Shown piece after piece: positions 1-64,000 of a stretch of 64,000 nt of DNA (within the stretch, counting starts at the first letter, position 1; each line of letters starts with the position of its first letter). Location: contig OZ025801.1 in the NCBI GenBank assembly GCA_964019425.1, positions 1 to 64,000 on the forward strand, given 5' to 3'. The notes under the pieces are model-generated. The model was not told the DNA's origin. It did no database searches and was given only the letters and a program-made list of their open reading frames with translations. A program made the translations under genes and the position numbers. This DNA comes from Flectonema sp. DT1601. Lineage: Eukaryota.

Positions 1-3000
1 GTTTGCGGGTTTGCGGGTTTGCGGGTTTGCGGGTTTGCGGGTTTGCGGGTTTGCGGGTTTGCGGGTTTGCGGGTTTGCGGGTTTGCGGGTTTGCGGGTTT
101 GCGGGTTTGCGGGTTTGCGGGTTTGCGGGTTTGCGGGTTTGCGGGTTTGCGGGTTTGCGGGTTTGCGGCGGTTTGCGGGTTTGCGGGTTTGCGGGTTTGC
201 GGGTTTGCGGGTTTGCGGGTTTGCGGGTTTGCGGGTTTGCGGGTTTGCGGGTTTGCGGGTTTGCGGGTTTGCGGGTTTGCGGGTTTGCGGGTTTGCGGGT
301 TTGCGGGTTTGCGGGTTTGCGGGTTTGCGGGTTTGCGGGTTTGCGGGTTTGCGGGTTTGCGGGTTTGCGGGTTTGCGGGTTTGCGGGTTTGCGGGTTTGC
401 GGGTTTGCGGGTTTGCGGGTTTGCGGGTTTGCGGGTTTGCGGGTTTGCGGGTTTGCGGGTTTGCGGGTTTGCGGGTTTGCGGGTTTGCGGGTTTGCGGGT
501 TTGCGGGTTTGCGGGTTTGCGGGTTTGCGGGTTTGCGGGTTTGCGGGTTTGCGGGTTTGCGGGTTTGCGGGTTTGCGGGTTTGCGGGTTTGCGGGTTTGC
601 GGGTTTGCGGGTTTGCGGGTTTGCGGGTTTGCGGGTTTGCGGGTTTGCGGGTTTGCGGGTTTGCGGGTTTGCGGGTTTGCGGGTTTGCGGGTTTGCGGGT
701 TTGCGGGTTTGCGGGTTTGCGGGTTTGCGGGTTTGCGGGTTTGCGGGTTTGCGGGTTTGCGGGTTTGCGGGTTTGCGGGTTTGCGGGTTTGCGGGTTTGC
801 GGGTTTGCGGGTTTGCGGGTTTGCGGGTTTGCGGGTTTGCGGGTTTGCGGGTTTGCGGGTTTGCGGGTTTGCGGGTTTGCGGGTTTGCGGGTTTGCGGGT
901 TTGCGGGTTTGCGGGTTTGCGGGTTTGCGGGTTTGCGGGTTTGCGGGTTTGCGGGTTTGCGGGTTTGCGGGTTTGCGGGTTTGCGGGTTTGCGGGTTTGC
1001 GGGTTTGCGGGTTTGCGGGTTTGCGGGTTTGCGGGTTTGCGGGTTTGCGGGTTTGCGGGTTTGCGGGTTTGCGGGTTTGCGGGTTTGCGGGTTTGCGGGT
1101 TTGCGGGTTTGCGGGTTTGCGGGTTTGCGGGTTTGCGGGTTTGCGGGTTTGCGGGTTTGCGGGTTTGCGGGTTTGCGGGTTTGCGGGTTTGCGGGTTTGC
1201 GGGTTTGCGGGTTTGCGGGTTTGCGGGTTTGCGGGTTTGCGGGTTTGCGGGTTTGCGGGTTTGCGGGTTTGCGGGTTTGCGGGTTTGCGGGTTTGCGGGT
1301 TTGCGGGTTTGCGGGTTTGCGGGTTTGCGGGTTTGCGGGTTTGCGGGTTTGCGGGTTTGCGGGTTTGCGGGTTTGCGGGTTTGCGGGTTTGCGGGTTTGC
1401 GGGTTTGCGGGTTTGCGGGTTTGCGGGTTTGCGGGTTTGCGGGTTTGCGGGTTTGCGGGTTTGCGGGTTTGCGGGTTTGCGGGTTTGCGGGTTTGCGGGT
1501 TTGCGGGTTTGCGGGTTTGCGGGTTTGCGGGTTTGCGGGTTTGCGGGTTTGCGGGTTTGCGGGTTTGCGGGTTTGCGGGTTTGCGGGTTTGCGGGTTTGC
1601 GGGTTTGCGGGTTTGCGGGTTTGCGGGTTTGCGGGTTTGCGGGTTTGCGGGTTTGCGGGTTTGCGGGTTTGCGGGTTTGCGGGTTTGCGGGTTTGCGGGT
1701 TTGCGGGTTTGCGGGTTTGCGGGTTTGCGGGTTTGCGGGTTTGCGGGTTTGCGGGTTTGCGGGTTTGCGGGTTTGCGGGTTTGCGGGTTTGCGGGTTTGC
1801 GGGTTTGCGGGTTTGCGGGTTTGCGGGTTTGCGGGTTTGCGGGTTTGCGGGTTTGCGGGTTTGCGGGTTTGCGGGTTTGCGGGTTTGCGGGTTTGCGGGT
1901 TTGCGGGTTTGCGGGTTTGCGGGTTTGCGGGTTTGCGGGTTTGCGGGTTTGCGGGTTTGCGGGTTTGCGGGTTTGCGGGTTTGCGGGTTTGCGGGTTTGC
2001 GGGTTTGCGGGTTTGCGGGTTTGCGGGTTTGCGGGTTTGCGGGTTTGCGGGTTTGCGGGTTTGCGGGTTTGCGGGTTTGCGGGTTTGCGGGTTTGCGGGT
2101 TTGCGGGTTTGCGGGTTTGCGGGTTTGCGGGTTTGCGGGTTTGCGGGTTTGCGGGTTTGCGGGTTTGCGGGTTTGCGGGTTTGCGGGTTTGCGGGTTTGC
2201 GGGTTTGCGGGTTTGCGGGTTTGCGGGTTTGCGGGTTTGCGGGTTTGCGGGTTTGCGGGTTTGCGGGTTTGCGGGTTTGCGGGTTTGCGGGTTTGCGGGT
2301 TTGCGGGTTTGCGGGTTTGCGGGTTTGCGGGTTTGCGGGTTTGCGGGTTTGCGGGTTTGCGGGTTTGCGGGTTTGCGGGTTTGCGGGTTTGCGGGTTTGC
2401 GGGTTTGCGGGTTTGCGGGTTTGCGGGTTTGCGGGTTTGCGGGTTTGCGGGTTTGCGGGTTTGCGGGTTTGCGGGTTTGCGGGTTTGCGGGTTTGCGGGT
2501 TTGCGGGTTTGCGGGTTTGCGGGTTTGCGGGTTTGCGGGTTTGCGGGTTTGCGGGTTTGCGGGTTTGCGGGTTTGCGGGTTTGCGGGTTTGCGGGTTTGC
2601 GGGTTTGCGGGTTTGCGGGTTTGCGGGTTTGCGGGTTTGCGGGTTTGCGGGTTTGCGGGTTTGCGGGTTTGCGGGTTTGCGGGTTTGCGGGTTTGCGGGT
2701 TTGCGGGTTTGCGGGTTTGCGGGTTTGCGGGTTTGCGGGTTTGCGGGTTTGCGGGTTTGCGGGTTTGCGGGTTTGCGGGTTTGCGGGTTTGCGGGTTTGC
2801 GGGTTTGCGGGTTTGCGGGTTTGCGGGTTTGCGGGTTTGCGGGTTTGCGGGTTTGCGGGTTTGCGGGTTTGCGGGTTTGCGGGTTTGCGGGTTTGCGGGT
2901 TTGCGGGTTTGCGGGTTTGCGGGTTTGCGGGTTTGCGGGTTTGCGGGTTTGCGGGTTTGCGGGTTTGCGGGTTTGCGGGTTTGCGGGTTTGCGGGTTTGC

Positions 3001-6000
3001 GGGTTTGCGGGTTTGCGGGTTTGCGGGTTTGCGGGTTTGCGGGTTTGCGGGTTTGCGGGTTTGCGGGTTTGCGGGTTTGCGGGTTTGCGGGTTTGCGGGT
3101 TTGCGGGTTTGCGGGTTTGCGGGTTTGCGGGTTTGCGGGTTTGCGGGTTTGCGGGTTTGCGGGTTTGCGGGTTTGCGGGTTTGCGGGTTTGCGGGTTTGC
3201 GGGTTTGCGGGTTTGCGGGTTTGCGGGTTTGCGGGTTTGCGGGTTTGCGGGTTTGCGGGTTTGCGGGTTTGCGGGTTTGCGGGTTTGCGGGTTTGCGGGT
3301 TTGCGGGTTTGCGGGTTTGCGGGTTTGCGGGTTTGCGGGTTTGCGGGTTTGCGGGTTTGCGGGTTTGCGGGTTTGCGGGTTTGCGGGTTTGCGGGTTTGC
3401 GGGTTTGCGGGTTTGCGGGTTTGCGGGTTTGCGGGTTTGCGGGTTTGCGGGTTTGCGGGTTTGCGGGTTTGCGGGTTTGCGGGTTTGCGGGTTTGCGGGT
3501 TTGCGGGTTTGCGGGTTTGCGGGTTTGCGGGTTTGCGGGTTTGCGGGTTTGCGGGTTTGCGGGTTTGCGGGTTTGCGGGTTTGCGGGTTTGCGGGTTTGC
3601 GGGTTTGCGGGTTTGCGGGTTTGCGGGTTTGCGGGTTTGCGGGTTTGCGGGTTTGCGGGTTTGCGGGTTTGCGGGTTTGCGGGTTTGCGGGTTTGCGGGT
3701 TTGCGGGTTTGCGGGTTTGCGGGTTTGCGGGTTTGCGGGTTTGCGGGTTTGCGGGTTTGCGGGTTTGCGGGTTTGCGGGTTTGCGGGTTTGCGGGTTTGC
3801 GGGTTTGCGGGTTTGCGGGTTTGCGGGTTTGCGGGTTTGCGGGTTTGCGGGTTTGCGGGTTTGCGGGTTTGCGGGTTTGCGGGTTTGCGGGTTTGCGGGT
3901 TTGCGGGTTTGCGGGTTTGCGGGTTTGCGGGTTTGCGGGTTTGCGGGTTTGCGGGTTTGCGGGTTTGCGGGTTTGCGGGTTTGCGGGTTTGCGGGTTTGC
4001 GGGTTTGCGGGTTTGCGGGTTTGCGGGTTTGCGGGTTTGCGGGTTTGCGGGTTTGCGGGTTTGCGGGTTTGCGGGTTTGCGGGTTTGCGGGTTTGCGGGT
4101 TTGCGGGTTTGCGGGTTTGCGGGTTTGCGGGTTTGCGGGTTTGCGGGTTTGCGGGTTTGCGGGTTTGCGGGTTTGCGGGTTTGCGGGTTTGCGGGTTTGC
4201 GGGTTTGCGGGTTTGCGGGTTTGCGGGTTTGCGGGTTTGCGGGTTTGCGGGTTTGCGGGTTTGCGGGTTTGCGGGTTTGCGGGTTTGCGGGTTTGCGGGT
4301 TTGCGGGTTTGCGGGTTTGCGGGTTTGCGGGTTTGCGGGTTTGCGGGTTTGCGGGTTTGCGGGTTTGCGGGTTTGCGGGTTTGCGGGTTTGCGGGTTTGC
4401 GGGTTTGCGGGTTTGCGGGTTTGCGGGTTTGCGGGTTTGCGGGTTTGCGGGTTTGCGGGTTTGCGGGTTTGCGGGTTTGCGGGTTTGCGGGTTTGCGGGT
4501 TTGCGGGTTTGCGGGTTTGCGGGTTTGCGGGTTTGCGGGTTTGCGGGTTTGCGGGTTTGCGGGTTTGCGGGTTTGCGGGTTTGCGGGTTTGCGGGTTTGC
4601 GGGTTTGCGGGTTTGCGGGTTTGCGGGTTTGCGGGTTTGCGGGTTTGCGGGTTTGCGGGTTTGCGGGTTTGCGGGTTTGCGGGTTTGCGGGTTTGCGGGT
4701 TTGCGGGTTTGCGGGTTTGCGGGTTTGCGGGTTTGCGGGTTTGCGGGTTTGCGGGTTTGCGGGTTTGCGGGTTTGCGGGTTTGCGGGTTTGCGGGTTTGC
4801 GGGTTTGCGGGTTTGCGGGTTTGCGGGTTTGCGGGTTTGCGGGTTTGCGGGTTTGCGGGTTTGCGGGTTTGCGGGTTTGCGGGTTTGCGGGTTTGCGGGT
4901 TTGCGGGTTTGCGGGTTTGCGGGTTTGCGGGTTTGCGGGTTTGCGGGTTTGCGGGTTTGCGGGTTTGCGGGTTTGCGGGTTTGCGGGTTTGCGGGTTTGC
5001 GGGTTTGCGGGTTTGCGGGTTTGCGGGTTTGCGGGTTTGCGGGTTTGCGGGTTTGCGGGTTTGCGGGTTTGCGGGTTTGCGGGTTTGCGGGTTTGCGGGT
5101 TTGCGGGTTTGCGGGTTTGCGGGTTTGCGGGTTTGCGGGTTTGCGGGTTTGCGGGTTTGCGGGTTTGCGGGTTTGCGGGTTTGCGGGTTTGCGGGTTTGC
5201 GGGTTTGCGGGTTTGCGGGTTTGCGGGTTTGCGGGTTTGCGGGTTTGCGGGTTTGCGGGTTTGCGGGTTTGCGGGTTTGCGGGTTTGCGGGTTTGCGGGT
5301 TTGCGGGTTTGCGGGTTTGCGGGTTTGCGGGTTTGCGGGTTTGCGGGTTTGCGGGTTTGCGGGTTTGCGGGTTTGCGGGTTTGCGGGTTTGCGGGTTTGC
5401 GGGTTTGCGGGTTTGCGGGTTTGCGGGTTTGCGGGTTTGCGGGTTTGCGGGTTTGCGGGTTTGCGGGTTTGCGGGTTTGCGGGTTTGCGGGTTTGCGGGT
5501 TTGCGGGTTTGCGGGTTTGCGGGTTTGCGGGTTTGCGGGTTTGCGGGTTTGCGGGTTTGCGGGTTTGCGGGTTTGCGGGTTTGCGGGTTTGCGGGTTTGC
5601 GGGTTTGCGGGTTTGCGGGTTTGCGGGTTTGCGGGTTTGCGGGTTTGCGGGTTTGCGGGTTTGCGGGTTTGCGGGTTTGCGGGTTTGCGGGTTTGCGGGT
5701 TTGCGGGTTTGCGGGTTTGCGGGTTTGCGGGTTTGCGGGTTTGCGGGTTTGCGGGTTTGCGGGTTTGCGGGTTTGCGGGTTTGCGGGTTTGCGGGTTTGC
5801 GGGTTTGCGGGTTTGCGGGTTTGCGGGTTTGCGGGTTTGCGGGTTTGCGGGTTTGCGGGTTTGCGGGTTTGCGGGTTTGCGGGTTTGCGGGTTTGCGGGT
5901 TTGCGGGTTTGCGGGTTTGCGGGTTTGCGGGTTTGCGGGTTTGCGGGTTTGCGGGTTTGCGGGTTTGCGGGTTTGCGGGTTTGCGGGTTTGCGGGTTTGC

Positions 6001-8883
6001 GGGTTTGCGGGTTTGCGGGTTTGCGGGTTTGCGGGTTTGCGGGTTTGCGGGTTTGCGGGTTTGCGGGTTTGCGGGTTTGCGGGTTTGCGGGTTTGCGGGT
6101 TTGCGGGTTTGCGGGTTTGCGGGTTTGCGGGTTTGCGGGTTTGCGGGTTTGCGGGTTTGCGGGTTTGCGGGTTTGCGGGTTTGCGGGTTTGCGGGTTTGC
6201 GGGTTTGCGGGTTTGCGGGTTTGCGGGTTTGCGGGTTTGCGGGTTTGCGGGTTTGCGGGTTTGCGGGTTTGCGGGTTTGCGGGTTTGCGGGTTTGCGGGT
6301 TTGCGGGTTTGCGGGTTTGCGGGTTTGCGGGTTTGCGGGTTTGCGGGTTTGCGGGTTTGCGGGTTTGCGGGTTTGCGGGTTTGCGGGTTTGCGGGTTTGC
6401 GGGTTTGCGGGTTTGCGGGTTTGCGGGTTTGCGGGTTTGCGGGTTTGCGGGTTTGCGGGTTTGCGGGTTTGCGGGTTTGCGGGTTTGCGGGTTTGCGGGT
6501 TTGCGGGTTTGCGGGTTTGCGGGTTTGCGGGTTTGCGGGTTTGCGGGTTTGCGGGTTTGCGGGTTTGCGGGTTTGCGGGTTTGCGGGTTTGCGGGTTTGC
6601 GGGTTTGCGGGTTTGCGGGTTTGCGGGTTTGCGGGTTTGCGGGTTTGCGGGTTTGCGGGTTTGCGGGTTTGCGGGTTTGCGGGTTTGCGGGTTTGCGGGT
6701 TTGCGGGTTTGCGGGTTTGCGGGTTTGCGGGTTTGCGGGTTTGCGGGTTTGCGGGTTTGCGGGTTTGCGGGTTTGCGGGTTTGCGGGTTTGCGGGTTTGC
6801 GGGTTTGCGGGTTTGCGGGTTTGCGGGTTTGCGGGTTTGCGGGTTTGCGGGTTTGCGGGTTTGCGGGTTTGCGGGTTTGCGGGTTTGCGGGTTTGCGGGT
6901 TTGCGGGTTTGCGGGTTTGCGGGTTTGCGGGTTTGCGGGTTTGCGGGTTTGCGGGTTTGCGGGTTTGCGGGTTTGCGGGTTTGCGGGTTTGCGGGTTTGC
7001 GGGTTTGCGGGTTTGCGGGTTTGCGGGTTTGCGGGTTTGCGGGTTTGCGGGTTTGCGGGTTTGCGGGTTTGCGGGTTTGCGGGTTTGCGGGTTTGCGGGT
7101 TTGCGGGTTTGCGGGTTTGCGGGTTTGCGGGTTTGCGGGTTTGCGGGTTTGCGGGTTTGCGGGTTTGCGGGTTTGCGGGTTTGCGGGTTTGCGGGTTTGC
7201 GGGTTTGCGGGTTTGCGGGTTTGCGGGTTTGCGGGTTTGCGGGTTTGCGGGTTTGCGGGTTTGCGGGTTTGCGGGTTTGCGGGTTTGCGGGTTTGCGGGT
7301 TTGCGGGTTTGCGGGTTTGCGGGTTTGCGGGTTTGCGGGTTTGCGGGTTTGCGGGTTTGCGGGTTTGCGGGTTTGCGGGTTTGCGGGTTTGCGGGTTTGC
7401 GGGTTTGCGGGTTTGCGGGTTTGCGGGTTTGCGGGTTTGCGGGTTTGCGGGTTTGCGGGTTTGCGGGTTTGCGGGTTTGCGGGTTTGCGGGTTTGCGGGT
7501 TTGCGGGTTTGCGGGTTTGCGGGTTTGCGGGTTTGCGGGTTTGCGGGTTTGCGGGTTTGCGGGTTTGCGGGTTTGCGGGTTTGCGGGTTTGCGGGTTTGC
7601 GGGTTTGCGGGTTTGCGGGTTTGCGGGTTTGCGGGTTTGCGGGTTTGCGGGTTTGCGGGTTTGCGGGTTTGCGGGTTTGCGGGTTTGCGGGTTTGCGGGT
7701 TTGCGGGTTTGCGGGTTTGCGGGTTTGCGGGTTTGCGGGTTTGCGGGTTTGCGGGTTTGCGGGTTTGCGGGTTTGCGGGTTTGCGGGTTTGCGGGTTTGC
7801 GGGTTTGCGGGTTTGCGGGTTTGCGGGTTTGCGGGTTTGCGGGTTTGCGGGTTTGCGGGTTTGCGGGTTTGCGGGTTTGCGGGTTTGCGGGTTTGCGGGT
7901 TTGCGGGTTTGCGGGTTTGCGGGTTTGCGGGTTTGCGGGTTTGCGGGTTTGCGGGTTTGCGGGTTTGCGGGTTTGCGGGTTTGCGGGTTTGCGGGTTTGC
8001 GGGTTTGCGGGTTTGCGGGTTTGCGGGTTTGCGGGTTTGCGGGTTTGCGGGTTTGCGGGTTTGCGGGTTTGCGGGTTTGCGGGTTTGCGGGTTTGCGGGT
8101 TTGCGGGTTTGCGGGTTTGCGGGTTTGCGGGTTTGCGGGTTTGCGGGTTTGCGGGTTTGCGGGTTTGCGGGTTTGCGGGTTTGCGGGTTTGCGGGTTTGC
8201 GGGTTTGCGGGTTTGCGGGTTTGCGGGTTTGCGGGTTTGCGGGTTTGCGGGTTTGCGGGTTTGCGGGTTTGCGGGTTTGCGGGTTTGCGGGTTTGCGGGT
8301 TTGCGGGTTTGCGGGTTTGCGGGTTTGCGGGTTTGCGGGTTTGCGGGTTTGCGGGTTTGCGGGTTTGCGGGTTTGCGGGTTTGCGGGTTTGCGGGTTTGC
8401 GGGTTTGCGGGTTTGCGGGTTTGCGGGTTTGCGGGTTTGCGGGTTTGCGGGTTTGCGGGTTTGCGGGTTTGCGGGTTTGCGGGTTTGCGGGTTTGCGGGT
8501 TTGCGGGTTTGCGGGTTTGCGGGTTTGCGGGTTTGCGGGTTTGCGGGTTTGCGGGTTTGCGGGTTTGCGGGTTTGCGGGTTTGCGGGTTTGCGGGTTTGC
8601 GGGTTTGCGGGTTTGCGGGTTTGCGGGTTTGCGGGTTTGCGGGTTTGCGGGTTTGCGGGTTTGCGGGTTTGCGGGTTTGCGGGTTTGCGGGTTTGCGGGT
8701 TTGCGGGTTTGCGGGTTTGCGGGTTTGCGGGTTTGCGGGTTTGCGGGTTTGCGGGTTTGCGGGTTTGCGGGTTTGCGGGTTTGCGGGTTTGCGGGTTTGC
8801 GGGTTTGCGGGTTTGCGGGTTTGCGGGTTTGCGGGTTTGCGGGTTTGCGGGTTTGCGGGTTTGCGGGTTTGCGGGTTTGCGGG
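1..8883. repeat. Satellite array of the 8-mer TTGCGGGT (GGGTTTGC), open at the window start
   Basis: Uninterrupted 8-bp period with one visible slip near 166-170 (gcggcggg). It ends abruptly at ...ttgcggg|aagtaat. Confidence 0.99.
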
Positions 8884-10295
8884 AAGTAATAAAGAAAAAA
8901 CCAAATAGGGAGTTGGAAGACAAGGCAATTCTAGTTCTCTCAGACTCACAGAGTGCCTTATCTGAACTAAAAAGAGGTCATTGCTACCAACGGACTGAGC
9001 TAGGTCTTAAATGCTGGATTATCCTGGGAATACTGTGTGAACAGGGTTTGAAAGTTAATATATCTCATATTTTCTCACATTGTGGAATCGAAGGGAATGA
9101 AAGGGCAGATGCTCTTGCTGCTGAAGCAGTACATATGGAACAAGACAAAGTCAAAGTTGATTACAAAACTGTAACGACGAAAATGAAATTCTTACATACA
9201 AAAGTTAAAATAGGAAAGAAAGAATCATTTCCTCCGAAATTCAATAGGGAAATGGAAATATTGATCTCTCAAATAAGGATGGGAAAGGCATGCTTTACCA
9301 CAAAGCAAACTGATAATAGATATAGAAATGGATTGTGTCAATGCTGTGAAGTCGAAGACACAGTACAACACTTTGTATGTGAATGCCCTGCATTCTATAA
9401 GGAAAGAAAAACAAACTTCGAATCTCTTATACTATCGGAACAAGAGTTAGAAGGACACGTGAATGAATTCGATGGTATGAAAATACTGTTGAAATATATA
9501 TGTGAAGTGGGAAAAGGGCTTATCCAAAGGGTGAGGCTCATAAGAGAATAAAGAAACGATGCTTTTGCCCCACTCTTTTGTGAAGGTAGATGCCTTGTGG
9601 TGCCGAAGGAAAGCAGACAGGGGAACAGATGATGAAGAGGATTCTGATGTATGAAGAAGGTGATTCTGATGTCATTTAAAAGATGAAGATTATGTAGTTA
9701 CGAAAATGATGAGGATACTGCAGTAAGTTAAATGAACAGAAGAGATCATCCTACTCCTTGAGAACAAGAAGGGTTCATTGAGAAGCCTGTCATTTTGCTG
9801 TTTAATTATGCTGATAATAACAATTATGCTGATAACATTTATTACGTAACTCTTGCTTAACATTAGACAAATCTAACTAAGTCTTTTGTTCATCTTGCTC
9901 TTCTTAATTTCCATTATGCGAAAAACTTCTTAAGCAAGCGGGAAAGCTGATTGCTGGAAGGAGGGCTGACAGTTTTAAGATGTGGAGAACACTTATTTAG
10001 ATGAAGACGTAAATTAGATGTACTCACATGAGGATTATAAACATGTCAACAACTCAAAGAATAAGGGTTAATCGAGTAACCCGTCAAACCATGCTGTTGT
10101 AACTATTATGCTGATTAATTTTATTTTTACGTAACTCTTGCTGCACATTAGACTAAACTAGCTCAGTCTTCTGTTTCTCTATTGTATTCCTTTCTATTTA
10201 TGAACGAACCTTTTGGGGTCAACTTACCCCGCTCATAAACAGGATATCAAGTGAACAGAGAATTAACCTTCTCTGTATCACAACATATCCAGTAT

Positions 10296-10337
<42 letters not shown>
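8884..10337 (+). mobile_element. 3' fragment of an ingi/I-like LINE: RNase H C-terminal half, CCHC knuckle, 3' UTR, 41-nt poly(A)
   Basis: Translation shows SDSQSAL and HCGIEGNERADALA (RNase H) and CQCCEVEDTVQHFVCEC (CCHC), with a stop at 9551 and poly(A) at 10297-10337. The sequence matches 24465-25918. Confidence 0.9.
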
Positions 10338-10341
<4 letters not shown>

Positions 10342-10608
10342 ATTGCAGATTTTTTTATTTCTTAGGGGTTTGACCCACCATGAAAAAATTCGCAGAAAAG
10401 ATTTATTAGCAGAGTATTGCTGGGGCTCGGTCTTAGCTTTAACATTAACACAGGAGCGGCGAAAATTACGTCTTTCGGGGGGAAAAGCCAAAAGAAAAAT
10501 ATATTAAATAATATAAATTAAATTTTCTACATAAAAATAGGATAAGCACGGTAAGTCTCGGTTCATTTTCTCTGCTTGGCAAACAGAGGTGAACGGGCAA
10601 TAAAAAAA

Positions 10609-10719
10609 CCCCAAAAGAAGAGAATTCTTCCTAAGAGGTTGGCTAAATATTCTAAGCAAGCTTAGATATTGAGACTGTACCAATAAAGTACAGAAACTGT
10701 AGCTTTAGAATCGTTGGTT
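10609..10719 (-). ncRNA. Spliced leader (mini-exon donor) RNA gene, representative type A copy; one per unit
   Basis: Minus strand reads the 39-nt exon AACCAACGATTCTAAAGCTACAGTTTCTGTACTTTATTG, then a GT donor, two stem-loops and a T7 tract. The CAGTTTCTGTACTTTATTG end is the kinetoplastid/diplonemid SL core, and the AACCAACGATT start is diplonemid-like. The 3' end is inferred from the T tract. Confidence 0.95.
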
Positions 10720-10826
10720 AACCTTAAAAAGCAGTTACCCCAGGTAATTAGAAATTGTGTGGCTTTTAGAACTACCAGCCAGAACTAGCAGAAATGCTTG
10801 CTTGCGGGTAGGGAAGTAAGGGAAAA

Positions 10827-10946
10827 AGCCTGCAAGCACCCGGGGTTCCCACGTGATCACTCACCGCAGTACTAACCAGGCCTGCTGGTGCTTAACTTCC
10901 CAAATCGGGCGGGATGGGGTGCATTCACCAGAGTATGGCCGCAGGC
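10827..10946 (-). rRNA. 5S rRNA gene, representative type A copy; about 40 copies in the window (14 type A, 26 type B)
   Basis: 120 nt: GCCTGCGGCCATAC...GAAGTTAAGC...GTTAGTACT...GGGAACCCCGGGTGCTTGCAGGCT. The ends are complementary (GCCTGC/GCAGGC) and followed by an oligo-T Pol III terminator. Confidence 0.97.
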
Positions 10947-13117
10947 AATTGCAGATTTTTTTATTTCTTAGGGGTTTGACCCACCATGAAAAAATTCGCA
11001 GAAAAGATTTATTAGCAGAGTATTGCTGGGGCTCGGTCTTAGCTTTAACATTAACACAGGAGCGGCGAAAATTACGTCTTTCGGGGGGAAAAGCCAAAAG
11101 AAAAATATATTAAATAATATAAATTAAATTTTCTACATAAAAATAGGATAAGCACGGTAAGTCTCGGTTCATTTTCTCTGCTTGGCAAACAGAGGTGAAC
11201 GGGCAATAAAAAAACCCCAAAAGAAGAGAATTCTTCCTAAGAGGTTGGCTAAATATTCTAAGCAAGCTTAGATATTGAGACTGTACCAATAAAGTACAGA
11301 AACTGTAGCTTTAGAATCGTTGGTTAACCTTAAAAAGCAGTTACCCCAGGTAATTAGAAATTGTGTGGCTTTTAGAACTACCAGCCAGAACTAGCAGAAA
11401 TGCTTGCTTGCGGGTAGGGAAGTAAGGGAAAAAGCCTGCAAGCACCCGGGGTTCCCACGTGATCACTCACCGCAGTACTAACCAGGCCTGCTGGTGCTTA
11501 ACTTCCCAAATCGGGCGGGATGGGGTGCATTCACCAGAGTATGGCCGCAGGCAATTGCAGATTTTTTTATTTCTTAGGGGTTTGACCCACCATGAAAAAA
11601 TTCGCAGAAAAGATTTATTAGCAGAGTATTGCTGGGGCTCGGTCTTAGCTTTAACATTAACACAGGAGCGGCGAAAATTACGTCTTTCGGGGGGAAAAGC
11701 CAAAAGAAAAATATATTAAATAATATAAATTAAATTTTCTACATAAAAATAGGATAAGCACGGTAAGTCTCGGTTCATTTTCTCTGCTTGGCAAACAGAG
11801 GTGAACGGGCAATAAAAAAACCCCAAAAGAAGAGAATTCTTCCTAAGAGGTTGGCTAAATATTCTAAGCAAGCTTAGATATTGAGACTGTACCAATAAAG
11901 TACAGAAACTGTAGCTTTAGAATCGTTGGTTAACCTTAAAAAGCAGTTACCCCAGGTAATTAGAAATTGTGTGGCTTTTAGAACTACCAGCCAGAACTAG
12001 CAGAAATGCTTGCTTGCGGGTAGGGAAGTAAGGGAAAAAGCCTGCAAGCACCCGGGGTTCCCACGTGATCACTCACCGCAGTACTAACCAGGCCTGCTGG
12101 TGCTTAACTTCCCAAATCGGGCGGGATGGGGTGCATTCACCAGAGTATGGCCGCAGGCAATTGCAGATTTTTTTATTTCTTAGGGGTTTGACCCACCATG
12201 AAAAAATTCGCAGAAAAGATTTATTAGCAGAGTATTGCTGGGGCTCGGTCTTAGCTTTAACATTAACACAGGAGCGGCGAAAATTACGTCTTTCGGGGGG
12301 AAAAGCCAAAAGAAAAATATATTAAATAATATAAATTAAATTTTCTACATAAAAATAGGATAAGCACGGTAAGTCTCGGTTCATTTTCTCTGCTTGGCAA
12401 ACAGAGGTGAACGGGCAATAAAAAAACCCCAAAAGAAGAGAATTCTTCCTAAGAGGTTGGCTAAATATTCTAAGCAAGCTTAGATATTGAGACTGTACCA
12501 ATAAAGTACAGAAACTGTAGCTTTAGAATCGTTGGTTAACCTTAAAAAGCAGTTACCCCAGGTAATTAGAAATTGTGTGGCTTTTAGAACTACCAGCCAG
12601 AACTAGCAGAAATGCTTGCTTGCGGGTAGGGAAGTAAGGGAAAAAGCCTGCAAGCACCCGGGGTTCCCACGTGATCACTCACCGCAGTACTAACCAGGCC
12701 TGCTGGTGCTTAACTTCCCAAATCGGGCGGGATGGGGTGCATTCACCAGAGTATGGCCGCAGGCAATTGCAGATTTTTTTATTTCTTAGGGGTTTGACCC
12801 ACCATGAAAAAATTCGCAGAAAAGATTTATTAGCAGAGTATTGCTGGGGCTCGGTCTTAGCTTTAACATTAACACAGGAGCGGCGAAAATTACGTCTTTC
12901 GGGGGGAAAAGCCAAAAGAAAAATATATTAAATAATATAAATTAAATTTTCTACATAAAAATAGGATAAGCACGGTAAGTCTCGGTTCATTTTCTCTGCT
13001 TGGCAAACAGAGGTGAACGGGCAATAAAAAAACCCCAAAAGAAGAGAATTCTTCCTAAGAGGTTGGCTAAATATTCTAAGCAAGCTTAGATATTGAGACT
13101 GTACCAATAAAGTACAG

Positions 13118-13173
13118 TAATTGCGCTTGCCTTCCATATCATGCACCTGACGAATGAAATGTATAGATGAAAC
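13118..13173 (-). mobile_element. 56-bp stub of the YR retrotransposon 3' terminus (B repeat) in an SL exon
   Basis: Matches 28699-28754 with the same gtacag|taattgcg junction, then joins LINE RT sequence. Confidence 0.92.
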
Positions 13174-14137
13174 GAGAGGGAAAACTTCGGCGGTTGTCTT
13201 TATGGATATAAAGAAAGCTTTTGATTCTGTCAACCACCACAAGTTACAAGAAAGAATGAGAAAGATGTCGATACCTGAAAACTATATTAGGTGGGTCGAA
13301 AGCTTTCTGCACAAAAGGACAGCTGCGACTATAATTAACAGCAGAGTAAGCAAGTACATTAAGCTCACAAATGGAGTCCCGCAGGGAACTGTCCTTGCGA
13401 GTATATTATTTGTACTCTACATTGATGAAATAACCGAAATTATAGAGAACAAAGCAAACATGTCACTCTATGCAGATGATATTGCATTTGTAGTATCTGA
13501 CGAAAATTGTGCCGGTAGGCTGTCAAACAGAGTTCAAACTGTATTTACGAAAGCAGAAGAACACTTAAACAACATTAATCTTGAGTTGGCGAGAGATAAA
13601 ACAAAAATAATGATTGTTGACTCGAGTACCTCACGGAAAAAGAAATGCCAATATAAAATTAAATTTAAAGATAAGACGTGCCTAACAGAAACTGATTCTG
13701 AGAGGTTCTTAGGTGTCCAGATTGATAATGATCTATCGTTTTCTGATCATGTATCTCAAATATGTAAAAGTGTGAACAAGAAACTTCGCTTCCTAAAAAT
13801 GCTGGCTGATAAAAGATGGGGTTGTACTAAAAATATAATCAGACTAGTCTACTTAATATACATCATACCTGTATTTACCTATGCTATCGAGAGTTTGTAC
13901 AGCACCATTGTACGAAACAGAAAACTAATGCGAAAACTGAATACTCTTCATATGAAAGCAGCTCAAATCATAACTGGTGCTGACTACGGAACAAAATTTG
14001 AGAAGGTCTTGGAAGAATCCTGCGTAGCGGATCTGAACAGCTACTATCTTGTTGAAACAGCAAGATGGGCTGCAAAGATCGAACGACTGCGTGCCTCTCC
14101 TTGTACCAAAAGATTGATGGAAAAACGAAAAATAAAA
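13174..14137 (+). pseudogene. 5'-truncated ingi/I-like LINE reverse transcriptase fragment
   Basis: Motifs FMDIKKAFDSVNH, NGVPQGTVL, LYADD, RFLGV and KRWG. The N-terminal RT and endonuclease parts are missing, and the fragment is interrupted at 14137. Confidence 0.88.
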
Positions 14138-17100
14138 TATAAACATAACCCAGCCCCCGAGGCTTTGCAAGAGGCTATTTCGAGATCGGCTCTGGATGGG
14201 GATAAAACTTTAGTAGCCAAATGTCCTTTATGTTTTGAGACATACCTCAAAGGTCCAGTTGCGCATTTTAGACGTAACTGTAAGTTTAGTAAGGAATTTA
14301 AGGACTATAAGTCACGTTTTCCCCCATCTACCCACTCCCAAGTTAAAGATTGTTACCACTTACCTTGTCCAGAATGTGGTAAGCTTTTCAAAAGTATCGC
14401 TACGAGAGCGAAACACTGTGTTAACGGTACATGTAAAGGTACACCTCTGTCTCCCCTCACAGGGAATAATTCAGACCTGGAACCTCCCTTTGTAGGAGAA
14501 TCTGTAGATTTTAAAACTTCACAAACAGCTTTCGTTCCTTATAACTCTACAACACCCACTTTTACCCCGTTACACCCGTCTCGTCTCAAATTCCGATCTT
14601 TTGGAACTGAATGGAAGGACATCGACGTTTCTGCTGCAGAAAAACTTCAAACTTTCACCGTCGAAACAGAAAATTCTTCAAAACCTGCCGACCAACTTGA
14701 TAAACTACTCAAAACGGTTTATCAAATATGTAGCGGTTTCTTTGAAGAAACAAAGCGGAATTTACCCCGCAAACAGAAATCAAGGGAAGAGGTCATCCTC
14801 GACCAAGAAAAACTTGAATGTCGTCTGGAAATGAAACAGCTAAGACAGGAGCTCCGCAAATCTGGGCCTTCTATAGAGAACGCTGTCAAATGGAAAGAGG
14901 CAAGAACGAGAATGAAAAGGATTTTCCGAATGTATCGGAATTTAGAAAAGAAAAATTTATTCAAAAAATTACAAGATAAATTTCGTCAAAATCCGTTTAC
15001 TGCCATAAAAGAAGAACTCCAAAAAGAAGATCCTCAACCCCCCTCCCTTGATATTCCAGAGGAAAAAATAATTGAACATTTTAAAAACAACTATTGTGAC
15101 AATGAAAAAAAAAAAACTGATTTCACCCATCCCTCTTTTTTACCTAAGTCTGACTACAAGACAATGGATGATATCCAGTTCCCGAGCTTCGAACAGTTTG
15201 GTATTCTCTTATCAAAGAAAAAAAACAAATGTGCCCCTGGTCCCAATTGCATACCTTATGTTGTATGGAAAAAGGTCCCAACTTTTATGGAAGCACTTTA
15301 CAAGGTATTAAAGAGAATTTTCGAACTCAAGGCCTATCCGGATAGTTGGGGCTTAGCATTTGTAACAATGCTCCCAAAGCCCAACTCCGATGGGAAAGAC
15401 ATCTCGAAAACGAGACCGATAGCTGTGGGCAACTGCGACGGGAAAATTTTTAATACGGTTATTCAGGAAGCCGTCGCAAACCACACTCTTTCTAAATTTA
15501 ATTTTCAAAAAGGCTTTAGGAAAGGTGTCTCTGGATGTATCGAACATGCCACGATCACCTCAGAGATTTTTAAAGAAGTGAAAGCTCTCCGGAAAAACCT
15601 AACAATTGTCTGGGTGGATTTGGCAGATGCTTTCGGCTCAGTCAAACATCAATTAATTTTCTTTGCTTTAAAATATTTCGGAATTCACGAAAGAATAATC
15701 GGTTTCTATAAAAGGTATTATTCCTCCATGCGCGTCCAAATCAGAGTTGGAGAAGGCCTGACGCCCACTATCCCTTTTGAAGTTGGTGTCTTTCAAGGCT
15801 GCGTTTCCTCCCCAACCCTTTTTAATTTGGTATTCCAACTACTGCTCTTTTCCTTAGCAGTTCATCAACAGGAAGCCTACGAGTTTAACAATAAATCCCT
15901 CCAACTATTAGTTGCAGCTTTTGCTGATGATTTACAACTTACCACGTCATCAAAGGCGGGGGCAAAATTGCTAATCAAGTCGCTCGAACAGTTTCTTTCC
16001 TGGTCTCGTGGTATGAAAGCGAAACCCCAGAAATGCATTGCCCACAGCTTTGTACAAGGGAAACCAGCTAACCCGGACCTGAAGATTAACAATGTTCCGA
16101 TTACGAATCTCCAGGAAGCTGGAGAGTTCAAATACCTCGGGCGTTGGTTTGAGCCGAACGCCAAAGAACAGAAATTGCGAGAGCGCCTGACCACTTTTAC
16201 CAGGAATTTTTTAAAAAAAGTCGACGCCATGCCACTATATGGGTCTCAGAAGGCTTGGTCTGTCCAACACTTGTTATTGTCAAGGTTAACATGGAGTTTA
16301 ATGATCCATGACTTATCTCTCCCTTTTGCCAAAAAAATGGACAAAATTATTAAACCTTTTTTGAAGAAATGGTGGGGATTTGTCCGCTCTGCGAACACAG
16401 TCATCCTTTTTACCGGTTCAAAGAACACTGTTGGTCTCAGACACAAAAGAGTTGAGACGCTATATAAACAAGCGCAATCAATTAAACTAGACATCCTCAG
16501 ATCCTCACAGGACTCTGACATGCACGGTGTCTACAATGTTATTATGGAGAAATCGTCCAACTGGTCGAAAAAGTTTTCAGCTTCTGCTGAGTGGGAGCGC
16601 CTTATTAAGTTTTTTTCTTACCGTTCTCTTGCGAAGCAATCAGCTGGTCTTGGTCACCGATTGCGCGATCTACGTACTACTCGCCCCGATCTCCTTAAGC
16701 GTTTTGAAGTGGAAGCCACAGATGAACTACTGAACTCTTTGAATAAATTACAAGTCCAAGGTCAGTGGAAGGAGTGGTCTAAATGTATGATAAACGATTT
16801 CACCTGGAATAAGGTACTTAGGGAGGGAAATCCTGCCTATATCTCATTTCAACTGAAAGCGGTTACAAACACCCTCCCCTCACAAGATAATTTAAAGAGG
16901 TGGAACATCACCAATGTGGACCAAAATTGTGTTTTGTGTGGCAAAGTGAATCCTACCCTCAGGCATGTCTTAACAGGCTGTCCTGTCTCTTTAACACAAG
17001 GGAGGTTCACGTGGCGTCACGACAGCGTTCTAAAACGCATTGTTATCTTCTTGGAAGAGTTGATAATAAAAGCCAACAAAAGAAAAGAAAACCTCCCGCC

Positions 17101-19291
17101 TCCCTCTCAAACTTTTTTAAAAACAGGGGAAAATAAACCCCTAGAAAGAATTTCTAAAGAGACAGGCGAACTTTCACTAGCGAATGATTGGGTCATCCTC
17201 GACGATGTCGGTGATAACCGCCTAATTGTTCCTCTTGAAGTGTGCCATGTCTCGTCCTCTCTAAGACCAGACATTTTTATTTATTCTTTTTTTGCGAAAA
17301 GAGCACTGATTCTGGAGCTGACGTGTCCAAATGAAGATCGTTTCGAAACCTCTCATGTCTTAAAGGAAAAGAAATACCTAAAGCTAAGAGACTCGATCAT
17401 CGCTAATGGCTTCGACTGTAACATTTTTACTATTGAAGTTGGCGTACGAGGAAACATCTGCATGGACCAGCTGAACATCTGGACACGTCACATCGGTTCA
17501 CCTTTAGCACCAACAAAAGCTTTATTTTGTGAATGCACCAGAATCGCCAGACAGTGCTCATATGTTCTGTTCCAGACGAGGAACCTCCCCACGTGGCATT
17601 CAAGACCACTAATGCGCAGCATTAAAGAAGAACCTGCCACTGCAAGTTTTATAAAAGATGGTAAAGAAATCTTCCCTGTGGAAGAAGTCAAAATCCACAA
17701 AGTAACAAAACTGAAAACGATCGAAAAGCTCACCATTGAAAGATCGTGGCTTGAGAAATGTTTTATCTGGCAAACTTGTTACGCATCGGCTCTTTCTATT
17801 CTACTTATTGCCAATGGTTCTTCCTCCCCGGCCCCTTCTGTTTTGTTAGATGAGGATGAGCTCACTGGACTCTCCTTGTCATTCTCTTCTATTTCTTCCA
17901 TCTCTTTCCAGACTCCCCCACCTGAACTCATGTCAACGGGATCGCAAACACTTCCTGCTGATTTCGCTATAGTGATAAGAACTCAATCTGACATGGGTTC
18001 TCAAACCCCCTTGTACAAAAAAAAAGAAGGAAAATTAAGGCTGAAACTTTCCTTGAAATGCCAGATTTTAGAAAACGAATTAGAGCAAATGAAAGAACGA
18101 ATTTTTTATGTTCTATTTTTATTTTACTTTAATGCGATGTCAGCCTCCCTCGAGAAAGACAAGCAGTTACTAAATGGATTACCTGTTGAGATCAAAGCTA
18201 CCAACCAGGATCCATCCTCACTTCCTCCTGCGCCCCCTGTTTTAATTATTGAAAAAGATAGAAAAGAATATGAACTTCTGGAAGGAGTAATTCAACGGTT
18301 AACAGCAGAACGCGATGAATCGAAGACTTCTCTTTCTGCACTAGTTCGACAATATGACTTAGTGGAAGATTACAGGAAACGTGAGCTCGCAAATCTGACT
18401 CAGAGAGCAGACCTATCGGAAATGGCGCTCTTTAATTACCATCAAAGGTTTGTTCTTCTGTCGAACGAATTGGAGACCAAATGTAATGAGGAAAGAGAAA
18501 GTAAAATAAGACTTTTCTATACTCAACAGGAGGTCGAGAGTTTGCGTGCCGCGCGTCCCCGTATGACCCACTTTAGTCAACAAGTTTCCCCCCGAACCCC
18601 CGTTCTGTATGAATCTGTTGCTATGATGAAGATAGCAAAGAACTACCTCTCGCTCTTTACAACTACGAGTAGTCTTTTTACTCCTCTTATTAAACCCCTT
18701 ATCCCTACCCTTAATTATATCACCCCTCTTTGTCCTCTAGCCTCAATTCCTCCGACAATGCCGCAGAGTGAAGCTCTCGACCGCACGCCGACCAAGATTT
18801 TACGACAAGAGAGTCACGTTATCTCCGTTAAAGAGAATACACCTATTGCGAGACAATGGTCCGAGGGTAGGATTGACTTACTCGAGAACTACTGTCGAGC
18901 AGTAGATGACTCTCTCGAAACAAACGAGAAAGCGGCAGAGCTCTCAGAACAACTTCTGGATGCCCAACTTCGCCTCTCGGAGCTGAATCACCAACGGTGT
19001 ACAACTCACGCAGAGCAGCTTGAGCAATCCATGATGTTAACGGGACTGGCGAGCGATTTAAATGCTCAACTCGCCTTGGCACGGTCTCAAATTGCGGCCC
19101 TGAAGTTCCAATTAGCTTCATGGGCAGAAGGTTTGAGTCCGCCAGACACAGAAGAACATGAGGAAAATGAAACTCCGCCGAGAAAGTCTGAGCGTTCAAC
19201 TCTGAAAAAACGAACCCCTCCATCAAGATATCGTTACAATCGAAGGAGATGTTCTGCTGATGACGTTCACGGTGACTCCACCCCCTTGTAA
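14138..19291 (+). CDS. RLE retrotransposon polyprotein (partial): zinc fingers, RT, CCHC, PD-(D/E)xK restriction-like endonuclease, long coiled-coil tail
   Basis: Zinc fingers CPLC..H..C and CPEC..HC. RT motifs PGPN, RPIAV, QKGF, WVDLADAFGSVKH, GVFQG..SPTLF, AFADD and FKYLG. Then CVLC...HVLTGC, TWRHDSVL and RPDI...ELTCP...KEKKY. The motifs most resemble the HERO clade. Confidence 0.88.
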   Translation, partial: YKHNPAPEALQEAISRSALDGDKTLVAKCPLCFETYLKGPVAHFRRNCKFSKEFKDYKSRFPPSTHSQVKDCYHLPCPECGKLFKSIATRAKHCVNGTCKGTPLSPLTGNNSDLEPPFVGESVDFKTSQTAFVPYNSTTPTFTPLHPSRLKFRSFGTEWKDIDVSAAEKLQTFTVETENSSKPADQLDKLLKTVYQICSGFFEETKRNLPRKQKSREEVILDQEKLECRLEMKQLRQELRKSGPSIENAVKWKEARTRMKRIFRMYRNLEKKNLFKKLQDKFRQNPFTAIKEELQKEDPQPPSLDIPEEKIIEHFKNNYCDNEKKKTDFTHPSFLPKSDYKTMDDIQFPSFEQFGILLSKKKNKCAPGPNCIPYVVWKKVPTFMEALYKVLKRIFELKAYPDSWGLAFVTMLPKPNSDGKDISKTRPIAVGNCDGKIFNTVIQEAVANHTLSKFNFQKGFRKGVSGCIEHATITSEIFKEVKALRKNLTIVWVDLADAFGSVKHQLIFFALKYFGIHERIIGFYKRYYSSMRVQIRVGEGLTPTIPFEVGVFQGCVSSPTLFNLVFQLLLFSLAVHQQEAYEFNNKSLQLLVAAFADDLQLTTSSKAGAKLLIKSLEQFLSWSRGMKAKPQKCIAHSFVQGKPANPDLKINNVPITNLQEAGEFKYLGRWFEPNAKEQKLRERLTTFTRNFLKKVDAMPLYGSQKAWSVQHLLLSRLTWSLMIHDLSLPFAKKMDKIIKPFLKKWWGFVRSANTVILFTGSKNTVGLRHKRVETLYKQAQSIKLDILRSSQDSDMHGVYNVIMEKSSNWSKKFSASAEWERLIKFFSYRSLAKQSAGLGHRLRDLRTTRPDLLKRFEVEATDELLNSLNKLQVQGQWKEWSKCMINDFTWNKVLREGNPAYISFQLKAVTNTLPSQDNLKRWNITNVDQNCVLCGKVNPTLRHVLTGCPVSLTQGRFTWRHDSVLKRIVIFLEELIIKANKRKENLPPPSQTFLKTGENKPLERISKETGELSLANDWVILDDVGDNRLIVPLEVCHVSSSLRPDIFIYSFFAKRALILELTCPNEDRFETSHVLKEKKYLKLRDSIIANGFDCNIFTIEVGVRGNICMDQLNIWTRHIGSPLAPTKALFCECTRIARQCSYVLFQTRNLPTWHSRPLMRSIKEEPATASFIKDGKEIFPVEEVKIHKVTKLKTIEKLTIERSWLEKCFIWQTCYASALSILLIANGSSSPAPSVLLDEDELTGLSLSFSSISSISFQTPPPELMSTGSQTLPADFAIVIRTQSDMGSQTPLYKKKEGKLRLKLSLKCQILENELEQMKERIFYVLFLFYFNAMSASLEKDKQLLNGLPVEIKATNQDPSSLPPAPPVLIIEKDRKEYELLEGVIQRLTAERDESKTSLSALVRQYDLVEDYRKRELANLTQRADLSEMALFNYHQRFVLLSNELETKCNEERESKIRLFYTQQEVESLRAARPRMTHFSQQVSPRTPVLYESVAMMKIAKNYLSLFTTTSSLFTPLIKPLIPTLNYITPLCPLASIPPTMPQSEALDRTPTKILRQESHVISVKENTPIARQWSEGRIDLLENYCRAVDDSLETNEKAAELSEQLLDAQLRLSELNHQRCTTHAEQLEQSMMLTGLASDLNAQLALARSQIAALKFQLASWAEGLSPPDTEEHEENETPPRKSERSTLKKRTPPSRYRYNRRRCSADDVHGDSTPL

Positions 19292-19788
19292 TTCTCTTTT
19301 TCCTTACTTTCACATCACTTTGTTTAGTTAGTTTTTTAGCTTATTTATTATTTATTGTTCGTTTTTGTTTGTATTATTTTATCGATATGTTTATGTCCGT
19401 CAGATCATAACGTTAATCAGGTTAATTGTTAATTGTTAATTATAAATGGTCTAAACCCCAATCCAAGTTCCCAAGGCTTGGCATAGATTTGAGTGACGCC
19501 TTACTGGCCTCCTCATCCTCTATGAGTGGTGAGGGGGCCAGCAATGGTTTTTTTTTTTTTTTTTTTTCTCTTATTTCTTTTTTTCTTTTTCTTTTACTCT
19601 AATATGAAATATTTTTGAACAAAATGTGATTATTAATTTAAAAAAAAAAAAAAAAAATAATAATGTAAATGAATAATAAAAAAAAAAAAAAAAAAAACAT
19701 GCCTTGGGAATACAATCAAAGCCCCAATTAATCGGTCCTTTCTTTTTCCTTCTTGTCAAGTGATCGCTCCACTCGTCGATCACCAAAA

Positions 19789-20412
19789 CCGATTGTATTT
19801 ATATCTGTTCTTTTCTCAACGATCGGCTATACCGACCATTTTTTTTTTATAAATAATTGTTTTCTTCTTCTCGACGATCAGATCCAATTGATCGACCTTT
19901 TTTTTTTTTTTTTTTCCTTTATTCCTTCCATCCCTCCCGCTCCCCTAATTTTAAATAAAAACAAGATCAGCTCAGCTTGATCGTTAATCTTTTTTTCTTT
20001 TTTTAATTTAAACTGATTGTATTTATATCTGTTTATTTTTCTCGACGATCGGCTATACCGATCAACCTTTAAAATAATTTCTTCTTCTCGACGATCAGAT
20101 CCAATTGATCAACCTTTTCTTTTTTTTTCCTCTATTCCTTCCATCCCTCCCGCTCCCCTATTTGTAATAAAAACAAGATCAGCTCAGCTTGATCGTTAAT
20201 CTTTTTTTCTTTTTTTAATTTAAACTGATTGTATTTATATCTGTTTATTTTTCTCAACGATCGGCTATACCGATCAACCTTTAAAAAAATTTCCTCTTCT
20301 CGACGATCAGATCCAATTGATCAACCTTTTCTTTTTTTTTTCCTCTATTCCTTCCATCCCTCCCGCTCCCCTATTTGTAATAAAAACAAGATCAGCTCAG
20401 CTTGATCGTTAA
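19789..20412. repeat. About 3 tandem copies of a roughly 212-224 bp hairpin-rich repeat
   Basis: GATTGTATTTATATCTGTT, GATCGGCTATACCGA, ATTCCTTCCATCCCTCCCGCTCCCCTA and AACAAGATCAGCTCAGCTTGATCGTT each recur three times. Confidence 0.85.
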
Positions 20413-20740
20413 ATTTTTTTTTCTTTCTTTTTTGTTGGTCCTAGTCAAGACCTTAAACTGACTAACCGGTCTTAATTTTAAATAAGTGTTAACCTAGTTT
20501 CTCTTTTCCTTTTCAATTTCCTTTTAATACTCTCTATCTGGTCTGTTATGTCATATTTCTCATTTAATTTTATCATCCATTTTACTTTTCACTGTTTCCC
20601 ATCTACATTTTATTTTCAAATAGTTACGGTCTGTTAAAAAAAAAAAAAAAGTTTAAATAAGTTAAATTGAACATGTTAACTCAATTCCTCAATTCTTCCG
20701 TCATGGTCATGACATTCTTTTTCGTTTCTCTAATGCACAA

Positions 20741-20835
20741 GAGATACCATCACTCATGAGATACCAACGCACATACGAGATACCAGCACTCCAGAGATAC
20801 CGACACGCTAGAGATACCAAGTCACTTGAGATACC
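20741..20835. repeat. Six GAGATACC direct repeats with variable 9-11 nt spacers
   Basis: Copies start at 20741, 20758, 20777, 20794, 20811 and 20828. Confidence 0.9.
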
Positions 20836-21079
20836 TCCTTGTAAATTAATTCCCGGTATTTCAAATTTGAATTGATAGTGTCAACTCTGCTTGCTGCTCT
20901 TGTTAATGTGTTGTCTCCTGAAAGTGATCTTAACTCCTGTAAAAAGAAAAAAAAAAAGAAATCAAAAAAGAAGAATTTTCAAACGAAGTTATAACAACCC
21001 CTACCACCCATTATGATCAATTCCGCTTGTTTTTTTTTTTTTTTTTTAAAACAAAAAAAAAAATAAAAAATTATAAAAG

Positions 21080-22120
21080 ATTAAACAATGTTATCATTGT
21101 ATTTTTATCGATCGACTATGTCGATTACTTTCTATTTTCCGTCCTGGTCAAGACGCTAAACTGATTGTTTTTTTTTTTTTTTCAAAATTAATAAAAAAGA
21201 ATATAAAAAAAAAAATAAAAAAAAGAATAAACAATGTTATCATTGTTTTTTTATCGTTCGACTTTGTCGACTAATTTCTATTCTCCGTTTTTTTCTTAAA
21301 AAATAAATAAAAAGAATTTAAAAAAAAAAAAAAAAAAAAAAGAATAAACAATGTTATCATTGTTTTTTTATCGATCGACTATGTCGATTACTTTCTATTT
21401 TCCGTTTTTTTCTTTAAAAATAAATAAAAAGAATAAAAAAAAAAAAAAAAGGAATAAACAATGTTATCATTGTTTTTATTTTATCGATCGACTATGTCGA
21501 TTACTTTCTATTTTCCGTCCTGGTCAAGACGCTAAACTGATTGTTTTTTCTTTAAAAAATAAAAAGAAGGATTTAAAAAAAAGAAGAAAAAAAAAAAAAA
21601 GAATAAACAATGTTATCATTGTTTTTTTATCGATCGACTATGTCGATCACTTTCTATTTTTCGTCCTGGTCAAGACGCTAAACTGATTGTTTTTTCTTTA
21701 AAAATAATAAAAAGGATTTAAAAAAAAAAAAAAAAAAAAAAAGAATAAACAATGTTATCATTGTTTTTTTATCGATCGACTATGTCGATCACTTTCTATT
21801 TTCCGTCCTGGTCAAGACGCAAAACTGATTGTTTTTTTTTCAAAATTAATAAAAAAGAATACAAAAAAAAATAAAAAAAAAAAGAATAAACAATGTTATC
21901 ATTGTTTTTTTTTTTATCGTTCGACGTTGTTGACTAATTTCTATTTTCCGTTTTTTTTTTTTCTTTTTAAAAAATAAATAAAAAGATTTAAAAAAAAAAA
22001 AAAAAAGAATAAACAATGTTATCATTGTTTTTTTTATCGATCGACTATGTCGATTACTTTCTATTTTCCGTCCTGGTCAAGACGCTAAACTGATTGTTTT
22101 TTCTTTAAAAAAAAAAAAAG

Positions 22121-22157
<37 letters not shown>

Positions 22158-22931
22158 ATAAACAATGTTATCATTGTTTTTTTTTTATCGATCGACTATG
22201 TCGATCACTTTCTATTTTCCGTCCTGGTCAAGACGCTAAACTGATTGTTTTTTTTTTCAAAATTAATAAAAAAGAATATAAAAAAAAAAATAAAAAAAAA
22301 AGAATAAACAATGTTATCATTGTTTTTTTTTTTATCGTTCGACTTTGTTGACTAATTTCTATTTTCCGTTTTTTTTCTTTTTAAAATAAAAAGAATTTAA
22401 AAAAAAAAAAAAAAAAGAGTAAACAATGTTATCATTGTTTTTTTTATCGATCGACTATGTCGATTACTTTCTATTTTCCGTCCTGGTCAAGACGCTAAAC
22501 TGATTGTTTTTTTTTCAAAATTAATAAAAAAGAATATAAAAAAAAACAAAAAAAAAAAGAATAAACAATGTTATCATTGTTTTTTTTTATCGTTCGACTT
22601 TGTCGACTAATTTTTATTTTCCGTTTTTTTTCTTTAAAAATAAATAAAAAGAATTTAAAAAAAAAAAAAAAAAAAGAATAAACAATGTTATCATTGTTTT
22701 TTTATCGATCGACTATGTCGATCACTTTCTATTTTCCGTCCTGGTCAAGACGCTAAACTGATTGTTTTTTCTTTAAAATAATAAAAAGGATTAAAAAAAA
22801 AAAAAAAAAAAAAAAAGAATAAACAATGTTATCATTGTTTTTTATCGATCGACTATGTCGATCACTTTCTATTTTCCGTCCTGGTCAAGACGCTAAACTG
22901 ATTGTTTTTTCTTTAAAAAATAATTAAAAGG

Positions 22932-22962
<31 letters not shown>

Positions 22963-23354
22963 ATAAACAATGTTATCATTGTTTTTTTATCGATCGACTA
23001 TGTCGATCACTTTCAATTTTCCGTCCTGGTCAGGACGCTAAACTGATTGTTTTTTCTTTAAAAATAAATAAAAAGAATAAAAAAAAAGAAAAAAAAAAGG
23101 AATAAACAATGTTATCATTGTTTTTTTTTTATCGATCGACTATGTCGATTACTTTCTATTTTCCGTCCTGGTCAGGACGCTAAACTGATTGTTTTTTCTT
23201 TAAAAATAAATAAAAAGAATAAAAAAAAAAGAAAAAAAAAAGGAATAAACAATGTTATCATTGTTTTTTATCGATCGACTATGTCGATCACTTTCTATTT
23301 TCCGTCCTGGTCAAGACGCTAAACTGATTGTTTTTTCTTTAAAATAATTAAAAG

Positions 23355-23387
<33 letters not shown>

Positions 23388-23640
23388 ATAAACAATGTTA
23401 TCATTGTCTTTTTTCTATCGATCGACTATGTGGATCACTTTCAATTTTCCGTCCTGGTCAGGACGCTAAACTGATTGTTTTTTCTTTAAAAATAAATAAA
23501 AAGAATAAAAAAAAAAAAAAAAAAAAGGAATAAACAATGTTATCATTGTTTTTTTTCTATCGATCGACTATGTCGATTAATTTCTATTTTCCGTCCTGAT
23601 CGAGACGCTAAACTGATTGTTTCCTTTTTTTAAATAATAA

Positions 23641-23675
<35 letters not shown>
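21080..23675. repeat. AT-rich minisatellite, about 19 units of roughly 110-150 bp
   Basis: Recurring AAACAATGTTATCATTGTTT, TCGACTATGTCGA and CGTCCTGGTCA(A/G)GACG, separated by variable A and T tracts. Confidence 0.92.
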
Positions 23676-23678
<3 letters not shown>

Positions 23679-23993
23679 ATCTCCCTGCTATCCTCATATC
23701 CCCACAATAATATTATACCTTTTCATTTTCTCTTTCCTTTTCTGGTCTTTTTTTTTTCTTTTTTTCCTTTTTCATACAACGTTTTTTATTTATATTTTAT
23801 TTTTTTTTTTTTTTTTCATGTTTGATTATTTCCTCTTCATATTTTTTTTCTATTCTTTCTTTTTTTTTTTTTTTTTTTTTTTCTCTACCTCTCTCTTAAT
23901 TCTGTTCGTTTCTTTGAAACGAAAATTCATTTGAATATTATTCCTTGGTCAGCAACCATCATTGTCGCCCTTTGGGCCTGTTAAAAAAAAAAA

Positions 23994-25876
23994 AAAAATA
24001 AAAAGAAAGTTTACGTCGGGAATAGGGCAGGAGCCAAAAGCTCCCAGTCCGTTACTTCCCACTTATCGAAATTCTGCAAACATTGTGTTTTGCAATCAAA
24101 ACGTATAGTGATATTGGTCTCACAGACCTACCAGTAGAACTTTATCCTCCAACTTACTTTCCTCCTTGGAAGGATTTTGATAAAATAGAAATTAACGAAA
24201 ATATTGGTGCGAGAAAATGCGAAAACACGAATAGAAATCAAGATATCTGTAAAGAACTTATCAGAAAATTAGAAGAAAAATATGAAAACAACATACTTGC
24301 GACAATATATACTGACGGCTCTGTAAGTGAAGGAGTTGGAGGTGCATCATTTGTAATAAATTTTGAAGAGAAATTCCTGGAAGGTAAATTCCCGGCAGGA
24401 AAAATATGCTCTTCTTTTAGATCGGAGTTATTTGCAATATACCATGCTCTCAATACTTTACTGAAAGTAATAAAGAAAAAACCAAATAGGGAGTTGGAAG
24501 ACAAGGCAATTCTAGTTCTCTCAGACTCACAGAGTGCCTTATCTGAACTAAAAAGAGGTCATTGCTACCAACGGACTGAGCTAGGTCTTAAATGCTGGAT
24601 TATCCTGGGAATACTGTGTGAACAGGGTTTGAAAGTTAATATATCTCATATTTTCTCACATTGTGGAATCGAAGGGAATGAAAGGGCAGATGCTCTTGCT
24701 GCTGAAGCAGTACATATGGAACAAGACAAAGTCAAAGTTGATTACAAAACTGTAACGACGAAAATGAAATTCTTACATACAAAAGTTAAAATAGGAAAGA
24801 AAGAATCATTTCCTCCGAAATTCAATAGGGAAATGGAAATATTGATCTCTCAAATAAGGATGGGAAAGGCATGCTTTACCACAAAGCAAACTGATAATAG
24901 ATATAGAAATGGATTGTGTCAATGCTGTGAAGTCGAAGACACAGTACAACACTTTGTATGTGAATGCCCTGCATTCTATAAGGAAAGAAAAACAAACTTC
25001 GAATCTCTTATACTATCGGAACAAGAGTTAGAAGGACACGTGAATGAATTCGATGGTATGAAAATACTGTTGAAATATATATGTGAAGTGGGAAAAGGGC
25101 TTATCCAAAGGGTGAGGCTCATAAGAGAATAAAGAAACGATGCTTTTGCCCCACTCTTTTGTGAAGGTAGATGCCTTGTGGTGCCGAAGGAAAGCAGACA
25201 GGGGAACAGATGATGAAGAGGATTCTGATGTATGAAGAAGGTGATTCTGATGTCATTTAAAAGATGAAGATTATGTAGTTACGAAAATGATGAGGATACT
25301 GCAGTAAGTTAAATGAACAGAAGAGATCATCCTACTCCTTGAGAACAAGAAGGGTTCATTGAGAAGCCTGTCATTTTGCTGTTTAATTATGCTGATAATA
25401 ACAATTATGCTGATAACATTTATTACGTAACTCTTGCTTAACATTAGACAAATCTAACTAAGTCTTTTGTTCATCTTGCTCTTCTTAATTTCCATTATGC
25501 GAAAAACTTCTTAAGCAAGCGGGAAAGCTGATTGCTGGAAGGAGGGCTGACAGTTTTAAGATGTGGAGAACACTTATTTAGATGAAGACGTAAATTAGAT
25601 GTACTCACATGAGGATTATAAACATGTCAACAACTCAAAGAATAAGGGTTAATCGAGTAACCCGTCAAACCATGCTGTTGTAACTATTATGCTGATTAAT
25701 TTTATTTTTACGTAACTCTTGCTGCACATTAGACTAAACTAGCTCAGTCTTCTGTTTCTCTATTGTATTCCTTTCTATTTATGAACGAACCTTTTGGGGT
25801 CAACTTACCCCGCTCATAAACAGGATATCAAGTGAACAGAGAATTAACCTTCTCTGTATCACAACATATCCAGTAT

Positions 25877-25918
<42 letters not shown>
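23994..25918 (+). mobile_element. 3' part of the ingi/I-like LINE (RNase H, CCHC, 3' UTR, 41-nt poly(A)) abutting the 5' end of a 5S gene
   Basis: Likely continuation of the RT fragment at 13174-14137. The poly(A) at 25878-25918 is followed by ggcaattgcag, which corresponds to 5S nt 1-3 plus upstream flank. Confidence 0.88.
24083..25132 (+). CDS. LINE RNase H + CCHC domain (C-terminal portion of the LINE polyprotein)
   Basis: Motifs PPW, IYTDGS, RSELFAI, SDSQSAL, HCGIEGNERAD and Cx2C-H-C. It has no real start, and rejoining it to the RT fragment needs one frameshift. Confidence 0.85.
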   Translation: MCFAIKTYSDIGLTDLPVELYPPTYFPPWKDFDKIEINENIGARKCENTNRNQDICKELIRKLEEKYENNILATIYTDGSVSEGVGGASFVINFEEKFLEGKFPAGKICSSFRSELFAIYHALNTLLKVIKKKPNRELEDKAILVLSDSQSALSELKRGHCYQRTELGLKCWIILGILCEQGLKVNISHIFSHCGIEGNERADALAAEAVHMEQDKVKVDYKTVTTKMKFLHTKVKIGKKESFPPKFNREMEILISQIRMGKACFTTKQTDNRYRNGLCQCCEVEDTVQHFVCECPAFYKERKTNFESLILSEQELEGHVNEFDGMKILLKYICEVGKGLIQRVRLIRE

Positions 25919-25922
<4 letters not shown>

Positions 25923-28698
25923 ATTGCAGATTTTTTTATTTCTTAGGGGTTTGACCCACCATGAAAAAATTCGCAGAAAAGATTTATTAGCAGAGTATTG
26001 CTGGGGCTCGGTCTTAGCTTTAACATTAACACAGGAGCGGCGAAAATTACGTCTTTCGGGGGGAAAAGCCAAAAGAAAAATATATTAAATAATATAAATT
26101 AAATTTTCTACATAAAAATAGGATAAGCACGGTAAGTCTCGGTTCATTTTCTCTGCTTGGCAAACAGAGGTGAACGGGCAATAAAAAAACCCCAAAAGAA
26201 GAGAATTCTTCCTAAGAGGTTGGCTAAATATTCTAAGCAAGCTTAGATATTGAGACTGTACCAATAAAGTACAGAAACTGTAGCTTTAGAATCGTTGGTT
26301 AACCTTAAAAAGCAGTTACCCCAGGTAATTAGAAATTGTGTGGCTTTTAGAACTACCAGCCAGAACTAGCAGAAATGCTTGCTTGCGGGTAGGGAAGTAA
26401 GGGAAAAAGCCTGCAAGCACCCGGGGTTCCCACGTGATCACTCACCGCAGTACTAACCAGGCCTGCTGGTGCTTAACTTCCCAAATCGGGCGGGATGGGG
26501 TGCATTCACCAGAGTATGGCCGCAGGCAATTGCAGATTTTTTTATTTCTTAGGGGTTTGACCCACCATGAAAAAATTCGCAGAAAAGATTTATTAGCAGA
26601 GTATTGCTGGGGCTCGGTCTTAGCTTTAACATTAACACAGGAGCGGCGAAAATTACGTCTTTCGGGGGGAAAAGCCAAAAGAAAAATATATTAAATAATA
26701 TAAATTAAATTTTCTACATAAAAATAGGATAAGCACGGTAAGTCTCGGTTCATTTTCTCTGCTTGGCAAACAGAGGTGAACGGGCAATAAAAAAACCCCA
26801 AAAGAAGAGAATTCTTCCTAAGAGGTTGGCTAAATATTCTAAGCAAGCTTAGATATTGAGACTGTACCAATAAAGTACAGAAACTGTAGCTTTAGAATCG
26901 TTGGTTAACCTTAAAAAGCAGTTACCCCAGGTAATTAGAAATTGTGTGGCTTTTAGAACTACCAGCCAGAACTAGCAGAAATGCTTGCTTGCGGGTAGGG
27001 AAGTAAGGGAAAAAGCCTGCAAGCACCCGGGGTTCCCACGTGATCACTCACCGCAGTACTAACCAGGCCTGCTGGTGCTTAACTTCCCAAATCGGGCGGG
27101 ATGGGGTGCATTCACCAGAGTATGGCCGCAGGCAATTGCAGATTTTTTTATTTCTTAGGGGTTTGACCCACCATGAAAAAATTCGCAGAAAAGATTTATT
27201 AGCAGAGTATTGCTGGGGCTCGGTCTTAGCTTTAACATTAACACAGGAGCGGCGAAAATTACGTCTTTCGGGGGGAAAAGCCAAAAGAAAAATATATTAA
27301 ATAATATAAATTAAATTTTCTACATAAAAATAGGATAAGCACGGTAAGTCTCGGTTCATTTTCTCTGCTTGGCAAACAGAGGTGAACGGGCAATAAAAAA
27401 ACCCCAAAAGAAGAGAATTCTTCCTAAGAGGTTGGCTAAATATTCTAAGCAAGCTTAGATATTGAGACTGTACCAATAAAGTACAGAAACTGTAGCTTTA
27501 GAATCGTTGGTTAACCTTAAAAAGCAGTTACCCCAGGTAATTAGAAATTGTGTGGCTTTTAGAACTACCAGCCAGAACTAGCAGAAATGCTTGCTTGCGG
27601 GTAGGGAAGTAAGGGAAAAAGCCTGCAAGCACCCGGGGTTCCCACGTGATCACTCACCGCAGTACTAACCAGGCCTGCTGGTGCTTAACTTCCCAAATCG
27701 GGCGGGATGGGGTGCATTCACCAGAGTATGGCCGCAGGCAATTGCAGATTTTTTTATTTCTTAGGGGTTTGACCCACCATGAAAAAATTCGCAGAAAAGA
27801 TTTATTAGCAGAGTATTGCTGGGGCTCGGTCTTAGCTTTAACATTAACACAGGAGCGGCGAAAATTACGTCTTTCGGGGGGAAAAGCCAAAAGAAAAATA
27901 TATTAAATAATATAAATTAAATTTTCTACATAAAAATAGGATAAGCACGGTAAGTCTCGGTTCATTTTCTCTGCTTGGCAAACAGAGGTGAACGGGCAAT
28001 AAAAAAACCCCAAAAGAAGAGAATTCTTCCTAAGAGGTTGGCTAAATATTCTAAGCAAGCTTAGATATTGAGACTGTACCAATAAAGTACAGAAACTGTA
28101 GCTTTAGAATCGTTGGTTAACCTTAAAAAGCAGTTACCCCAGGTAATTAGAAATTGTGTGGCTTTTAGAACTACCAGCCAGAACTAGCAGAAATGCTTGC
28201 TTGCGGGTAGGGAAGTAAGGGAAAAAGCCTGCAAGCACCCGGGGTTCCCACGTGATCACTCACCGCAGTACTAACCAGGCCTGCTGGTGCTTAACTTCCC
28301 AAATCGGGCGGGATGGGGTGCATTCACCAGAGTATGGCCGCAGGCAATTGCAGATTTTTTTATTTCTTAGGGGTTTGACCCACCATGAAAAAATTCGCAG
28401 AAAAGATTTATTAGCAGAGTATTGCTGGGGCTCGGTCTTAGCTTTAACATTAACACAGGAGCGGCGAAAATTACGTCTTTCGGGGGGAAAAGCCAAAAGA
28501 AAAATATATTAAATAATATAAATTAAATTTTCTACATAAAAATAGGATAAGCACGGTAAGTCTCGGTTCATTTTCTCTGCTTGGCAAACAGAGGTGAACG
28601 GGCAATAAAAAAACCCCAAAAGAAGAGAATTCTTCCTAAGAGGTTGGCTAAATATTCTAAGCAAGCTTAGATATTGAGACTGTACCAATAAAGTACAG
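25919..28698 (-). repeat. SL + 5S array type A, block 2 (four 5S genes)
   Basis: Same as block 1 at offset +15581. 5S genes at 26408-26527, 27014-27133, 27620-27739 and 28226-28345. Confidence 0.97.
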
Positions 28699-29374
28699 TA
28701 ATTGCGCTTGCCTTCCATATCATGCACCTGACGAATGAAATGTATAGATGAAACTAATTAAACTAATAAAGCAAACTAATGGATCAAACTAGCAAACACA
28801 GAGAAGCTGTCTAAGACAGTTTATTGCGTTGGGGTAGTGGCTGGTGCCCGTTTCGATTCGGCGTGACACCGGCCGGAGGGATGGAGGGTGGGTTTTTCTT
28901 TTACTTTTAGTGGTGAGATGTGACAAAGTGGCAAATAACTGCAAAAGTAAAAGAATAAATTTATTAGAATCCAAATAATTTAAACTATAACAAAAAGACA
29001 GCTTAGCACCAAAGCTCCATGATTTTTTACTGCTAACAGAATTAGCAGCCGAACACCTAGATTTCAAAACCAGATTGCCTACTAAAAGGAGTCCTTTCTC
29101 ATCCTATTATACCTTATCTATCTTTCCTAAACCTGCTTATGCGCAGAAATCCAGCATCTTTTCCTTGGGCAAAAACCTTTCTTACTTTTCTAGTAAGAAA
29201 GTTTTCTGCCTAAATTCTGGTGCATTTTGGATGGCTGCGCAATTACTGAAATAAATTTGCAATAATTGCGCTTGCCTTCCATATCATGCACCTGACGAAT
29301 GAAATGTATAGATGAAACTAATTAAACTAATAAAGCAAACTAATGGATCAAACTAGCAAACACAGAGAAGCTGT

Positions 29375-32300
29375 CTAAGACAGTTTATTGCGTTGGGGTA
29401 GTGGCTGGTGCCCGTTTCGATTCGGCGTGACACCGGCTCCGCCACCCCGTCGCGAGTTGAAGAAGCCCCCGAGCGCAAGTTCGACCTTCGCCCTCGTTTC
29501 CGAGGTGATAGGCTCCCTCGAGGGGATGTCTGCGGGGTTATACTTTGTGCTCACCCATTGAAGTGTGAAAGAACATTTTAAACGAAGTAATTTTTCTATT
29601 GAAACTAAAATAAATGAATTAAGAGAGTGTGAGCGAGCACACATCTTCTTTCTGAAAGATCCGCAGACCGTGGTGTTATCGACCCAGATGGACAAATGGT
29701 CCGCTCTAGTAATAGCGCTCAAAGTCTTCCCTAAAGCATCTGCCTCGAGAATGTTAATATGGCGTTCTTCGCCTAAAGGCCATTGGCCACCTAAGATTTC
29801 CATCTCTGCAGAGTCCCAAACAATCACACCTCCCCAGCCCTTGAGCGAGGCATCGATAAAGACCTCTGCAGTTTTACCGACCTTCTCAACTGGTAAAATA
29901 GTACGTCCCTTCTGGACTTGGTGCATCCACGCGCGCAGCTCAGCTTTCACTGAGTTTGGTAAAGAAATCTTTTCTGAAACAAGAATTGCTCCTCGATTGA
30001 GCTTATTAGTAAGTCTTCGCAGAAACTTCATTGCAAACCAGAACCTACCAGGAGGGACCCCCGATATGGCACTAGCATGCAAAAGCCTGCCCGAAAGAGA
30101 TTCTGCTGCTGCTGCAGTTATGCAGTTCAAATTGCAAGCTTTTATTCTTTTAGTAATCTTTTCACCTAAAGAAACTTCCCTAGTAGGATGTGAGAAAAAT
30201 GCACCTAAAAATTCGTATTCAGTGCCTAAATTAACAGTATCTTGTACCTTCCAGGTTGCGTTGCAAAGCCTGGCAAACTCGTCCATTCTATTCGTGGCCT
30301 CTCGGACCCTTTCTTTATCCCCATAAATCCTTATATTATCTATCCACCAATCAATTTTCACTTGCTTTTCTGCAAATTCTGGCCTAACAAACAAGGGGTC
30401 GCCAGAAACTACTGCAGTAATCGTATTCATAATTTCGGGCGCACAAACGTGCCCCATCGGTAATCTGGTTAGCGCGAACCAGTCCCCCGAGGCATCCTCG
30501 AAGGTAAAAAGAGGTCTCGAAGCCTCTGGAATAAGTATCTGATAAAAACCTGTTTTAAAGTCTCTTAAAGAAGCTACTTCTGAGTGCACTGCACCTAAGT
30601 ACTTCGAGATATGTTGTAAAGGTACAAACGGTTCATATCCAGTCTCGTAAATCTTCTCGTTCTCTTCCTTAGTCCACAAGATAAAGCGCTGCCTATCTCC
30701 TGTCTCCCTTTCCTCGAAAACTGTGAAAGGCACGTTCCTGGACTTAGAAAGTTCCTTCTTAAAAGGTACTGCAATTTTACACCTTACTAACTCCTTAGAG
30801 TGAAGACAGGAAAGCTTTGTTTTTTGAAAAGAATTTTGGGTTTTTTTATCTTTCAGGTGGGGAGTGGTGGAATGGTTGGAGGGAGAACGGGATGAGTGTC
30901 TCGAAGGGTCGTTAGGGAGCGCCGGTTCGAGTCTGGGAGGGGGATTCTTCTCTCTATTTTTACCTAAACTTTTCAGATTTCCTGCATTTTTAAATGTCAA
31001 GTCCCAAGTCTCGTTGAAACGCTCTAGGACGCTCGGAAGCATCCGGTCTTTGATTATTTGAATATCCATCGGCTGTACGATCGCTGCGTGTAGTGGGGCC
31101 GACTTCTCGTAGCTCGTACTCGGTATCCTTGTTGACTTAGCCCTGTGTGTGAACTGAGCCCCCATTTTTCTTATCAGTTTTATAGGAACCTCGTCACTAA
31201 GGATGTCTTCAGAGCCCGAGCGGTGGCGATTGCGTTCCCTCCGTATCTTATTGTTGTATTTGAGATCGCCGACGTCGTCGAGTGCTTTGCAAGGCGGCTT
31301 ATCAGCTCTTCCTTCAGGTCGCATCCGCTCGCGAGGAGCTCTAGTAAGGTGCTTATTGCGCCTCTTTTTATCGAGTGGGCTGTATAGGTTTTCATAATAC
31401 TGTCTTCCTTCCACTCTTTTACTAGTCGTGATGTGTCCCACGGATGTAAGGTTTCGAATTCTTCTATTTCCGTCAGTCCATCCGCTATTTCCCCCACGAG
31501 ATCCCCGACCAACACGGCCCATCTGCTCGGGTAGAACGGATTGCCTCTGCGGCCCTTTGGTGTGGTTGCCCAATCTATTATTATTTCTTCCTTTGAAATT
31601 AGTATAAACTGCTCCCTTGCTAGTCCTGCTGTCTCTCCCCATCGTGCGGCTGCCTTCCAGCTGATGAGCATCGCGACTCTCGTCCTCGTACATTGTTTCA
31701 TCGCCCATCCTACTAAGTGCTCCCTCTTCATGGGGATTGCTTGCTGAGTTGGAATGTTCCCTCCTGCTGCTCTGATTGCTGCTGCTAAGGTTAAAAGTGG
31801 CTTGCTGTCCATTCCCATCTTCCCCATCAGGGCTGACAGGTGCTTTGAATATGTAAGAAGCGCCGATTCCGCTGCTCCCGTTGCCATCACGAAGAGAACA
31901 GCTGTGTCCCCATTGACTTGTAGGTTCTGGCTGCCTGCCCAATTTATCAGTCTCTTCCAGAGCTGCTTCCTGCTGGAAGTGGTCTCCTTTGCCCACATCT
32001 TCTCCATTGTCTCTCCAAGTCTTTCTGTTGCTTGGAGCACTCCCACAGAGTCTTCCTTCTGATTTCTGCTCAGGGCAGAGGGCTCCACTATGTCTAGAAG
32101 GACATTTTGGATCACCCCTGAAGAGTCCCTTCTGGGTTCTTCCTCCACTTTTTCTACTAAGTCTGTCTTTTCCAGATTTTTGAGATTCTTTGAATTTTCC
32201 CTGACTGGACTTAGAGATGAGATACTTTTTGAAATTGCCATCCCAGGCTTTCCCGGGGTATACCTGCGCATTAGACCAATTACTTTGAGATTTCTCTGAA

Positions 32301-32416
32301 TTTTCAGTGTTCCTCTTTCTATTTCTACCTGCTTCTTTACCTTCAATATTTGTAGCAAGTTTCCCGAGGCTCTTGCTCTCCTCACTGGCAGTGTGGGGCT
32401 GGACGTCGCCAGTCAT
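29375..32416 (-). CDS. Reverse transcriptase / RNase H (DIRS group)
   Basis: RT motifs RDFKTGFYQ, RLPMG, WIDN and EFLG. RNase H motifs FIDAS..GWG, HINILEA, VDNTT and NPADIPSR. The first ~410 codons overlap the YR ORF, so the true start is uncertain. Confidence 0.9.
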   Translation of the reverse strand: MTGDVQPHTASEESKSLGKLATNIEGKEAGRNRKRNTENSEKSQSNWSNAQVYPGKAWDGNFKKYLISKSSQGKFKESQKSGKDRLSRKSGGRTQKGLFRGDPKCPSRHSGALCPEQKSEGRLCGSAPSNRKTWRDNGEDVGKGDHFQQEAALEETDKLGRQPEPTSQWGHSCSLRDGNGSSGIGASYIFKAPVSPDGEDGNGQQATFNLSSSNQSSRREHSNSASNPHEEGALSRMGDETMYEDESRDAHQLEGSRTMGRDSRTSKGAVYTNFKGRNNNRLGNHTKGPQRQSVLPEQMGRVGRGSRGGNSGWTDGNRRIRNLTSVGHITTSKRVEGRQYYENLYSPLDKKRRNKHLTRAPRERMRPEGRADKPPCKALDDVGDLKYNNKIRRERNRHRSGSEDILSDEVPIKLIRKMGAQFTHRAKSTRIPSTSYEKSAPLHAAIVQPMDIQIIKDRMLPSVLERFNETWDLTFKNAGNLKSLGKNREKNPPPRLEPALPNDPSRHSSRSPSNHSTTPHLKDKKTQNSFQKTKLSCLHSKELVRCKIAVPFKKELSKSRNVPFTVFEERETGDRQRFILWTKEENEKIYETGYEPFVPLQHISKYLGAVHSEVASLRDFKTGFYQILIPEASRPLFTFEDASGDWFALTRLPMGHVCAPEIMNTITAVVSGDPLFVRPEFAEKQVKIDWWIDNIRIYGDKERVREATNRMDEFARLCNATWKVQDTVNLGTEYEFLGAFFSHPTREVSLGEKITKRIKACNLNCITAAAAESLSGRLLHASAISGVPPGRFWFAMKFLRRLTNKLNRGAILVSEKISLPNSVKAELRAWMHQVQKGRTILPVEKVGKTAEVFIDASLKGWGGVIVWDSAEMEILGGQWPLGEERHINILEADALGKTLSAITRADHLSIWVDNTTVCGSFRKKMCARSHSLNSFILVSIEKLLRLKCSFTLQWVSTKYNPADIPSREPITSETRAKVELALGGFFNSRRGGGAGVTPNRNGHQPLPQRNKLS
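31180..32385 (-). CDS. Tyrosine recombinase
   Basis: Catalytic pattern R (AARWGE), HxxR (HSIKRG), H (AKH) and Y (TIRY). The start is uncertain (the ORF track uses GTG). Confidence 0.9.
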   Translation of the reverse strand: MRRARASGNLLQILKVKKQVEIERGTLKIQRNLKVIGLMRRYTPGKPGMAISKSISSLSPVRENSKNLKNLEKTDLVEKVEEEPRRDSSGVIQNVLLDIVEPSALSRNQKEDSVGVLQATERLGETMEKMWAKETTSSRKQLWKRLINWAGSQNLQVNGDTAVLFVMATGAAESALLTYSKHLSALMGKMGMDSKPLLTLAAAIRAAGGNIPTQQAIPMKREHLVGWAMKQCTRTRVAMLISWKAAARWGETAGLAREQFILISKEEIIIDWATTPKGRRGNPFYPSRWAVLVGDLVGEIADGLTEIEEFETLHPWDTSRLVKEWKEDSIMKTYTAHSIKRGAISTLLELLASGCDLKEELISRLAKHSTTSAISNTTIRYGGNAIATARALKTSLVTRFL

Positions 32417-33477
32417 TGTCCCCCAGCCCTTCCGTTTCCCTGTCCTTGCTGGAACGTCCTACGGAATGGAACATATCCTCCTTTTCTTCCTTTTGTACTT
32501 GCACTGCTTGTAAGGTTTCTGGTAATTGCTTTCTTCTTTGCCATAAGTACTGCATTAGCCTTCTGTAATGGATCATTAGCCTCTGTTTTAAGCTGATTGA
32601 TTAGATCCGACCTCTTTGTCCCATTCATGCAATACATATTCTGAATCTTCAAATCTCTCAACAAGTTATTTCCTAATGAGACTGCATTCTCGTTCTTGTC
32701 CCATCCTGGGATGAATTCCATAGCTAATATGAATCTTTCTAAGTTATTGTAATAATTCTCTAGCAACTCAACCCCTGGTCCAGGGGGAACTCTTCCTACG
32801 AATTTTGATTCCAGTTTAATCAGCAAGATCTCTGTCAGCCGTTGTTCCATGATTGGAATCCAGTCTAAAACACTATTCGTGTCTAATACAGCAGACTGCA
32901 TCTGTGAATCTTCTTCTCCACCTTGCTGAGTACCTTGCTGAGGCGCTGCAGGAAGCACTGGTGGTGGTACAGGCTGTGGCCCCTGCGAGGTCTGCTGATG
33001 TGGTGTATTTTGAAAATGCTGCTGGAGCTGTTGCTGTAATTGTTGCTGAAGCTGCTGCTGAAACTGCAGTTGAGACTGTTGAAACTGCTGGAACTGATCT
33101 TTAATTCCAATTACTTCTTGTTTGAGGATGTTTGTCTCATGCGAACGCACCTCGCTCTCTTGTCGAACTGCAGCATCCCGCTTCTGACTTTCTTCCCTCG
33201 TGCGTGCTATCACGGCAGCTGCGATTCCTGGTTCGATTTCACTCACATTAGGAGCTTCTAATACATCTATTTTGATACATCCTGTTTGTCCCAGTTCCCT
33301 AACAGTTTTACTCATAGCTTGGTTATAAATTCCACCCTTGCCTGCTCTGTCAATCTTCACTATTCCTTCTAATGGTAAATCATTAACGAAGAAGGCCCTA
33401 ACTTTGTGGCCCATTGTGCTTGCTAGAAATCCTTCAATCTCATCATCATTCATGCACTTAATAGTTGCAGTAGTCAT
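32413..33477 (-). CDS. Gag-like protein (354 aa, Gln-rich coiled coil)
   Basis: First ORF of the element. Its ATG (MTTATIKC) lies at the inner edge of repeat A1, 45 nt after a splice acceptor. The gag label is positional only. Confidence 0.75.
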   Translation of the reverse strand: MTTATIKCMNDDEIEGFLASTMGHKVRAFFVNDLPLEGIVKIDRAGKGGIYNQAMSKTVRELGQTGCIKIDVLEAPNVSEIEPGIAAAVIARTREESQKRDAAVRQESEVRSHETNILKQEVIGIKDQFQQFQQSQLQFQQQLQQQLQQQLQQHFQNTPHQQTSQGPQPVPPPVLPAAPQQGTQQGGEEDSQMQSAVLDTNSVLDWIPIMEQRLTEILLIKLESKFVGRVPPGPGVELLENYYNNLERFILAMEFIPGWDKNENAVSLGNNLLRDLKIQNMYCMNGTKRSDLINQLKTEANDPLQKANAVLMAKKKAITRNLTSSASTKGRKGGYVPFRRTFQQGQGNGRAGGQ

Positions 33478-33522
33478 TTTTCTTTTACTTTTAGTGGTGA
33501 GATGTGACAAAGTGGCAAATAA

Positions 33523-33545
33523 CTGCAAAAGTAAAAGAATAAATT
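33523..33545 (-). promoter_or_regulatory. Polypyrimidine tract + CAG splice acceptor for the gag mRNA
   Basis: Minus strand ATTTATTCTTTTACTTTTGCAG|TTATTTGCC. Copy 3 has an SL exon joined at exactly this AG. Confidence 0.8.
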
Positions 33546-33846
33546 TATTAGAATCCAAATAATTTAAACTATAACAAAAAGACAACTTAGCACCAAAACT
33601 CCATGATTTTTTACTGCTAACTGAATTAGCAGCCGAACACCTAGATTTCAAAACCAGATTGCCTACTAAAAGGAGTCCTTTCTCATCCTATTATACCTTA
33701 TCTATCTTTCCTAAACCTGCTTATGCGCAGAAATCCAGCATCTTTTCCTTGGGCAAAAACCTTTCTTACTTTTCTAGTAAGAAAGTTTTCTGCCTAAATT
33801 CTGGTGCATTTTGGATGGCTGCGCAATTACTGAAATAAATTTGCAA

Positions 33847-35060
33847 AAACTGTAGCTTTAGAATCGTTGGTTAACCTTAAAAAGCAGTTACCCCAGGTAA
33901 TTAGAAATTGTGTGGCTTTTAGAACTACCAGCCAGAACTAGCAGAAATGCTTGCTTGCGGGTAGGGAAGTAAGGGAAAAAGCCTGCAAGCACCCGGGGTT
34001 CCCACGTGATCACTCACCGCAGTACTAACCAGGCCTGCTGGTGCTTAACTTCCCAAATCGGGCGGGATGGGGTGCATTCACCAGAGTATGGCCGCAGGCA
34101 ATTGCAGATTTTTTTATTTCTTAGGGGTTTGACCCACCATGAAAAAATTCGCAGAAAAGATTTATTAGCAGAGTATTGCTGGGGCTCGGTCTTTAGCTTT
34201 AACATTAACACAGGAGCGGCGAAAATTACGTCTTTCGGGGGGAAAAGCCAAAAGAAAAATATATTAAATAATATAAATTAAATTTTCTACATAAAAATAG
34301 GATAAGCACGGTAAGTCTCGGTTCATTTTCTCTGCTTGGCAAACAGAGAGTGAACGGGCAATAAAAAAACCCCAAAAGAAGAGAATTCTTCCTAAGAGGT
34401 TGGCTAAATATTCTAAGCAAGCTTAGATATTGAGACTGTACCAATAAAGTACAGAAACTGTAGCTTTAGAATCGTTGGTTAACCTTAAAAAGCAGTTACC
34501 CCAGGTAATTAGAAATTGTGTGGCTTTTAGAACTACCAGCCAGAACTAGCAGAAATGCTTGCTTGCGGGTAGGGAAGTAAGGGAAAAAGCCTGCAAGCAC
34601 CCGGGGTTCCCACGTGATCACTCACCGCAGTACTAACCAGGCCTGCTGGTGCTTAACTTCCCAAATCGGGCGGGATGGGGTGCATTCACCAGAGTATGGC
34701 CGCAGGCAATTGCAGATTTTTTTATTTCTTAGGGGTTTGACCCACCATGAAAAAATTCGCAGAAAAGATTTATTAGCAGAGTATTGCTGGGGCTCGGTCT
34801 TAGCTTTAACATTAACACAGGAGCGGCGAAAATTACGTCTTTCGGAGGGAAAAGCCAAAAGAAAAATATATTAAATAATATAAATTAAATTTTCTACATA
34901 AAAATAGGATAAGCACGGTAAGTCTCGGTTCATTTTCTCTGCTTGGCAAACAGAGGTGAACGGGCAATAAAAAAACCCCAAAAGAAGAGAATTCTTCCTA
35001 AGAGGTTGGCTAAATATTCTAAGCAAGCTTAGATATTGAGACTGTACCAATAAAGTACAG
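33847..35060 (-). repeat. SL + 5S array type A, block 3 (two 5S genes)
   Basis: 5S genes at 33980-34099 and 34588-34707. Intact SL exon at 34442-34480. A few single-base indels. Confidence 0.95.
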
Positions 35061-35736
35061 TAATTGCGCTTGCCTTCCATATCATGCACCTGACGAATGG
35101 AATGTATAGATGAAACTAATTAAACTAATAAAACAAACTAATGGATCAAACTAGCAAACACAGAGAAGCTGTCTAAGACAGTTTATTGCGTTGGGGTAGT
35201 GGCTGGTGCCCGTTTCGATTCGGCGTGACACCGGCCGGAGGGATGGAGGGTGGGTTTTTCTTTTACTTTTAGTGGTGAGATGTGACAAAGTGGCAAATAA
35301 CTGCAAAAGTAAAAGAATAAATTTATTAGAATCCAAATTATTTAAACTATAACAAAAAGACAGCTTAGCACCAAAGCTCCATGATTGTTTACTGCTAACT
35401 GAATTAGCAGCCGAACACCTAGATTTCAAAACCAGATTGCCTACTAAAAGGAGTCCTTTCTCATCCTATTATACCTTATCTATCTTTCCTAAACCTGCTT
35501 ATGCGCAGAAATCCAGCATCTTTTCCTTGGGCAAAAACCTTTCTTACTTTTCTAGTAAGAAAGTTTTCTGCCTAAATTCTGGTGCATTTTGGATGGCTGC
35601 GCAATTACTGAAATAAATTTGCAATAATTGCGCTTGCCTTCCATATCATGCACCTGACGAATGGAATGTATAGATGAAACTAATTAAACTAATAAAACAA
35701 ACTAATGGATCAAACTAGCAAACACAGAGAAGCTGT

Positions 35737-38700
35737 CTAAGACAGTTTATTGCGTTGGGGTAGTGGCTGGTGCCCGTTTCGATTCGGCGTGACACCGGCT
35801 CCGCCACCCCGTCGCGAGTTGAAGAAGCCCCCGAGCGCAAGTTCGACCTTCGCCCTCGTCTCCGAGGTGATAGGCTCCCTCGAGGGGATGTCTGCGGGGT
35901 TATACTTTGTGCTCACCCATTGAAGTGTGAAAGAACATTTTAAACGAAGTAATTTTTCTATTGAAACTAAAATAAATGAATTAAGAGAGTGTGAGCGAGC
36001 ACACATCTTCTTTCTGAACGATCCGCAGACCGTGGTGTTATCGACCCAGATGGACAAATGGTCCGCTCTAGTAATAGCGCTCAAAGTCTTCCCTAAGGCA
36101 TCTGCCTCGAGAATGTTAATATGGCGTTCTTCGCCTAAAGGCCATTGGCCACCTAAGATTTCCATCTCTGCAGAGTCCCAAACAATCACACCTCCCCAGC
36201 CCTTGAGCGAGGCATCGATAAAGACCTCTGCAGTTTTACCGACCTTCTCATCTGGTAAAATAGTACGTCCCTTCTGGACTTGGTGCATCCACGCGCGCAG
36301 CTCAGCTTTCACTGAGTTTGGTAAAGAAATCTTTTCCGAAACAAGAATTGCTCCTCGATTGAGCTTATTAGTAAGTCTTCGCAGAAACTTCATTGCAAAC
36401 CAGAACCTACCAGGAGGGACCCCCGATATGGCACTAGCATGCAAAAGCCTGCCCGAAAGAGATTCTGCTGCTGCTGCAGTTATGCAGTTCAAATTGCAAG
36501 CTTTTATTCTTTTAGTAATCTTTTCACCTAAAGAAACTTCCCTAGTAGGATGTGAGAAAAATGCACCTAAAAATTCGTATTCAGTGCCTAAATTAACAGT
36601 ATCTTGTACCTTCCAGGTTGCGTTGCAAAGCCTGGCAAACTCGTCCATTCTATTCGTGGCCTCTCGGACCCTTTCTTTATCCCCATAAATCCTTATATTA
36701 TCTATCCACCAATCAATTTTCACTTGCTTTTCTGCAAATTCTGGCCTAACAAACAAGGGGTCGCCAGAAACTACTGCAGTAATCGTATTCATAATTTCGG
36801 GCGCACAAACGTGCCCCATCGGTAATCTGGTTAGCGCGAACCAGTCCCCCGAGGCATCCTCGAAGGTAAAAAGAGGTCTCGAAGCCTCTGGAATAAGTAT
36901 CTGATAAAAACCTGTTTTAAAGTCTCTTAAAGAAGCTACTTCTGAGTGCACTGCACCTAAGTACTTCGAGATATGTTGTAAAGGTACAAACGGTTCATAT
37001 CCAGTCTCGTAAATCTTCTCGTTCTCTTCCTTAGTCCACAAGATAAAGCGCTGCCTATCTCCTGTCTCCCTTTCCTCGAAAACTGTGAAAGGCACGTTCC
37101 TGGACTTAGAAAGTTCCTTCTTAAAAGGTACTGCAATTTTACACCTTACTAACTCCTTAGAGTGAAGACAGGAAAGCTTTGTTTTTTGAAAAGAATTTTG
37201 GGTTTTTTTATCTTTCAGGTGGGGAGTGGTGGAATGGTTGGAGGGAGAACGGGATGAGTGTCTCGAAGGGTCGTTAGGGAGCGCCGGTTCGAGTCTGGGA
37301 GGGGGATTCTTCTCTCTATTTTTACCTAAACTTTTCAGATTTCCTGCATTTTTAAATGTCAAGTCCCAAGTCTCGTTGAAACGCTCTAGGACGCTCGGAA
37401 GCATCCGGTCTTTGATTATTTGAATATCCATCGGCTGTACGATCGCTGCGTGTAATGGGGCCGACTTCTCGTAGCTCGTACTCGGTATCCTTGTTGACTT
37501 AGCCCTGTGTGTGAACTGAGCCCCCATTCTTCTTATCAGTTTTATAGGAACTTCGTCACTAAGGATGTCTTCAGGGCCCGAGCGGTGGCGATTGCGTTCC
37601 CTCCGTATCTTATTGTTGTATTTGAGATCGCCGACGTCGTCGAGTGCTTTGCAAGGCGGCTTATCAGCTCTTCCTTCAGGTCGCATCCGCTCGCGAGGAG
37701 CTCTAGTAAGGTGCTTATTGCGCCTCTTTTTATCGAGTGGGCTGTATAGGTTTTCATAATACTGTCTTCCTTCCACTCTTTTACTAGTCGTGATGTGTCC
37801 CACGGATGTAAGGTTTCGAATTCTTCTATTTCCGTCAGTCCATCCGCTATTTCCTCCACGAGATCCCCGACCAACACGGCCCATCTGCTCGGGTAGAACG
37901 GATTGCCTCTGCGGCCCTTTGGTGTGGTTGCCCAATCTATTATTATTTCTTCCTTTGAAATTAGTATAAACTGCTCCCTTGCTAGTCCTGCTGTCTCTCC
38001 CCATCGTGCGGCTGCCTTCCAGCTGATGAGCATCGCGACTCTCGTCCTCGTACATTGTTTCATCGCCCATCCTACTAAGTGCTCCCTCTTCATGGGGATT
38101 GCTTGCTGAGTTGGAATGTTCCCTCCTGCTGCTCTGATTGCTGCTGCTAAGGTTAAAAGTGGCTTGCTGTCCATTCCCATCTTCCCCATCAGGGCTGACA
38201 GGTGCTTTGAATATGTAAGAAGCGCCGATTCCGCTGCTCCCGTTGCCATCACGAAGAGAACAGCTGTGTCCCCATTGACTTGTAGGTTCTGGCTGCCTGC
38301 CCAATTTATCAGTCTCTTCCAGAGCTGCTTCCTGCTGGAAGTGGTCTCCTTTGCCCACATCTTCTCCATTGTCTCTCCAAGTCTTTCTGTTGCTTGGAGC
38401 ACTCCCACAGAGTCTTCCTTCTGATTTCTGCTCAGGGCAGAGGGCTCCACTATGTCTAGAAGGACATTTTGGATCACCCCTGAAGAGTCCCTTCTGGGTT
38501 CTTCCTCCACTTTTTCTACTAAGTCTGTCTTTTCCAGATTTTTGAGATTCTTTGAATTTTCCCTGACTGGACTTAGAGATGAGATACTTTTTGAAATTGC
38601 CATCCCAGGCTTTCCCGGGGTATACATGCGCATTAGACCAATTACTTTGAGATTTCTCTGAATTTTCAGTGTTCCTCTTTCTATTTCTACCTGCTTCTTT

Positions 38701-38778
38701 ACCTTCAATATTTGTAGCAAGTTTCCCGAGGCTCTTGCTCTCCTCACTGGCAGTGTAGGGCTGGACGTCGCCAGTCAT
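35737..38778 (-). CDS. RT/RNase H, copy 2
   Basis: Intact and near-identical to 29375-32416. Confidence 0.9.
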   Translation of the reverse strand: MTGDVQPYTASEESKSLGKLATNIEGKEAGRNRKRNTENSEKSQSNWSNAHVYPGKAWDGNFKKYLISKSSQGKFKESQKSGKDRLSRKSGGRTQKGLFRGDPKCPSRHSGALCPEQKSEGRLCGSAPSNRKTWRDNGEDVGKGDHFQQEAALEETDKLGRQPEPTSQWGHSCSLRDGNGSSGIGASYIFKAPVSPDGEDGNGQQATFNLSSSNQSSRREHSNSASNPHEEGALSRMGDETMYEDESRDAHQLEGSRTMGRDSRTSKGAVYTNFKGRNNNRLGNHTKGPQRQSVLPEQMGRVGRGSRGGNSGWTDGNRRIRNLTSVGHITTSKRVEGRQYYENLYSPLDKKRRNKHLTRAPRERMRPEGRADKPPCKALDDVGDLKYNNKIRRERNRHRSGPEDILSDEVPIKLIRRMGAQFTHRAKSTRIPSTSYEKSAPLHAAIVQPMDIQIIKDRMLPSVLERFNETWDLTFKNAGNLKSLGKNREKNPPPRLEPALPNDPSRHSSRSPSNHSTTPHLKDKKTQNSFQKTKLSCLHSKELVRCKIAVPFKKELSKSRNVPFTVFEERETGDRQRFILWTKEENEKIYETGYEPFVPLQHISKYLGAVHSEVASLRDFKTGFYQILIPEASRPLFTFEDASGDWFALTRLPMGHVCAPEIMNTITAVVSGDPLFVRPEFAEKQVKIDWWIDNIRIYGDKERVREATNRMDEFARLCNATWKVQDTVNLGTEYEFLGAFFSHPTREVSLGEKITKRIKACNLNCITAAAAESLSGRLLHASAISGVPPGRFWFAMKFLRRLTNKLNRGAILVSEKISLPNSVKAELRAWMHQVQKGRTILPDEKVGKTAEVFIDASLKGWGGVIVWDSAEMEILGGQWPLGEERHINILEADALGKTLSAITRADHLSIWVDNTTVCGSFRKKMCARSHSLNSFILVSIEKLLRLKCSFTLQWVSTKYNPADIPSREPITSETRAKVELALGGFFNSRRGGGAGVTPNRNGHQPLPQRNKLS
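37542..38747 (-). CDS. Tyrosine recombinase, copy 2
   Basis: R-HxxR-H-Y residues intact. Confidence 0.9.
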   Translation of the reverse strand: MRRARASGNLLQILKVKKQVEIERGTLKIQRNLKVIGLMRMYTPGKPGMAISKSISSLSPVRENSKNLKNLEKTDLVEKVEEEPRRDSSGVIQNVLLDIVEPSALSRNQKEDSVGVLQATERLGETMEKMWAKETTSSRKQLWKRLINWAGSQNLQVNGDTAVLFVMATGAAESALLTYSKHLSALMGKMGMDSKPLLTLAAAIRAAGGNIPTQQAIPMKREHLVGWAMKQCTRTRVAMLISWKAAARWGETAGLAREQFILISKEEIIIDWATTPKGRRGNPFYPSRWAVLVGDLVEEIADGLTEIEEFETLHPWDTSRLVKEWKEDSIMKTYTAHSIKRGAISTLLELLASGCDLKEELISRLAKHSTTSAISNTTIRYGGNAIATARALKTSLVTKFL

Positions 38779-39839
38779 TGTCCCCCAGCCCTTCCGTTTC
38801 CCTGTCCTCGCTGGAACGTCCTACGGAATGGAACATATCCTCCTTTTCTTCCTTTTGTACTTGCACTGCTTGTAAGGTTTCTGGTAATTGCTTTCTTCTT
38901 TGCCATAAGTACTGCATTAGCCTTCTGTAATGGATCATTAGCCTCTGTTTTAAGCTGATTGATTAGATCCGACCTCTTTGTCCCATTCATGCAATACATA
39001 TTTTGAATCTTCAAATCTCTCAACAAGTTATTTCCTAATGAGACTGCATTCTCGTTCTTGTCCCATCCTGGGATGAATTCCATAGCTAATATGAATCTTT
39101 CTAAGTTATTGTAATAATTCTCTAGCAACTCAACCCCTGGTCCAGGGGGAACTCTTCCTACGAATTTTGATTCCAGTTTAATCAGCAAGACCTCTGTCAG
39201 CCGTTGTTCCATGATTGGAATCCAGTCTAAAACACTATTCGTGTCTAATACAGCAGACTGCATCTGTGAATCTTCTTCTCCACCTTGCTGAGTACCTTGC
39301 TGAGGCGCTGCAGGAAGCACTGGTGGTGGTACAGGCTGTGGCCCCTGCGAGGTCTGCTGATGTGGTGTATTTTGAAAATGCTGCTGGAGCTGTTGCTGTA
39401 ATTGTTGCTGAAGCTGCTGCTGAAACTGCAGTTGAGACTGTTGAAACTGCTGGAACTGATCTTTAATTCCAATTACTTCTTGTTTGAGGATGTTTGTCTC
39501 ATGCGAACGCACCTCGCTCTCTTGTCGAACTGCAGCATCCCGCTTCTGACTTTCTTCCCTCGTGCGTGCTATCACGGCAGCTGCGATTCCTGGTTCGATT
39601 TCACTCACATTAGGAGCTTCTAATACATCTATTTTGATACATCCTGTTTGTCCCAGTTCCCTAACAGTTTTACTCATAGCTTGGTTATAAATTCCACCCT
39701 TGCCTGCTCTGTCAATCTTCACTATTCCTTCTAATGGTAAATCAATAACGAAGAAGGCCCTAACCTTGTGGCCCATTGTGCTTGCTAGAAATCCTTCAAT
39801 CTCATCATCATTCATGCACTTAATAGTTGCAGTAGTCAT
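38775..39839 (-). CDS. Gag-like protein, copy 2
   Basis: Near-identical to copy 1. Confidence 0.75.
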   Translation of the reverse strand: MTTATIKCMNDDEIEGFLASTMGHKVRAFFVIDLPLEGIVKIDRAGKGGIYNQAMSKTVRELGQTGCIKIDVLEAPNVSEIEPGIAAAVIARTREESQKRDAAVRQESEVRSHETNILKQEVIGIKDQFQQFQQSQLQFQQQLQQQLQQQLQQHFQNTPHQQTSQGPQPVPPPVLPAAPQQGTQQGGEEDSQMQSAVLDTNSVLDWIPIMEQRLTEVLLIKLESKFVGRVPPGPGVELLENYYNNLERFILAMEFIPGWDKNENAVSLGNNLLRDLKIQNMYCMNGTKRSDLINQLKTEANDPLQKANAVLMAKKKAITRNLTSSASTKGRKGGYVPFRRTFQRGQGNGRAGGQ

Positions 39840-40208
39840 TTTTCTTTTACTTTTAGTGGTGAGATGTGACAAAGTGGCAAATAACTGCAAAAGTAAAAGA
39901 ATAAATTTATTAGAATCCAAATTATTTAAACTATAACAAAAAGACAGCTTAGCACCAAAGCTCCATGATTGTTTACTGCTAACTGAATTAGCAGCCGAAC
40001 ACCTAGATTTCAAAACCAGATTGCCTACTAAAAGGAGTCCTTTCTCATCCTATTATACCTTATCTATCTTTCCTAAACCTGCTTATGCGCAGAAATCCAG
40101 CATCTTTTCCTTGGGCAAAAACCTTTCTTACTTTTCTAGTAAGAAAGTTTTCTGCCTAAATTCTGGTGCATTTTGGATGGCTGCGCAATTACTGAAATAA
40201 ATTTGCAA

Positions 40209-42632
40209 AAACTGTAGCTTTAGAATCGTTGGTTAACCTTAAAAAGCAGTTACCCCAGGTAATTAGAAATTGTGTGGCTTTTAGAACTACCAGCCAGAAC
40301 TAGCAGAAATGCTTGCTTGCGGGTAGGGAAGTAAGGGAAAAAGCCTGCAAGCACCCGGGGTTCCCACGTGATCACTCACCGCAGTACTAACCAGGCCTGC
40401 TGGTGCTTAACTTCCCAAATCGGGCGGGATGGGGTGCATTCACCAGAGTATGGCCGCAGGCAATTGCAGATTTTTTTATTTCTTAGGGGTTTGACCCACC
40501 ATGAAAAAATTCGCAGAAAAGATTTATTAGCAGAGTATTGCTGGGGCTCGGTCTTAGCTTTAACATTAACACAGGAGCGGCGAAAATTACGTCTTTCGGG
40601 GGGAAAAGCCAAAAGAAAAATATATTAAATAATATAAATTAAATTTTCTACATAAAAATAGGATAAGCACGGTAAGTCTCGGTTCATTTTCTCTGCTTGG
40701 CAAACAGAGGTGAACGGGCAATAAAAAAACCCCAAAAGAAGAGAATTCTTCCTAAGAGGTTGGCTAAATATTCTAAGCAAGCTTAGATATTGAGACTGTA
40801 CCAATAAAGTACAGAAACTGTAGCTTTAGAATCGTTGGTTAACCTTAAAAAGCAGTTACCCCAGGTAATTAGAAATTGTGTGGCTTTTAGAACTACCAGC
40901 CAGAACTAGCAGAAATGCTTGCTTGCGGGTAGGGAAGTAAGGGAAAAAGCCTGCAAGCACCCGGGGTTCCCACGTGATCACTCACCGCAGTACTAACCAG
41001 GCCTGCTGGTGCTTAACTTCCCAAATCGGGCGGGATGGGGTGCATTCACCAGAGTATGGCCGCAGGCAATTGCAGATTTTTTTATTTCTTAGGGGTTTGA
41101 CCCACCATGAAAAAATTCGCAGAAAAGATTTATTAGCAGAGTATTGCTGGGGCTCGGTCTTAGCTTTAACATTAACACAGGAGCGGCGAAAATTACGTCT
41201 TTCGGGGGGAAAAGCCAAAAGAAAAATATATTAAATAATATAAATTAAATTTTCTACATAAAAATAGGATAAGCACGGTAAGTCTCGGTTCATTTTCTCT
41301 GCTTGGCAAACAGAGGTGAACGGGCAATAAAAAAACCCCAAAAGAAGAGAATTCTTCCTAAGAGGTTGGCTAAATATTCTAAGCAAGCTTAGATATTGAG
41401 ACTGTACCAATAAAGTACAGAAACTGTAGCTTTAGAATCGTTGGTTAACCTTAAAAAGCAGTTACCCCAGGTAATTAGAAATTGTGTGGCTTTTAGAACT
41501 ACCAGCCAGAACTAGCAGAAATGCTTGCTTGCGGGTAGGGAAGTAAGGGAAAAAGCCTGCAAGCACCCGGGGTTCCCACGTGATCACTCACCGCAGTACT
41601 AACCAGGCCTGCTGGTGCTTAACTTCCCAAATCGGGCGGGATGGGGTGCATTCACCAGAGTATGGCCGCAGGCAATTGCAGATTTTTTTATTTCTTAGGG
41701 GTTTGACCCACCATGAAAGAATTCGCAGAAAAGATTTATTAGCAGAGTATTGCTGGGGCTCGGTCTTAGCTTTAACATTAACACAGGAGCGGCGAAAATT
41801 ACGTCTTTCGGGGGGAAAAGCCAAAAGAAAAATATATTAAATAATATAAATTAAATTTTCTACATAAAAATAGGATAAGCACGGTAAGTCTCGGTTCATT
41901 TTCTCTGCTTGGCAAACAGAGGTGAACGGGCAATAAAAAAACCCCAAAAGAAGAGAATTCTTCCTAAGAGGTTGGCTAAATATTCTAAGCAAGCTTAGAT
42001 ATTGAGACTGTACCAATAAAGTACAGAAACTGTAGCTTTAGAATCGTTGGTTAACCTTAAAAAGCAGTTACCCCAGGTAATTAGAAATTGTGTGGCTTTT
42101 AGAACTACCAGCCAGAACTAGCAGAAATGCTTGCTTGCGGGTAGGGAAGTAAGGGAAAAAGCCTGCAAGCACCCGGGGTTCCCACGTGATCACTCACCGC
42201 AGTACTAACCAGGCCTGCTGGTGCTTAACTTCCCAAATCGGGCGGGATGGGGTGCATTCACCAGAGTATGGCCGCAGGCAATTGCAGATTTTTTTATTTC
42301 TTAGGGGTTTGACCCACCATGAAAAAATTCGCAGAAAAGATTTATTAGCAGAGTATTGCTGGGGCTCGGTCTTAGCTTTAACATTAACACAGGAGCGGCG
42401 AAAATTACGTCTTTCGGGGGGAAAAGCCAAAAGAAAAATATATTAAATAATATAAATTAAATTTTCTACATAAAAATAGGATAAGCACGGTAAGTCTCGG
42501 TTCATTTTCTCTGCTTGGCAAACAGAGGTGAACGGGCAATAAAAAAACCCCAAAAGAAGAGAATTCTTCCTAAGAGGTTGGCTAAATATTCTAAGCAAGC
42601 TTAGATATTGAGACTGTACCAATAAAGTACAG
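40209..42632 (-). repeat. SL + 5S array type A, block 4 (four 5S genes)
   Basis: 606-bp period. First 5S gene at 40342-40461. Confidence 0.97.
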
Positions 42633-43308
42633 TAATTGCGCTCGCCTTCCATATCATGCACCTGACGAATGAAATGTATAGATGAAACTAATTAAACTAA
42701 TAAAACAAACTAATGGATCAAACTAGCAAACACAGAGAAGCTGTCTAAGACAGTTTATTGCGTTGGGGTAGTGGCTGGTGCCCGTTTCGATTCGGCGTGA
42801 CACCGGCCGGAGGGATGGAGGGTGGGTTTTTCTTTTACTTTTAGTGGTGAGATGTGACAAAGTGGCAAATAACTGCAAAAGTAAAAGAATAAATTTATTA
42901 GAATCCAAATTATTTAAACTATAACAAAAAGACAACTTAGCACCAAAACTCCATGATTTTTTACTGCTAACTGAATTAGCAGCCGAACGCCTAGATTTCA
43001 AAACCAGATTGCCTACTAAAAGGAGTCCCTTCCCATCCTATTATACCTTATCTATCTTTCCTAAACCTGCTTATGCGCAGAAATCCAGCATCTTTTCCTT
43101 GGGCAAAAACCTTTCTTACTTTTCTAGTAAGAAAGTTTTCTGCCTAAATTCTGGTGCATCTTGGATGGCTGCGCAATTACTGAAATAAATTTGCAATAAT
43201 TGCGCTCGCCTTCCATATCATGCACCTGACGAATGAAATGTATAGATGAAACTAATTAAACTAATAAAACAAACTAATGGATCAAACTAGCAAACACAGA
43301 GAAGCTGT

Positions 43309-46300
43309 CTAAGACAGTTTATTGCGTTGGGGTAGTGGCTGGTGCCCGTTTCGATTCGGCGTGACACCGGCTCCGCCACCCCGTCGCGAGTTGAAGAAGC
43401 CCCCGAGCGCAAGTTCGACCTTCGCCCTCGTCTCCGAGGTGATAGGCTCCCTCGAGGGGATGTCTGCGGGGTTATACTTTGTGCTCACCCATTGAAGTGT
43501 GAAAGAACATTTTAAACGAAGTAATTTTTCTATTGAAACTAAAATAAATGAATTAAGAGAGTGTGAGCGAGCACACATCTTCTTTCTGAACGATCCGCAG
43601 ACCGTGGTGTTATCGACCCAGATGGACAAATGGTCCGCTCTAGTAATAGCGCTCAAAGTCTTCCCTAAGGCATCTGCCTCGAGAATGTTAATATGGCGTT
43701 CTTCGCCTAAAGGCCATTGGCCACCTAAGATTTCCATCTCTGCAGAGTCCCAAACAATCACACCTCCCCAGCCCTTGAGCGAGGCATCGATAAAGACCTC
43801 TGCAGTTTTACCGACCTTCTCATCTGGTAAGATAGTACGTCCCTTCTGGACTTGGTGCATCCACGCGCGCAGCTCAGCTTTCACTGAGTTTGGTAAAGAA
43901 ATCTTTTCCGAAACAAGAATTGCTCCTCGATTGAGCTTATTAGTAAGTCTTCGCAGAAACTTCATTGCAAACCAGAACCTACCAGGAGGGACTCCTGATA
44001 TGGCACTAGCATGCAAAAGCCTGCCCGAAAGAGATTCTGCTGCTGCTGCAGTTATGCAGTTCAAATTGCAAGCTTTTATTCTTTTAGTAATCTTTTCACC
44101 TAAAGAAACTTCCCTAGTAGGATGTGAGAAAAATGCACCTAAAAATTCGTATTCAGTGCCTAAATTAACAGTATCTTGTACCTTCCAGGTTGCGTTGCAA
44201 AGCCTGGCAAACTCGTCCATTCTATTCGTGGCCTCTCGGACCCTTTCTTTATCCCCATAAATCCTTATATTATCTATCCACCAATCAATTTTCACTTGCT
44301 TTTCTGCAGATTCTGGCCTAACAAACAAGGGGTCGCCAGAAACTACTGCAGTAATCGTATTCATAATTTCGGGCGCACAAACGTGCCCCATCGGTAATCT
44401 GGTTAGCGCGAACCAGTCCCCCGAGGCATCCTCGAAGGTAAAAAGAGGTCTCGAAGCCTCTGGAATAAGTATCTGATAAAAACCTGTTTTAAAGTCTCTT
44501 AAAGAAGCTACTTCTGAGTGCACTGCACCTAAGTACTTCGAGATATGTTGTAAAGGTACAAACGGTTCATATCCAGTCTCGTAAATCTTCTCGTTCTCTT
44601 CCTTAGTCCACAAGATAAAGCGCTGCCTATCTCCTGTCTCCCTTTCCTCGAAAACTGTGAAAGGCACGTTCCTGGACTTAGAAAGTTCCTTCTTAAAAGG
44701 TACTGCAATTTTACACCTTACTAACTCCTTAGAGTGAAGACAGGAAAGCTTTGTTTTTTGAAAAGAATTTTGGGTTTTTTTATCTTTCAGGTGGGGAGTG
44801 GTGGAATGGTTGGAGGGAGAACGGGATGAGTGTCTCGAAGGGTCGTTAGGGAGCGCCGGTTCGAGTCTGGGAGGGGGATTCTTCTCTCTATTTTTACCTA
44901 AACTTTTCAGATTTCCTGCATTTTTAAATGTCAAGTCCCAAGTCTCGTTGAAACGCTCTAGGACGCTCGGAAGCATCTGGTCTTTGATTATTTGAATATC
45001 CATCGGCTGTACGATCGCTGCGTGTAATGGGGCCGACTTCTCGTAGCTCGTACTCGGTATCCTTGTTGACTTAGCCCTGTGTGTGAACTGAGCCCCCATT
45101 TTTCTTATCAGTTTTATAGGAACTTCGTCACTAAGGATGTCTTCAGGGCCCGAGCGGTGGCGATTGCGTTCCCTCCGTATCTTATTGTTGTATTTGAGAT
45201 CGCCGACGTCGTCGAGTGCTTTGCAAGGCGGCTTATCAGCTCTTCCTTCAGGTCGCATCCGCTCGCGAGGAGCTCTAGTAAGGTGCTTATTGCGCCTCTT
45301 TTTATCGAGTGGGCTGTATAGGTTTTCATAATACTGTCTTCCTTCCACTCTTTTACTAGTCGTGATGTGTCCCACGGATGTAAGGTTTCGAATTCTTCTA
45401 TTTCCGTCAGTCCATCCGCTATTTCCTCCACGAGATCCCCGACCAACACGGCCCATCTGCTCGGGTAGAACGGATTGCCTCTGCGGCCCTTTGGTGTGGT
45501 TGCCCAATCTATTATTATTTCTTCCTTTGAAATTAGTATAAACTGCTCCCTTGCTAGTCCTGCTGTCTCTCCCCATCGTGCGGCTGCCTTCCAGCTGATG
45601 AGCATCGCGACTCTCGTCCTCGTACATTGTTTCATCGCCCATCCTACTAAGTGCTCCCTCTTCATGGGGATTGCTTGCTGAGTTGGAATGTTCCCTCCTG
45701 CTGCTCTGATTGCTGCTGCTAAGGTTAAAAGTGGCTTGCTGTCCATTCCCATCTTCCCCATCAGGGCTGACAGGTGCTTTGAATATGTAAGAAGCGCCGA
45801 TTCCGCTGCTCCCGTTGCCATCACGAAGAGAACAGCTGTGTCCCCATTGACTTGTAGGTTCTGGCTGCCTGCCCAATTTATCAGTCTCTTCCAGAGCTGC
45901 TTCCTGCTGGAAGTGGTCTCCTTTGCCCACATCTTCTCCATTGTCTCTCCAAGTCTTTCTGTTGCTTGGAGCACTCCCACAGAGTCTTCCTTCTGATTTC
46001 TGCTCAGGGCAGAGGGCTCCACTATGTCTAGAAGGACATTTTGGATCACCCCTGAAGAGTCCCTTCTGGGTTCTTCCTCCACTTTTTCTACTAAGTCTGT
46101 CTTTTCCAGATTTTTGAGATTCTTTGAATTTTCCCTGACTAGACTTAGAGATGAGATACTTTTTGAAATTGCCATCCCAGGCTTTCCCGGGGTATACCTG
46201 CGCATTAGACCAATTACTTTGAGATTTCTCTGAATTTTCAGTGTTCCTCTTTCTATTTCTACCTGCTTCTTTACCTTCAATATTTGTAGCAAGTTTCCCA

Positions 46301-46350
46301 AGGCTCTTGCTCTCCTCACTGGCAGTGTAGGGCTGGACGTCGCCAGTCAT
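43309..46350 (-). CDS. RT/RNase H, copy 3
   Basis: Intact and near-identical to the other copies. Confidence 0.9.
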   Translation of the reverse strand: MTGDVQPYTASEESKSLGKLATNIEGKEAGRNRKRNTENSEKSQSNWSNAQVYPGKAWDGNFKKYLISKSSQGKFKESQKSGKDRLSRKSGGRTQKGLFRGDPKCPSRHSGALCPEQKSEGRLCGSAPSNRKTWRDNGEDVGKGDHFQQEAALEETDKLGRQPEPTSQWGHSCSLRDGNGSSGIGASYIFKAPVSPDGEDGNGQQATFNLSSSNQSSRREHSNSASNPHEEGALSRMGDETMYEDESRDAHQLEGSRTMGRDSRTSKGAVYTNFKGRNNNRLGNHTKGPQRQSVLPEQMGRVGRGSRGGNSGWTDGNRRIRNLTSVGHITTSKRVEGRQYYENLYSPLDKKRRNKHLTRAPRERMRPEGRADKPPCKALDDVGDLKYNNKIRRERNRHRSGPEDILSDEVPIKLIRKMGAQFTHRAKSTRIPSTSYEKSAPLHAAIVQPMDIQIIKDQMLPSVLERFNETWDLTFKNAGNLKSLGKNREKNPPPRLEPALPNDPSRHSSRSPSNHSTTPHLKDKKTQNSFQKTKLSCLHSKELVRCKIAVPFKKELSKSRNVPFTVFEERETGDRQRFILWTKEENEKIYETGYEPFVPLQHISKYLGAVHSEVASLRDFKTGFYQILIPEASRPLFTFEDASGDWFALTRLPMGHVCAPEIMNTITAVVSGDPLFVRPESAEKQVKIDWWIDNIRIYGDKERVREATNRMDEFARLCNATWKVQDTVNLGTEYEFLGAFFSHPTREVSLGEKITKRIKACNLNCITAAAAESLSGRLLHASAISGVPPGRFWFAMKFLRRLTNKLNRGAILVSEKISLPNSVKAELRAWMHQVQKGRTILPDEKVGKTAEVFIDASLKGWGGVIVWDSAEMEILGGQWPLGEERHINILEADALGKTLSAITRADHLSIWVDNTTVCGSFRKKMCARSHSLNSFILVSIEKLLRLKCSFTLQWVSTKYNPADIPSREPITSETRAKVELALGGFFNSRRGGGAGVTPNRNGHQPLPQRNKLS
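45114..46319 (-). CDS. Tyrosine recombinase, copy 3
   Basis: Catalytic residues intact. Confidence 0.9.
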   Translation of the reverse strand: MRRARALGNLLQILKVKKQVEIERGTLKIQRNLKVIGLMRRYTPGKPGMAISKSISSLSLVRENSKNLKNLEKTDLVEKVEEEPRRDSSGVIQNVLLDIVEPSALSRNQKEDSVGVLQATERLGETMEKMWAKETTSSRKQLWKRLINWAGSQNLQVNGDTAVLFVMATGAAESALLTYSKHLSALMGKMGMDSKPLLTLAAAIRAAGGNIPTQQAIPMKREHLVGWAMKQCTRTRVAMLISWKAAARWGETAGLAREQFILISKEEIIIDWATTPKGRRGNPFYPSRWAVLVGDLVEEIADGLTEIEEFETLHPWDTSRLVKEWKEDSIMKTYTAHSIKRGAISTLLELLASGCDLKEELISRLAKHSTTSAISNTTIRYGGNAIATARALKTSLVTKFL

Positions 46351-47393
46351 TGTCCCCCAGCCCTTCCGTTTCCCTGTCCTCGCTGGAACGTCCTACGGAA
46401 TGGAACATATCCTCCTTTTCTTCCTTTTGTACTTGCACTGCTTGTAAGGTTTCTGGTAATTGCTTTCTTCTTTGCCATAAGTACTGCATTAGCCTTCTGT
46501 AATGGATCATTAGCCTCTGTTTTAAGCTGATTGATTAGATCCGACCTCTTTGTCCCATTCATGCAATACATATTCTGAATCTTCAAATCTCTCAACAAGT
46601 TATTTCCTAATGAGACTGCATTCTCGTTCTTGTCCCATCCTGGGATGAATTCCATAGCTAATATGAATCTTTCTAAGTTATTGTAATAATTCTCTAGCAA
46701 CTCAACCCCTGGTCCAGGGGGAACTCTTCCTACGAATTTTGATTCCAGTTTAATCAGCAAGATCTCTGTCAGCCGTTGTTCCATGATTGGAATCCAGTCT
46801 AAAACACTATTCGTGTCTAATACAGCAGACTGCATCTGTGAATCTTCTTCTCCACCTTGATGAGTACCTTGCTGAGGCGCTGCAGGAAGCACTGGTGGTG
46901 GTACAGGCTGTGGCCCCTGTGAGGTCTGCTGATGTGGTGTATTTTGAAAATGCTGCTGGAGCTGTTGCTGTAATTGTTGCTGAAGCTGCTGCTGAAACTG
47001 CAGTTGAGACTGTTGAAACTGCTGGAACTGATCTTTAATTCCAATTACTTCTTGTTTGAGGATGTTTGTCTCATGCGAACGCACCTCGCTCTCTTGTCGA
47101 ACTGCAGCATCCCGCTTCTGACTTTCTTCCCTCGTGCGTGCTATCACGGCAGCTGCGATTCCTGGTTCGATTTCACTCACATTAGGAGCTTCACATCCTG
47201 TTTGTCCCAGTTCCCTAACAGTTTTACTCATAGCTTGGTTATAAATTCCACCCTTGCCTGCTCTGTCAATCTTCACTATTCCTTCTAATGGTAAATCATT
47301 AACGAAGAAGGCCCTAACTTTGTGGCCCATTGTGCTTGCTAGAAATCCTTCAATCTCATCATCATTCATGCACTTAATAGTTGCAGTAGTCAT
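46347..47393 (-). CDS. Gag-like protein, copy 3 (lacks IKIDVL)
   Basis: GQTGC|EAPN here versus GQTGCIKIDVLEAPN in copies 1 and 2. Confidence 0.75.
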   Translation of the reverse strand: MTTATIKCMNDDEIEGFLASTMGHKVRAFFVNDLPLEGIVKIDRAGKGGIYNQAMSKTVRELGQTGCEAPNVSEIEPGIAAAVIARTREESQKRDAAVRQESEVRSHETNILKQEVIGIKDQFQQFQQSQLQFQQQLQQQLQQQLQQHFQNTPHQQTSQGPQPVPPPVLPAAPQQGTHQGGEEDSQMQSAVLDTNSVLDWIPIMEQRLTEILLIKLESKFVGRVPPGPGVELLENYYNNLERFILAMEFIPGWDKNENAVSLGNNLLRDLKIQNMYCMNGTKRSDLINQLKTEANDPLQKANAVLMAKKKAITRNLTSSASTKGRKGGYVPFRRTFQRGQGNGRAGGQ

Positions 47394-47935
47394 TTTTCTT
47401 TTACTTTTAGTGGTGAGATGTGACAAAGTGGCAAATAACAATAAAGTACAGAAACTGTAGCTTTAGAATCGTTGGTTAACCTTAAAAAGGTGCCTACTAA
47501 AAGGAGTCCTTTCTCATCCTATTATACCTTATCTATCTTTCCTAAACCTGCTCATGCACAGAAATCCAGCATCTTTTCCTTGGGCAAAAACCTTTCTTAC
47601 TTTTCTAGTAAGAAAGTTTTCTGCCTAAATTCTGGTGCATTTTGGATGGCTGCGCAATTACTGAAATAAATTTGCAAAAACTGTAGCTTTAGAATCGTTG
47701 GTTAACCTTAAAAAGTAGTTACCCCAGGTGATTAGAAATTACGTGGCTTTTAGAACTACCAGCCAGTACTAACAGAAATGCTTGCTTGCGGGTAGGGAAG
47801 TAAGGGAAAAAGCCTGCAAGCACCCGGGGTTCCCACGTGATCACTCACCGCAGTACTAACCAGGCCTGCTGGTGCTTAACTTCCCAAATCGGGCGGGATG
47901 GGGTGCATTCACCAGAGTATGGCCGCAGGCAATAG

Positions 47936-47946
<11 letters not shown>

Positions 47947-47970
<24 letters not shown>

Positions 47971-48155
47971 GTTACACTCGTCTGTGCTTCCAGACTCTTT
48001 GTTTTTGTTCTTTTCACTTCTTTGTTTTGTCTTTCTTTTATACTTTCTTTTGGTTTAAGTCTGACAAATTGGAAAACACGGGAAACATAGGTAGGCTCCG
48101 CCTGAGGACGTAAGAAGAGCGGCAACGGGAAAAAATAAATGGTCACGCGTCCTTG
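47947..48155 (-). mobile_element. Short poly(A)-tailed retroposon (SINE or extreme 5'-truncated LINE)
   Basis: This unit is 219 bp longer than the others. TSD AGATTTTTTT at 47937 and 48156. T run to 47969 (minus-strand poly(A)). 186-nt body. Confidence 0.85.
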
Positions 48156-48414
48156 AGATTTTTTTATTTTATTTCTTGGGAGTTTCATGGGGCAACCCAC
48201 CAGGAAAAAATTTACAGAAAAGTTTTATTTAGCAGCTGGGGCTGGGTCTTAGCTTTAACGTTAACGCAGGAGCGGCGAAAATTACACCTTTCGGGGAAGA
48301 AAGCCAAAAAAAAAAAAAATATATTAAATATTTTTACGTAAAAATAAGAAACACGGTAAGTCTTTGTACATTTTCTTCTGCTTGGCAAACAGAGGTGCAC
48401 GGACAATAAAAAAA

Positions 48415-48525
48415 CCCCAAAGGAAGAAAATTCTTCCTAAGGGGTTAGCTAAATATTCCAAGCAAGCTCGGATGTTGAGACTGTACCAATAAAGTACAGA
48501 AACTGTAGCTTTAGAATCGTTGGTT
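48415..48525 (-). ncRNA. SL RNA gene, representative type B copy
   Basis: Same 39-nt exon (48487-48525). The intron has structure-preserving substitutions relative to type A. Confidence 0.95.
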
Positions 48526-48632
48526 AACCTTAAAAAGTAGTTACCCCAGGTGATTAGAAATTACGTGGCTTTTAGAACTACCAGCCAGTACTAACAGAAA
48601 TGCTTGCTTGCGGGTAGGGAAGTAAGGGAAAA

Positions 48633-48752
48633 AGCCTGCAAGCACCCGGGGTTCCCACGTGATCACTCACCGCAGTACTAACCAGGCCTGCTGGTGCTTA
48701 ACTTCCCAAATCGGGCGGGATGGGGTGCATTCACCAGAGTATGGCCGCAGGC
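48633..48752 (-). rRNA. 5S rRNA gene, representative type B copy
   Basis: Sequence matches the type A 5S gene. Confidence 0.97.
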
Positions 48753-51700
48753 AATAGCAGATTTTTTTATTTTATTTCTTGGGAGTTTCATGGGGCAACC
48801 CACCAGGAAAAAATTTACAGAAAAGTTTTATTTAGCAGCTGGGGCTGGGTCTTAGCTTTAACGTTAACGCAGGAGCGGCGAAAATTACACCTTTCGGGGA
48901 AGAAAGCCAAAAAAAAAAAAAATATATTAAATATTTTTACGTAAAAATAAGAAACACGGTAAGTCTTTGTACATTTTCTTCTGCTTGGCAAACAGAGGTG
49001 CACGGACAATAAAAAAACCCCAAAGGAAGAAAATTCTTCCTAAGGGGTTAGCTAAATATTCCAAGCAAGCTCGGATGTTGAGACTGTACCAATAAAGTAC
49101 AGAAACTGTAGCTTTAGAATCGTTGGTTAACCTTAAAAAGTAGTTACCCCAGGTGATTAGAAATTACGTGGCTTTTAGAACTACCAGCCAGTACTAACAG
49201 AAATGCTTGCTTGCGGGTAGGGAAGTAAGGGAAAAAGCCTGCAAGCACCCGGGGTTCCCACGTGATCACTCACCGCAGTACTAACCAGGCCTGCTGGTGC
49301 TTAACTTCCCAAATCGGGCGGGATGGGGTGCATTCACCAGAGTATGGCCGCAGGCAATAGCAGATTTTTTTATTTTATTTCTTGGGAGTTTCATGGGGCA
49401 ACCCACCAGGAAAAAATTTACAGAAAAGTTTTATTTAGCAGCTGGGGCTGGGTCTTAGCTTTAACGTTAACGCAGGAGCGGCGAAAATTACACCTTTCGG
49501 GGAAGAAAGCCAAAAAAAAAAAAAATATATTAAATATTTTTACGTAAAAATAAGAAACACGGTAAGTCTTTGTACATTTTCTTCTGCTTGGCAAACAGAG
49601 GTGCACGGACAATAAAAAAACCCCAAAGGAAGAAAATTCTTCCTAAGAGGTTAGCTAAATATTCCAAGCAAGCTCGGATGTTGAGACTGTACCAATAAAG
49701 TACAGAAACTGTAGCTTTAGAATCGTTGGTTAACCTTAAAAAGTAGTTACCCCAGGTGATTAGAAATTACGTGGCTTTTAGAACTACCAGCCAGTACTAA
49801 CAGAAATGCTTGCTTGCGGGTAGGGAAGTAAGGGAAAAAGCCTGCAAGCACCCGGGGTTCCCACGTGATCACTCACCGCAGTACTAACCAGGCCTGCTGG
49901 TGCTTAACTTCCCAAATCGGGCGGGATGGGGTGCATTCACCAGAGTATGGCCGCAGGCAATAGCAGATTTTTTTATTTTATTTCTTGGGAGTTTCATGGG
50001 GCAACCCACCAGGAAAAAATTTACAGAAAAGTTTTATTTAGCAGCTGGGGCTGGGTCTTAGCTTTAACGTTAACGCAGGAGCGGCGAAAATTACACCTTT
50101 CGGGGAAGAAAGCCAAAAAAAAAAAAAATATATTAAATATTTTTACGTAAAAATAAGAAACACGGTAAGTCTTTGTACATTTTCTTCTGCTTGGCAAACA
50201 GAGGTGCACGGACAATAAAAAAACCCCAAAGGAAGAAAATTCTTCCTAAGGGGTTAGCTAAATATTCCAAGCAAGCTCGGATGTTGAGACTGTACCAATA
50301 AAGTACAGAAACTGTAGCTTTAGAATCGTTGGTTAACCTTAAAAAGTAGTTACCCCAGGTGATTAGAAATTACGTGGCTTTTAGAACTACCAGCCAGTAC
50401 TAACAGAAATGCTTGCTTGCGGGTAGGGAAGTAAGGGAAAAAGCCTGCAAGCACCCGGGGTTCCCACGTGATCACTCACCGCAGTACTAACCAGGCCTGC
50501 TGGTGCTTAACTTCCCAAATCGGGCGGGATGGGGTGCATTCACCAGAGTATGGCCGCAGGCAATAGCAGATTTTTTTATTTTATTTCTTGGGAGTTTCAT
50601 GGGGCAACCCACCAGGAAAAAATTTACAGAAAAGTTTTATTTAGCAGCTGGGGCTGGGTCTTAGCTTTAACGTTAACGCAGGAGCGGCGAAAATTACACC
50701 TTTCGGGGAAGAAAGCCAAAAAAAAAAAAAATATATTAAATATTTTTACGTAAAAATAAGAAACACGGTAAGTCTTTGTACATTTTCTTCTGCTTGGCAA
50801 ACAGAGGTGCACGGACAATAAAAAAACCCCAAAGGAAGAAAATTCTTCCTAAGGGGTTAGCTAAATATTCCAAGCAAGCTCGGATGTTGAGACTGTACCA
50901 ATAAAGTACAGAAACTGTAGCTTTAGAATCGTTGGTTAACCTTAAAAAGTAGTTACCCCAGGTGATTAGAAATTACGTGGCTTTTAGAACTACCAGCCAG
51001 TACTAACAGAAATGCTTGCTTGCGGGTAGGGAAGTAAGGGAAAAAGCCTGCAAGCACCCGGGGTTCCCACGTGATCACTCACCGCAGTACTAACCAGGCC
51101 TGCTGGTGCTTAACTTCCCAAATCGGGCGGGATGGGGTGCATTCACCAGAGTATGGCCGCAGGCAATAGCAGATTTTTTTATTTTATTTCTTGGGAGTTT
51201 CATGGGGCAACCCACCAGGAAAAAATTTACAGAAAAGTTTTATTTAGCAGCTGGGGCTGGGTCTTAGCTTTAACGTTAACGCAGGAGCGGCGAAAATTAC
51301 ACCTTTCGGGGAAGAAAGCCAAAAAAAAAAAAAATATATTAAATATTTTTACGTAAAAATAAGAAACACGGTAAGTCTTTGTACATTTTCTTCTGCTTGG
51401 CAAACAGAGGTGCACGGACAATAAAAAAACCCCAAAGGAAGAAAATTCTTCCTAAGGGGTTAGCTAAATATTCCAAGCAAGCTCGGATGTTGAGACTGTA
51501 CCAATAAAGTACAGAAACTGTAGCTTTAGAATCGTTGGTTAACCTTAAAAAGTAGTTACCCCAGGTGATTAGAAATTACGTGGCTTTTAGAACTACCAGC
51601 CAGTACTAACAGAAATGCTTGCTTGCGGGTAGGGAAGTAAGGGAAAAAGCCTGCAAGCACCCGGGGTTCCCACGTGATCACTCACCGCAGTACTAACCAG

Positions 51701-52117
51701 GCCTGCTGGTGCTTAACTTCCCAAATCGGGCGGGATGGGGTGCATTCACCAGAGTATGGCCGCAGGCAATAGCAGATTTTTTTATTTTATTTCTTGGGAG
51801 TTTCATGGGGCAACCCACCAGGAAAAAATTTACAGAAAAGTTTTATTTAGCAGCTGGGGCTGGGTCTTAGCTTTAACGTTAACGCAGGAGCGGCGAAAAT
51901 TACACCTTTCGGGGAAGAAAGCCAAAAAAAAAAAAAATATATTAAATATTTTTACGTAAAAATAAGAAACACGGTAAGTCTTTGTACATTTTCTTCTGCT
52001 TGGCAAACAGAGGTGCACGGACAATAAAAAAACCCCAAAGGAAGAAAATTCTTCCTAAGGGGTTAGCTAAATATTCCAAGCAAGCTCGGATGTTGAGACT
52101 GTACCAATAAAGTACAG

Positions 52118-52682
52118 TAATTGCGCTTGCCTTCCATATCATGCACCTGACGAATGAAATGTATAGATGAAACTAATTAAACTAATAAAACAAACTAATG
52201 GATCAAACTAGCAAACACAGAGAAGCTGTCTAAGACAGTTTATTGCGTTGGGGTAGTGGCTGGTGCCCGTTTCGATTCGGCGTGACACCGGCCGGAGGGA
52301 TGGAGGGTGGGTTTTTCTTTTACTTTTAGTGGTGAGATGTGACAAAGTGGCAAATAACTGCAAAAGTAAAAGAATAAATTTATTAGAATCCAAATTATTT
52401 AAACTATAACAAAAAGACAACTTAGCACCAAAACTCCATGATTTTTTACTGCTAACTGAATTAGCAGCCGAACACCTAGATTTCAAAACCAGATTGCCTA
52501 CTAAAAGGAGTCCTTTCTCATCCTATTATACCTTATCTATCTTTCCTAAACCTGCTTATGCGCAGAAATCCAGCATCTTTTCCTTGGGCAAAAACCTTTC
52601 TTACTTTTCTAGTAAGAAAGTTTTTCTGCCTAAATTCTGGTGCATTCTGGATGGCTGCGCAATTACTGAAATAAATTTGCAA
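52118..52682 (-). mobile_element. Solo split-repeat derivative (A-linker-B, 565 bp) of the YR retrotransposon in an SL exon
   Basis: Same two junctions as the full elements, no internal ORFs. This unit is 603+565 bp. Confidence 0.95.
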
Positions 52683-55600
52683 AAACTGTAGCTTTAGAAT
52701 CGTTGGTTAACCTTAAAAAGTAGTTACCCCAGGTGATTAGAAATTACGTGGCTTTTAGAACTACCAGCCAGTACTAACAGAAATGCTTGCTTGCGGGTAG
52801 GGAAGTAAGGGAAAAAGCCTGCAAGCACCCGGGGTTCCCACGTGATCACTCACCGCAGTACTAACCAGGCCTGCTGGTGCTTAACTTCCCAAATCGGGCG
52901 GGATGGGGTGCATTCACCAGAGTATGGCCGCAGGCAATAGCAGATTTTTTTATTTTATTTCTTGGGAGTTTCATGGGGCAACCCACCAGGAAAAAATTTA
53001 CAGAAAAGTTTTATTTAGCAGCTGGGGCTGGGTCTTAGCTTTAACGTTAACGCAGGAGCGGCGAAAATTACACCTTTCGGGGAAGAAAGCCAAAAAAAAA
53101 AAAAATATATTAAATATTTTTACGTAAAAATAAGAAACACGGTAAGTCTTTGTACATTTTCTTCTGCTTGGCAAACAGAGGTGCACGGACAATAAAAAAA
53201 CCCCAAAGGAAGAAAATTCTTCCTAAGGGGTTAGCTAAATATTCCAAGCAAGCTCGGATGTTGAGACTGTACCAATAAAGTACAGAAACTGTAGCTTTAG
53301 AATCGTTGGTTAACCTTAAAAAGTAGTTACCCCAGGTGATTAGAAATTACGTGGCTTTTAGAACTACCAGCCAGTACTAACAGAAATGCTTGCTTGCGGG
53401 TAGGGAAGTAAGGGAAAAAGCCTGCAAGCACCCGGGGTTCCCACGTGATCACTCACCGCAGTACTAACCAGGCCTGCTGGTGCTTAACTTCCCAAATCGG
53501 GCGGGATGGGGTGCATTCACCAGAGTATGGCCGCAGGCAATAGCAGATTTTTTTATTTTATTTCTTGGGAGTTTCATGGGGCAACCCACCAGGAAAAAAT
53601 TTACAGAAAAGTTTTATTTAGCAGCTGGGGCTGGGTCTTAGCTTTAACGTTAACGCAGGAGCGGCGAAAATTACACCTTTCGGGGAAGAAAGCCAAAAAA
53701 AAAAAAAATATATTAAATATTTTTACGTAAAAATAAGAAACACGGTAAGTCTTTGTACATTTTCTTCTGCTTGGCAAACAGAGGTGCACGGACAATAAAA
53801 AAACCCCAAAGGAAGAAAATTCTTCCTAAGGGGTTAGCTAAATATTCCAAGCAAGCTCGGATGTTGAGACTGTACCAATAAAGTACAGAAACTGTAGCTT
53901 TAGAATCGTTGGTTAACCTTAAAAAGTAGTTACCCCAGGTGATTAGAAATTACGTGGCTTTTAGAACTACCAGCCAGTACTAACAGAAATGCTTGCTTGC
54001 GGGTAGGGAAGTAAGGGAAAAAGCCTGCAAGCACCCGGGGTTCCCACGTGATCACTCACCGCAGTACTAACCAGGCCTGCTGGTGCTTAACTTCCCAAAT
54101 CGGGCGGGATGGGGTGCATTCACCAGAGTATGGCCGCAGGCAATAGCAGATTTTTTTATTTTATTTCTTGGGAGTTTCATGGGGCAACCCACCAGGAAAA
54201 AATTTACAGAAAAGTTTTATTTAGCAGCTGGGGCTGGGTCTTAGCTTTAACGTTAACGCAGGAGCGGCGAAAATTACACCTTTCGGGGAAGAAAGCCAAA
54301 AAAAAAAAAAATATATTAAATATTTTTACGTAAAAATAAGAAACACGGTAAGTCTTTGTACATTTTCTTCTGCTTGGCAAACAGAGGTGCACGGACAATA
54401 AAAAAACCCCAAAGGAAGAAAATTCTTCCTAAGGGGTTAGCTAAATATTCCAAGCAAGCTCGGATGTTGAGACTGTACCAATAAAGTACAGAAACTGTAG
54501 CTTTAGAATCGTTGGTTAACCTTAAAAAGTAGTTACCCCAGGTGATTAGAAATTACGTGGCTTTTAGAACTACCAGCCAGTACTAACAGAAATGCTTGCT
54601 TGCGGGTAGGGAAGTAAGGGAAAAAGCCTGCAAGCACCCGGGGTTCCCACGTGATCACTCACCGCAGTACTAACCAGGCCTGCTGGTGCTTAACTTCCCA
54701 AATCGGGCGGGATGGGGTGCATTCACCAGAGTATGGCCGCAGGCAATAGCAGATTTTTTTATTTTATTTCTTGGGAGTTTCATGGGGCAACCCACCAGGA
54801 AAAAATTTACAGAAAAGTTTTATTTAGCAGCTGGGGCTGGGTCTTAGCTTTAACGTTAACGCAGGAGCGGCGAAAATTACACCTTTCGGGGAAGAAAGCC
54901 AAAAAAAAAAAAAATATATTAAATATTTTTACGTAAAAATAAGAAACACGGTAAGTCTTTGTACATTTTCTTCTGCTTGGCAAACAGAGGTGCACGGACA
55001 ATAAAAAAACCCCAAAGGAAGAAAATTCTTCCTAAGGGGTTAGCTAAATATTCCAAGCAAGCTCGGATGTTGAGACTGTACCAATAAAGTACAGAAACTG
55101 TAGCTTTAGAATCGTTGGTTAACCTTAAAAAGTAGTTACCCCAGGTGATTAGAAATTACGTGGCTTTTAGAACTACCAGCCAGTACTAACAGAAATGCTT
55201 GCTTGCGGGTAGGGAAGTAAGGGAAAAAGCCTGCAAGCACCCGGGGTTCCCACGTGATCACTCACCGCAGTACTAACCAGGCCTGCTGGTGCTTAACTTC
55301 CCAAATCGGGCGGGATGGGGTGCATTCACCAGAGTATGGCCGCAGGCAATAGCAGATTTTTTTATTTTATTTCTTGGGAGTTTCATGGGGCAACCCACCA
55401 GGAAAAAATTTACAGAAAAGTTTTATTTAGCAGCTGGGGCTGGGTCTTAGCTTTAACGTTAACGCAGGAGCGGCGAAAATTACACCTTTCGGGGAAGAAA
55501 GCCAAAAAAAAAAAAAATATATTAAATATTTTTACGTAAAAATAAGAAACACGGTAAGTCTTTGTACATTTTCTTCTGCTTGGCAAACAGAGGTGCACGG

Positions 55601-58600
55601 ACAATAAAAAAACCCCAAAGGAAGAAAATTCTTCCTAAGGGGTTAGCTAAATATTCCAAGCAAGCTCGGATGTTGAGACTGTACCAATAAAGTACAGAAA
55701 CTGTAGCTTTAGAATCGTTGGTTAACCTTAAAAAGTAGTTACCCCAGGTGATTAGAAATTACGTGGCTTTTAGAACTACCAGCCAGTACTAACAGAAATG
55801 CTTGCTTGCGGGTAGGGAAGTAAGGGAAAAAGCCTGCAAGCACCCGGGGTTCCCACGTGATCACTCACCGCAGTACTAACCAGGCCTGCTGGTGCTTAAC
55901 TTCCCAAATCGGGCGGGATGGGGTGCATTCACCAGAGTATGGCCGCAGGCAATAGCAGATTTTTTTATTTTATTTCTTGGGAGTTTCATGGGGCAACCCA
56001 CCAGGAAAAAATTTACAGAAAAGTTTTATTTAGCAGCTGGGGCTGGGTCTTAGCTTTAACGTTAACGCAGGAGCGGCGAAAATTACACCTTTCGGGGAAG
56101 AAAGCCAAAAAAAAAAAAAATATATTAAATATTTTTACGTAAAAATAAGAAACACGGTAAGTCTTTGTACATTTTCTTCTGCTTGGCAAACAGAGGTGCA
56201 CGGACAATAAAAAAACCCCAAAGGAAGAAAATTCTTCCTAAGGGGTTAGCTAAATATTCCAAGCAAGCTCGGATGTTGAGACTGTACCAATAAAGTACAG
56301 AAACTGTAGCTTTAGAATCGTTGGTTAACCTTAAAAAGTAGTTACCCCAGGTGATTAGAAATTACGTGGCTTTTAGAACTACCAGCCAGTACTAACAGAA
56401 ATGCTTGCTTGCGGGTAGGGAAGTAAGGGAAAAAGCCTGCAAGCACCCGGGGTTCCCACGTGATCACTCACCGCAGTACTAACCAGGCCTGCTGGTGCTT
56501 AACTTCCCAAATCGGGCGGGATGGGGTGCATTCACCAGAGTATGGCCGCAGGCAATAGCAGATTTTTTTATTTTATTTCTTGGGAGTTTCATGGGGCAAC
56601 CCACCAGGAAAAAATTTACAGAAAAGTTTTATTTAGCAGCTGGGGCTGGGTCTTAGCTTTAACGTTAACGCAGGAGCGGCGAAAATTACACCTTTCGGGG
56701 AAGAAAGCCAAAAAAAAAAAAAATATATTAAATATTTTTACGTAAAAATAAGAAACACGGTAAGTCTTTGTACATTTTCTTCTGCTTGGCAAACAGAGGT
56801 GCACGGACAATAAAAAAACCCCAAAGGAAGAAAATTCTTCCTAAGGGGTTAGCTAAATATTCCAAGCAAGCTCGGATGTTGAGACTGTACCAATAAAGTA
56901 CAGAAACTGTAGCTTTAGAATCGTTGGTTAACCTTAAAAAGTAGTTACCCCAGGTGATTAGAAATTACGTGGCTTTTAGAACTACCAGCCAGTACTAACA
57001 GAAATGCTTGCTTGCGGGTAGGGAAGTAAGGGAAAAAGCCTGCAAGCACCCGGGGTTCCCACGTGATCACTCACCGCAGTACTAACCAGGCCTGCTGGTG
57101 CTTAACTTCCCAAATCGGGCGGGATGGGGTGCATTCACCAGAGTATGGCCGCAGGCAATAGCAGATTTTTTTATTTTATTTCTTGGGAGTTTCATGGGGC
57201 AACCCACCAGGAAAAAATTTACAGAAAAGTTTTATTTAGCAGCTGGGGCTGGGTCTTAGCTTTAACGTTAACGCAGGAGCGGCGAAAATTACACCTTTCG
57301 GGGAAGAAAGCCAAAAAAAAAAAAAATATATTAAATATTTTTACGTAAAAATAAGAAACACGGTAAGTCTTTGTACATTTTCTTCTGCTTGGCAAACAGA
57401 GGTGCACGGACAATAAAAAAACCCCAAAGGAAGAAAATTCTTCCTAAGGGGTTAGCTAAATATTCCAAGCAAGCTCGGATGTTGAGACTGTACCAATAAA
57501 GTACAGAAACTGTAGCTTTAGAATCGTTGGTTAACCTTAAAAAGTAGTTACCCCAGGTGATTAGAAATTACGTGGCTTTTAGAACTACCAGCCAGTACTA
57601 ACAGAAATGCTTGCTTGCGGGTAGGGAAGTAAGGGAAAAAGCCTGCAAGCACCCGGGGTTCCCACGTGATCACTCACCGCAGTACTAACCAGGCCTGCTG
57701 GTGCTTAACTTCCCAAATCGGGCGGGATGGGGTGCATTCACCAGAGTATGGCCGCAGGCAATAGCAGATTTTTTTATTTTATTTCTTGGGAGTTTCATGG
57801 GGCAACCCACCAGGAAAAAATTTACAGAAAAGTTTTATTTAGCAGCTGGGGCTGGGTCTTAGCTTTAACGTTAACGCAGGAGCGGCGAAAATTACACCTT
57901 TCGGGGAAGAAAGCCAAAAAAAAAAAAAATATATTAAATATTTTTACGTAAAAATAAGAAACACGGTAAGTCTTTGTACATTTTCTTCTGCTTGGCAAAC
58001 AGAGGTGCACGGACAATAAAAAAACCCCAAAGGAAGAAAATTCTTCCTAAGGGGTTAGCTAAATATTCCAAGCAAGCTCGGATGTTGAGACTGTACCAAT
58101 AAAGTACAGAAACTGTAGCTTTAGAATCGTTGGTTAACCTTAAAAAGTAGTTACCCCAGGTGATTAGAAATTACGTGGCTTTTAGAACTACCAGCCAGTA
58201 CTAACAGAAATGCTTGCTTGCGGGTAGGGAAGTAAGGGAAAAAGCCTGCAAGCACCCGGGGTTCCCACGTGATCACTCACCGCAGTACTAACCAGGCCTG
58301 CTGGTGCTTAACTTCCCAAATCGGGCGGGATGGGGTGCATTCACCAGAGTATGGCCGCAGGCAATAGCAGATTTTTTTATTTTATTTCTTGGGAGTTTCA
58401 TGGGGCAACCCACCAGGAAAAAATTTACAGAAAAGTTTTATTTAGCAGCTGGGGCTGGGTCTTAGCTTTAACGTTAACGCAGGAGCGGCGAAAATTACAC
58501 CTTTCGGGGAAGAAAGCCAAAAAAAAAAAAAATATATTAAATATTTTTACGTAAAAATAAGAAACACGGTAAGTCTTTGTACATTTTCTTCTGCTTGGCA

Positions 58601-61600
58601 AACAGAGGTGCACGGACAATAAAAAAACCCCAAAGGAAGAAAATTCTTCCTAAGGGGTTAGCTAAATATTCCAAGCAAGCTCGGATGTTGAGACTGTACC
58701 AATAAAGTACAGAAACTGTAGCTTTAGAATCGTTGGTTAACCTTAAAAAGTAGTTACCCCAGGTGATTAGAAATTACGTGGCTTTTAGAACTACCAGCCA
58801 GTACTAACAGAAATGCTTGCTTGCGGGTAGGGAAGTAAGGGAAAAAGCCTGCAAGCACCCGGGGTTCCCACGTGATCACTCACCGCAGTACTAACCAGGC
58901 CTGCTGGTGCTTAACTTCCCAAATCGGGCGGGATGGGGTGCATTCACCAGAGTATGGCCGCAGGCAATAGCAGATTTTTTTATTTTATTTCTTGGGAGTT
59001 TCATGGGGCAACCCACCAGGAAAAAATTTACAGAAAAGTTTTATTTAGCAGCTGGGGCTGGGTCTTAGCTTTAACGTTAACGCAGGAGCGGCGAAAATTA
59101 CACCTTTCGGGGAAGAAAGCCAAAAAAAAAAAAAATATATTAAATATTTTTACGTAAAAATAAGAAACACGGTAAGTCTTTGTACATTTTCTTCTGCTTG
59201 GCAAACAGAGGTGCACGGACAATAAAAAAACCCCAAAGGAAGAAAATTCTTCCTAAGGGGTTAGCTAAATATTCCAAGCAAGCTCGGATGTTGAGACTGT
59301 ACCAATAAAGTACAGAAACTGTAGCTTTAGAATCGTTGGTTAACCTTAAAAAGTAGTTACCCCAGGTGATTAGAAATTACGTGGCTTTTAGAACTACCAG
59401 CCAGTACTAACAGAAATGCTTGCTTGCGGGTAGGGAAGTAAGGGAAAAAGCCTGCAAGCACCCGGGGTTCCCACGTGATCACTCACCGCAGTACTAACCA
59501 GGCCTGCTGGTGCTTAACTTCCCAAATCGGGCGGGATGGGGTGCATTCACCAGAGTATGGCCGCAGGCAATAGCAGATTTTTTTATTTTATTTCTTGGGA
59601 GTTTCATGGGGCAACCCACCAGGAAAAAATTTACAGAAAAGTTTTATTTAGCAGCTGGGGCTGGGTCTTAGCTTTAACGTTAACGCAGGAGCGGCGAAAA
59701 TTACACCTTTCGGGGAAGAAAGCCAAAAAAAAAAAAAATATATTAAATATTTTTACGTAAAAATAAGAAACACGGTAAGTCTTTGTACATTTTCTTCTGC
59801 TTGGCAAACAGAGGTGCACGGACAATAAAAAAACCCCAAAGGAAGAAAATTCTTCCTAAGGGGTTAGCTAAATATTCCAAGCAAGCTCGGATGTTGAGAC
59901 TGTACCAATAAAGTACAGAAACTGTAGCTTTAGAATCGTTGGTTAACCTTAAAAAGTAGTTACCCCAGGTGATTAGAAATTACGTGGCTTTTAGAACTAC
60001 CAGCCAGTACTAACAGAAATGCTTGCTTGCGGGTAGGGAAGTAAGGGAAAAAGCCTGCAAGCACCCGGGGTTCCCACGTGATCACTCACCGCAGTACTAA
60101 CCAGGCCTGCTGGTGCTTAACTTCCCAAATCGGGCGGGATGGGGTGCATTCACCAGAGTATGGCCGCAGGCAATAGCAGATTTTTTTATTTTATTTCTTG
60201 GGAGTTTCATGGGGCAACCCACCAGGAAAAAATTTACAGAAAAGTTTTATTTAGCAGCTGGGGCTGGGTCTTAGCTTTAACGTTAACGCAGGAGCGGCGA
60301 AAATTACACCTTTCGGGGAAGAAAGCCAAAAAAAAAAAAAATATATTAAATATTTTTACGTAAAAATAAGAAACACGGTAAGTCTTTGTACATTTTCTTC
60401 TGCTTGGCAAACAGAGGTGCACGGACAATAAAAAAACCCCAAAGGAAGAAAATTCTTCCTAAGGGGTTAGCTAAATATTCCAAGCAAGCTCGGATGTTGA
60501 GACTGTACCAATAAAGTACAGAAACTGTAGCTTTAGAATCGTTGGTTAACCTTAAAAAGTAGTTACCCCAGGTGATTAGAAATTACGTGGCTTTTAGAAC
60601 TACCAGCCAGTACTAACAGAAATGCTTGCTTGCGGGTAGGGAAGTAAGGGAAAAAGCCTGCAAGCACCCGGGGTTCCCACGTGATCACTCACCGCAGTAC
60701 TAACCAGGCCTGCTGGTGCTTAACTTCCCAAATCGGGCGGGATGGGGTGCATTCACCAGAGTATGGCCGCAGGCAATAGCAGATTTTTTTATTTTATTTC
60801 TTGGGAGTTTCATGGGGCAACCCACCAGGAAAAAATTTACAGAAAAGTTTTATTTAGCAGCTGGGGCTGGGTCTTAGCTTTAACGTTAACGCAGGAGCGG
60901 CGAAAATTACACCTTTCGGGGAAGAAAGCCAAAAAAAAAAAAAATATATTAAATATTTTTACGTAAAAATAAGAAACACGGTAAGTCTTTGTACATTTTC
61001 TTCTGCTTGGCAAACAGAGGTGCACGGACAATAAAAAAACCCCAAAGGAAGAAAATTCTTCCTAAGGGGTTAGCTAAATATTCCAAGCAAGCTCGGATGT
61101 TGAGACTGTACCAATAAAGTACAGAAACTGTAGCTTTAGAATCGTTGGTTAACCTTAAAAAGTAGTTACCCCAGGTGATTAGAAATTACGTGGCTTTTAG
61201 AACTACCAGCCAGTACTAACAGAAATGCTTGCTTGCGGGTAGGGAAGTAAGGGAAAAAGCCTGCAAGCACCCGGGGTTCCCACGTGATCACTCACCGCAG
61301 TACTAACCAGGCCTGCTGGTGCTTAACTTCCCAAATCGGGCGGGATGGGGTGCATTCACCAGAGTATGGCCGCAGGCAATAGCAGATTTTTTTATTTTAT
61401 TTCTTGGGAGTTTCATGGGGCAACCCACCAGGAAAAAATTTACAGAAAAGTTTTATTTAGCAGCTGGGGCTGGGTCTTAGCTTTAACGTTAACGCAGGAG
61501 CGGCGAAAATTACACCTTTCGGGGAAGAAAGCCAAAAAAAAAAAAAATATATTAAATATTTTTACGTAAAAATAAGAAACACGGTAAGTCTTTGTACATT

Positions 61601-64000
61601 TTCTTCTGCTTGGCAAACAGAGGTGCACGGACAATAAAAAAACCCCAAAGGAAGAAAATTCTTCCTAAGGGGTTAGCTAAATATTCCAAGCAAGCTCGGA
61701 TGTTGAGACTGTACCAATAAAGTACAGAAACTGTAGCTTTAGAATCGTTGGTTAACCTTAAAAAGTAGTTACCCCAGGTGATTAGAAATTACGTGGCTTT
61801 TAGAACTACCAGCCAGTACTAACAGAAATGCTTGCTTGCGGGTAGGGAAGTAAGGGAAAAAGCCTGCAAGCACCCGGGGTTCCCACGTGATCACTCACCG
61901 CAGTACTAACCAGGCCTGCTGGTGCTTAACTTCCCAAATCGGGCGGGATGGGGTGCATTCACCAGAGTATGGCCGCAGGCAATAGCAGATTTTTTTATTT
62001 TATTTCTTGGGAGTTTCATGGGGCAACCCACCAGGAAAAAATTTACAGAAAAGTTTTATTTAGCAGCTGGGGCTGGGTCTTAGCTTTAACGTTAACGCAG
62101 GAGCGGCGAAAATTACACCTTTCGGGGAAGAAAGCCAAAAAAAAAAAAAATATATTAAATATTTTTACGTAAAAATAAGAAACACGGTAAGTCTTTGTAC
62201 ATTTTCTTCTGCTTGGCAAACAGAGGTGCACGGACAATAAAAAAACCCCAAAGGAAGAAAATTCTTCCTAAGGGGTTAGCTAAATATTCCAAGCAAGCTC
62301 GGATGTTGAGACTGTACCAATAAAGTACAGAAACTGTAGCTTTAGAATCGTTGGTTAACCTTAAAAAGTAGTTACCCCAGGTGATTAGAAATTACGTGGC
62401 TTTTAGAACTACCAGCCAGTACTAACAGAAATGCTTGCTTGCGGGTAGGGAAGTAAGGGAAAAAGCCTGCAAGCACCCGGGGTTCCCACGTGATCACTCA
62501 CCGCAGTACTAACCAGGCCTGCTGGTGCTTAACTTCCCAAATCGGGCGGGATGGGGTGCATTCACCAGAGTATGGCCGCAGGCAATAGCAGATTTTTTTA
62601 TTTTATTTCTTGGGAGTTTCATGGGGCAACCCACCAGGAAAAAATTTACAGAAAAGTTTTATTTAGCAGCTGGGGCTGGGTCTTAGCTTTAACGTTAACG
62701 CAGGAGCGGCGAAAATTACACCTTTCGGGGAAGAAAGCCAAAAAAAAAAAAAATATATTAAATATTTTTACGTAAAAATAAGAAACACGGTAAGTCTTTG
62801 TACATTTTCTTCTGCTTGGCAAACAGAGGTGCACGGACAATAAAAAAACCCCAAAGGAAGAAAATTCTTCCTAAGGGGTTAGCTAAATATTCCAAGCAAG
62901 CTCGGATGTTGAGACTGTACCAATAAAGTACAGAAACTGTAGCTTTAGAATCGTTGGTTAACCTTAAAAAGTAGTTACCCCAGGTGATTAGAAATTACGT
63001 GGCTTTTAGAACTACCAGCCAGTACTAACAGAAATGCTTGCTTGCGGGTAGGGAAGTAAGGGAAAAAGCCTGCAAGCACCCGGGGTTCCCACGTGATCAC
63101 TCACCGCAGTACTAACCAGGCCTGCTGGTGCTTAACTTCCCAAATCGGGCGGGATGGGGTGCATTCACCAGAGTATGGCCGCAGGCAATAGCAGATTTTT
63201 TTATTTTATTTCTTGGGAGTTTCATGGGGCAACCCACCAGGAAAAAATTTACAGAAAAGTTTTATTTAGCAGCTGGGGCTGGGTCTTAGCTTTAACGTTA
63301 ACGCAGGAGCGGCGAAAATTACACCTTTCGGGGAAGAAAGCCAAAAAAAAAAAAATATATTAAATATTTTTACGTAAAAATAAGAAACACGGTAAGTCTT
63401 TGTACATTTTCTTCTGCTTGGCAAACAGAGGTGCACGGACAATAAAAAAACCCCAAAGGAAGAAAATTCTTCCTAAGGGGTTAGCTAAATATTCCAAGCA
63501 AGCTCGGATGTTGAGACTGTACCAATAAAGTACAGAAACTGTAGCTTTAGAATCGTTGGTTAACCTTAAAAAGTAGTTACCCCAGGTGATTAGAAATTAC
63601 GTGGCTTTTAGAACTACCAGCCAGTACTAACAGAAATGCTTGCTTGCGGGTAGGGAAGTAAGGGAAAAAGCCTGCAAGCACCCGGGGTTCCCACGTGATC
63701 ACTCACCGCAGTACTAACCAGGCCTGCTGGTGCTTAACTTCCCAAATCGGGCGGGATGGGGTGCATTCACCAGAGTATGGCCGCAGGCAATAGCAGATTT
63801 TTTTATTTTATTTCTTGGGAGTTTCATGGGGCAACCCACCAGGAAAAAATTTACAGAAAAGTTTTATTTAGCAGCTGGGCTGGGTCTTAGCTTTAACGTT
63901 AACGCAGGAGCGGCGAAAATTACACCTTTCGGGGAAGAAAGCCAAAAAAAAAAAAAATATATTAAATATTTTTACGTAAAAATAAGAAACACGGTAAGTC

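Follow-up and report, generated by a model that had tools for sequence, protein, structure and literature searches.

The 64-kb window (the whole stretch of DNA analysed, 64,000 nucleotides) carries a minus-strand array of spliced-leader (SL) RNA genes with a 39-nt exon; all features described below lie on the minus strand. The window contains 41 copies of exon nt 1-26 and 42 of nt 27-39, and the two halves are joined in 37 cases, comprising 36 intact SL genes and one exon lying within an element (copy 3). Array units occur as a 606-bp variant (12 intact genes) and a 603-bp variant (24 intact genes) that are 92% identical over aligned columns, and element insertions are present in both. Every SL unit also encodes a 5S rRNA gene (Rfam RF00001, 98.7 bits), which an earlier note on this DNA did not mention. 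In one unit with an empty target, the intact exon is at 28080..28118, where an inverted repeat (ACAG-TTT-CTGT) surrounds the insertion point, and the 5S rRNA gene is at 28226..28345 (RF00001). The host is probably a diplonemid and not a kinetoplastid.

The inserted element is 5,148 bp long and encodes gag, a tyrosine recombinase (YR) and reverse transcriptase with RNase H (RT/RH), in that order and with YR and RT/RH overlapping. Its ends are near-identical split direct repeats, A1…B1-A2-B2, with A of 370 bp, B of 175 bp and a 19-bp linker. This gene order and repeat structure, proposed in the earlier note, were confirmed by the ORF map and repeat comparison. In copy 1 (28699..33846, full length, in an SL gene of the 606-bp variant), repeat A1 (33477..33846, 370 bp) contains a polypyrimidine-CAG splice acceptor that ends at 33523, 46 nt upstream of the gag ATG. 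The gag-like ORF (32413..33477, 354 aa) has no significant Pfam match; its stop codon, which overlaps the RT/RH start ATG, lies in the same frame as the YR ORF. The YR ORF (31180..32412) is 410 aa from stop to stop, and the RT/RH ORF (29375..32458) is 1,013 aa from its first Met, its first ~430 codons overlapping YR. Repeats B1 (29263..29437, 175 bp) and A2 (28893..29262, 370 bp) follow, and B2 (28699..28873, 175 bp) lies after the 19-bp linker. YR thus precedes RT/RH, and does not follow it as in Ngaro elements. The ends are split direct repeats, not the inverted terminal repeats with an internal complementary region of DIRS1-like elements; complementarity between the B end and the A start is short and imperfect.

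Pfam alone barely detects the element proteins, and PF00589 is carried by one relative. The YR catalytic residues (R257, K286, H346, R350, H377 and Y390) are intact and invariant in 11 of 11 alignment rows. The predicted YR fold (pLDDT 77, from a 12-row alignment; the single-sequence fold gave pLDDT 34) matches Cre (E 7e-7) and the Tn1549 integrase at 12-15% identity, and the recombinase is accordingly predicted to be Cre-like. The RT boxes are RDF and WIDN and the RNase H motifs are DAS/E/DN. The earlier note considered both sets of catalytic motifs intact. This holds for the R-K-H-R-H-Y set of YR, but in the RT the second aspartate of the canonical motif is missing, the box being WIDN and not YxDD. 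The non-YxDD box is a family-wide trait (DN in 27, DG in 4 and DD in none of 31 aligned proteins). Among the 31 relatives, at E up to 0.5, RVT_1 is matched by 17 and RT_RNaseH by 23, with weak matches for the window's own protein. The hepadnaviral-polymerase domain PF00336 is found in the RNase H of 10 of 31 at E up to 0.5 (best E 0.009, under the cut-off), and none of the 31 matches Peptidase_A17, the TATE-type RNase H.

The element breaks the SL exon between nt 26 and 27 at all four left and all five right junctions of the window. The left SL halves abut the A end of the element at 33872, 40234, 47703 and 52708, and the right halves follow the B end at 13117, 28698, 35060, 42632 and 52117. 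In the junction alignment of copy 1, exon nt 1-26 occupy 33847..33872, and nt 27-39, continuing into the SL intron, occupy 28686..28698. All window junctions are sense to the SL gene and lack a target-site duplication (TSD), so the split position, orientation, absence of TSD and occurrence in both array variants given in the earlier note all stand. Left junctions all retain the target TTT, and right junctions all carry the element TTA. Junction flanks reproduce the local array variant exactly, including bases diagnostic of the variant that lie 13 nt ahead of the exon and ~13 nt inside the intron. This match is seen in both variants, which differ by 8%, whereas element copies differ by ~0.5%.

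The insertions placed at 28699, 35061, 42633 and 52118, with a stub at 13118, are real, but these positions mark the 3′ ends of the elements and not their starts, as the earlier note had it. Only two copies are plain and full length, copy 1 and copy 2 (35061..40208, 606-bp variant on both sides), and they are spaced one SL unit apart. Copy 3 (42633..47677, 5,045 bp) is a composite with the 603-bp variant at its left end and the 606-bp variant at its right, a rearranged A1, and an 18-bp in-frame deletion in gag. Reading this gap as an intron was rejected, as it is not GT-AG. Copy 3 also contains a whole 39-nt SL exon, preceded by 12 nt of upstream SL flank (47439..47489) and fused exactly to the A1 splice acceptor; this joint of SL exon and gag acceptor is a spliced-RNA junction preserved in DNA. 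The gag, YR and RT/RH ORFs are open in all three long copies. The remaining insertions are a SIRE-like solo A-linker-B unit of 565 bp without ORFs (52118..52682, 603-bp variant on both sides) and the stub (13118..13173), which consists of the last 56 bp of B2 and its right junction. Because the stub lies inside a 4,298-bp duplication (8876-13173 = 24457-28754), it is not an independent insertion.

The internal B1/A2 junction lies under an imperfect hairpin (29219..29292; z −5.8, the best fold among the element's 338 windows) with the inverted repeat GCAA-TTA-TTGC at the joint. The SL target and the B/A joint are both inverted repeats around a 3-bp core, both fit RCAR-TTW-YTGY, and they share further flank likeness (AAGC before, TTTATT after). 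On the minus strand of the window this core motif occurs 50 times, and 49 occurrences are SL exons or element junctions; the single non-SL match, at 16178, is unoccupied.

The paired repeats of the long copies vary at eight sites. Five are private to one copy and common to both its repeats (B103 and A287 in copy 1, B136 and A239 in copy 2, B165 in copy 3), three are discordant, all between A1 and A2 of copy 1, and none sorts as first versus second repeat. The chance of the five within-copy pairings is 0.0009. In copy 2, A1 equals A2 and B1 equals B2, with one private SNP per pair. Repeat identity is expected at insertion under the Ngaro/PAT model, as given in the available part of PMC6681497. 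Gene conversion between the repeats, which lie 564 bp from each other, is another possible source of within-copy identity.

Identical junctions are present in contigs from runs of four other studies, the right junction in X1 and X4 and the left in X2, X4 and X7, although X1 yields no left-junction contig. The SL units of these samples have different lengths. Their junctions may be inherited rather than new insertions. No loose ends at either element terminus were found in any of the four runs. In X1, depth is 5.0 for the right-junction contig, 4.3 for the body and 4.7 for the linker. The junction contigs carry only 27-30 letters on the SL side, below the 31-letter bridging rule, and because depths are low, rare off-target junctions would be dropped.

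We interpret the element as a VIPER-like YR retrotransposon targeting SL nt 26/27, probably inserted repeatedly and recently by its own recombinase (probability about 0.78). Because SNPs pair within copies and flanks match the local variant, the copies probably represent separate, recent retrotranspositions and not one amplified insertion. The alternative, in which one or two chance insertions in SL genes were multiplied by unequal crossing-over while gene conversion homogenised copies and repeats, draws on array-level events that do exist (the 4.3-kb duplication with its stub, the composite at the variant border and the solo A-B unit), on the one-unit spacing of copies 1 and 2, and on possible inheritance by descent in the other samples. 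We regard it as very unlikely, since the five copy-private SNPs match up within copies, with no SNP following repeat position, variant-specific bases flank insertions on the exon and intron sides in both variants, the target resembles the element's own junction, and the ORFs are open in all three long copies. The earlier note had named a single amplified insertion as one outcome that would count against it, and the SNPs and flanks disfavour that outcome.

Somewhat less improbable, but still unlikely, is a recombinase that prefers the short motif RCAR-TTW-YTGY anywhere, with SL arrays as the densest and most tolerated sites and many copies elsewhere. The 11-bp core alone would be frequent in a large genome, as the match at 16178 illustrates; VIPER is dispersed in T. 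cruzi (PMC5814959, available part), and sister families of the element look dispersed. However, loose termini are absent from all four runs, the right junction in X1 is as deep as the body, and for an on-target share of at most one third P is ~0.02 in X1 (a rough value that takes depth as read count). Contig distribution is a weak point in favour of SL targeting. In a 28-member protein cluster of 98-99.9% identity, 11 of the 15 members listed are near full length, and these 15 crowd onto 8 short contigs (median 40 kb), whereas three sister clusters have about one member per contig (medians 396-639 kb). Clumping counts for little, however, because a fourth sister cluster, P0157, shows some of it too, with 15 on 12 contigs (median 98 kb). 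One listed member of the 28-member cluster stands alone on a 432-kb contig, which again suits the short-motif preference. A route in which SL-tagged cDNA recombines homologously with SL genes, in place of the recombinase, finds a parallel in copy 3, where the SL-spliced form stands in DNA beside SL upstream flank. It is scarcely credible as the driver of insertion, as it yields a full 39-nt exon joined to A325 and cannot produce what all other junctions show, a split between nt 26 and 27 in which the exon remainder and the intron stand at the opposite end.

The recombinase-driven reading suggests the following cycle. The promoter upstream of the SL gene would drive transcription of an inserted copy, whose RNA would be SL-spliced at the A1 acceptor to give a gag mRNA. 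Reverse transcription, with strand transfers between A1/A2 and B1/B2 rebuilding the ends, could produce a circle whose junction equals B1/A2. The putative Cre-like recombinase would pair this junction with an SL exon and exchange strands over the 3-bp core, with one mismatch; later array-level recombination may produce solo A-B units, composites and duplicated stubs. A more specific version is possible but doubtful: a hairpin-folded single-stranded cDNA circle would enter the palindromic SL exon through a single strand exchange that replication resolves, as in integrons, and in this way the element would gain the SL promoter and terminator and channel itself into SL splicing. The TTT at left and TTA at right junctions would then follow from the single strand exchange. 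If true, the element would be a retrotransposon whose integrase is genuinely site-specific, of the attP x attB kind, and directed at an essential RNA gene. Cre-loxP and the Tn1549 integrase share the predicted fold and inverted-repeat arms around a core, but arms and core here look much shorter, and a circle made by reverse transcription would be the substrate. Mismatched cores are tolerated by integrases of the Tn916 family.

The element shares with VIPER/SIRE of Trypanosoma cruzi (the VIPER-like group; PMC6681497, available part) gag followed by overlapping YR and RT/RH, and A1…B1-A2-B2 repeats. VIPER likewise lacks a TSD (PMC12278014, available part), and the short A2-linker-B2 form of SIRE resembles the solo A-linker-B unit. 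The RNase H of VIPER is close to hepadnaviral ones, and the RNase H here has a weak PF00336 likeness. VIPER differs in its host (T. cruzi against a likely diplonemid) and in being described as dispersed among other retroelements (PMC5814959, available part), with no SL target in the text covered, whereas all window junctions of the present element lie in SL exons. TATE of Leishmania braziliensis has the same architecture and is also site-specific, occupying a single position within a repeat target, the telomeric GGG^TTA (PMC6681497, available part). Site-specific insertion as such is therefore already known, but the target here is an essential RNA gene and all window junctions lie in the SL exon, none in telomeric hexamers. 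TATE also has a reported Peptidase_A17-type RNase H (0 of 31 proteins here) and a head-to-tail tandem arrangement that the present copies lack. Ngaro/PAT and DIRS1-like elements are also YR retrotransposons; the split-repeat structure recurs in Ngaro, and the TTT trinucleotide at DIRS-like ends (PMC9210276, available parts) echoes the 3-bp TTW core. YR follows RT/RH in Ngaro (in part from PMC9210276), and the available parts gave no fixed gene target for these groups. In contrast, the present element has YR before RT/RH, no inverted terminal repeats or internal complementary region, and no methyltransferase or hydrolase ORF.

The CRE clade (SLACS, CZAR, CRE1/2) likewise occupies one fixed position in SL RNA genes, but its members are non-LTR elements with a restriction-like endonuclease, a poly(A) tail and a TSD, inserted between nt 11 and 12 (PMC5814959 and PMC12278014, available parts). 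None of these traits is found in the present element, which has YR, split repeats, no TSD and insertion between nt 26 and 27. Because the integration enzymes are unrelated, SL targeting by the two is convergent. A recently active VIPER/TATE-type element with SL targeting independent of SLACS/CZAR/CRE, as first suggested from the sequence, is supported by SNPs, flanks and other-study junctions. Our literature search found SL genes as targets of non-LTR elements only and no YR element described in them, consistent with the earlier claim of no prior description. The element would represent a second, independent route to the SL safe harbour, one that relies on an unrelated enzyme. As far as we found in the literature, it would also be the first VIPER-like element to be characterised from a host that is not a kinetoplastid. 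Integration of YR retrotransposons is poorly understood; to our knowledge the circle-plus-recombinase integration of the DIRS order has never been reconstituted in vitro. Unlike dispersed YR retrotransposons, this element comes with a precisely defined empty site, precise left and right junctions, an internal likeness of the expected circle junction, and proteins that are young and intact. The exact SL target is a defined site for studying integration and makes the proposed model directly testable in vitro. It also points to a possible tool for site-specific integration at the SL sequence, which is conserved in euglenozoans.

An exact look-up of five window proteins found none in the searched collection, so the ENA cluster may derive from another assembly. 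A JGI metagenome scan for SL nt 1-26 with any base but C next turned up 10 loci, none with a YR/RT element, and a viral-contig scan with the RT alignment gave 28 pattern matches and no relatives. The atlas search returned generic phage-integrase clusters only. No named VIPER/TATE protein appeared among database matches or the 10 YR representatives looked up, and no searchable motifs were found in the Ribeiro 2019 supplements. The D. papillatum genome-paper supplement gave no match to 'spliced leader'; its main supplementary text, probably outside this search, may bear on SL-array elements. A GTDB scan with the YR alignment found relatives in 2 of 119 stretches, both stray eukaryote-like contigs in bacterial bins. 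One, L011, has gag-YR-RT but is uninformative on target, because it lacks terminal repeats and no SL was seen. A quick tree (53 of 68 rows) contains unnamed and D. papillatum rows only.

The minus-strand tandem array of the window is built of units containing a 39-nt spliced leader (SL) exon, the SL intron and a 5S rRNA gene (identified with Rfam). It contains 36 uninterrupted SL genes, 12 of a 606-bp variant and 24 of a 603-bp variant (92% identity over aligned columns). The SL exon matches 37/39 bases of one euglenozoan SL in the accessible list of PMC3795323. Among 57 reverse transcriptase (RT) relatives of the element inserted in this array, 10 are NCBI-named proteins, and 10/10 are from Diplonema papillatum. 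Because of these relatives and the 37/39 match, whose partner we take to be the Diplonema leader, the host is likely a diplonemid. An 8.9-kb G-rich short-unit satellite (1-8883) adjoins a duplicated segment. Another tandem repeat, diverged and with a period of ~140 bp, lies at ~21030-23680.

Every element junction in the window falls at SL 26|27, in sense orientation and without target duplication, as the earlier note had claimed; SL nt 1-26 halves run into the element (n = 4) and SL nt 27-39 plus intron halves follow it (n = 5). Copies 1 (33846-28699, minus strand) and 2 (40208-35061, minus strand), each 5,148 bp, have the proposed gag-YR-RT/RH order (YR, tyrosine recombinase) with A1-B1-A2-B2 repeats, laid out as A1 (370 bp), gag, YR, RT/RH, B1 (175 bp), A2, a 19-bp linker and B2. 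The copy claimed at 52118 is indeed element sequence at the SL site but is not full length, consisting of A-linker-B alone (52682-52118, minus strand), the layout reported for T. cruzi SIRE in the available part of PMC6681497. The duplicated stub proposed at 13118, the end of a B2, lies within a 4,298-bp duplication.

Copy 3 (47677-42633, minus strand) has a rearranged A1 and an internal SL exon. It begins with A1 nt 1-187, followed by a single additional base, 12 nt from the upstream flank of SL and the whole SL exon, after which the element resumes exactly past the CAG acceptor at A324 of repeat A. As this join lies exactly at the SL donor position and a polypyrimidine-AG acceptor, we infer a splicing product fixed in DNA, the element RNA having probably been SL-spliced and copied back. 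The A1 piece shows 5 differences from A2 of the same copy, and its flank is 603-type whereas that of the right end is 606-type, so that copy 3 is most simply read as two insertions fused through a deletion.

Could a single insertion have been amplified with the array? The flanks of the interrupted genes, compared over 150 nt on the upstream side and 200 nt on the downstream side, are identical to the local array variant, and the element copies differ from one another by ~0.5%. The paired repeats of the long copies have eight variable sites. At five of these the variant is confined to one copy and found in both repeats of that copy (chance probability of the five pairings, 0.0009); at three, all in copy 1, A1 and A2 disagree; none separates first from second repeats. 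The five private SNPs and the local flanks disfavor one amplified insertion. Within-copy identity is the reset expected if reverse transcription rebuilds each copy, as in the model summarized in the accessible text of PMC6681497; gene conversion within a copy is an alternative source of the same pattern.

Outside the window, part of the window sequence is present in nine runs of seven studies. We compared five of the nine, using the solo A-linker-B unit as reference for junction contigs. The right junction is covered by contigs in X1 and X4 and the left junction by contigs in X2, X4 and X7, with only 27-30 letters on the SL side, below the 31-letter bridging rule, in runs of unstated type; no left-junction contig was seen in X1. 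The SL units of these runs (on contigs of 476 letters in X1, 425 in X4 and 284 in X7) differ in length from those of the window; shared descent is a possible source of the junctions. No loose ends were found at either element terminus in 4/4 runs, at a low depth that hides rare flanks. Depth in X1 at the right junction (5.0) matched that in the body (4.3) and the linker (4.7); with depths read as counts, the rough P for at most one third of copies being on target is 0.018. SL repeat units in X1, X3, X4 and X7 have lengths other than 603/606 bp, and some are too short to contain a 5S gene; whether SL and 5S genes are linked seems to vary between close relatives.

The protein cluster of the element has 28 members, and the 15 listed, 98-99.9% identical to the window copies, lie on 8 contigs (median 40 kb), 11 of the 15 sharing a contig and one standing alone on a 432-kb contig. 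Three sister clusters have nearly one member per contig (contig medians 396, 413 and 639 kb), with a fourth falling in between (median 98 kb); this comparison covers how members are distributed over contigs. Searching metagenomes for split SL exons gave 10 loci, with the element in 0/10.

The empty target (ACAG-TTT-CTGT) is an inverted repeat round a 3-bp core, and so is the B1|A2 joint inside the element (GCAA-TTA-TTGC), which should mirror the circle junction. Both fit RCAR-TTW-YTGY, with common flanks AAGC before and TTTATT after. The minus strand of the window has 50 matches to this pattern, 49/50 of them SL exons or element junctions, and the plus strand has 0. The B1|A2 joint lies within an imperfect hairpin (DNA z -5.8, 0 of 200 shuffles), the best-folding of 338 90-nt windows. 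All left junctions retain TTT and all right junctions TTA (chance ~0.06 by hand arithmetic over five independent units), a hint that strands may be exchanged only once, or that the cut after the core may be flush.

We consider it probable (about 0.78) that the element inserts site-specifically and repeatedly through SL transcription, SL splicing, an RT-made circle and YR recombination. The SL promoter would putatively drive transcription of the inserted element, its RNA would be SL-spliced at A325, RT would copy the RNA and repeat-guided transfers would yield a putative circle, whose B|A junction YR would recombine with the SL exon. The circle step comes from the YR-retrotransposon literature. 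The fixed site, private SNP pairing and junctions in other runs support the inference in the earlier note of an SL-targeting YR retroelement, and the defined pair of sites (SL exon, B|A junction) makes the integration step testable.

The catalytic motifs of YR and RT/RH had been called intact. This holds for YR, whose residues R257, K286, H346, R350, H377 and Y390 are invariant in 11/11 aligned rows; the second RT box reads WIDN, which is family-typical (of 31 proteins, 27 have DN, 4 have DG and 0 have DD), and RT activity is presumed. A YR structure model (12-row alignment, pLDDT 77) matches Cre (E 7e-7), Tn1549 integrase and XerA. The YR family is large and mostly unnamed, since a profile search with an E cut-off of 0.001 retrieved 1,014 representatives. 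RT/RH gave weak Pfam matches. A weak hepadnaviral-type RNase H signal occurs in 10/31 proteins and Peptidase_A17 has no Pfam match in the 31; by the criteria in the accessible text of PMC6681497 these signals would lean toward VIPER. In a quick RT tree of 53 of 68 rows, from which 15 partial ones had been removed, the element clusters with four sister proteins of 57-60% identity (support 100), nested in a radiation to which D. papillatum proteins also belong; no named VIPER or TATE sequence is among the rows, and VIPER-like membership is proposed from architecture. At 32413-32416 (minus strand) a gag stop codon, in frame with YR, overlaps the RT ATG and may allow control by read-through or re-initiation. 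Two loci (L011, L012) carry related YR elements on contigs that were assigned to bacterial MAGs but are likely eukaryotic contaminants.

Among the matches listed from the literature searched, with Repbase and subscription journals outside reach, none describes a YR element inserted in SL genes; this includes the available portions of PMC3783388, PMC13465315, PMC13393146, PMC8061765 and PMC9210276, and PMC5146736 gave no keyword match; a keyword search for "spliced leader" gave 0 matches in the accessible text and supplements of PMC6681497. In the sections available, SL targeting is listed for non-LTR elements (PMC8869645), and TATE-like and SLACS-like ORFs are reported in D. papillatum with rigorous TE analysis deferred (PMC10161547); PMC12278014, likewise partial, is a further comparison source on known SL-associated and VIPER-type elements. 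CZAR/SLACS insert at SL nt 11|12 (PMC5814959, in part), whereas the element here inserts at 26|27; TATE is also site-specific but sits at one position of telomeric hexamers (PMC6681497, in part), not in SL exons. VIPER-like architecture and a precedent for site-specificity (TATE) are thus already known; the SL target, new for the group in the literature searched, is reached independently of the CRE clade.

Non-LTR elements are also nested in the array, since a 2,046-aa open frame (13151-19291, plus strand) starts within the B2 stub; it fuses two RTs in frame, a partial LINE RT and then another RT that bears motifs of zinc finger and restriction-like-endonuclease type. The 3' part of an RNase H-bearing LINE with a poly(A) end (24026-25919, plus strand; partial duplicate 8876-10338) abuts the first bases of an array 5S rRNA gene, to which it runs in the opposite orientation, and is possibly a 5S-targeting insertion. 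A poly(A)-ended, SINE-like insert of ~215 bp (47940-48156, minus strand) lies at an A-rich site just upstream of the 5S gene in a 603-bp unit.

Copies of the SL exon also occur in giant-virus DNA outside the window, at L013-L028 (on two IMG/VR records, of which one is named as a giant-virus MAG) and at L001-L010. They match 39/39 at 4 of 18 sites (range 25-39). An AAAA[ACT]TGA promoter-like motif lies 26-27 nt ahead at 18/18 sites (background 1%), an ORF begins 73-103 nt past the copy at 18/18, and GT follows directly at 0/18. This arrangement points to giant viruses of diplonemid-type hosts that would carry hard-wired leaders. Neighbors of the viral copies include Rpb1, topoisomerase II and a VP39-like cap protein, and one locus (L008) has a PCIF1-like domain.

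Follow-up and report, generated by a model that had tools for sequence, protein, structure and literature searches.

VIPER and TATE are the described elements to which this locus bears the closest likeness. In the portions of PMC6681497 and PMC12278014 available to us, these retrotransposons have the layout A1-gag-YR-RT/RH-B1-A2-B2 (YR, tyrosine recombinase; RT/RH, reverse transcriptase/RNase H), with overlapping YR and RT frames and, for VIPER, no target duplication, and a solo A-B copy corresponds to SIRE. The trypanosome VIPERs covered there are dispersed, having six different flanks, whereas TATE of L. braziliensis, with the same YR and split direct repeats, has a site-specific multicopy target (telomeric GGG^TTA). 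A fixed position in spliced leader (SL) RNA genes is likewise occupied by the non-LTR elements CRE, SLACS and CZAR, according to the accessible text of PMC12278014. These differ in carrying a restriction-like endonuclease and a poly(A) tail and in making target duplications, and have neither a YR nor split repeats. Their site lies nearer the 5' end of the SL exon than the one described below. DIRS-1 of Dictyostelium is a further YR retrotransposon, for which the excerpts we consulted describe a self-complementary, asymmetric circle junction (inverted ends of 33 and 55 bases), long inverted terminal repeats, an internal complementary region, a methylase and identical end trinucleotides; its cDNA is single-stranded, the recorded strand being antisense, and YR specificity in DIRS-order elements is said not yet to have been investigated experimentally (PMC7192593, in the part seen). 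Finally, in bacteria, integron attC x attI and CTXphi attP x dif recombination use a folded single-stranded donor, a double-stranded target, ~3 nt of microhomology, a single exchange and resolution by replication, as set out in the available parts of PMC4792948 and bioRxiv 2021.09.09.459576.

The window, a 64,000-nt stretch of contig OZ025801.1 from Flectonema sp. DT1601, contains three near-complete copies of an element (E1, E2 and E3) and one solo A-B copy, all inserted after nucleotide 26 of an SL exon (Table 1). The layout runs A1, gag-like ORF, YR, RT/RNase H, B1, A2, a 19-nt spacer and B2, thereby forming split direct repeats, and the order ORF1-YR-RT/RH with overlapping YR and RT/RH frames is that of VIPER. 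None of the CRE/SLACS hallmarks (restriction-like endonuclease, poly(A) tail, target duplication) was found in the YR element. On sequence grounds it is a VIPER-like YR retrotransposon, with the choice of VIPER over TATE made by comparing motifs by eye: ASRW, HSIKRG, RLPMG and WIDNI are common to the window element and C. fasciculata VIPER copies in the part of the records consulted. It differs from the trypanosome VIPERs in sitting on a single SL base and in having an unrelated junction sequence, and from TATE in target, TATE also having a common TT core, a cut inside the stem of its junction hairpin and a larger YR ORF.

Table 1. Positions of the element copies, their parts, the junction structures and an empty target in the window.
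Feature	Position	Strand	Remarks
Element copy E1, VIPER-like YR retrotransposon, 5148 bp	28699..33846	-	
Repeat A1, 370 bp	33477..33846	-	polypyrimidine tract and AG acceptor
ORF1, gag-like by position only	32413..33477	-	first ATG at 33477
ORF2, predicted tyrosine recombinase	31180..32412	-	stop to stop
ORF3, reverse transcriptase/RNase H	29375..32458	-	stop to stop, overlaps ORF2
Repeat B1, 175 bp	29263..29437	-	
Repeat A2, 370 bp	28893..29262	-	followed by unique 19-nt spacer, 28874-28892
Repeat B2, 175 bp	28699..28873	-	3' junction with SL exon between 28698 and 28699
Element copy E2	35061..40208	-	28 substitutions relative to E1
Element copy E3	42633..47677	-	captured SL exon in A1
Solo A-spacer-B element, 565 bp, SIRE-like	52118..52682	-	identical SL position
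B2 end, truncated	13118..13173	-	in exact duplicate of E1 flank, not an independent insertion
Asymmetric inverted repeat	29237..29271	-	9-bp arm 29263-29271 (last 9 nt of B)
Inverted-repeat spacer, 17 nt (first 17 nt of A)	29246..29262	-	partner arm 29237-29245
Full predicted junction hairpin with outer stem	29229..29280	-	
Short palindrome at internal B1/A2 (circle) junction	29259..29269	.	crossover between 29262 and 29263
Example empty target, 39-nt SL exon	28080..28118	-	insertion point after nt 26 (between 28092 and 28093)

The copies differ by 15-20 substitutions over a ~4 kb core, and in all three B1 and B2 of the same copy carry a common private substitution, which is expected if every copy had its own round of reverse transcription; the element looks intact and appears to have been recently active. 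Five left junctions are present, but the one at 13118 lies within a 4290-bp exact duplication (window 8884-13173 is identical to 24465-28754) that takes in four SL-5S units, a retroelement end with a poly(A) tail and 56 bp from the start of the B2 end, so that there are at most four independent insertions. In E3, part of A1 (47440-47490) is replaced by a whole SL exon together with ~12 nt of genomic upstream sequence, with the exon meeting the splice acceptor of the element exactly, and E3 thus contains an intact empty target within the element. This looks like a trans-spliced transcript that was copied back into DNA and then recombined with an SL gene.

ORF2 is a tyrosine recombinase with an R-K-H-R-H-Y catalytic set and a predicted Cre-like fold: R257, K286, H346, R350, H377 and Y390 are invariant in all 12 aligned proteins, and the best matches of the structure model (mean pLDDT 68.9, with residues 1-120 unreliable) are Cre-loxP structures (E 1e-6, TM ~0.5-0.6). 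A Pfam search of the element found neither YR nor RT and gave no family above cut-off for ORF1, and a sequence search of the PDB with the YR returned no match. Some ORF3 homologues carry PF17917/PF17919, although ORF3 itself has no Pfam match, and the named RT homologues are mostly Diplonema papillatum proteins (38-49% identity), which makes a diplonemid the probable host. Screening of metagenomes by RT alignment confirmed one of 50 pattern matches, on a 1.6-kb contig without ends, and none of 33 matches in viral contigs was confirmed. Among contigs of prokaryotic genomes, two of 119 were confirmed by YR alignment; neither split repeats nor a junction was found in these two contigs, and both are probably eukaryotic contamination. 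A contig in a bacterial metagenome-assembled genome (locus L002, 1-5944), probably eukaryotic contamination, holds a nearly whole VIPER-like element with gag-like, YR and RT/RH regions, the YR of which is 40% identical to that of the window.

The units of the target array are 606 or 603 bp long, and every one contains a 5S rRNA gene and a 39-nt minus-strand exon followed by a GT donor. Rfam gave 40 matches to 5S rRNA in the window and no match to a spliced leader, and the exon was recognised as the SL because the same 39 nt are found in E3 attached to an AG acceptor that follows a polypyrimidine tract, just upstream of the element's first ATG. We take it to be a Diplonema-type spliced leader. 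A ~220-bp insertion with a long T run (47930-48156) lies just upstream of a 5S gene, where the units switch from 606 to 603 bp. As RNA, the exon is predicted to fold into a hairpin of -6.2 kcal/mol (two of 200 shuffles were as stable) with a 10-bp stem, one bulged base and a 3-nt loop, and the insertion point is the 3' edge of this loop; presumably this is stem-loop I of euglenozoan SL RNA. Longer SL transcripts show a predicted competing pairing across the splice donor, and the exon hairpin is therefore not the sole predicted form.

All nine element junctions in the window lie at SL exon nucleotide 26, with no target-site duplication. In public runs (four, from three samples), five of five element-flank joints among the matches listed are the same two junctions, these coming from low-depth contigs in which rare variants are lost and with the best run possibly related to the source; no off-target joint was seen among these five, which is weak evidence for the same reason, and none of the public runs listed that carry the element is an RNA run. 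Insertion is therefore site-specific in the SL exon, at one exact base in every insertion seen. An element in SL orientation, 26 nt past the SL start, would come under the SL promoter. Among polymerase II genes of trypanosomatids, discrete promoters are confined to the SL genes (PMC6597758, in the part available), which is one reason to ask whether a YR with the loose, T-rich specificity of trypanosome VIPERs might be brought to the SL genes mainly by tethering to the SL transcription complex, by open DNA or by an extruded target cruciform, with arm resemblance being secondary. The target folds as DNA at a predicted -4 to -7 kcal/mol and the only base common to six of six T. cruzi VIPER flanks in the accessible supplement is a T at +1, both in keeping with such a mechanism, which is also compatible with a hairpin donor. 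None-the-less, the single-base precision of insertion, together with identity between donor junction and target at six of 11 positions (null p 0.009, post hoc), points to direct reading of the sequence, no tethering domain was identified in the element, and we regard tethering as the main determinant as very unlikely.

The sequence-only reading had taken the circle junction and the SL target for matching palindromes and, from these, a minimal attP/attB pair. Its description of the sequences was borne out. Self-BLAST showed that the internal B1/A2 junction, GCAA-TAA-TTGC (n=3 in the window, at 29259, 35621 and 43193), is the end of B1 and the start of A2, that is the two element ends joined. 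The empty target TACAG-AAA-CTGTA occurs 37 times (36 array units and the exon copy inside E3), and ACAG-TAA-TTGC (n=5, left) and GCAA-AAA-CTGT (n=4, right) are exact reciprocal recombinants. The crossover is unique, between G and A in the target and between A and T in the element, with no base common to both at the cut, and in both sequences it falls at the edge of a 3-nt core flanked by inverted arms. The core trinucleotides are TTT (target) at the 5' end and TTA (element) at the 3' end, with two of three bases matching.

A YR that binds RCAR/YTGY arms around a 3-nt core, and exchanges double-stranded donor and target at the core edges, would account for these palindromes, and a predicted Cre-like fold suits inverted arms just as the TTA/TTT pair recalls the DIRS trinucleotide rule. 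Nor is the donor palindrome readily put down to chance in this fixed register, since 4-bp arms around a 3-nt core on a fixed side are found at 0.6% of 4524 element positions and in 0.5% of 200,000 random joins, although the figure rises to ~9% when cores of 0-8 nt on either side are allowed; in the SL-5S unit, arms of at least 4 bp around a 3-nt core occur at six of 606 positions. Likewise, perfect palindromes make up 2.4% of random 11-mers that are equally target-like, against 0.5% when unconditioned, and resemblance to the target leaves the short element palindrome not fully explained away.

As a working att pair, however, the 4-bp arms and 3-nt core fare poorly. YR sites typically have inverted arms around spacers of 6-8 bp (PMC4792948, as far as the accessible text goes), whereas the arms here are of 4-5 bp around 3 nt, or 9 bp around 17 nt, and junctions predicted by 5-nt or 7-nt spacers on the same centre were not seen in the window. 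Nor do donor and target have the identical overlap of Cre/Xer sites, as TTA is set against TTT and both cut-flanking bases differ; compared with DIRS-1, the two cores differ at the base beside the cut. A 3-nt stagger would leave heteroduplex cores, and two product classes are then expected, yet the second class, with the element core on the other side, accounts for none of the nine window junctions, and the class that is observed has its mismatch next to the ligation point. Furthermore, RCAR-WAA-YTGY matches each of the four junction types equally well and so carries no information on direction, and with donor, target and products matching one consensus nothing would prevent reversal or use of chromosomal B1/A2. 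The consensus is expected once per ~33 kb, which is far too little information alone for a single target, and the sole ACAGAAATTGC match, at 16168, is not an element end, an unused match that weighs weakly against it. Symmetric arms at the cut are also absent, by eye, from all three relatives readable in the supplement excerpts: around a 3-nt core, the arms there reach at most 2 bp in T. cruzi VIPER, in copy 1 of C. fasciculata VIPER and in TATE of L. braziliensis. We therefore consider exchange between symmetric arms unlikely. Of the related proposal that the recombinase reads a palindrome in the most conserved part of the SL exon, the resemblance of donor to target was upheld, but the target palindrome is the top of the predicted exon RNA stem, and as the tip of a host RNA hairpin it drops out as evidence, even though the recombinase may still use it. 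All 37 exon copies in the window are identical.

The B1/A2 junction also contains a longer, asymmetric inverted repeat, the 9 nt that end B being the reverse complement of a 9-mer that begins 17 nt into A. The nine stem pairs have predicted pairing probabilities of 0.92-1.0, and the arms of the short palindrome have a pairing probability of 0.000 in the same folded strand. As DNA, the 52-nt junction is predicted to fold at -14.3 kcal/mol on the minus (sense) strand and -14.0 kcal/mol on the plus (antisense) strand (z -5.3 and -6.3), with none of 200 shuffles equally stable, for a fold window picked once the repeat was already known. A 9-bp arm ending exactly at the cut was found in 0.57% of 100,000 random joins and at six of 4464 element positions, and, of 2548 windows of 52 nt along the element, the 10 with a more stable fold all belong to one neighbouring hairpin in A. 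This neighbour, likewise strong (-15 kcal/mol as DNA), is directly beside the junction hairpin, at 29161-29218 and 33745-33802. For the integrated ends the predicted values are only -2.0 and -5.6 kcal/mol, compared with -14.3 for the joined ends. The cut falls exactly where the perfect 9-bp stem ends; beyond it the sense strand has only three predicted pairs, the first of which is T.G, and then an 11-nt loop, and the bases facing the next positions past the cut are CAG, complementary to the CTG that follows the cut in the target. Polymorphisms between copies spare the stem, with one in an unpaired bulge, in numbers too small to count. Of the two structures, it is probably this longer, asymmetric one that serves as donor.

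In our best explanation, to which we give close to an even chance of being right, the YR uses the predicted hairpin of the joined ends as its donor, cuts at the end of the 9-bp stem and swaps one strand. Reverse transcription would restore a circle, the junction of which copies B1/A2, and the sense strand of this junction would fold so that the terminal 9 nt of B pair with the inverted copy located 17 nt into A. The YR would bind this stem together with the left half of the target, which is similar to it (donor and target agree at -6, -5, -3 and -2 and show transitions at -8, -7 and -4), and would cut both sense strands at the crossover, upon which the freed target CTG could pair with the CAG facing the cut in the hairpin and the element's TTG with the target, leaving one T.G mismatch. 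CTXphi exchange tolerates wobble pairs. The branched product would then be resolved via replication or repair, and the short palindrome would have arisen largely because the element mimics a target that forms an RNA hairpin of its own. A folded donor and a single exchange would give one product class, directionality and an inert chromosomal copy: each integrated end keeps part of the hairpin, which we propose would make insertion one-way and leave the double-stranded chromosomal B1/A2 quiet. The single product class at nine of nine window junctions and at the five joints in public runs is consistent with a single exchange without being proof of it.

This scheme probably resembles attC and CTXphi recombination in that a stable hairpin containing the crossover is predicted; it differs in that those systems have both YR sites within the stem, one on each side of the cut (in the sources as accessible), whereas the far side of the cut here is mostly loop. 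The absence of an obvious second YR arm on that side is a difficulty for a folded donor, as is the antisense DIRS-1 cDNA for a sense-strand donor, although the hairpin folds on both strands. YR cutting geometry would favour the sense strand at this junction. As the main alternative, the hairpin might instead act at the RNA or reverse-transcription stage, in pausing, template switching or end restoration, with a double-stranded circle integrating at a short T-rich core in a DIRS-like manner and the target chosen by left-arm resemblance. The transcript contains the B1/A2 junction, which as RNA is predicted to fold at -23.4 kcal/mol (z -6.0), and the sense-strand T.G pairs found here, in T. cruzi and in C. 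fasciculata copy 1 fit a role in RNA equally well. The published DIRS model, in the part of PMC7192593 seen, is likewise one of a double-stranded circle and trinucleotide cores. However, action at the RNA stage leaves unexplained why the arm ends at the crossover in three elements of VIPER type, why there is complementarity between the target and the cut-facing bases (CAG/CTG here, A/T and AA/TT in relatives) and why the chromosomal double-stranded junction would be inert, and we hold it to be possible but rather doubtful.

Folding of the joined ends as donor can be compared, by eye, with the relatives covered in the available part of the PMC6681497 supplements. Of the six element types there, three have clear hairpins, one is weak (C. 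fasciculata copy 2) and two are unreadable (C. fasciculata copy 3, and B. saltans VIPER, where the junction is in a gap); two further TATE records were left out. In T. cruzi VIPER, GATTATTCT stands opposite AGAATGATC, with an outer stem of 4+7 bp, and the cut, at TTC|T|AGG, was set by six flanked 3' ends and 13 record starts; the 18 places compared comprise the six flanked 3' ends, seven internal junctions and five trimmed ends. Targets were compared on the 3' side, 5' flanks being trimmed in the supplement: the base facing +1 is A and the target has T there in all six flanks, whereas +2 is as expected from the facing base in just one of six. The hexamer ATTATT, also present in T. cruzi, was considered as a conserved mark of the cut and dropped, the T. 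cruzi cut being 3 nt further on. C. fasciculata VIPER copy 1 has ATTTTTC opposite GAAAAAT, a 7-bp arm with a 16-nt spacer, and only a T.G at +1. A junction hairpin with an offset of 16-17 nt is common to VIPER and the window element. In L. braziliensis TATE, 12 of 14 bases pair across the TT core and AA lies opposite the common TT, with the cut inside the stem, unlike the VIPER-type cuts at the stem end. The junction hairpin thus appears, in these partial records, to be kept in structure and not in sequence. A wider possibility, which we put forward with less confidence than the mechanism at this locus, is that VIPER and TATE integrate via a folded single-stranded junction in which the cut-facing bases serve as a 1-3 nt guide to the target, and that this lineage was retuned to the SL exon.

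No description of a YR element targeted to SL genes was found in the literature searched; the SL-targeting elements named in the accessible parts of PMC12278014 and PMC8869645 are non-LTR only, and the D. papillatum genome paper, as far as seen, defers its element analysis. Likewise, a search that lay outside the primary VIPER and Ngaro papers and Repbase gave no account of a hairpin at the VIPER, TATE or Ngaro junction, and none appears in the portions of PMC8547959, PMC4157794, PMC13465315 and PMC3418195 available, although an earlier description may exist. If the folded donor is correct, this would be a eukaryotic counterpart of integron and CTXphi recombination and the first SL-specific tyrosine recombinase retrotransposon. 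The element would be a second, mechanistically unrelated class homing to SL genes, and it points to a junction hairpin conserved between VIPER and TATE. The locus offers an apparently recently active element, one invariant target base and a donor site of ~50 nt, a defined donor/target pair for which the symmetric-att and folded-donor models make opposite predictions about DIRS-order integration.

The window has several further features. Positions 1-8884 hold ~1108 copies of the 8-mer GCGGGTTT, with the G-rich strand running towards the array, opposite to a normal left telomere, and these are abruptly joined to a retroelement fragment coding for RNase H. A poly(A)-tailed non-LTR element end, which codes for RNase H, is present at 24026-25917 and 8885-10337, with its tail adjoining the position of a 5S gene 5' end, and is possibly targeted to that position. 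We take it to be ingi-like. A 2046-codon open frame (13151-19291) begins at the break of the truncated YR element and contains two reverse transcriptase stretches, a zf-RVT and a restriction-like endonuclease motif; it seems to be a single frame made up of non-LTR elements that are nested or fused. The interval separating the two non-LTR remnants, 19786-23676, has degenerate, AT-rich tandem repeats of ~120-370 bp as well as a repeat of 212-224 bp.

Follow-up and report, generated by a model that had tools for sequence, protein, structure and literature searches.

A complete SL exon is joined to a splice acceptor of a retrotransposon in the stretch of 64,000 nucleotides analysed here (the window), and the join very probably passed through a spliced RNA. 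In the window, minus-strand genes for SL RNA and 5S rRNA form a tandem array, in which three full copies of the element, all on the minus strand, have the layout A1 (370 bp)-gag-YR-RT/RH-B1 (175 bp)-A2-19-bp spacer-B2. Repeat alignment placed copy 1 at 28699..33846 and copy 2 at 35061..40208, both with a normal A1 that serves for comparison, and copy 3, which carries the SL join, at 42633..47677. Read on the minus strand, copy 3 begins with positions 1-187 of repeat A1 (47491..47677), followed by an extra C (47490), 12 nt of the SL-gene upstream flank, -12 to -1 (47478..47489), the complete 39-nt SL exon (47439..47477), identical to the exon of the array and ending at its donor, and positions 325-370 of repeat A (47393..47438), the 46 nt left after splicing, which end on the A of the gag ATG. 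Compared with a normal repeat, 137 bp ending in the acceptor AG are missing and 52 bp stand in their place. The original prediction, that a full SL exon with a 12-nt flank and one further base replaces 137 bp at the acceptor, was found to be exact in its letters, which can be observed directly. The extra C differs from the array, which has A (603-bp type) or G (606-bp type) at this place, and from the element, which has A. The flank itself is identical in both array types and its type is unreadable, as the discriminating base (-13) is exactly the one replaced by the C. Microhomology amounts to 1 nt at the SL/acceptor join and is absent from the left join (A187/C/flank). A cap-templated origin of the extra C was rejected, since a cap G would read G and not C on the sense strand; a GT-AG intron at the left join was likewise rejected, as there is no GT after A187 and no AG before -12.

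The spliced-RNA origin of the join rests on the fact that both breaks are exact splice sites. A random join of an SL unit to repeat A would land on both with a rough chance of (2/603)x(2/370), or 1.8e-5. On the donor side, GT directly follows 36 of the 37 full SL exons of the window, the sole exception being the exon inside copy 3. On the acceptor side, the AG at A324 has the best pyrimidine tract (16/20) of the 32 AGs in repeat A, and only 28 of 1000 shuffles reach its score. In unspliced form the acceptor is present six more times: in the A2 of all three copies, in the A1 of copy 1 and of copy 2, and in a solo repeat. These findings bear out the earlier proposals that the join stems from a spliced RNA that was copied back into DNA and that it locates the acceptor of the element; expression of the element, which had also been claimed, holds for some copy at some time, as deduced from DNA, and no wider. 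Of the features by which SL-marked retrocopies are recognized, copy 3 shows a complete SL at a splice acceptor in DNA, and lacks a flush SL +1 end with a poly(A) remnant, as 12 nt and the C precede the exon and no A tail remains. The SL join is a singleton, present in one copy of one assembly. Neither join of copy 3 was found in any of eight contig sets, from 8 of 15 sequencing runs of other studies, an absence that carries no weight as contigs drop rare variants, and the exact SL-acceptor join had no match in metagenome contigs. Contigs of two of these studies (X1 and X2) bridge the region in unspliced form, which indicates that this form is the common state in relatives.

The array contains 40 5S genes. 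Its SL RNA was identified by its length, its arrangement in an array, the linkage to 5S, the GT donor and a hairpin across the donor; folding is far above shuffled controls (z -5.65 for the hairpin spanning the donor), and no model matching it was found in Rfam. Two types of array unit, of 603 bp and 606 bp, are identical at 546 of 587 aligned positions, with 35 gaps. The closest named relatives of the element proteins are from Diplonema papillatum, and next from Trypanosoma theileri. D. papillatum has a 39-nt SL linked to 5S, as described in the part of the source available (PMC10161547), and the host is therefore probably a diplonemid, judging from the protein relatives and from the 39-nt SL linked to 5S.

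The element is a VIPER-like tyrosine-recombinase retrotransposon with split direct repeats. In copy 3, B1 (43197..43371) is followed by A2 (42827..43196), in which the unspliced acceptor is present, a C-rich spacer of 19 nt (42808..42826) and B2 (42633..42807). The element is inserted between SL positions 26 and 27, without target duplication, in all 10 junctions (5 left and 5 right). At copy 3, SL exon positions 1-26 of the interrupted gene, of the 603-bp type, form the left junction (47678..47703), and positions 27-39 form the right junction (42620..42632), beyond which the array is of the 606-bp type. A solo A-spacer-B unit resembling SIRE lies at the same SL position (52118..52682, minus strand, from the repeat alignment), and the layout A1...B1 A2 B2 without target duplication, accompanied by a solo A-B form, is the VIPER/TATE plan, with SIRE as the counterpart of the solo form (PMC6681497). 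B1 and B2 are identical in all three copies, with copy-specific variants, as expected if B2 is restored from B1. The spacer at 42808-42826 is partly complementary to a G-rich stretch just before B1 (43372-43390); a similar C-rich spacer follows A2 in two distant metagenomic relatives (L002 and L008), in TATE and in one VIPER record, in the published material available, and may guide a template switch.

Three ORFs are open in copy 3, all on the minus strand: a gag-like ORF of 348 aa (46347..47393), named by its position and without a family match, a tyrosine recombinase ORF of 363 aa (45114..46205), nested in another frame of the RT ORF, and an RT/RNase H ORF of 1013 aa (43309..46350). Across the three copies the sizes are 348-354, 363 and 1013 aa; the gag of copy 3 has an 18-bp in-frame deletion at 47193 relative to copies 1 and 2. 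VIPER-like elements are described, in the available part of the source, as having a gag-like protein of >300 aa, a YR of >250 aa and an RT/RH of >600 aa, with YR overlapping RT/RH (PMC6681497), and all three copies agree with these sizes and with the overlap, the gag being assigned by position alone. The 363-aa ORF is a tyrosine recombinase as judged from its predicted fold and conserved catalytic residues: the structure model (pLDDT 79.6) resembles Cre (E 3.7e-7, TM 0.55) and R210, K239, H299, R303, H330 and Y343 are kept. PF00589 is matched by 6 of 21 aligned YR relatives and not by the protein of the window itself. Similarly, the 1013-aa ORF alone had no Pfam match, and its aligned relatives match RT_RNaseH (10/27) and RVT_1 (7/27). 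Its profile matches solved RTs, with 36% to a T. theileri protein, and it is through these relatives and the profile that RT and RNase H, as expected of a VIPER-like element, are recognized; a search for longer RT relatives gave only weak Ty3-type matches. By eye, in the records available, the YR motifs WKxAxRW and HS(I/L)KRGA are those of two C. fasciculata VIPERs and differ from the ones of L. braziliensis TATE. An LTR retrotransposon with a DDE integrase was rejected, as the ends are A and B, there is no duplication and a recombinase is present instead; membership of the CRE/SLACS/CZAR group was rejected because insertion is at 26/27 and not 11/12, and because there is no poly(A) tail.

An intact target sequence is present inside the exon of copy 3, with the crossover between 47452 and 47451 and an inverted repeat at 47459-47447. 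It had been proposed that copy 3 carries a new target for the integrase of the element; the target is indeed intact as sequence and is a candidate target, and the enzyme is a tyrosine recombinase rather than a DDE integrase. A 6-bp core is common to the target and the B-A junction except for its two middle bases, and both product junctions split exactly between these two bases (sites 47452/47451, 43197/43196, 47678/47677 and 42633/42632). Each recombination site lies within a short inverted repeat, and the core mismatch would be unusual if the recombinase needs an identical overlap. As the target and the junctions are fully defined, the recombinase is open to assay.

Copy 3 is, from its flanking sequences, a recombinant between the two array types. 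All classed half-units upstream of it are of the 603 type and all those downstream are of the 606 type, a switch observed directly, whereas inserts other than copy 3 have a single array type on both sides. Within copy 3, A1 and A2 differ at 5 of 187 sites, whereas the 374 corresponding sites of copies 1 and 2 show no difference (Fisher p 0.004); the contrast is weak when B1/B2 is used for comparison (p 0.04-0.06). A1 and A2 of copy 1 differ at 3 sites, at positions 225-262, which implies that A repeats are reshuffled without a splice event too, and not rarely. A crossover predicts A1/A2 discordance in copy 3 alongside identity of B1 and B2, and the array-type switch is independent evidence for a later crossover that regained A2-B2.

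The left break of copy 3 falls between two A residues, 137 nt upstream of the AG. In T. brucei, according to the available part of the source, the distance from poly(A) site to acceptor has a median of 142 nt, half of the values lying at 123-178, and polyadenylation is coupled to the next acceptor and occurs mostly at A followed by A (PMC2936537). Given this distance and the A/A break, the missing 137 bp resemble the stretch that processing discards from a poly(A) site to the next acceptor. By the T. brucei rules, from which the spacing of the host may differ, 7 of 323 break positions in A fit both distance and A/A, and 56 of 323 fit the distance alone. The break at A187 is likely to mark a poly(A) position, making the end of A1(1-187) a candidate poly(A) site, and no A tail remains at the left join.

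Combining these observations, we favour, with somewhat less than even confidence, an origin of copy 3 from cDNA of a fully processed mRNA that was joined tail to head, integrated, and later recombined with another copy. A transcript would have received the SL by trans-splicing at A324 of A1 and its poly(A) tail at about A187 of A2, the latter directed by the A2 copy of this acceptor, giving SL-a-gag-YR-RT-B1-A(1-187), where a is the 46-nt segment. Reverse transcription would have reached the SL end, with no template switch within the 46-nt segment, and the anti-SL end of the cDNA would have paired with an SL gene and copied 12 nt of flank. The flank-extended end would have been joined to the A187 end with one added base, and the recombinase, acting through the B-A junction, would have integrated the molecule at an SL gene of the 603 type. 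Finally, crossing over with another copy, one that lay among units of the 606 type, would have supplied A2-B2 and brought the two array types together. In normal replication, trans-splicing would remove A1(1-324), and A2 could restore A1 through the remaining 46 nt, which would serve as terminal redundancy.

This origin is favoured because it predicts both the A187 break and a short templated flank. Extension onto SL DNA, which had been raised as one option, is made credible by the 39 nt of perfect homology between the anti-SL cDNA end and every neighbouring SL gene, and a flank picked up from an SL gene at the DNA level makes a 5'-extended SL RNA unnecessary. The case is weakened by the poly(A) spacing, which comes from T. 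brucei as no diplonemid value was found, by the requirement for two events and five inferred steps, and by the lack of an A tail at the join. The A1/A2 discordance and the type switch, moreover, fit a later non-homologous join equally well.

Such a join is part of a two-step DNA route, which we consider rather unlikely. Here, a trans-spliced cDNA would cross over with a resident 606-type copy, both in the SL and within the element body, and so convert it to flank-SL-a-gag; a 603-type copy broken at A187 would afterwards be joined to flank -12 by a non-homologous deletion. This route would account for the flank of genomic origin, for the type switch and for the discordance of A1 and A2 without unusual RNA, and a second non-homologous join, removing most of another copy, is indeed present at 13173/13174. 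However, the poly(A)-like position of the break is then left to chance (7/323, or 56/323 by distance), and a second coincidence is needed, in that the other break, out of 600 bp of the unit, lies no more than 12 nt from the start of the exon; a short flank is expected from templated extension but is a coincidence for random deletion. The left join of this route would also have formed without microhomology.

An RNA route appears unlikely. In it, either cis-splicing would connect an intact SL donor to A324 in a read-through transcript of the array, or trans-splicing would use a 5'-extended SL RNA, and RT would then switch onto A187. The original prediction took the 12-nt flank to point to a 5'-extended or read-through SL RNA; this is no longer the leading explanation, as extension on SL DNA accounts for the flank equally. 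Diplonemids are rich in cis-introns (PMC8061765, available in part), and the sections available of a study in T. brucei describe SL RNA precursors with long 3' extensions (bioRxiv 10.64898/2026.10.18.760011), the unit here being just 603 bp; the extensions reported there are, however, 3' and not 5'. Read-through from the nearest SL gene yields no flank, so that two units or a start at -12 would be needed, and the stop of the RNA at -12 is left unexplained. It is very unlikely that the structure of copy 3 is an assembly or library chimera: it is a single copy at the meeting point of two array types, and a 5-kb element with 99% identity is a natural point of mis-joining, but while mis-joining within the element would account for the type switch, a splice-exact join could not arise in this way and would need cDNA in the library. 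Least probable of all is a DNA-only recombination of the SL 3' end with the pyrimidine tract of A, or a recombinase error, falling on the splice sites by chance. In its favour, the 3' end of the SL resembles the pyrimidine tract, and the exon ends in 6 nt identical to the core of the B-A junction. A crossover within this similarity, however, would retain the AG or cost the exon its last bases, whereas the product has the full 39 nt and no AG, and all 10 junctions show the recombinase cutting at 26/27 and not at 39.

As a likely DNA copy of the processed RNA of the element, copy 3 probably marks where that RNA begins and perhaps where it ends. A bolder reading, which we hold to be possible and on balance doubtful, is that copy 3 records both RNA ends, the SL at 46 nt inside A1 and the poly(A) in A2, 137 nt ahead of the corresponding acceptor, and that the split repeats of VIPER and TATE are an adaptation to trans-splicing. 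If so, the short piece after the acceptor would be the terminal redundancy, replication would be possible just for RNA that escapes processing in A2, and every SL-capped cDNA of an SL-targeting element would carry its own target. Copy 3 itself, as read from its sequence, is without an acceptor in A1, and the 12 nt upstream of its inner SL are presumably too little for a promoter, to judge by the SL promoters of kinetoplastids. Progeny of copy 3 would revert if every cycle rebuilds A1 from A2, which fits the singleton status of the join.

An acceptor near the end of repeat A recurs in part of the family. In the available supplements of PMC6681497, scored by eye, a pyrimidine tract with an AG lies ~35-50 nt before the end of A in four of five published VIPER/TATE records, the fifth, from B. 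saltans, being unscored: at 44 nt in TATE, about 36 nt in one VIPER record and about 50 nt in two C. fasciculata VIPERs, in one of which the end of A is inferred. Distant YR relatives with clear A1...B1 A2 B2 repeats were present in metagenome contigs (L002, L008, L019, L021 and L046); in one of them (L021), as in the element of the window, the last base of repeat A is the A of the first ATG. In these five relatives, 15, 60, 116, 348 and 665 of 1000 shuffles reach the acceptor score, so that the acceptor is clearly non-random in just one (15/1000). SIRE, reportedly, can supply a trans-splice acceptor in T. cruzi (Vazquez and colleagues). No SL-like motif was found in any of the 46 related loci scanned, no Rfam match in the 20 of these 46 that were scanned for it, and no terminal A tail in the related metagenomic loci. 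In contigs of three of the other studies (X2, X4 and X5), A adjoins the 5' half of the SL, with 30, 30 and 27 letters, below the threshold of 31 letters, which gives only a hint that SL targeting may recur elsewhere.

Published systems, compared here from the available parts of the papers, share single features with this element. VIPER/SIRE of kinetoplastids is alike in the sizes and the overlap of its three ORFs, gag-like, YR and RT/RH (PMC6681497, PMC12278014), in its A1...B1 A2 B2 repeats without target duplication, with SIRE as a solo A-spacer-B, and in an acceptor-like site near the end of A (PMC6681497 and supplements); in contrast, the element of the window lies strictly at SL 26/27, in a host that is probably a diplonemid, and has one copy with a spliced SL join. 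The terms "spliced" and "target site" do not occur in the main text of PMC6681497. TATE of Leishmania braziliensis is also a site-specific YR retrotransposon, inserted in the telomeric hexamer, with the same repeat layout (PMC2696322, PMC6681497); by eye, in the supplement of PMC6681497, its A also has a pyrimidine tract whose AG lies 44 nt from the end, and its A2 is followed by a C-rich spacer. It differs in its YR motifs, a much longer YR ORF and its target. CRE/SLACS/CZAR likewise use SL genes as a safe multicopy target (PMC5814959, PMC12278014), but are non-LTR elements with a restriction-like endonuclease and a poly(A) tail that insert at SL 11/12, unlike the recombinase and the 26/27 site described here. 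The SL-specific elements named in the available literature are non-LTR and lie at 11/12 (PMC5814959, PMC12278014), and no SL-targeted YR retrotransposon was found in searches of the open-access literature.

An SL-marked cDNA copy as a lone event is of a known kind: in the SL-relict retrocopies of dinoflagellates, a genomic SL at the trans-splice position marks a reverse-transcribed mRNA (PMC5585692, available in part). Copy 3 differs from these in that its SL is preceded by SL-gene flank and by its own repeat, and in being a transposon without poly(A) inside an SL array. DIRS-1, in the part of the study available, has a subgenomic RNA without the ends, these being restored from internal repeats, and free single-stranded, mostly linear cDNA accumulates that could invade homologous DNA (PMC7192593); it differs in its inverted repeats and the lack of trans-splicing, and the split-repeat cycle lies outside that study. 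For split-repeat YR retrotransposons, RNA ends and the replication cycle have been modelled rather than measured. Copy 3 names two exact positions, A324 and A187, and the A324 site recurs in the published VIPER/TATE repeats available.

Other inserts are present in the window. In the unit beside copy 3, a poly(A)-tailed insert of 219 bp (47937-48155, minus strand) with a 10-bp target duplication lies just upstream of a 5S gene; its body has no other copy in the window and it looks like a target-primed insertion of a third element. Two identical LINE-like 3' ends (8884-10337 and 24465-25918, plus strand) with RNase H and a 41-nt A tail are inserted antisense, 3-4 nt into a 5S gene, and are possibly 5S-specific. 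Within 13118-25918, all that remains of a further VIPER copy is the terminal 56 bp of its B repeat with the SL right junction; these abut a 5'-truncated RT frame of 2045 aa (13154-19291, plus strand), followed by ~142-bp tandem repeats and then by a 5S-inserted LINE end. Positions 1-8883 are occupied by 1110 copies of an 8-bp G-rich repeat with 99% identity, satellite or telomere-like, with the G-rich strand on the plus strand and directly joined to a LINE fragment.
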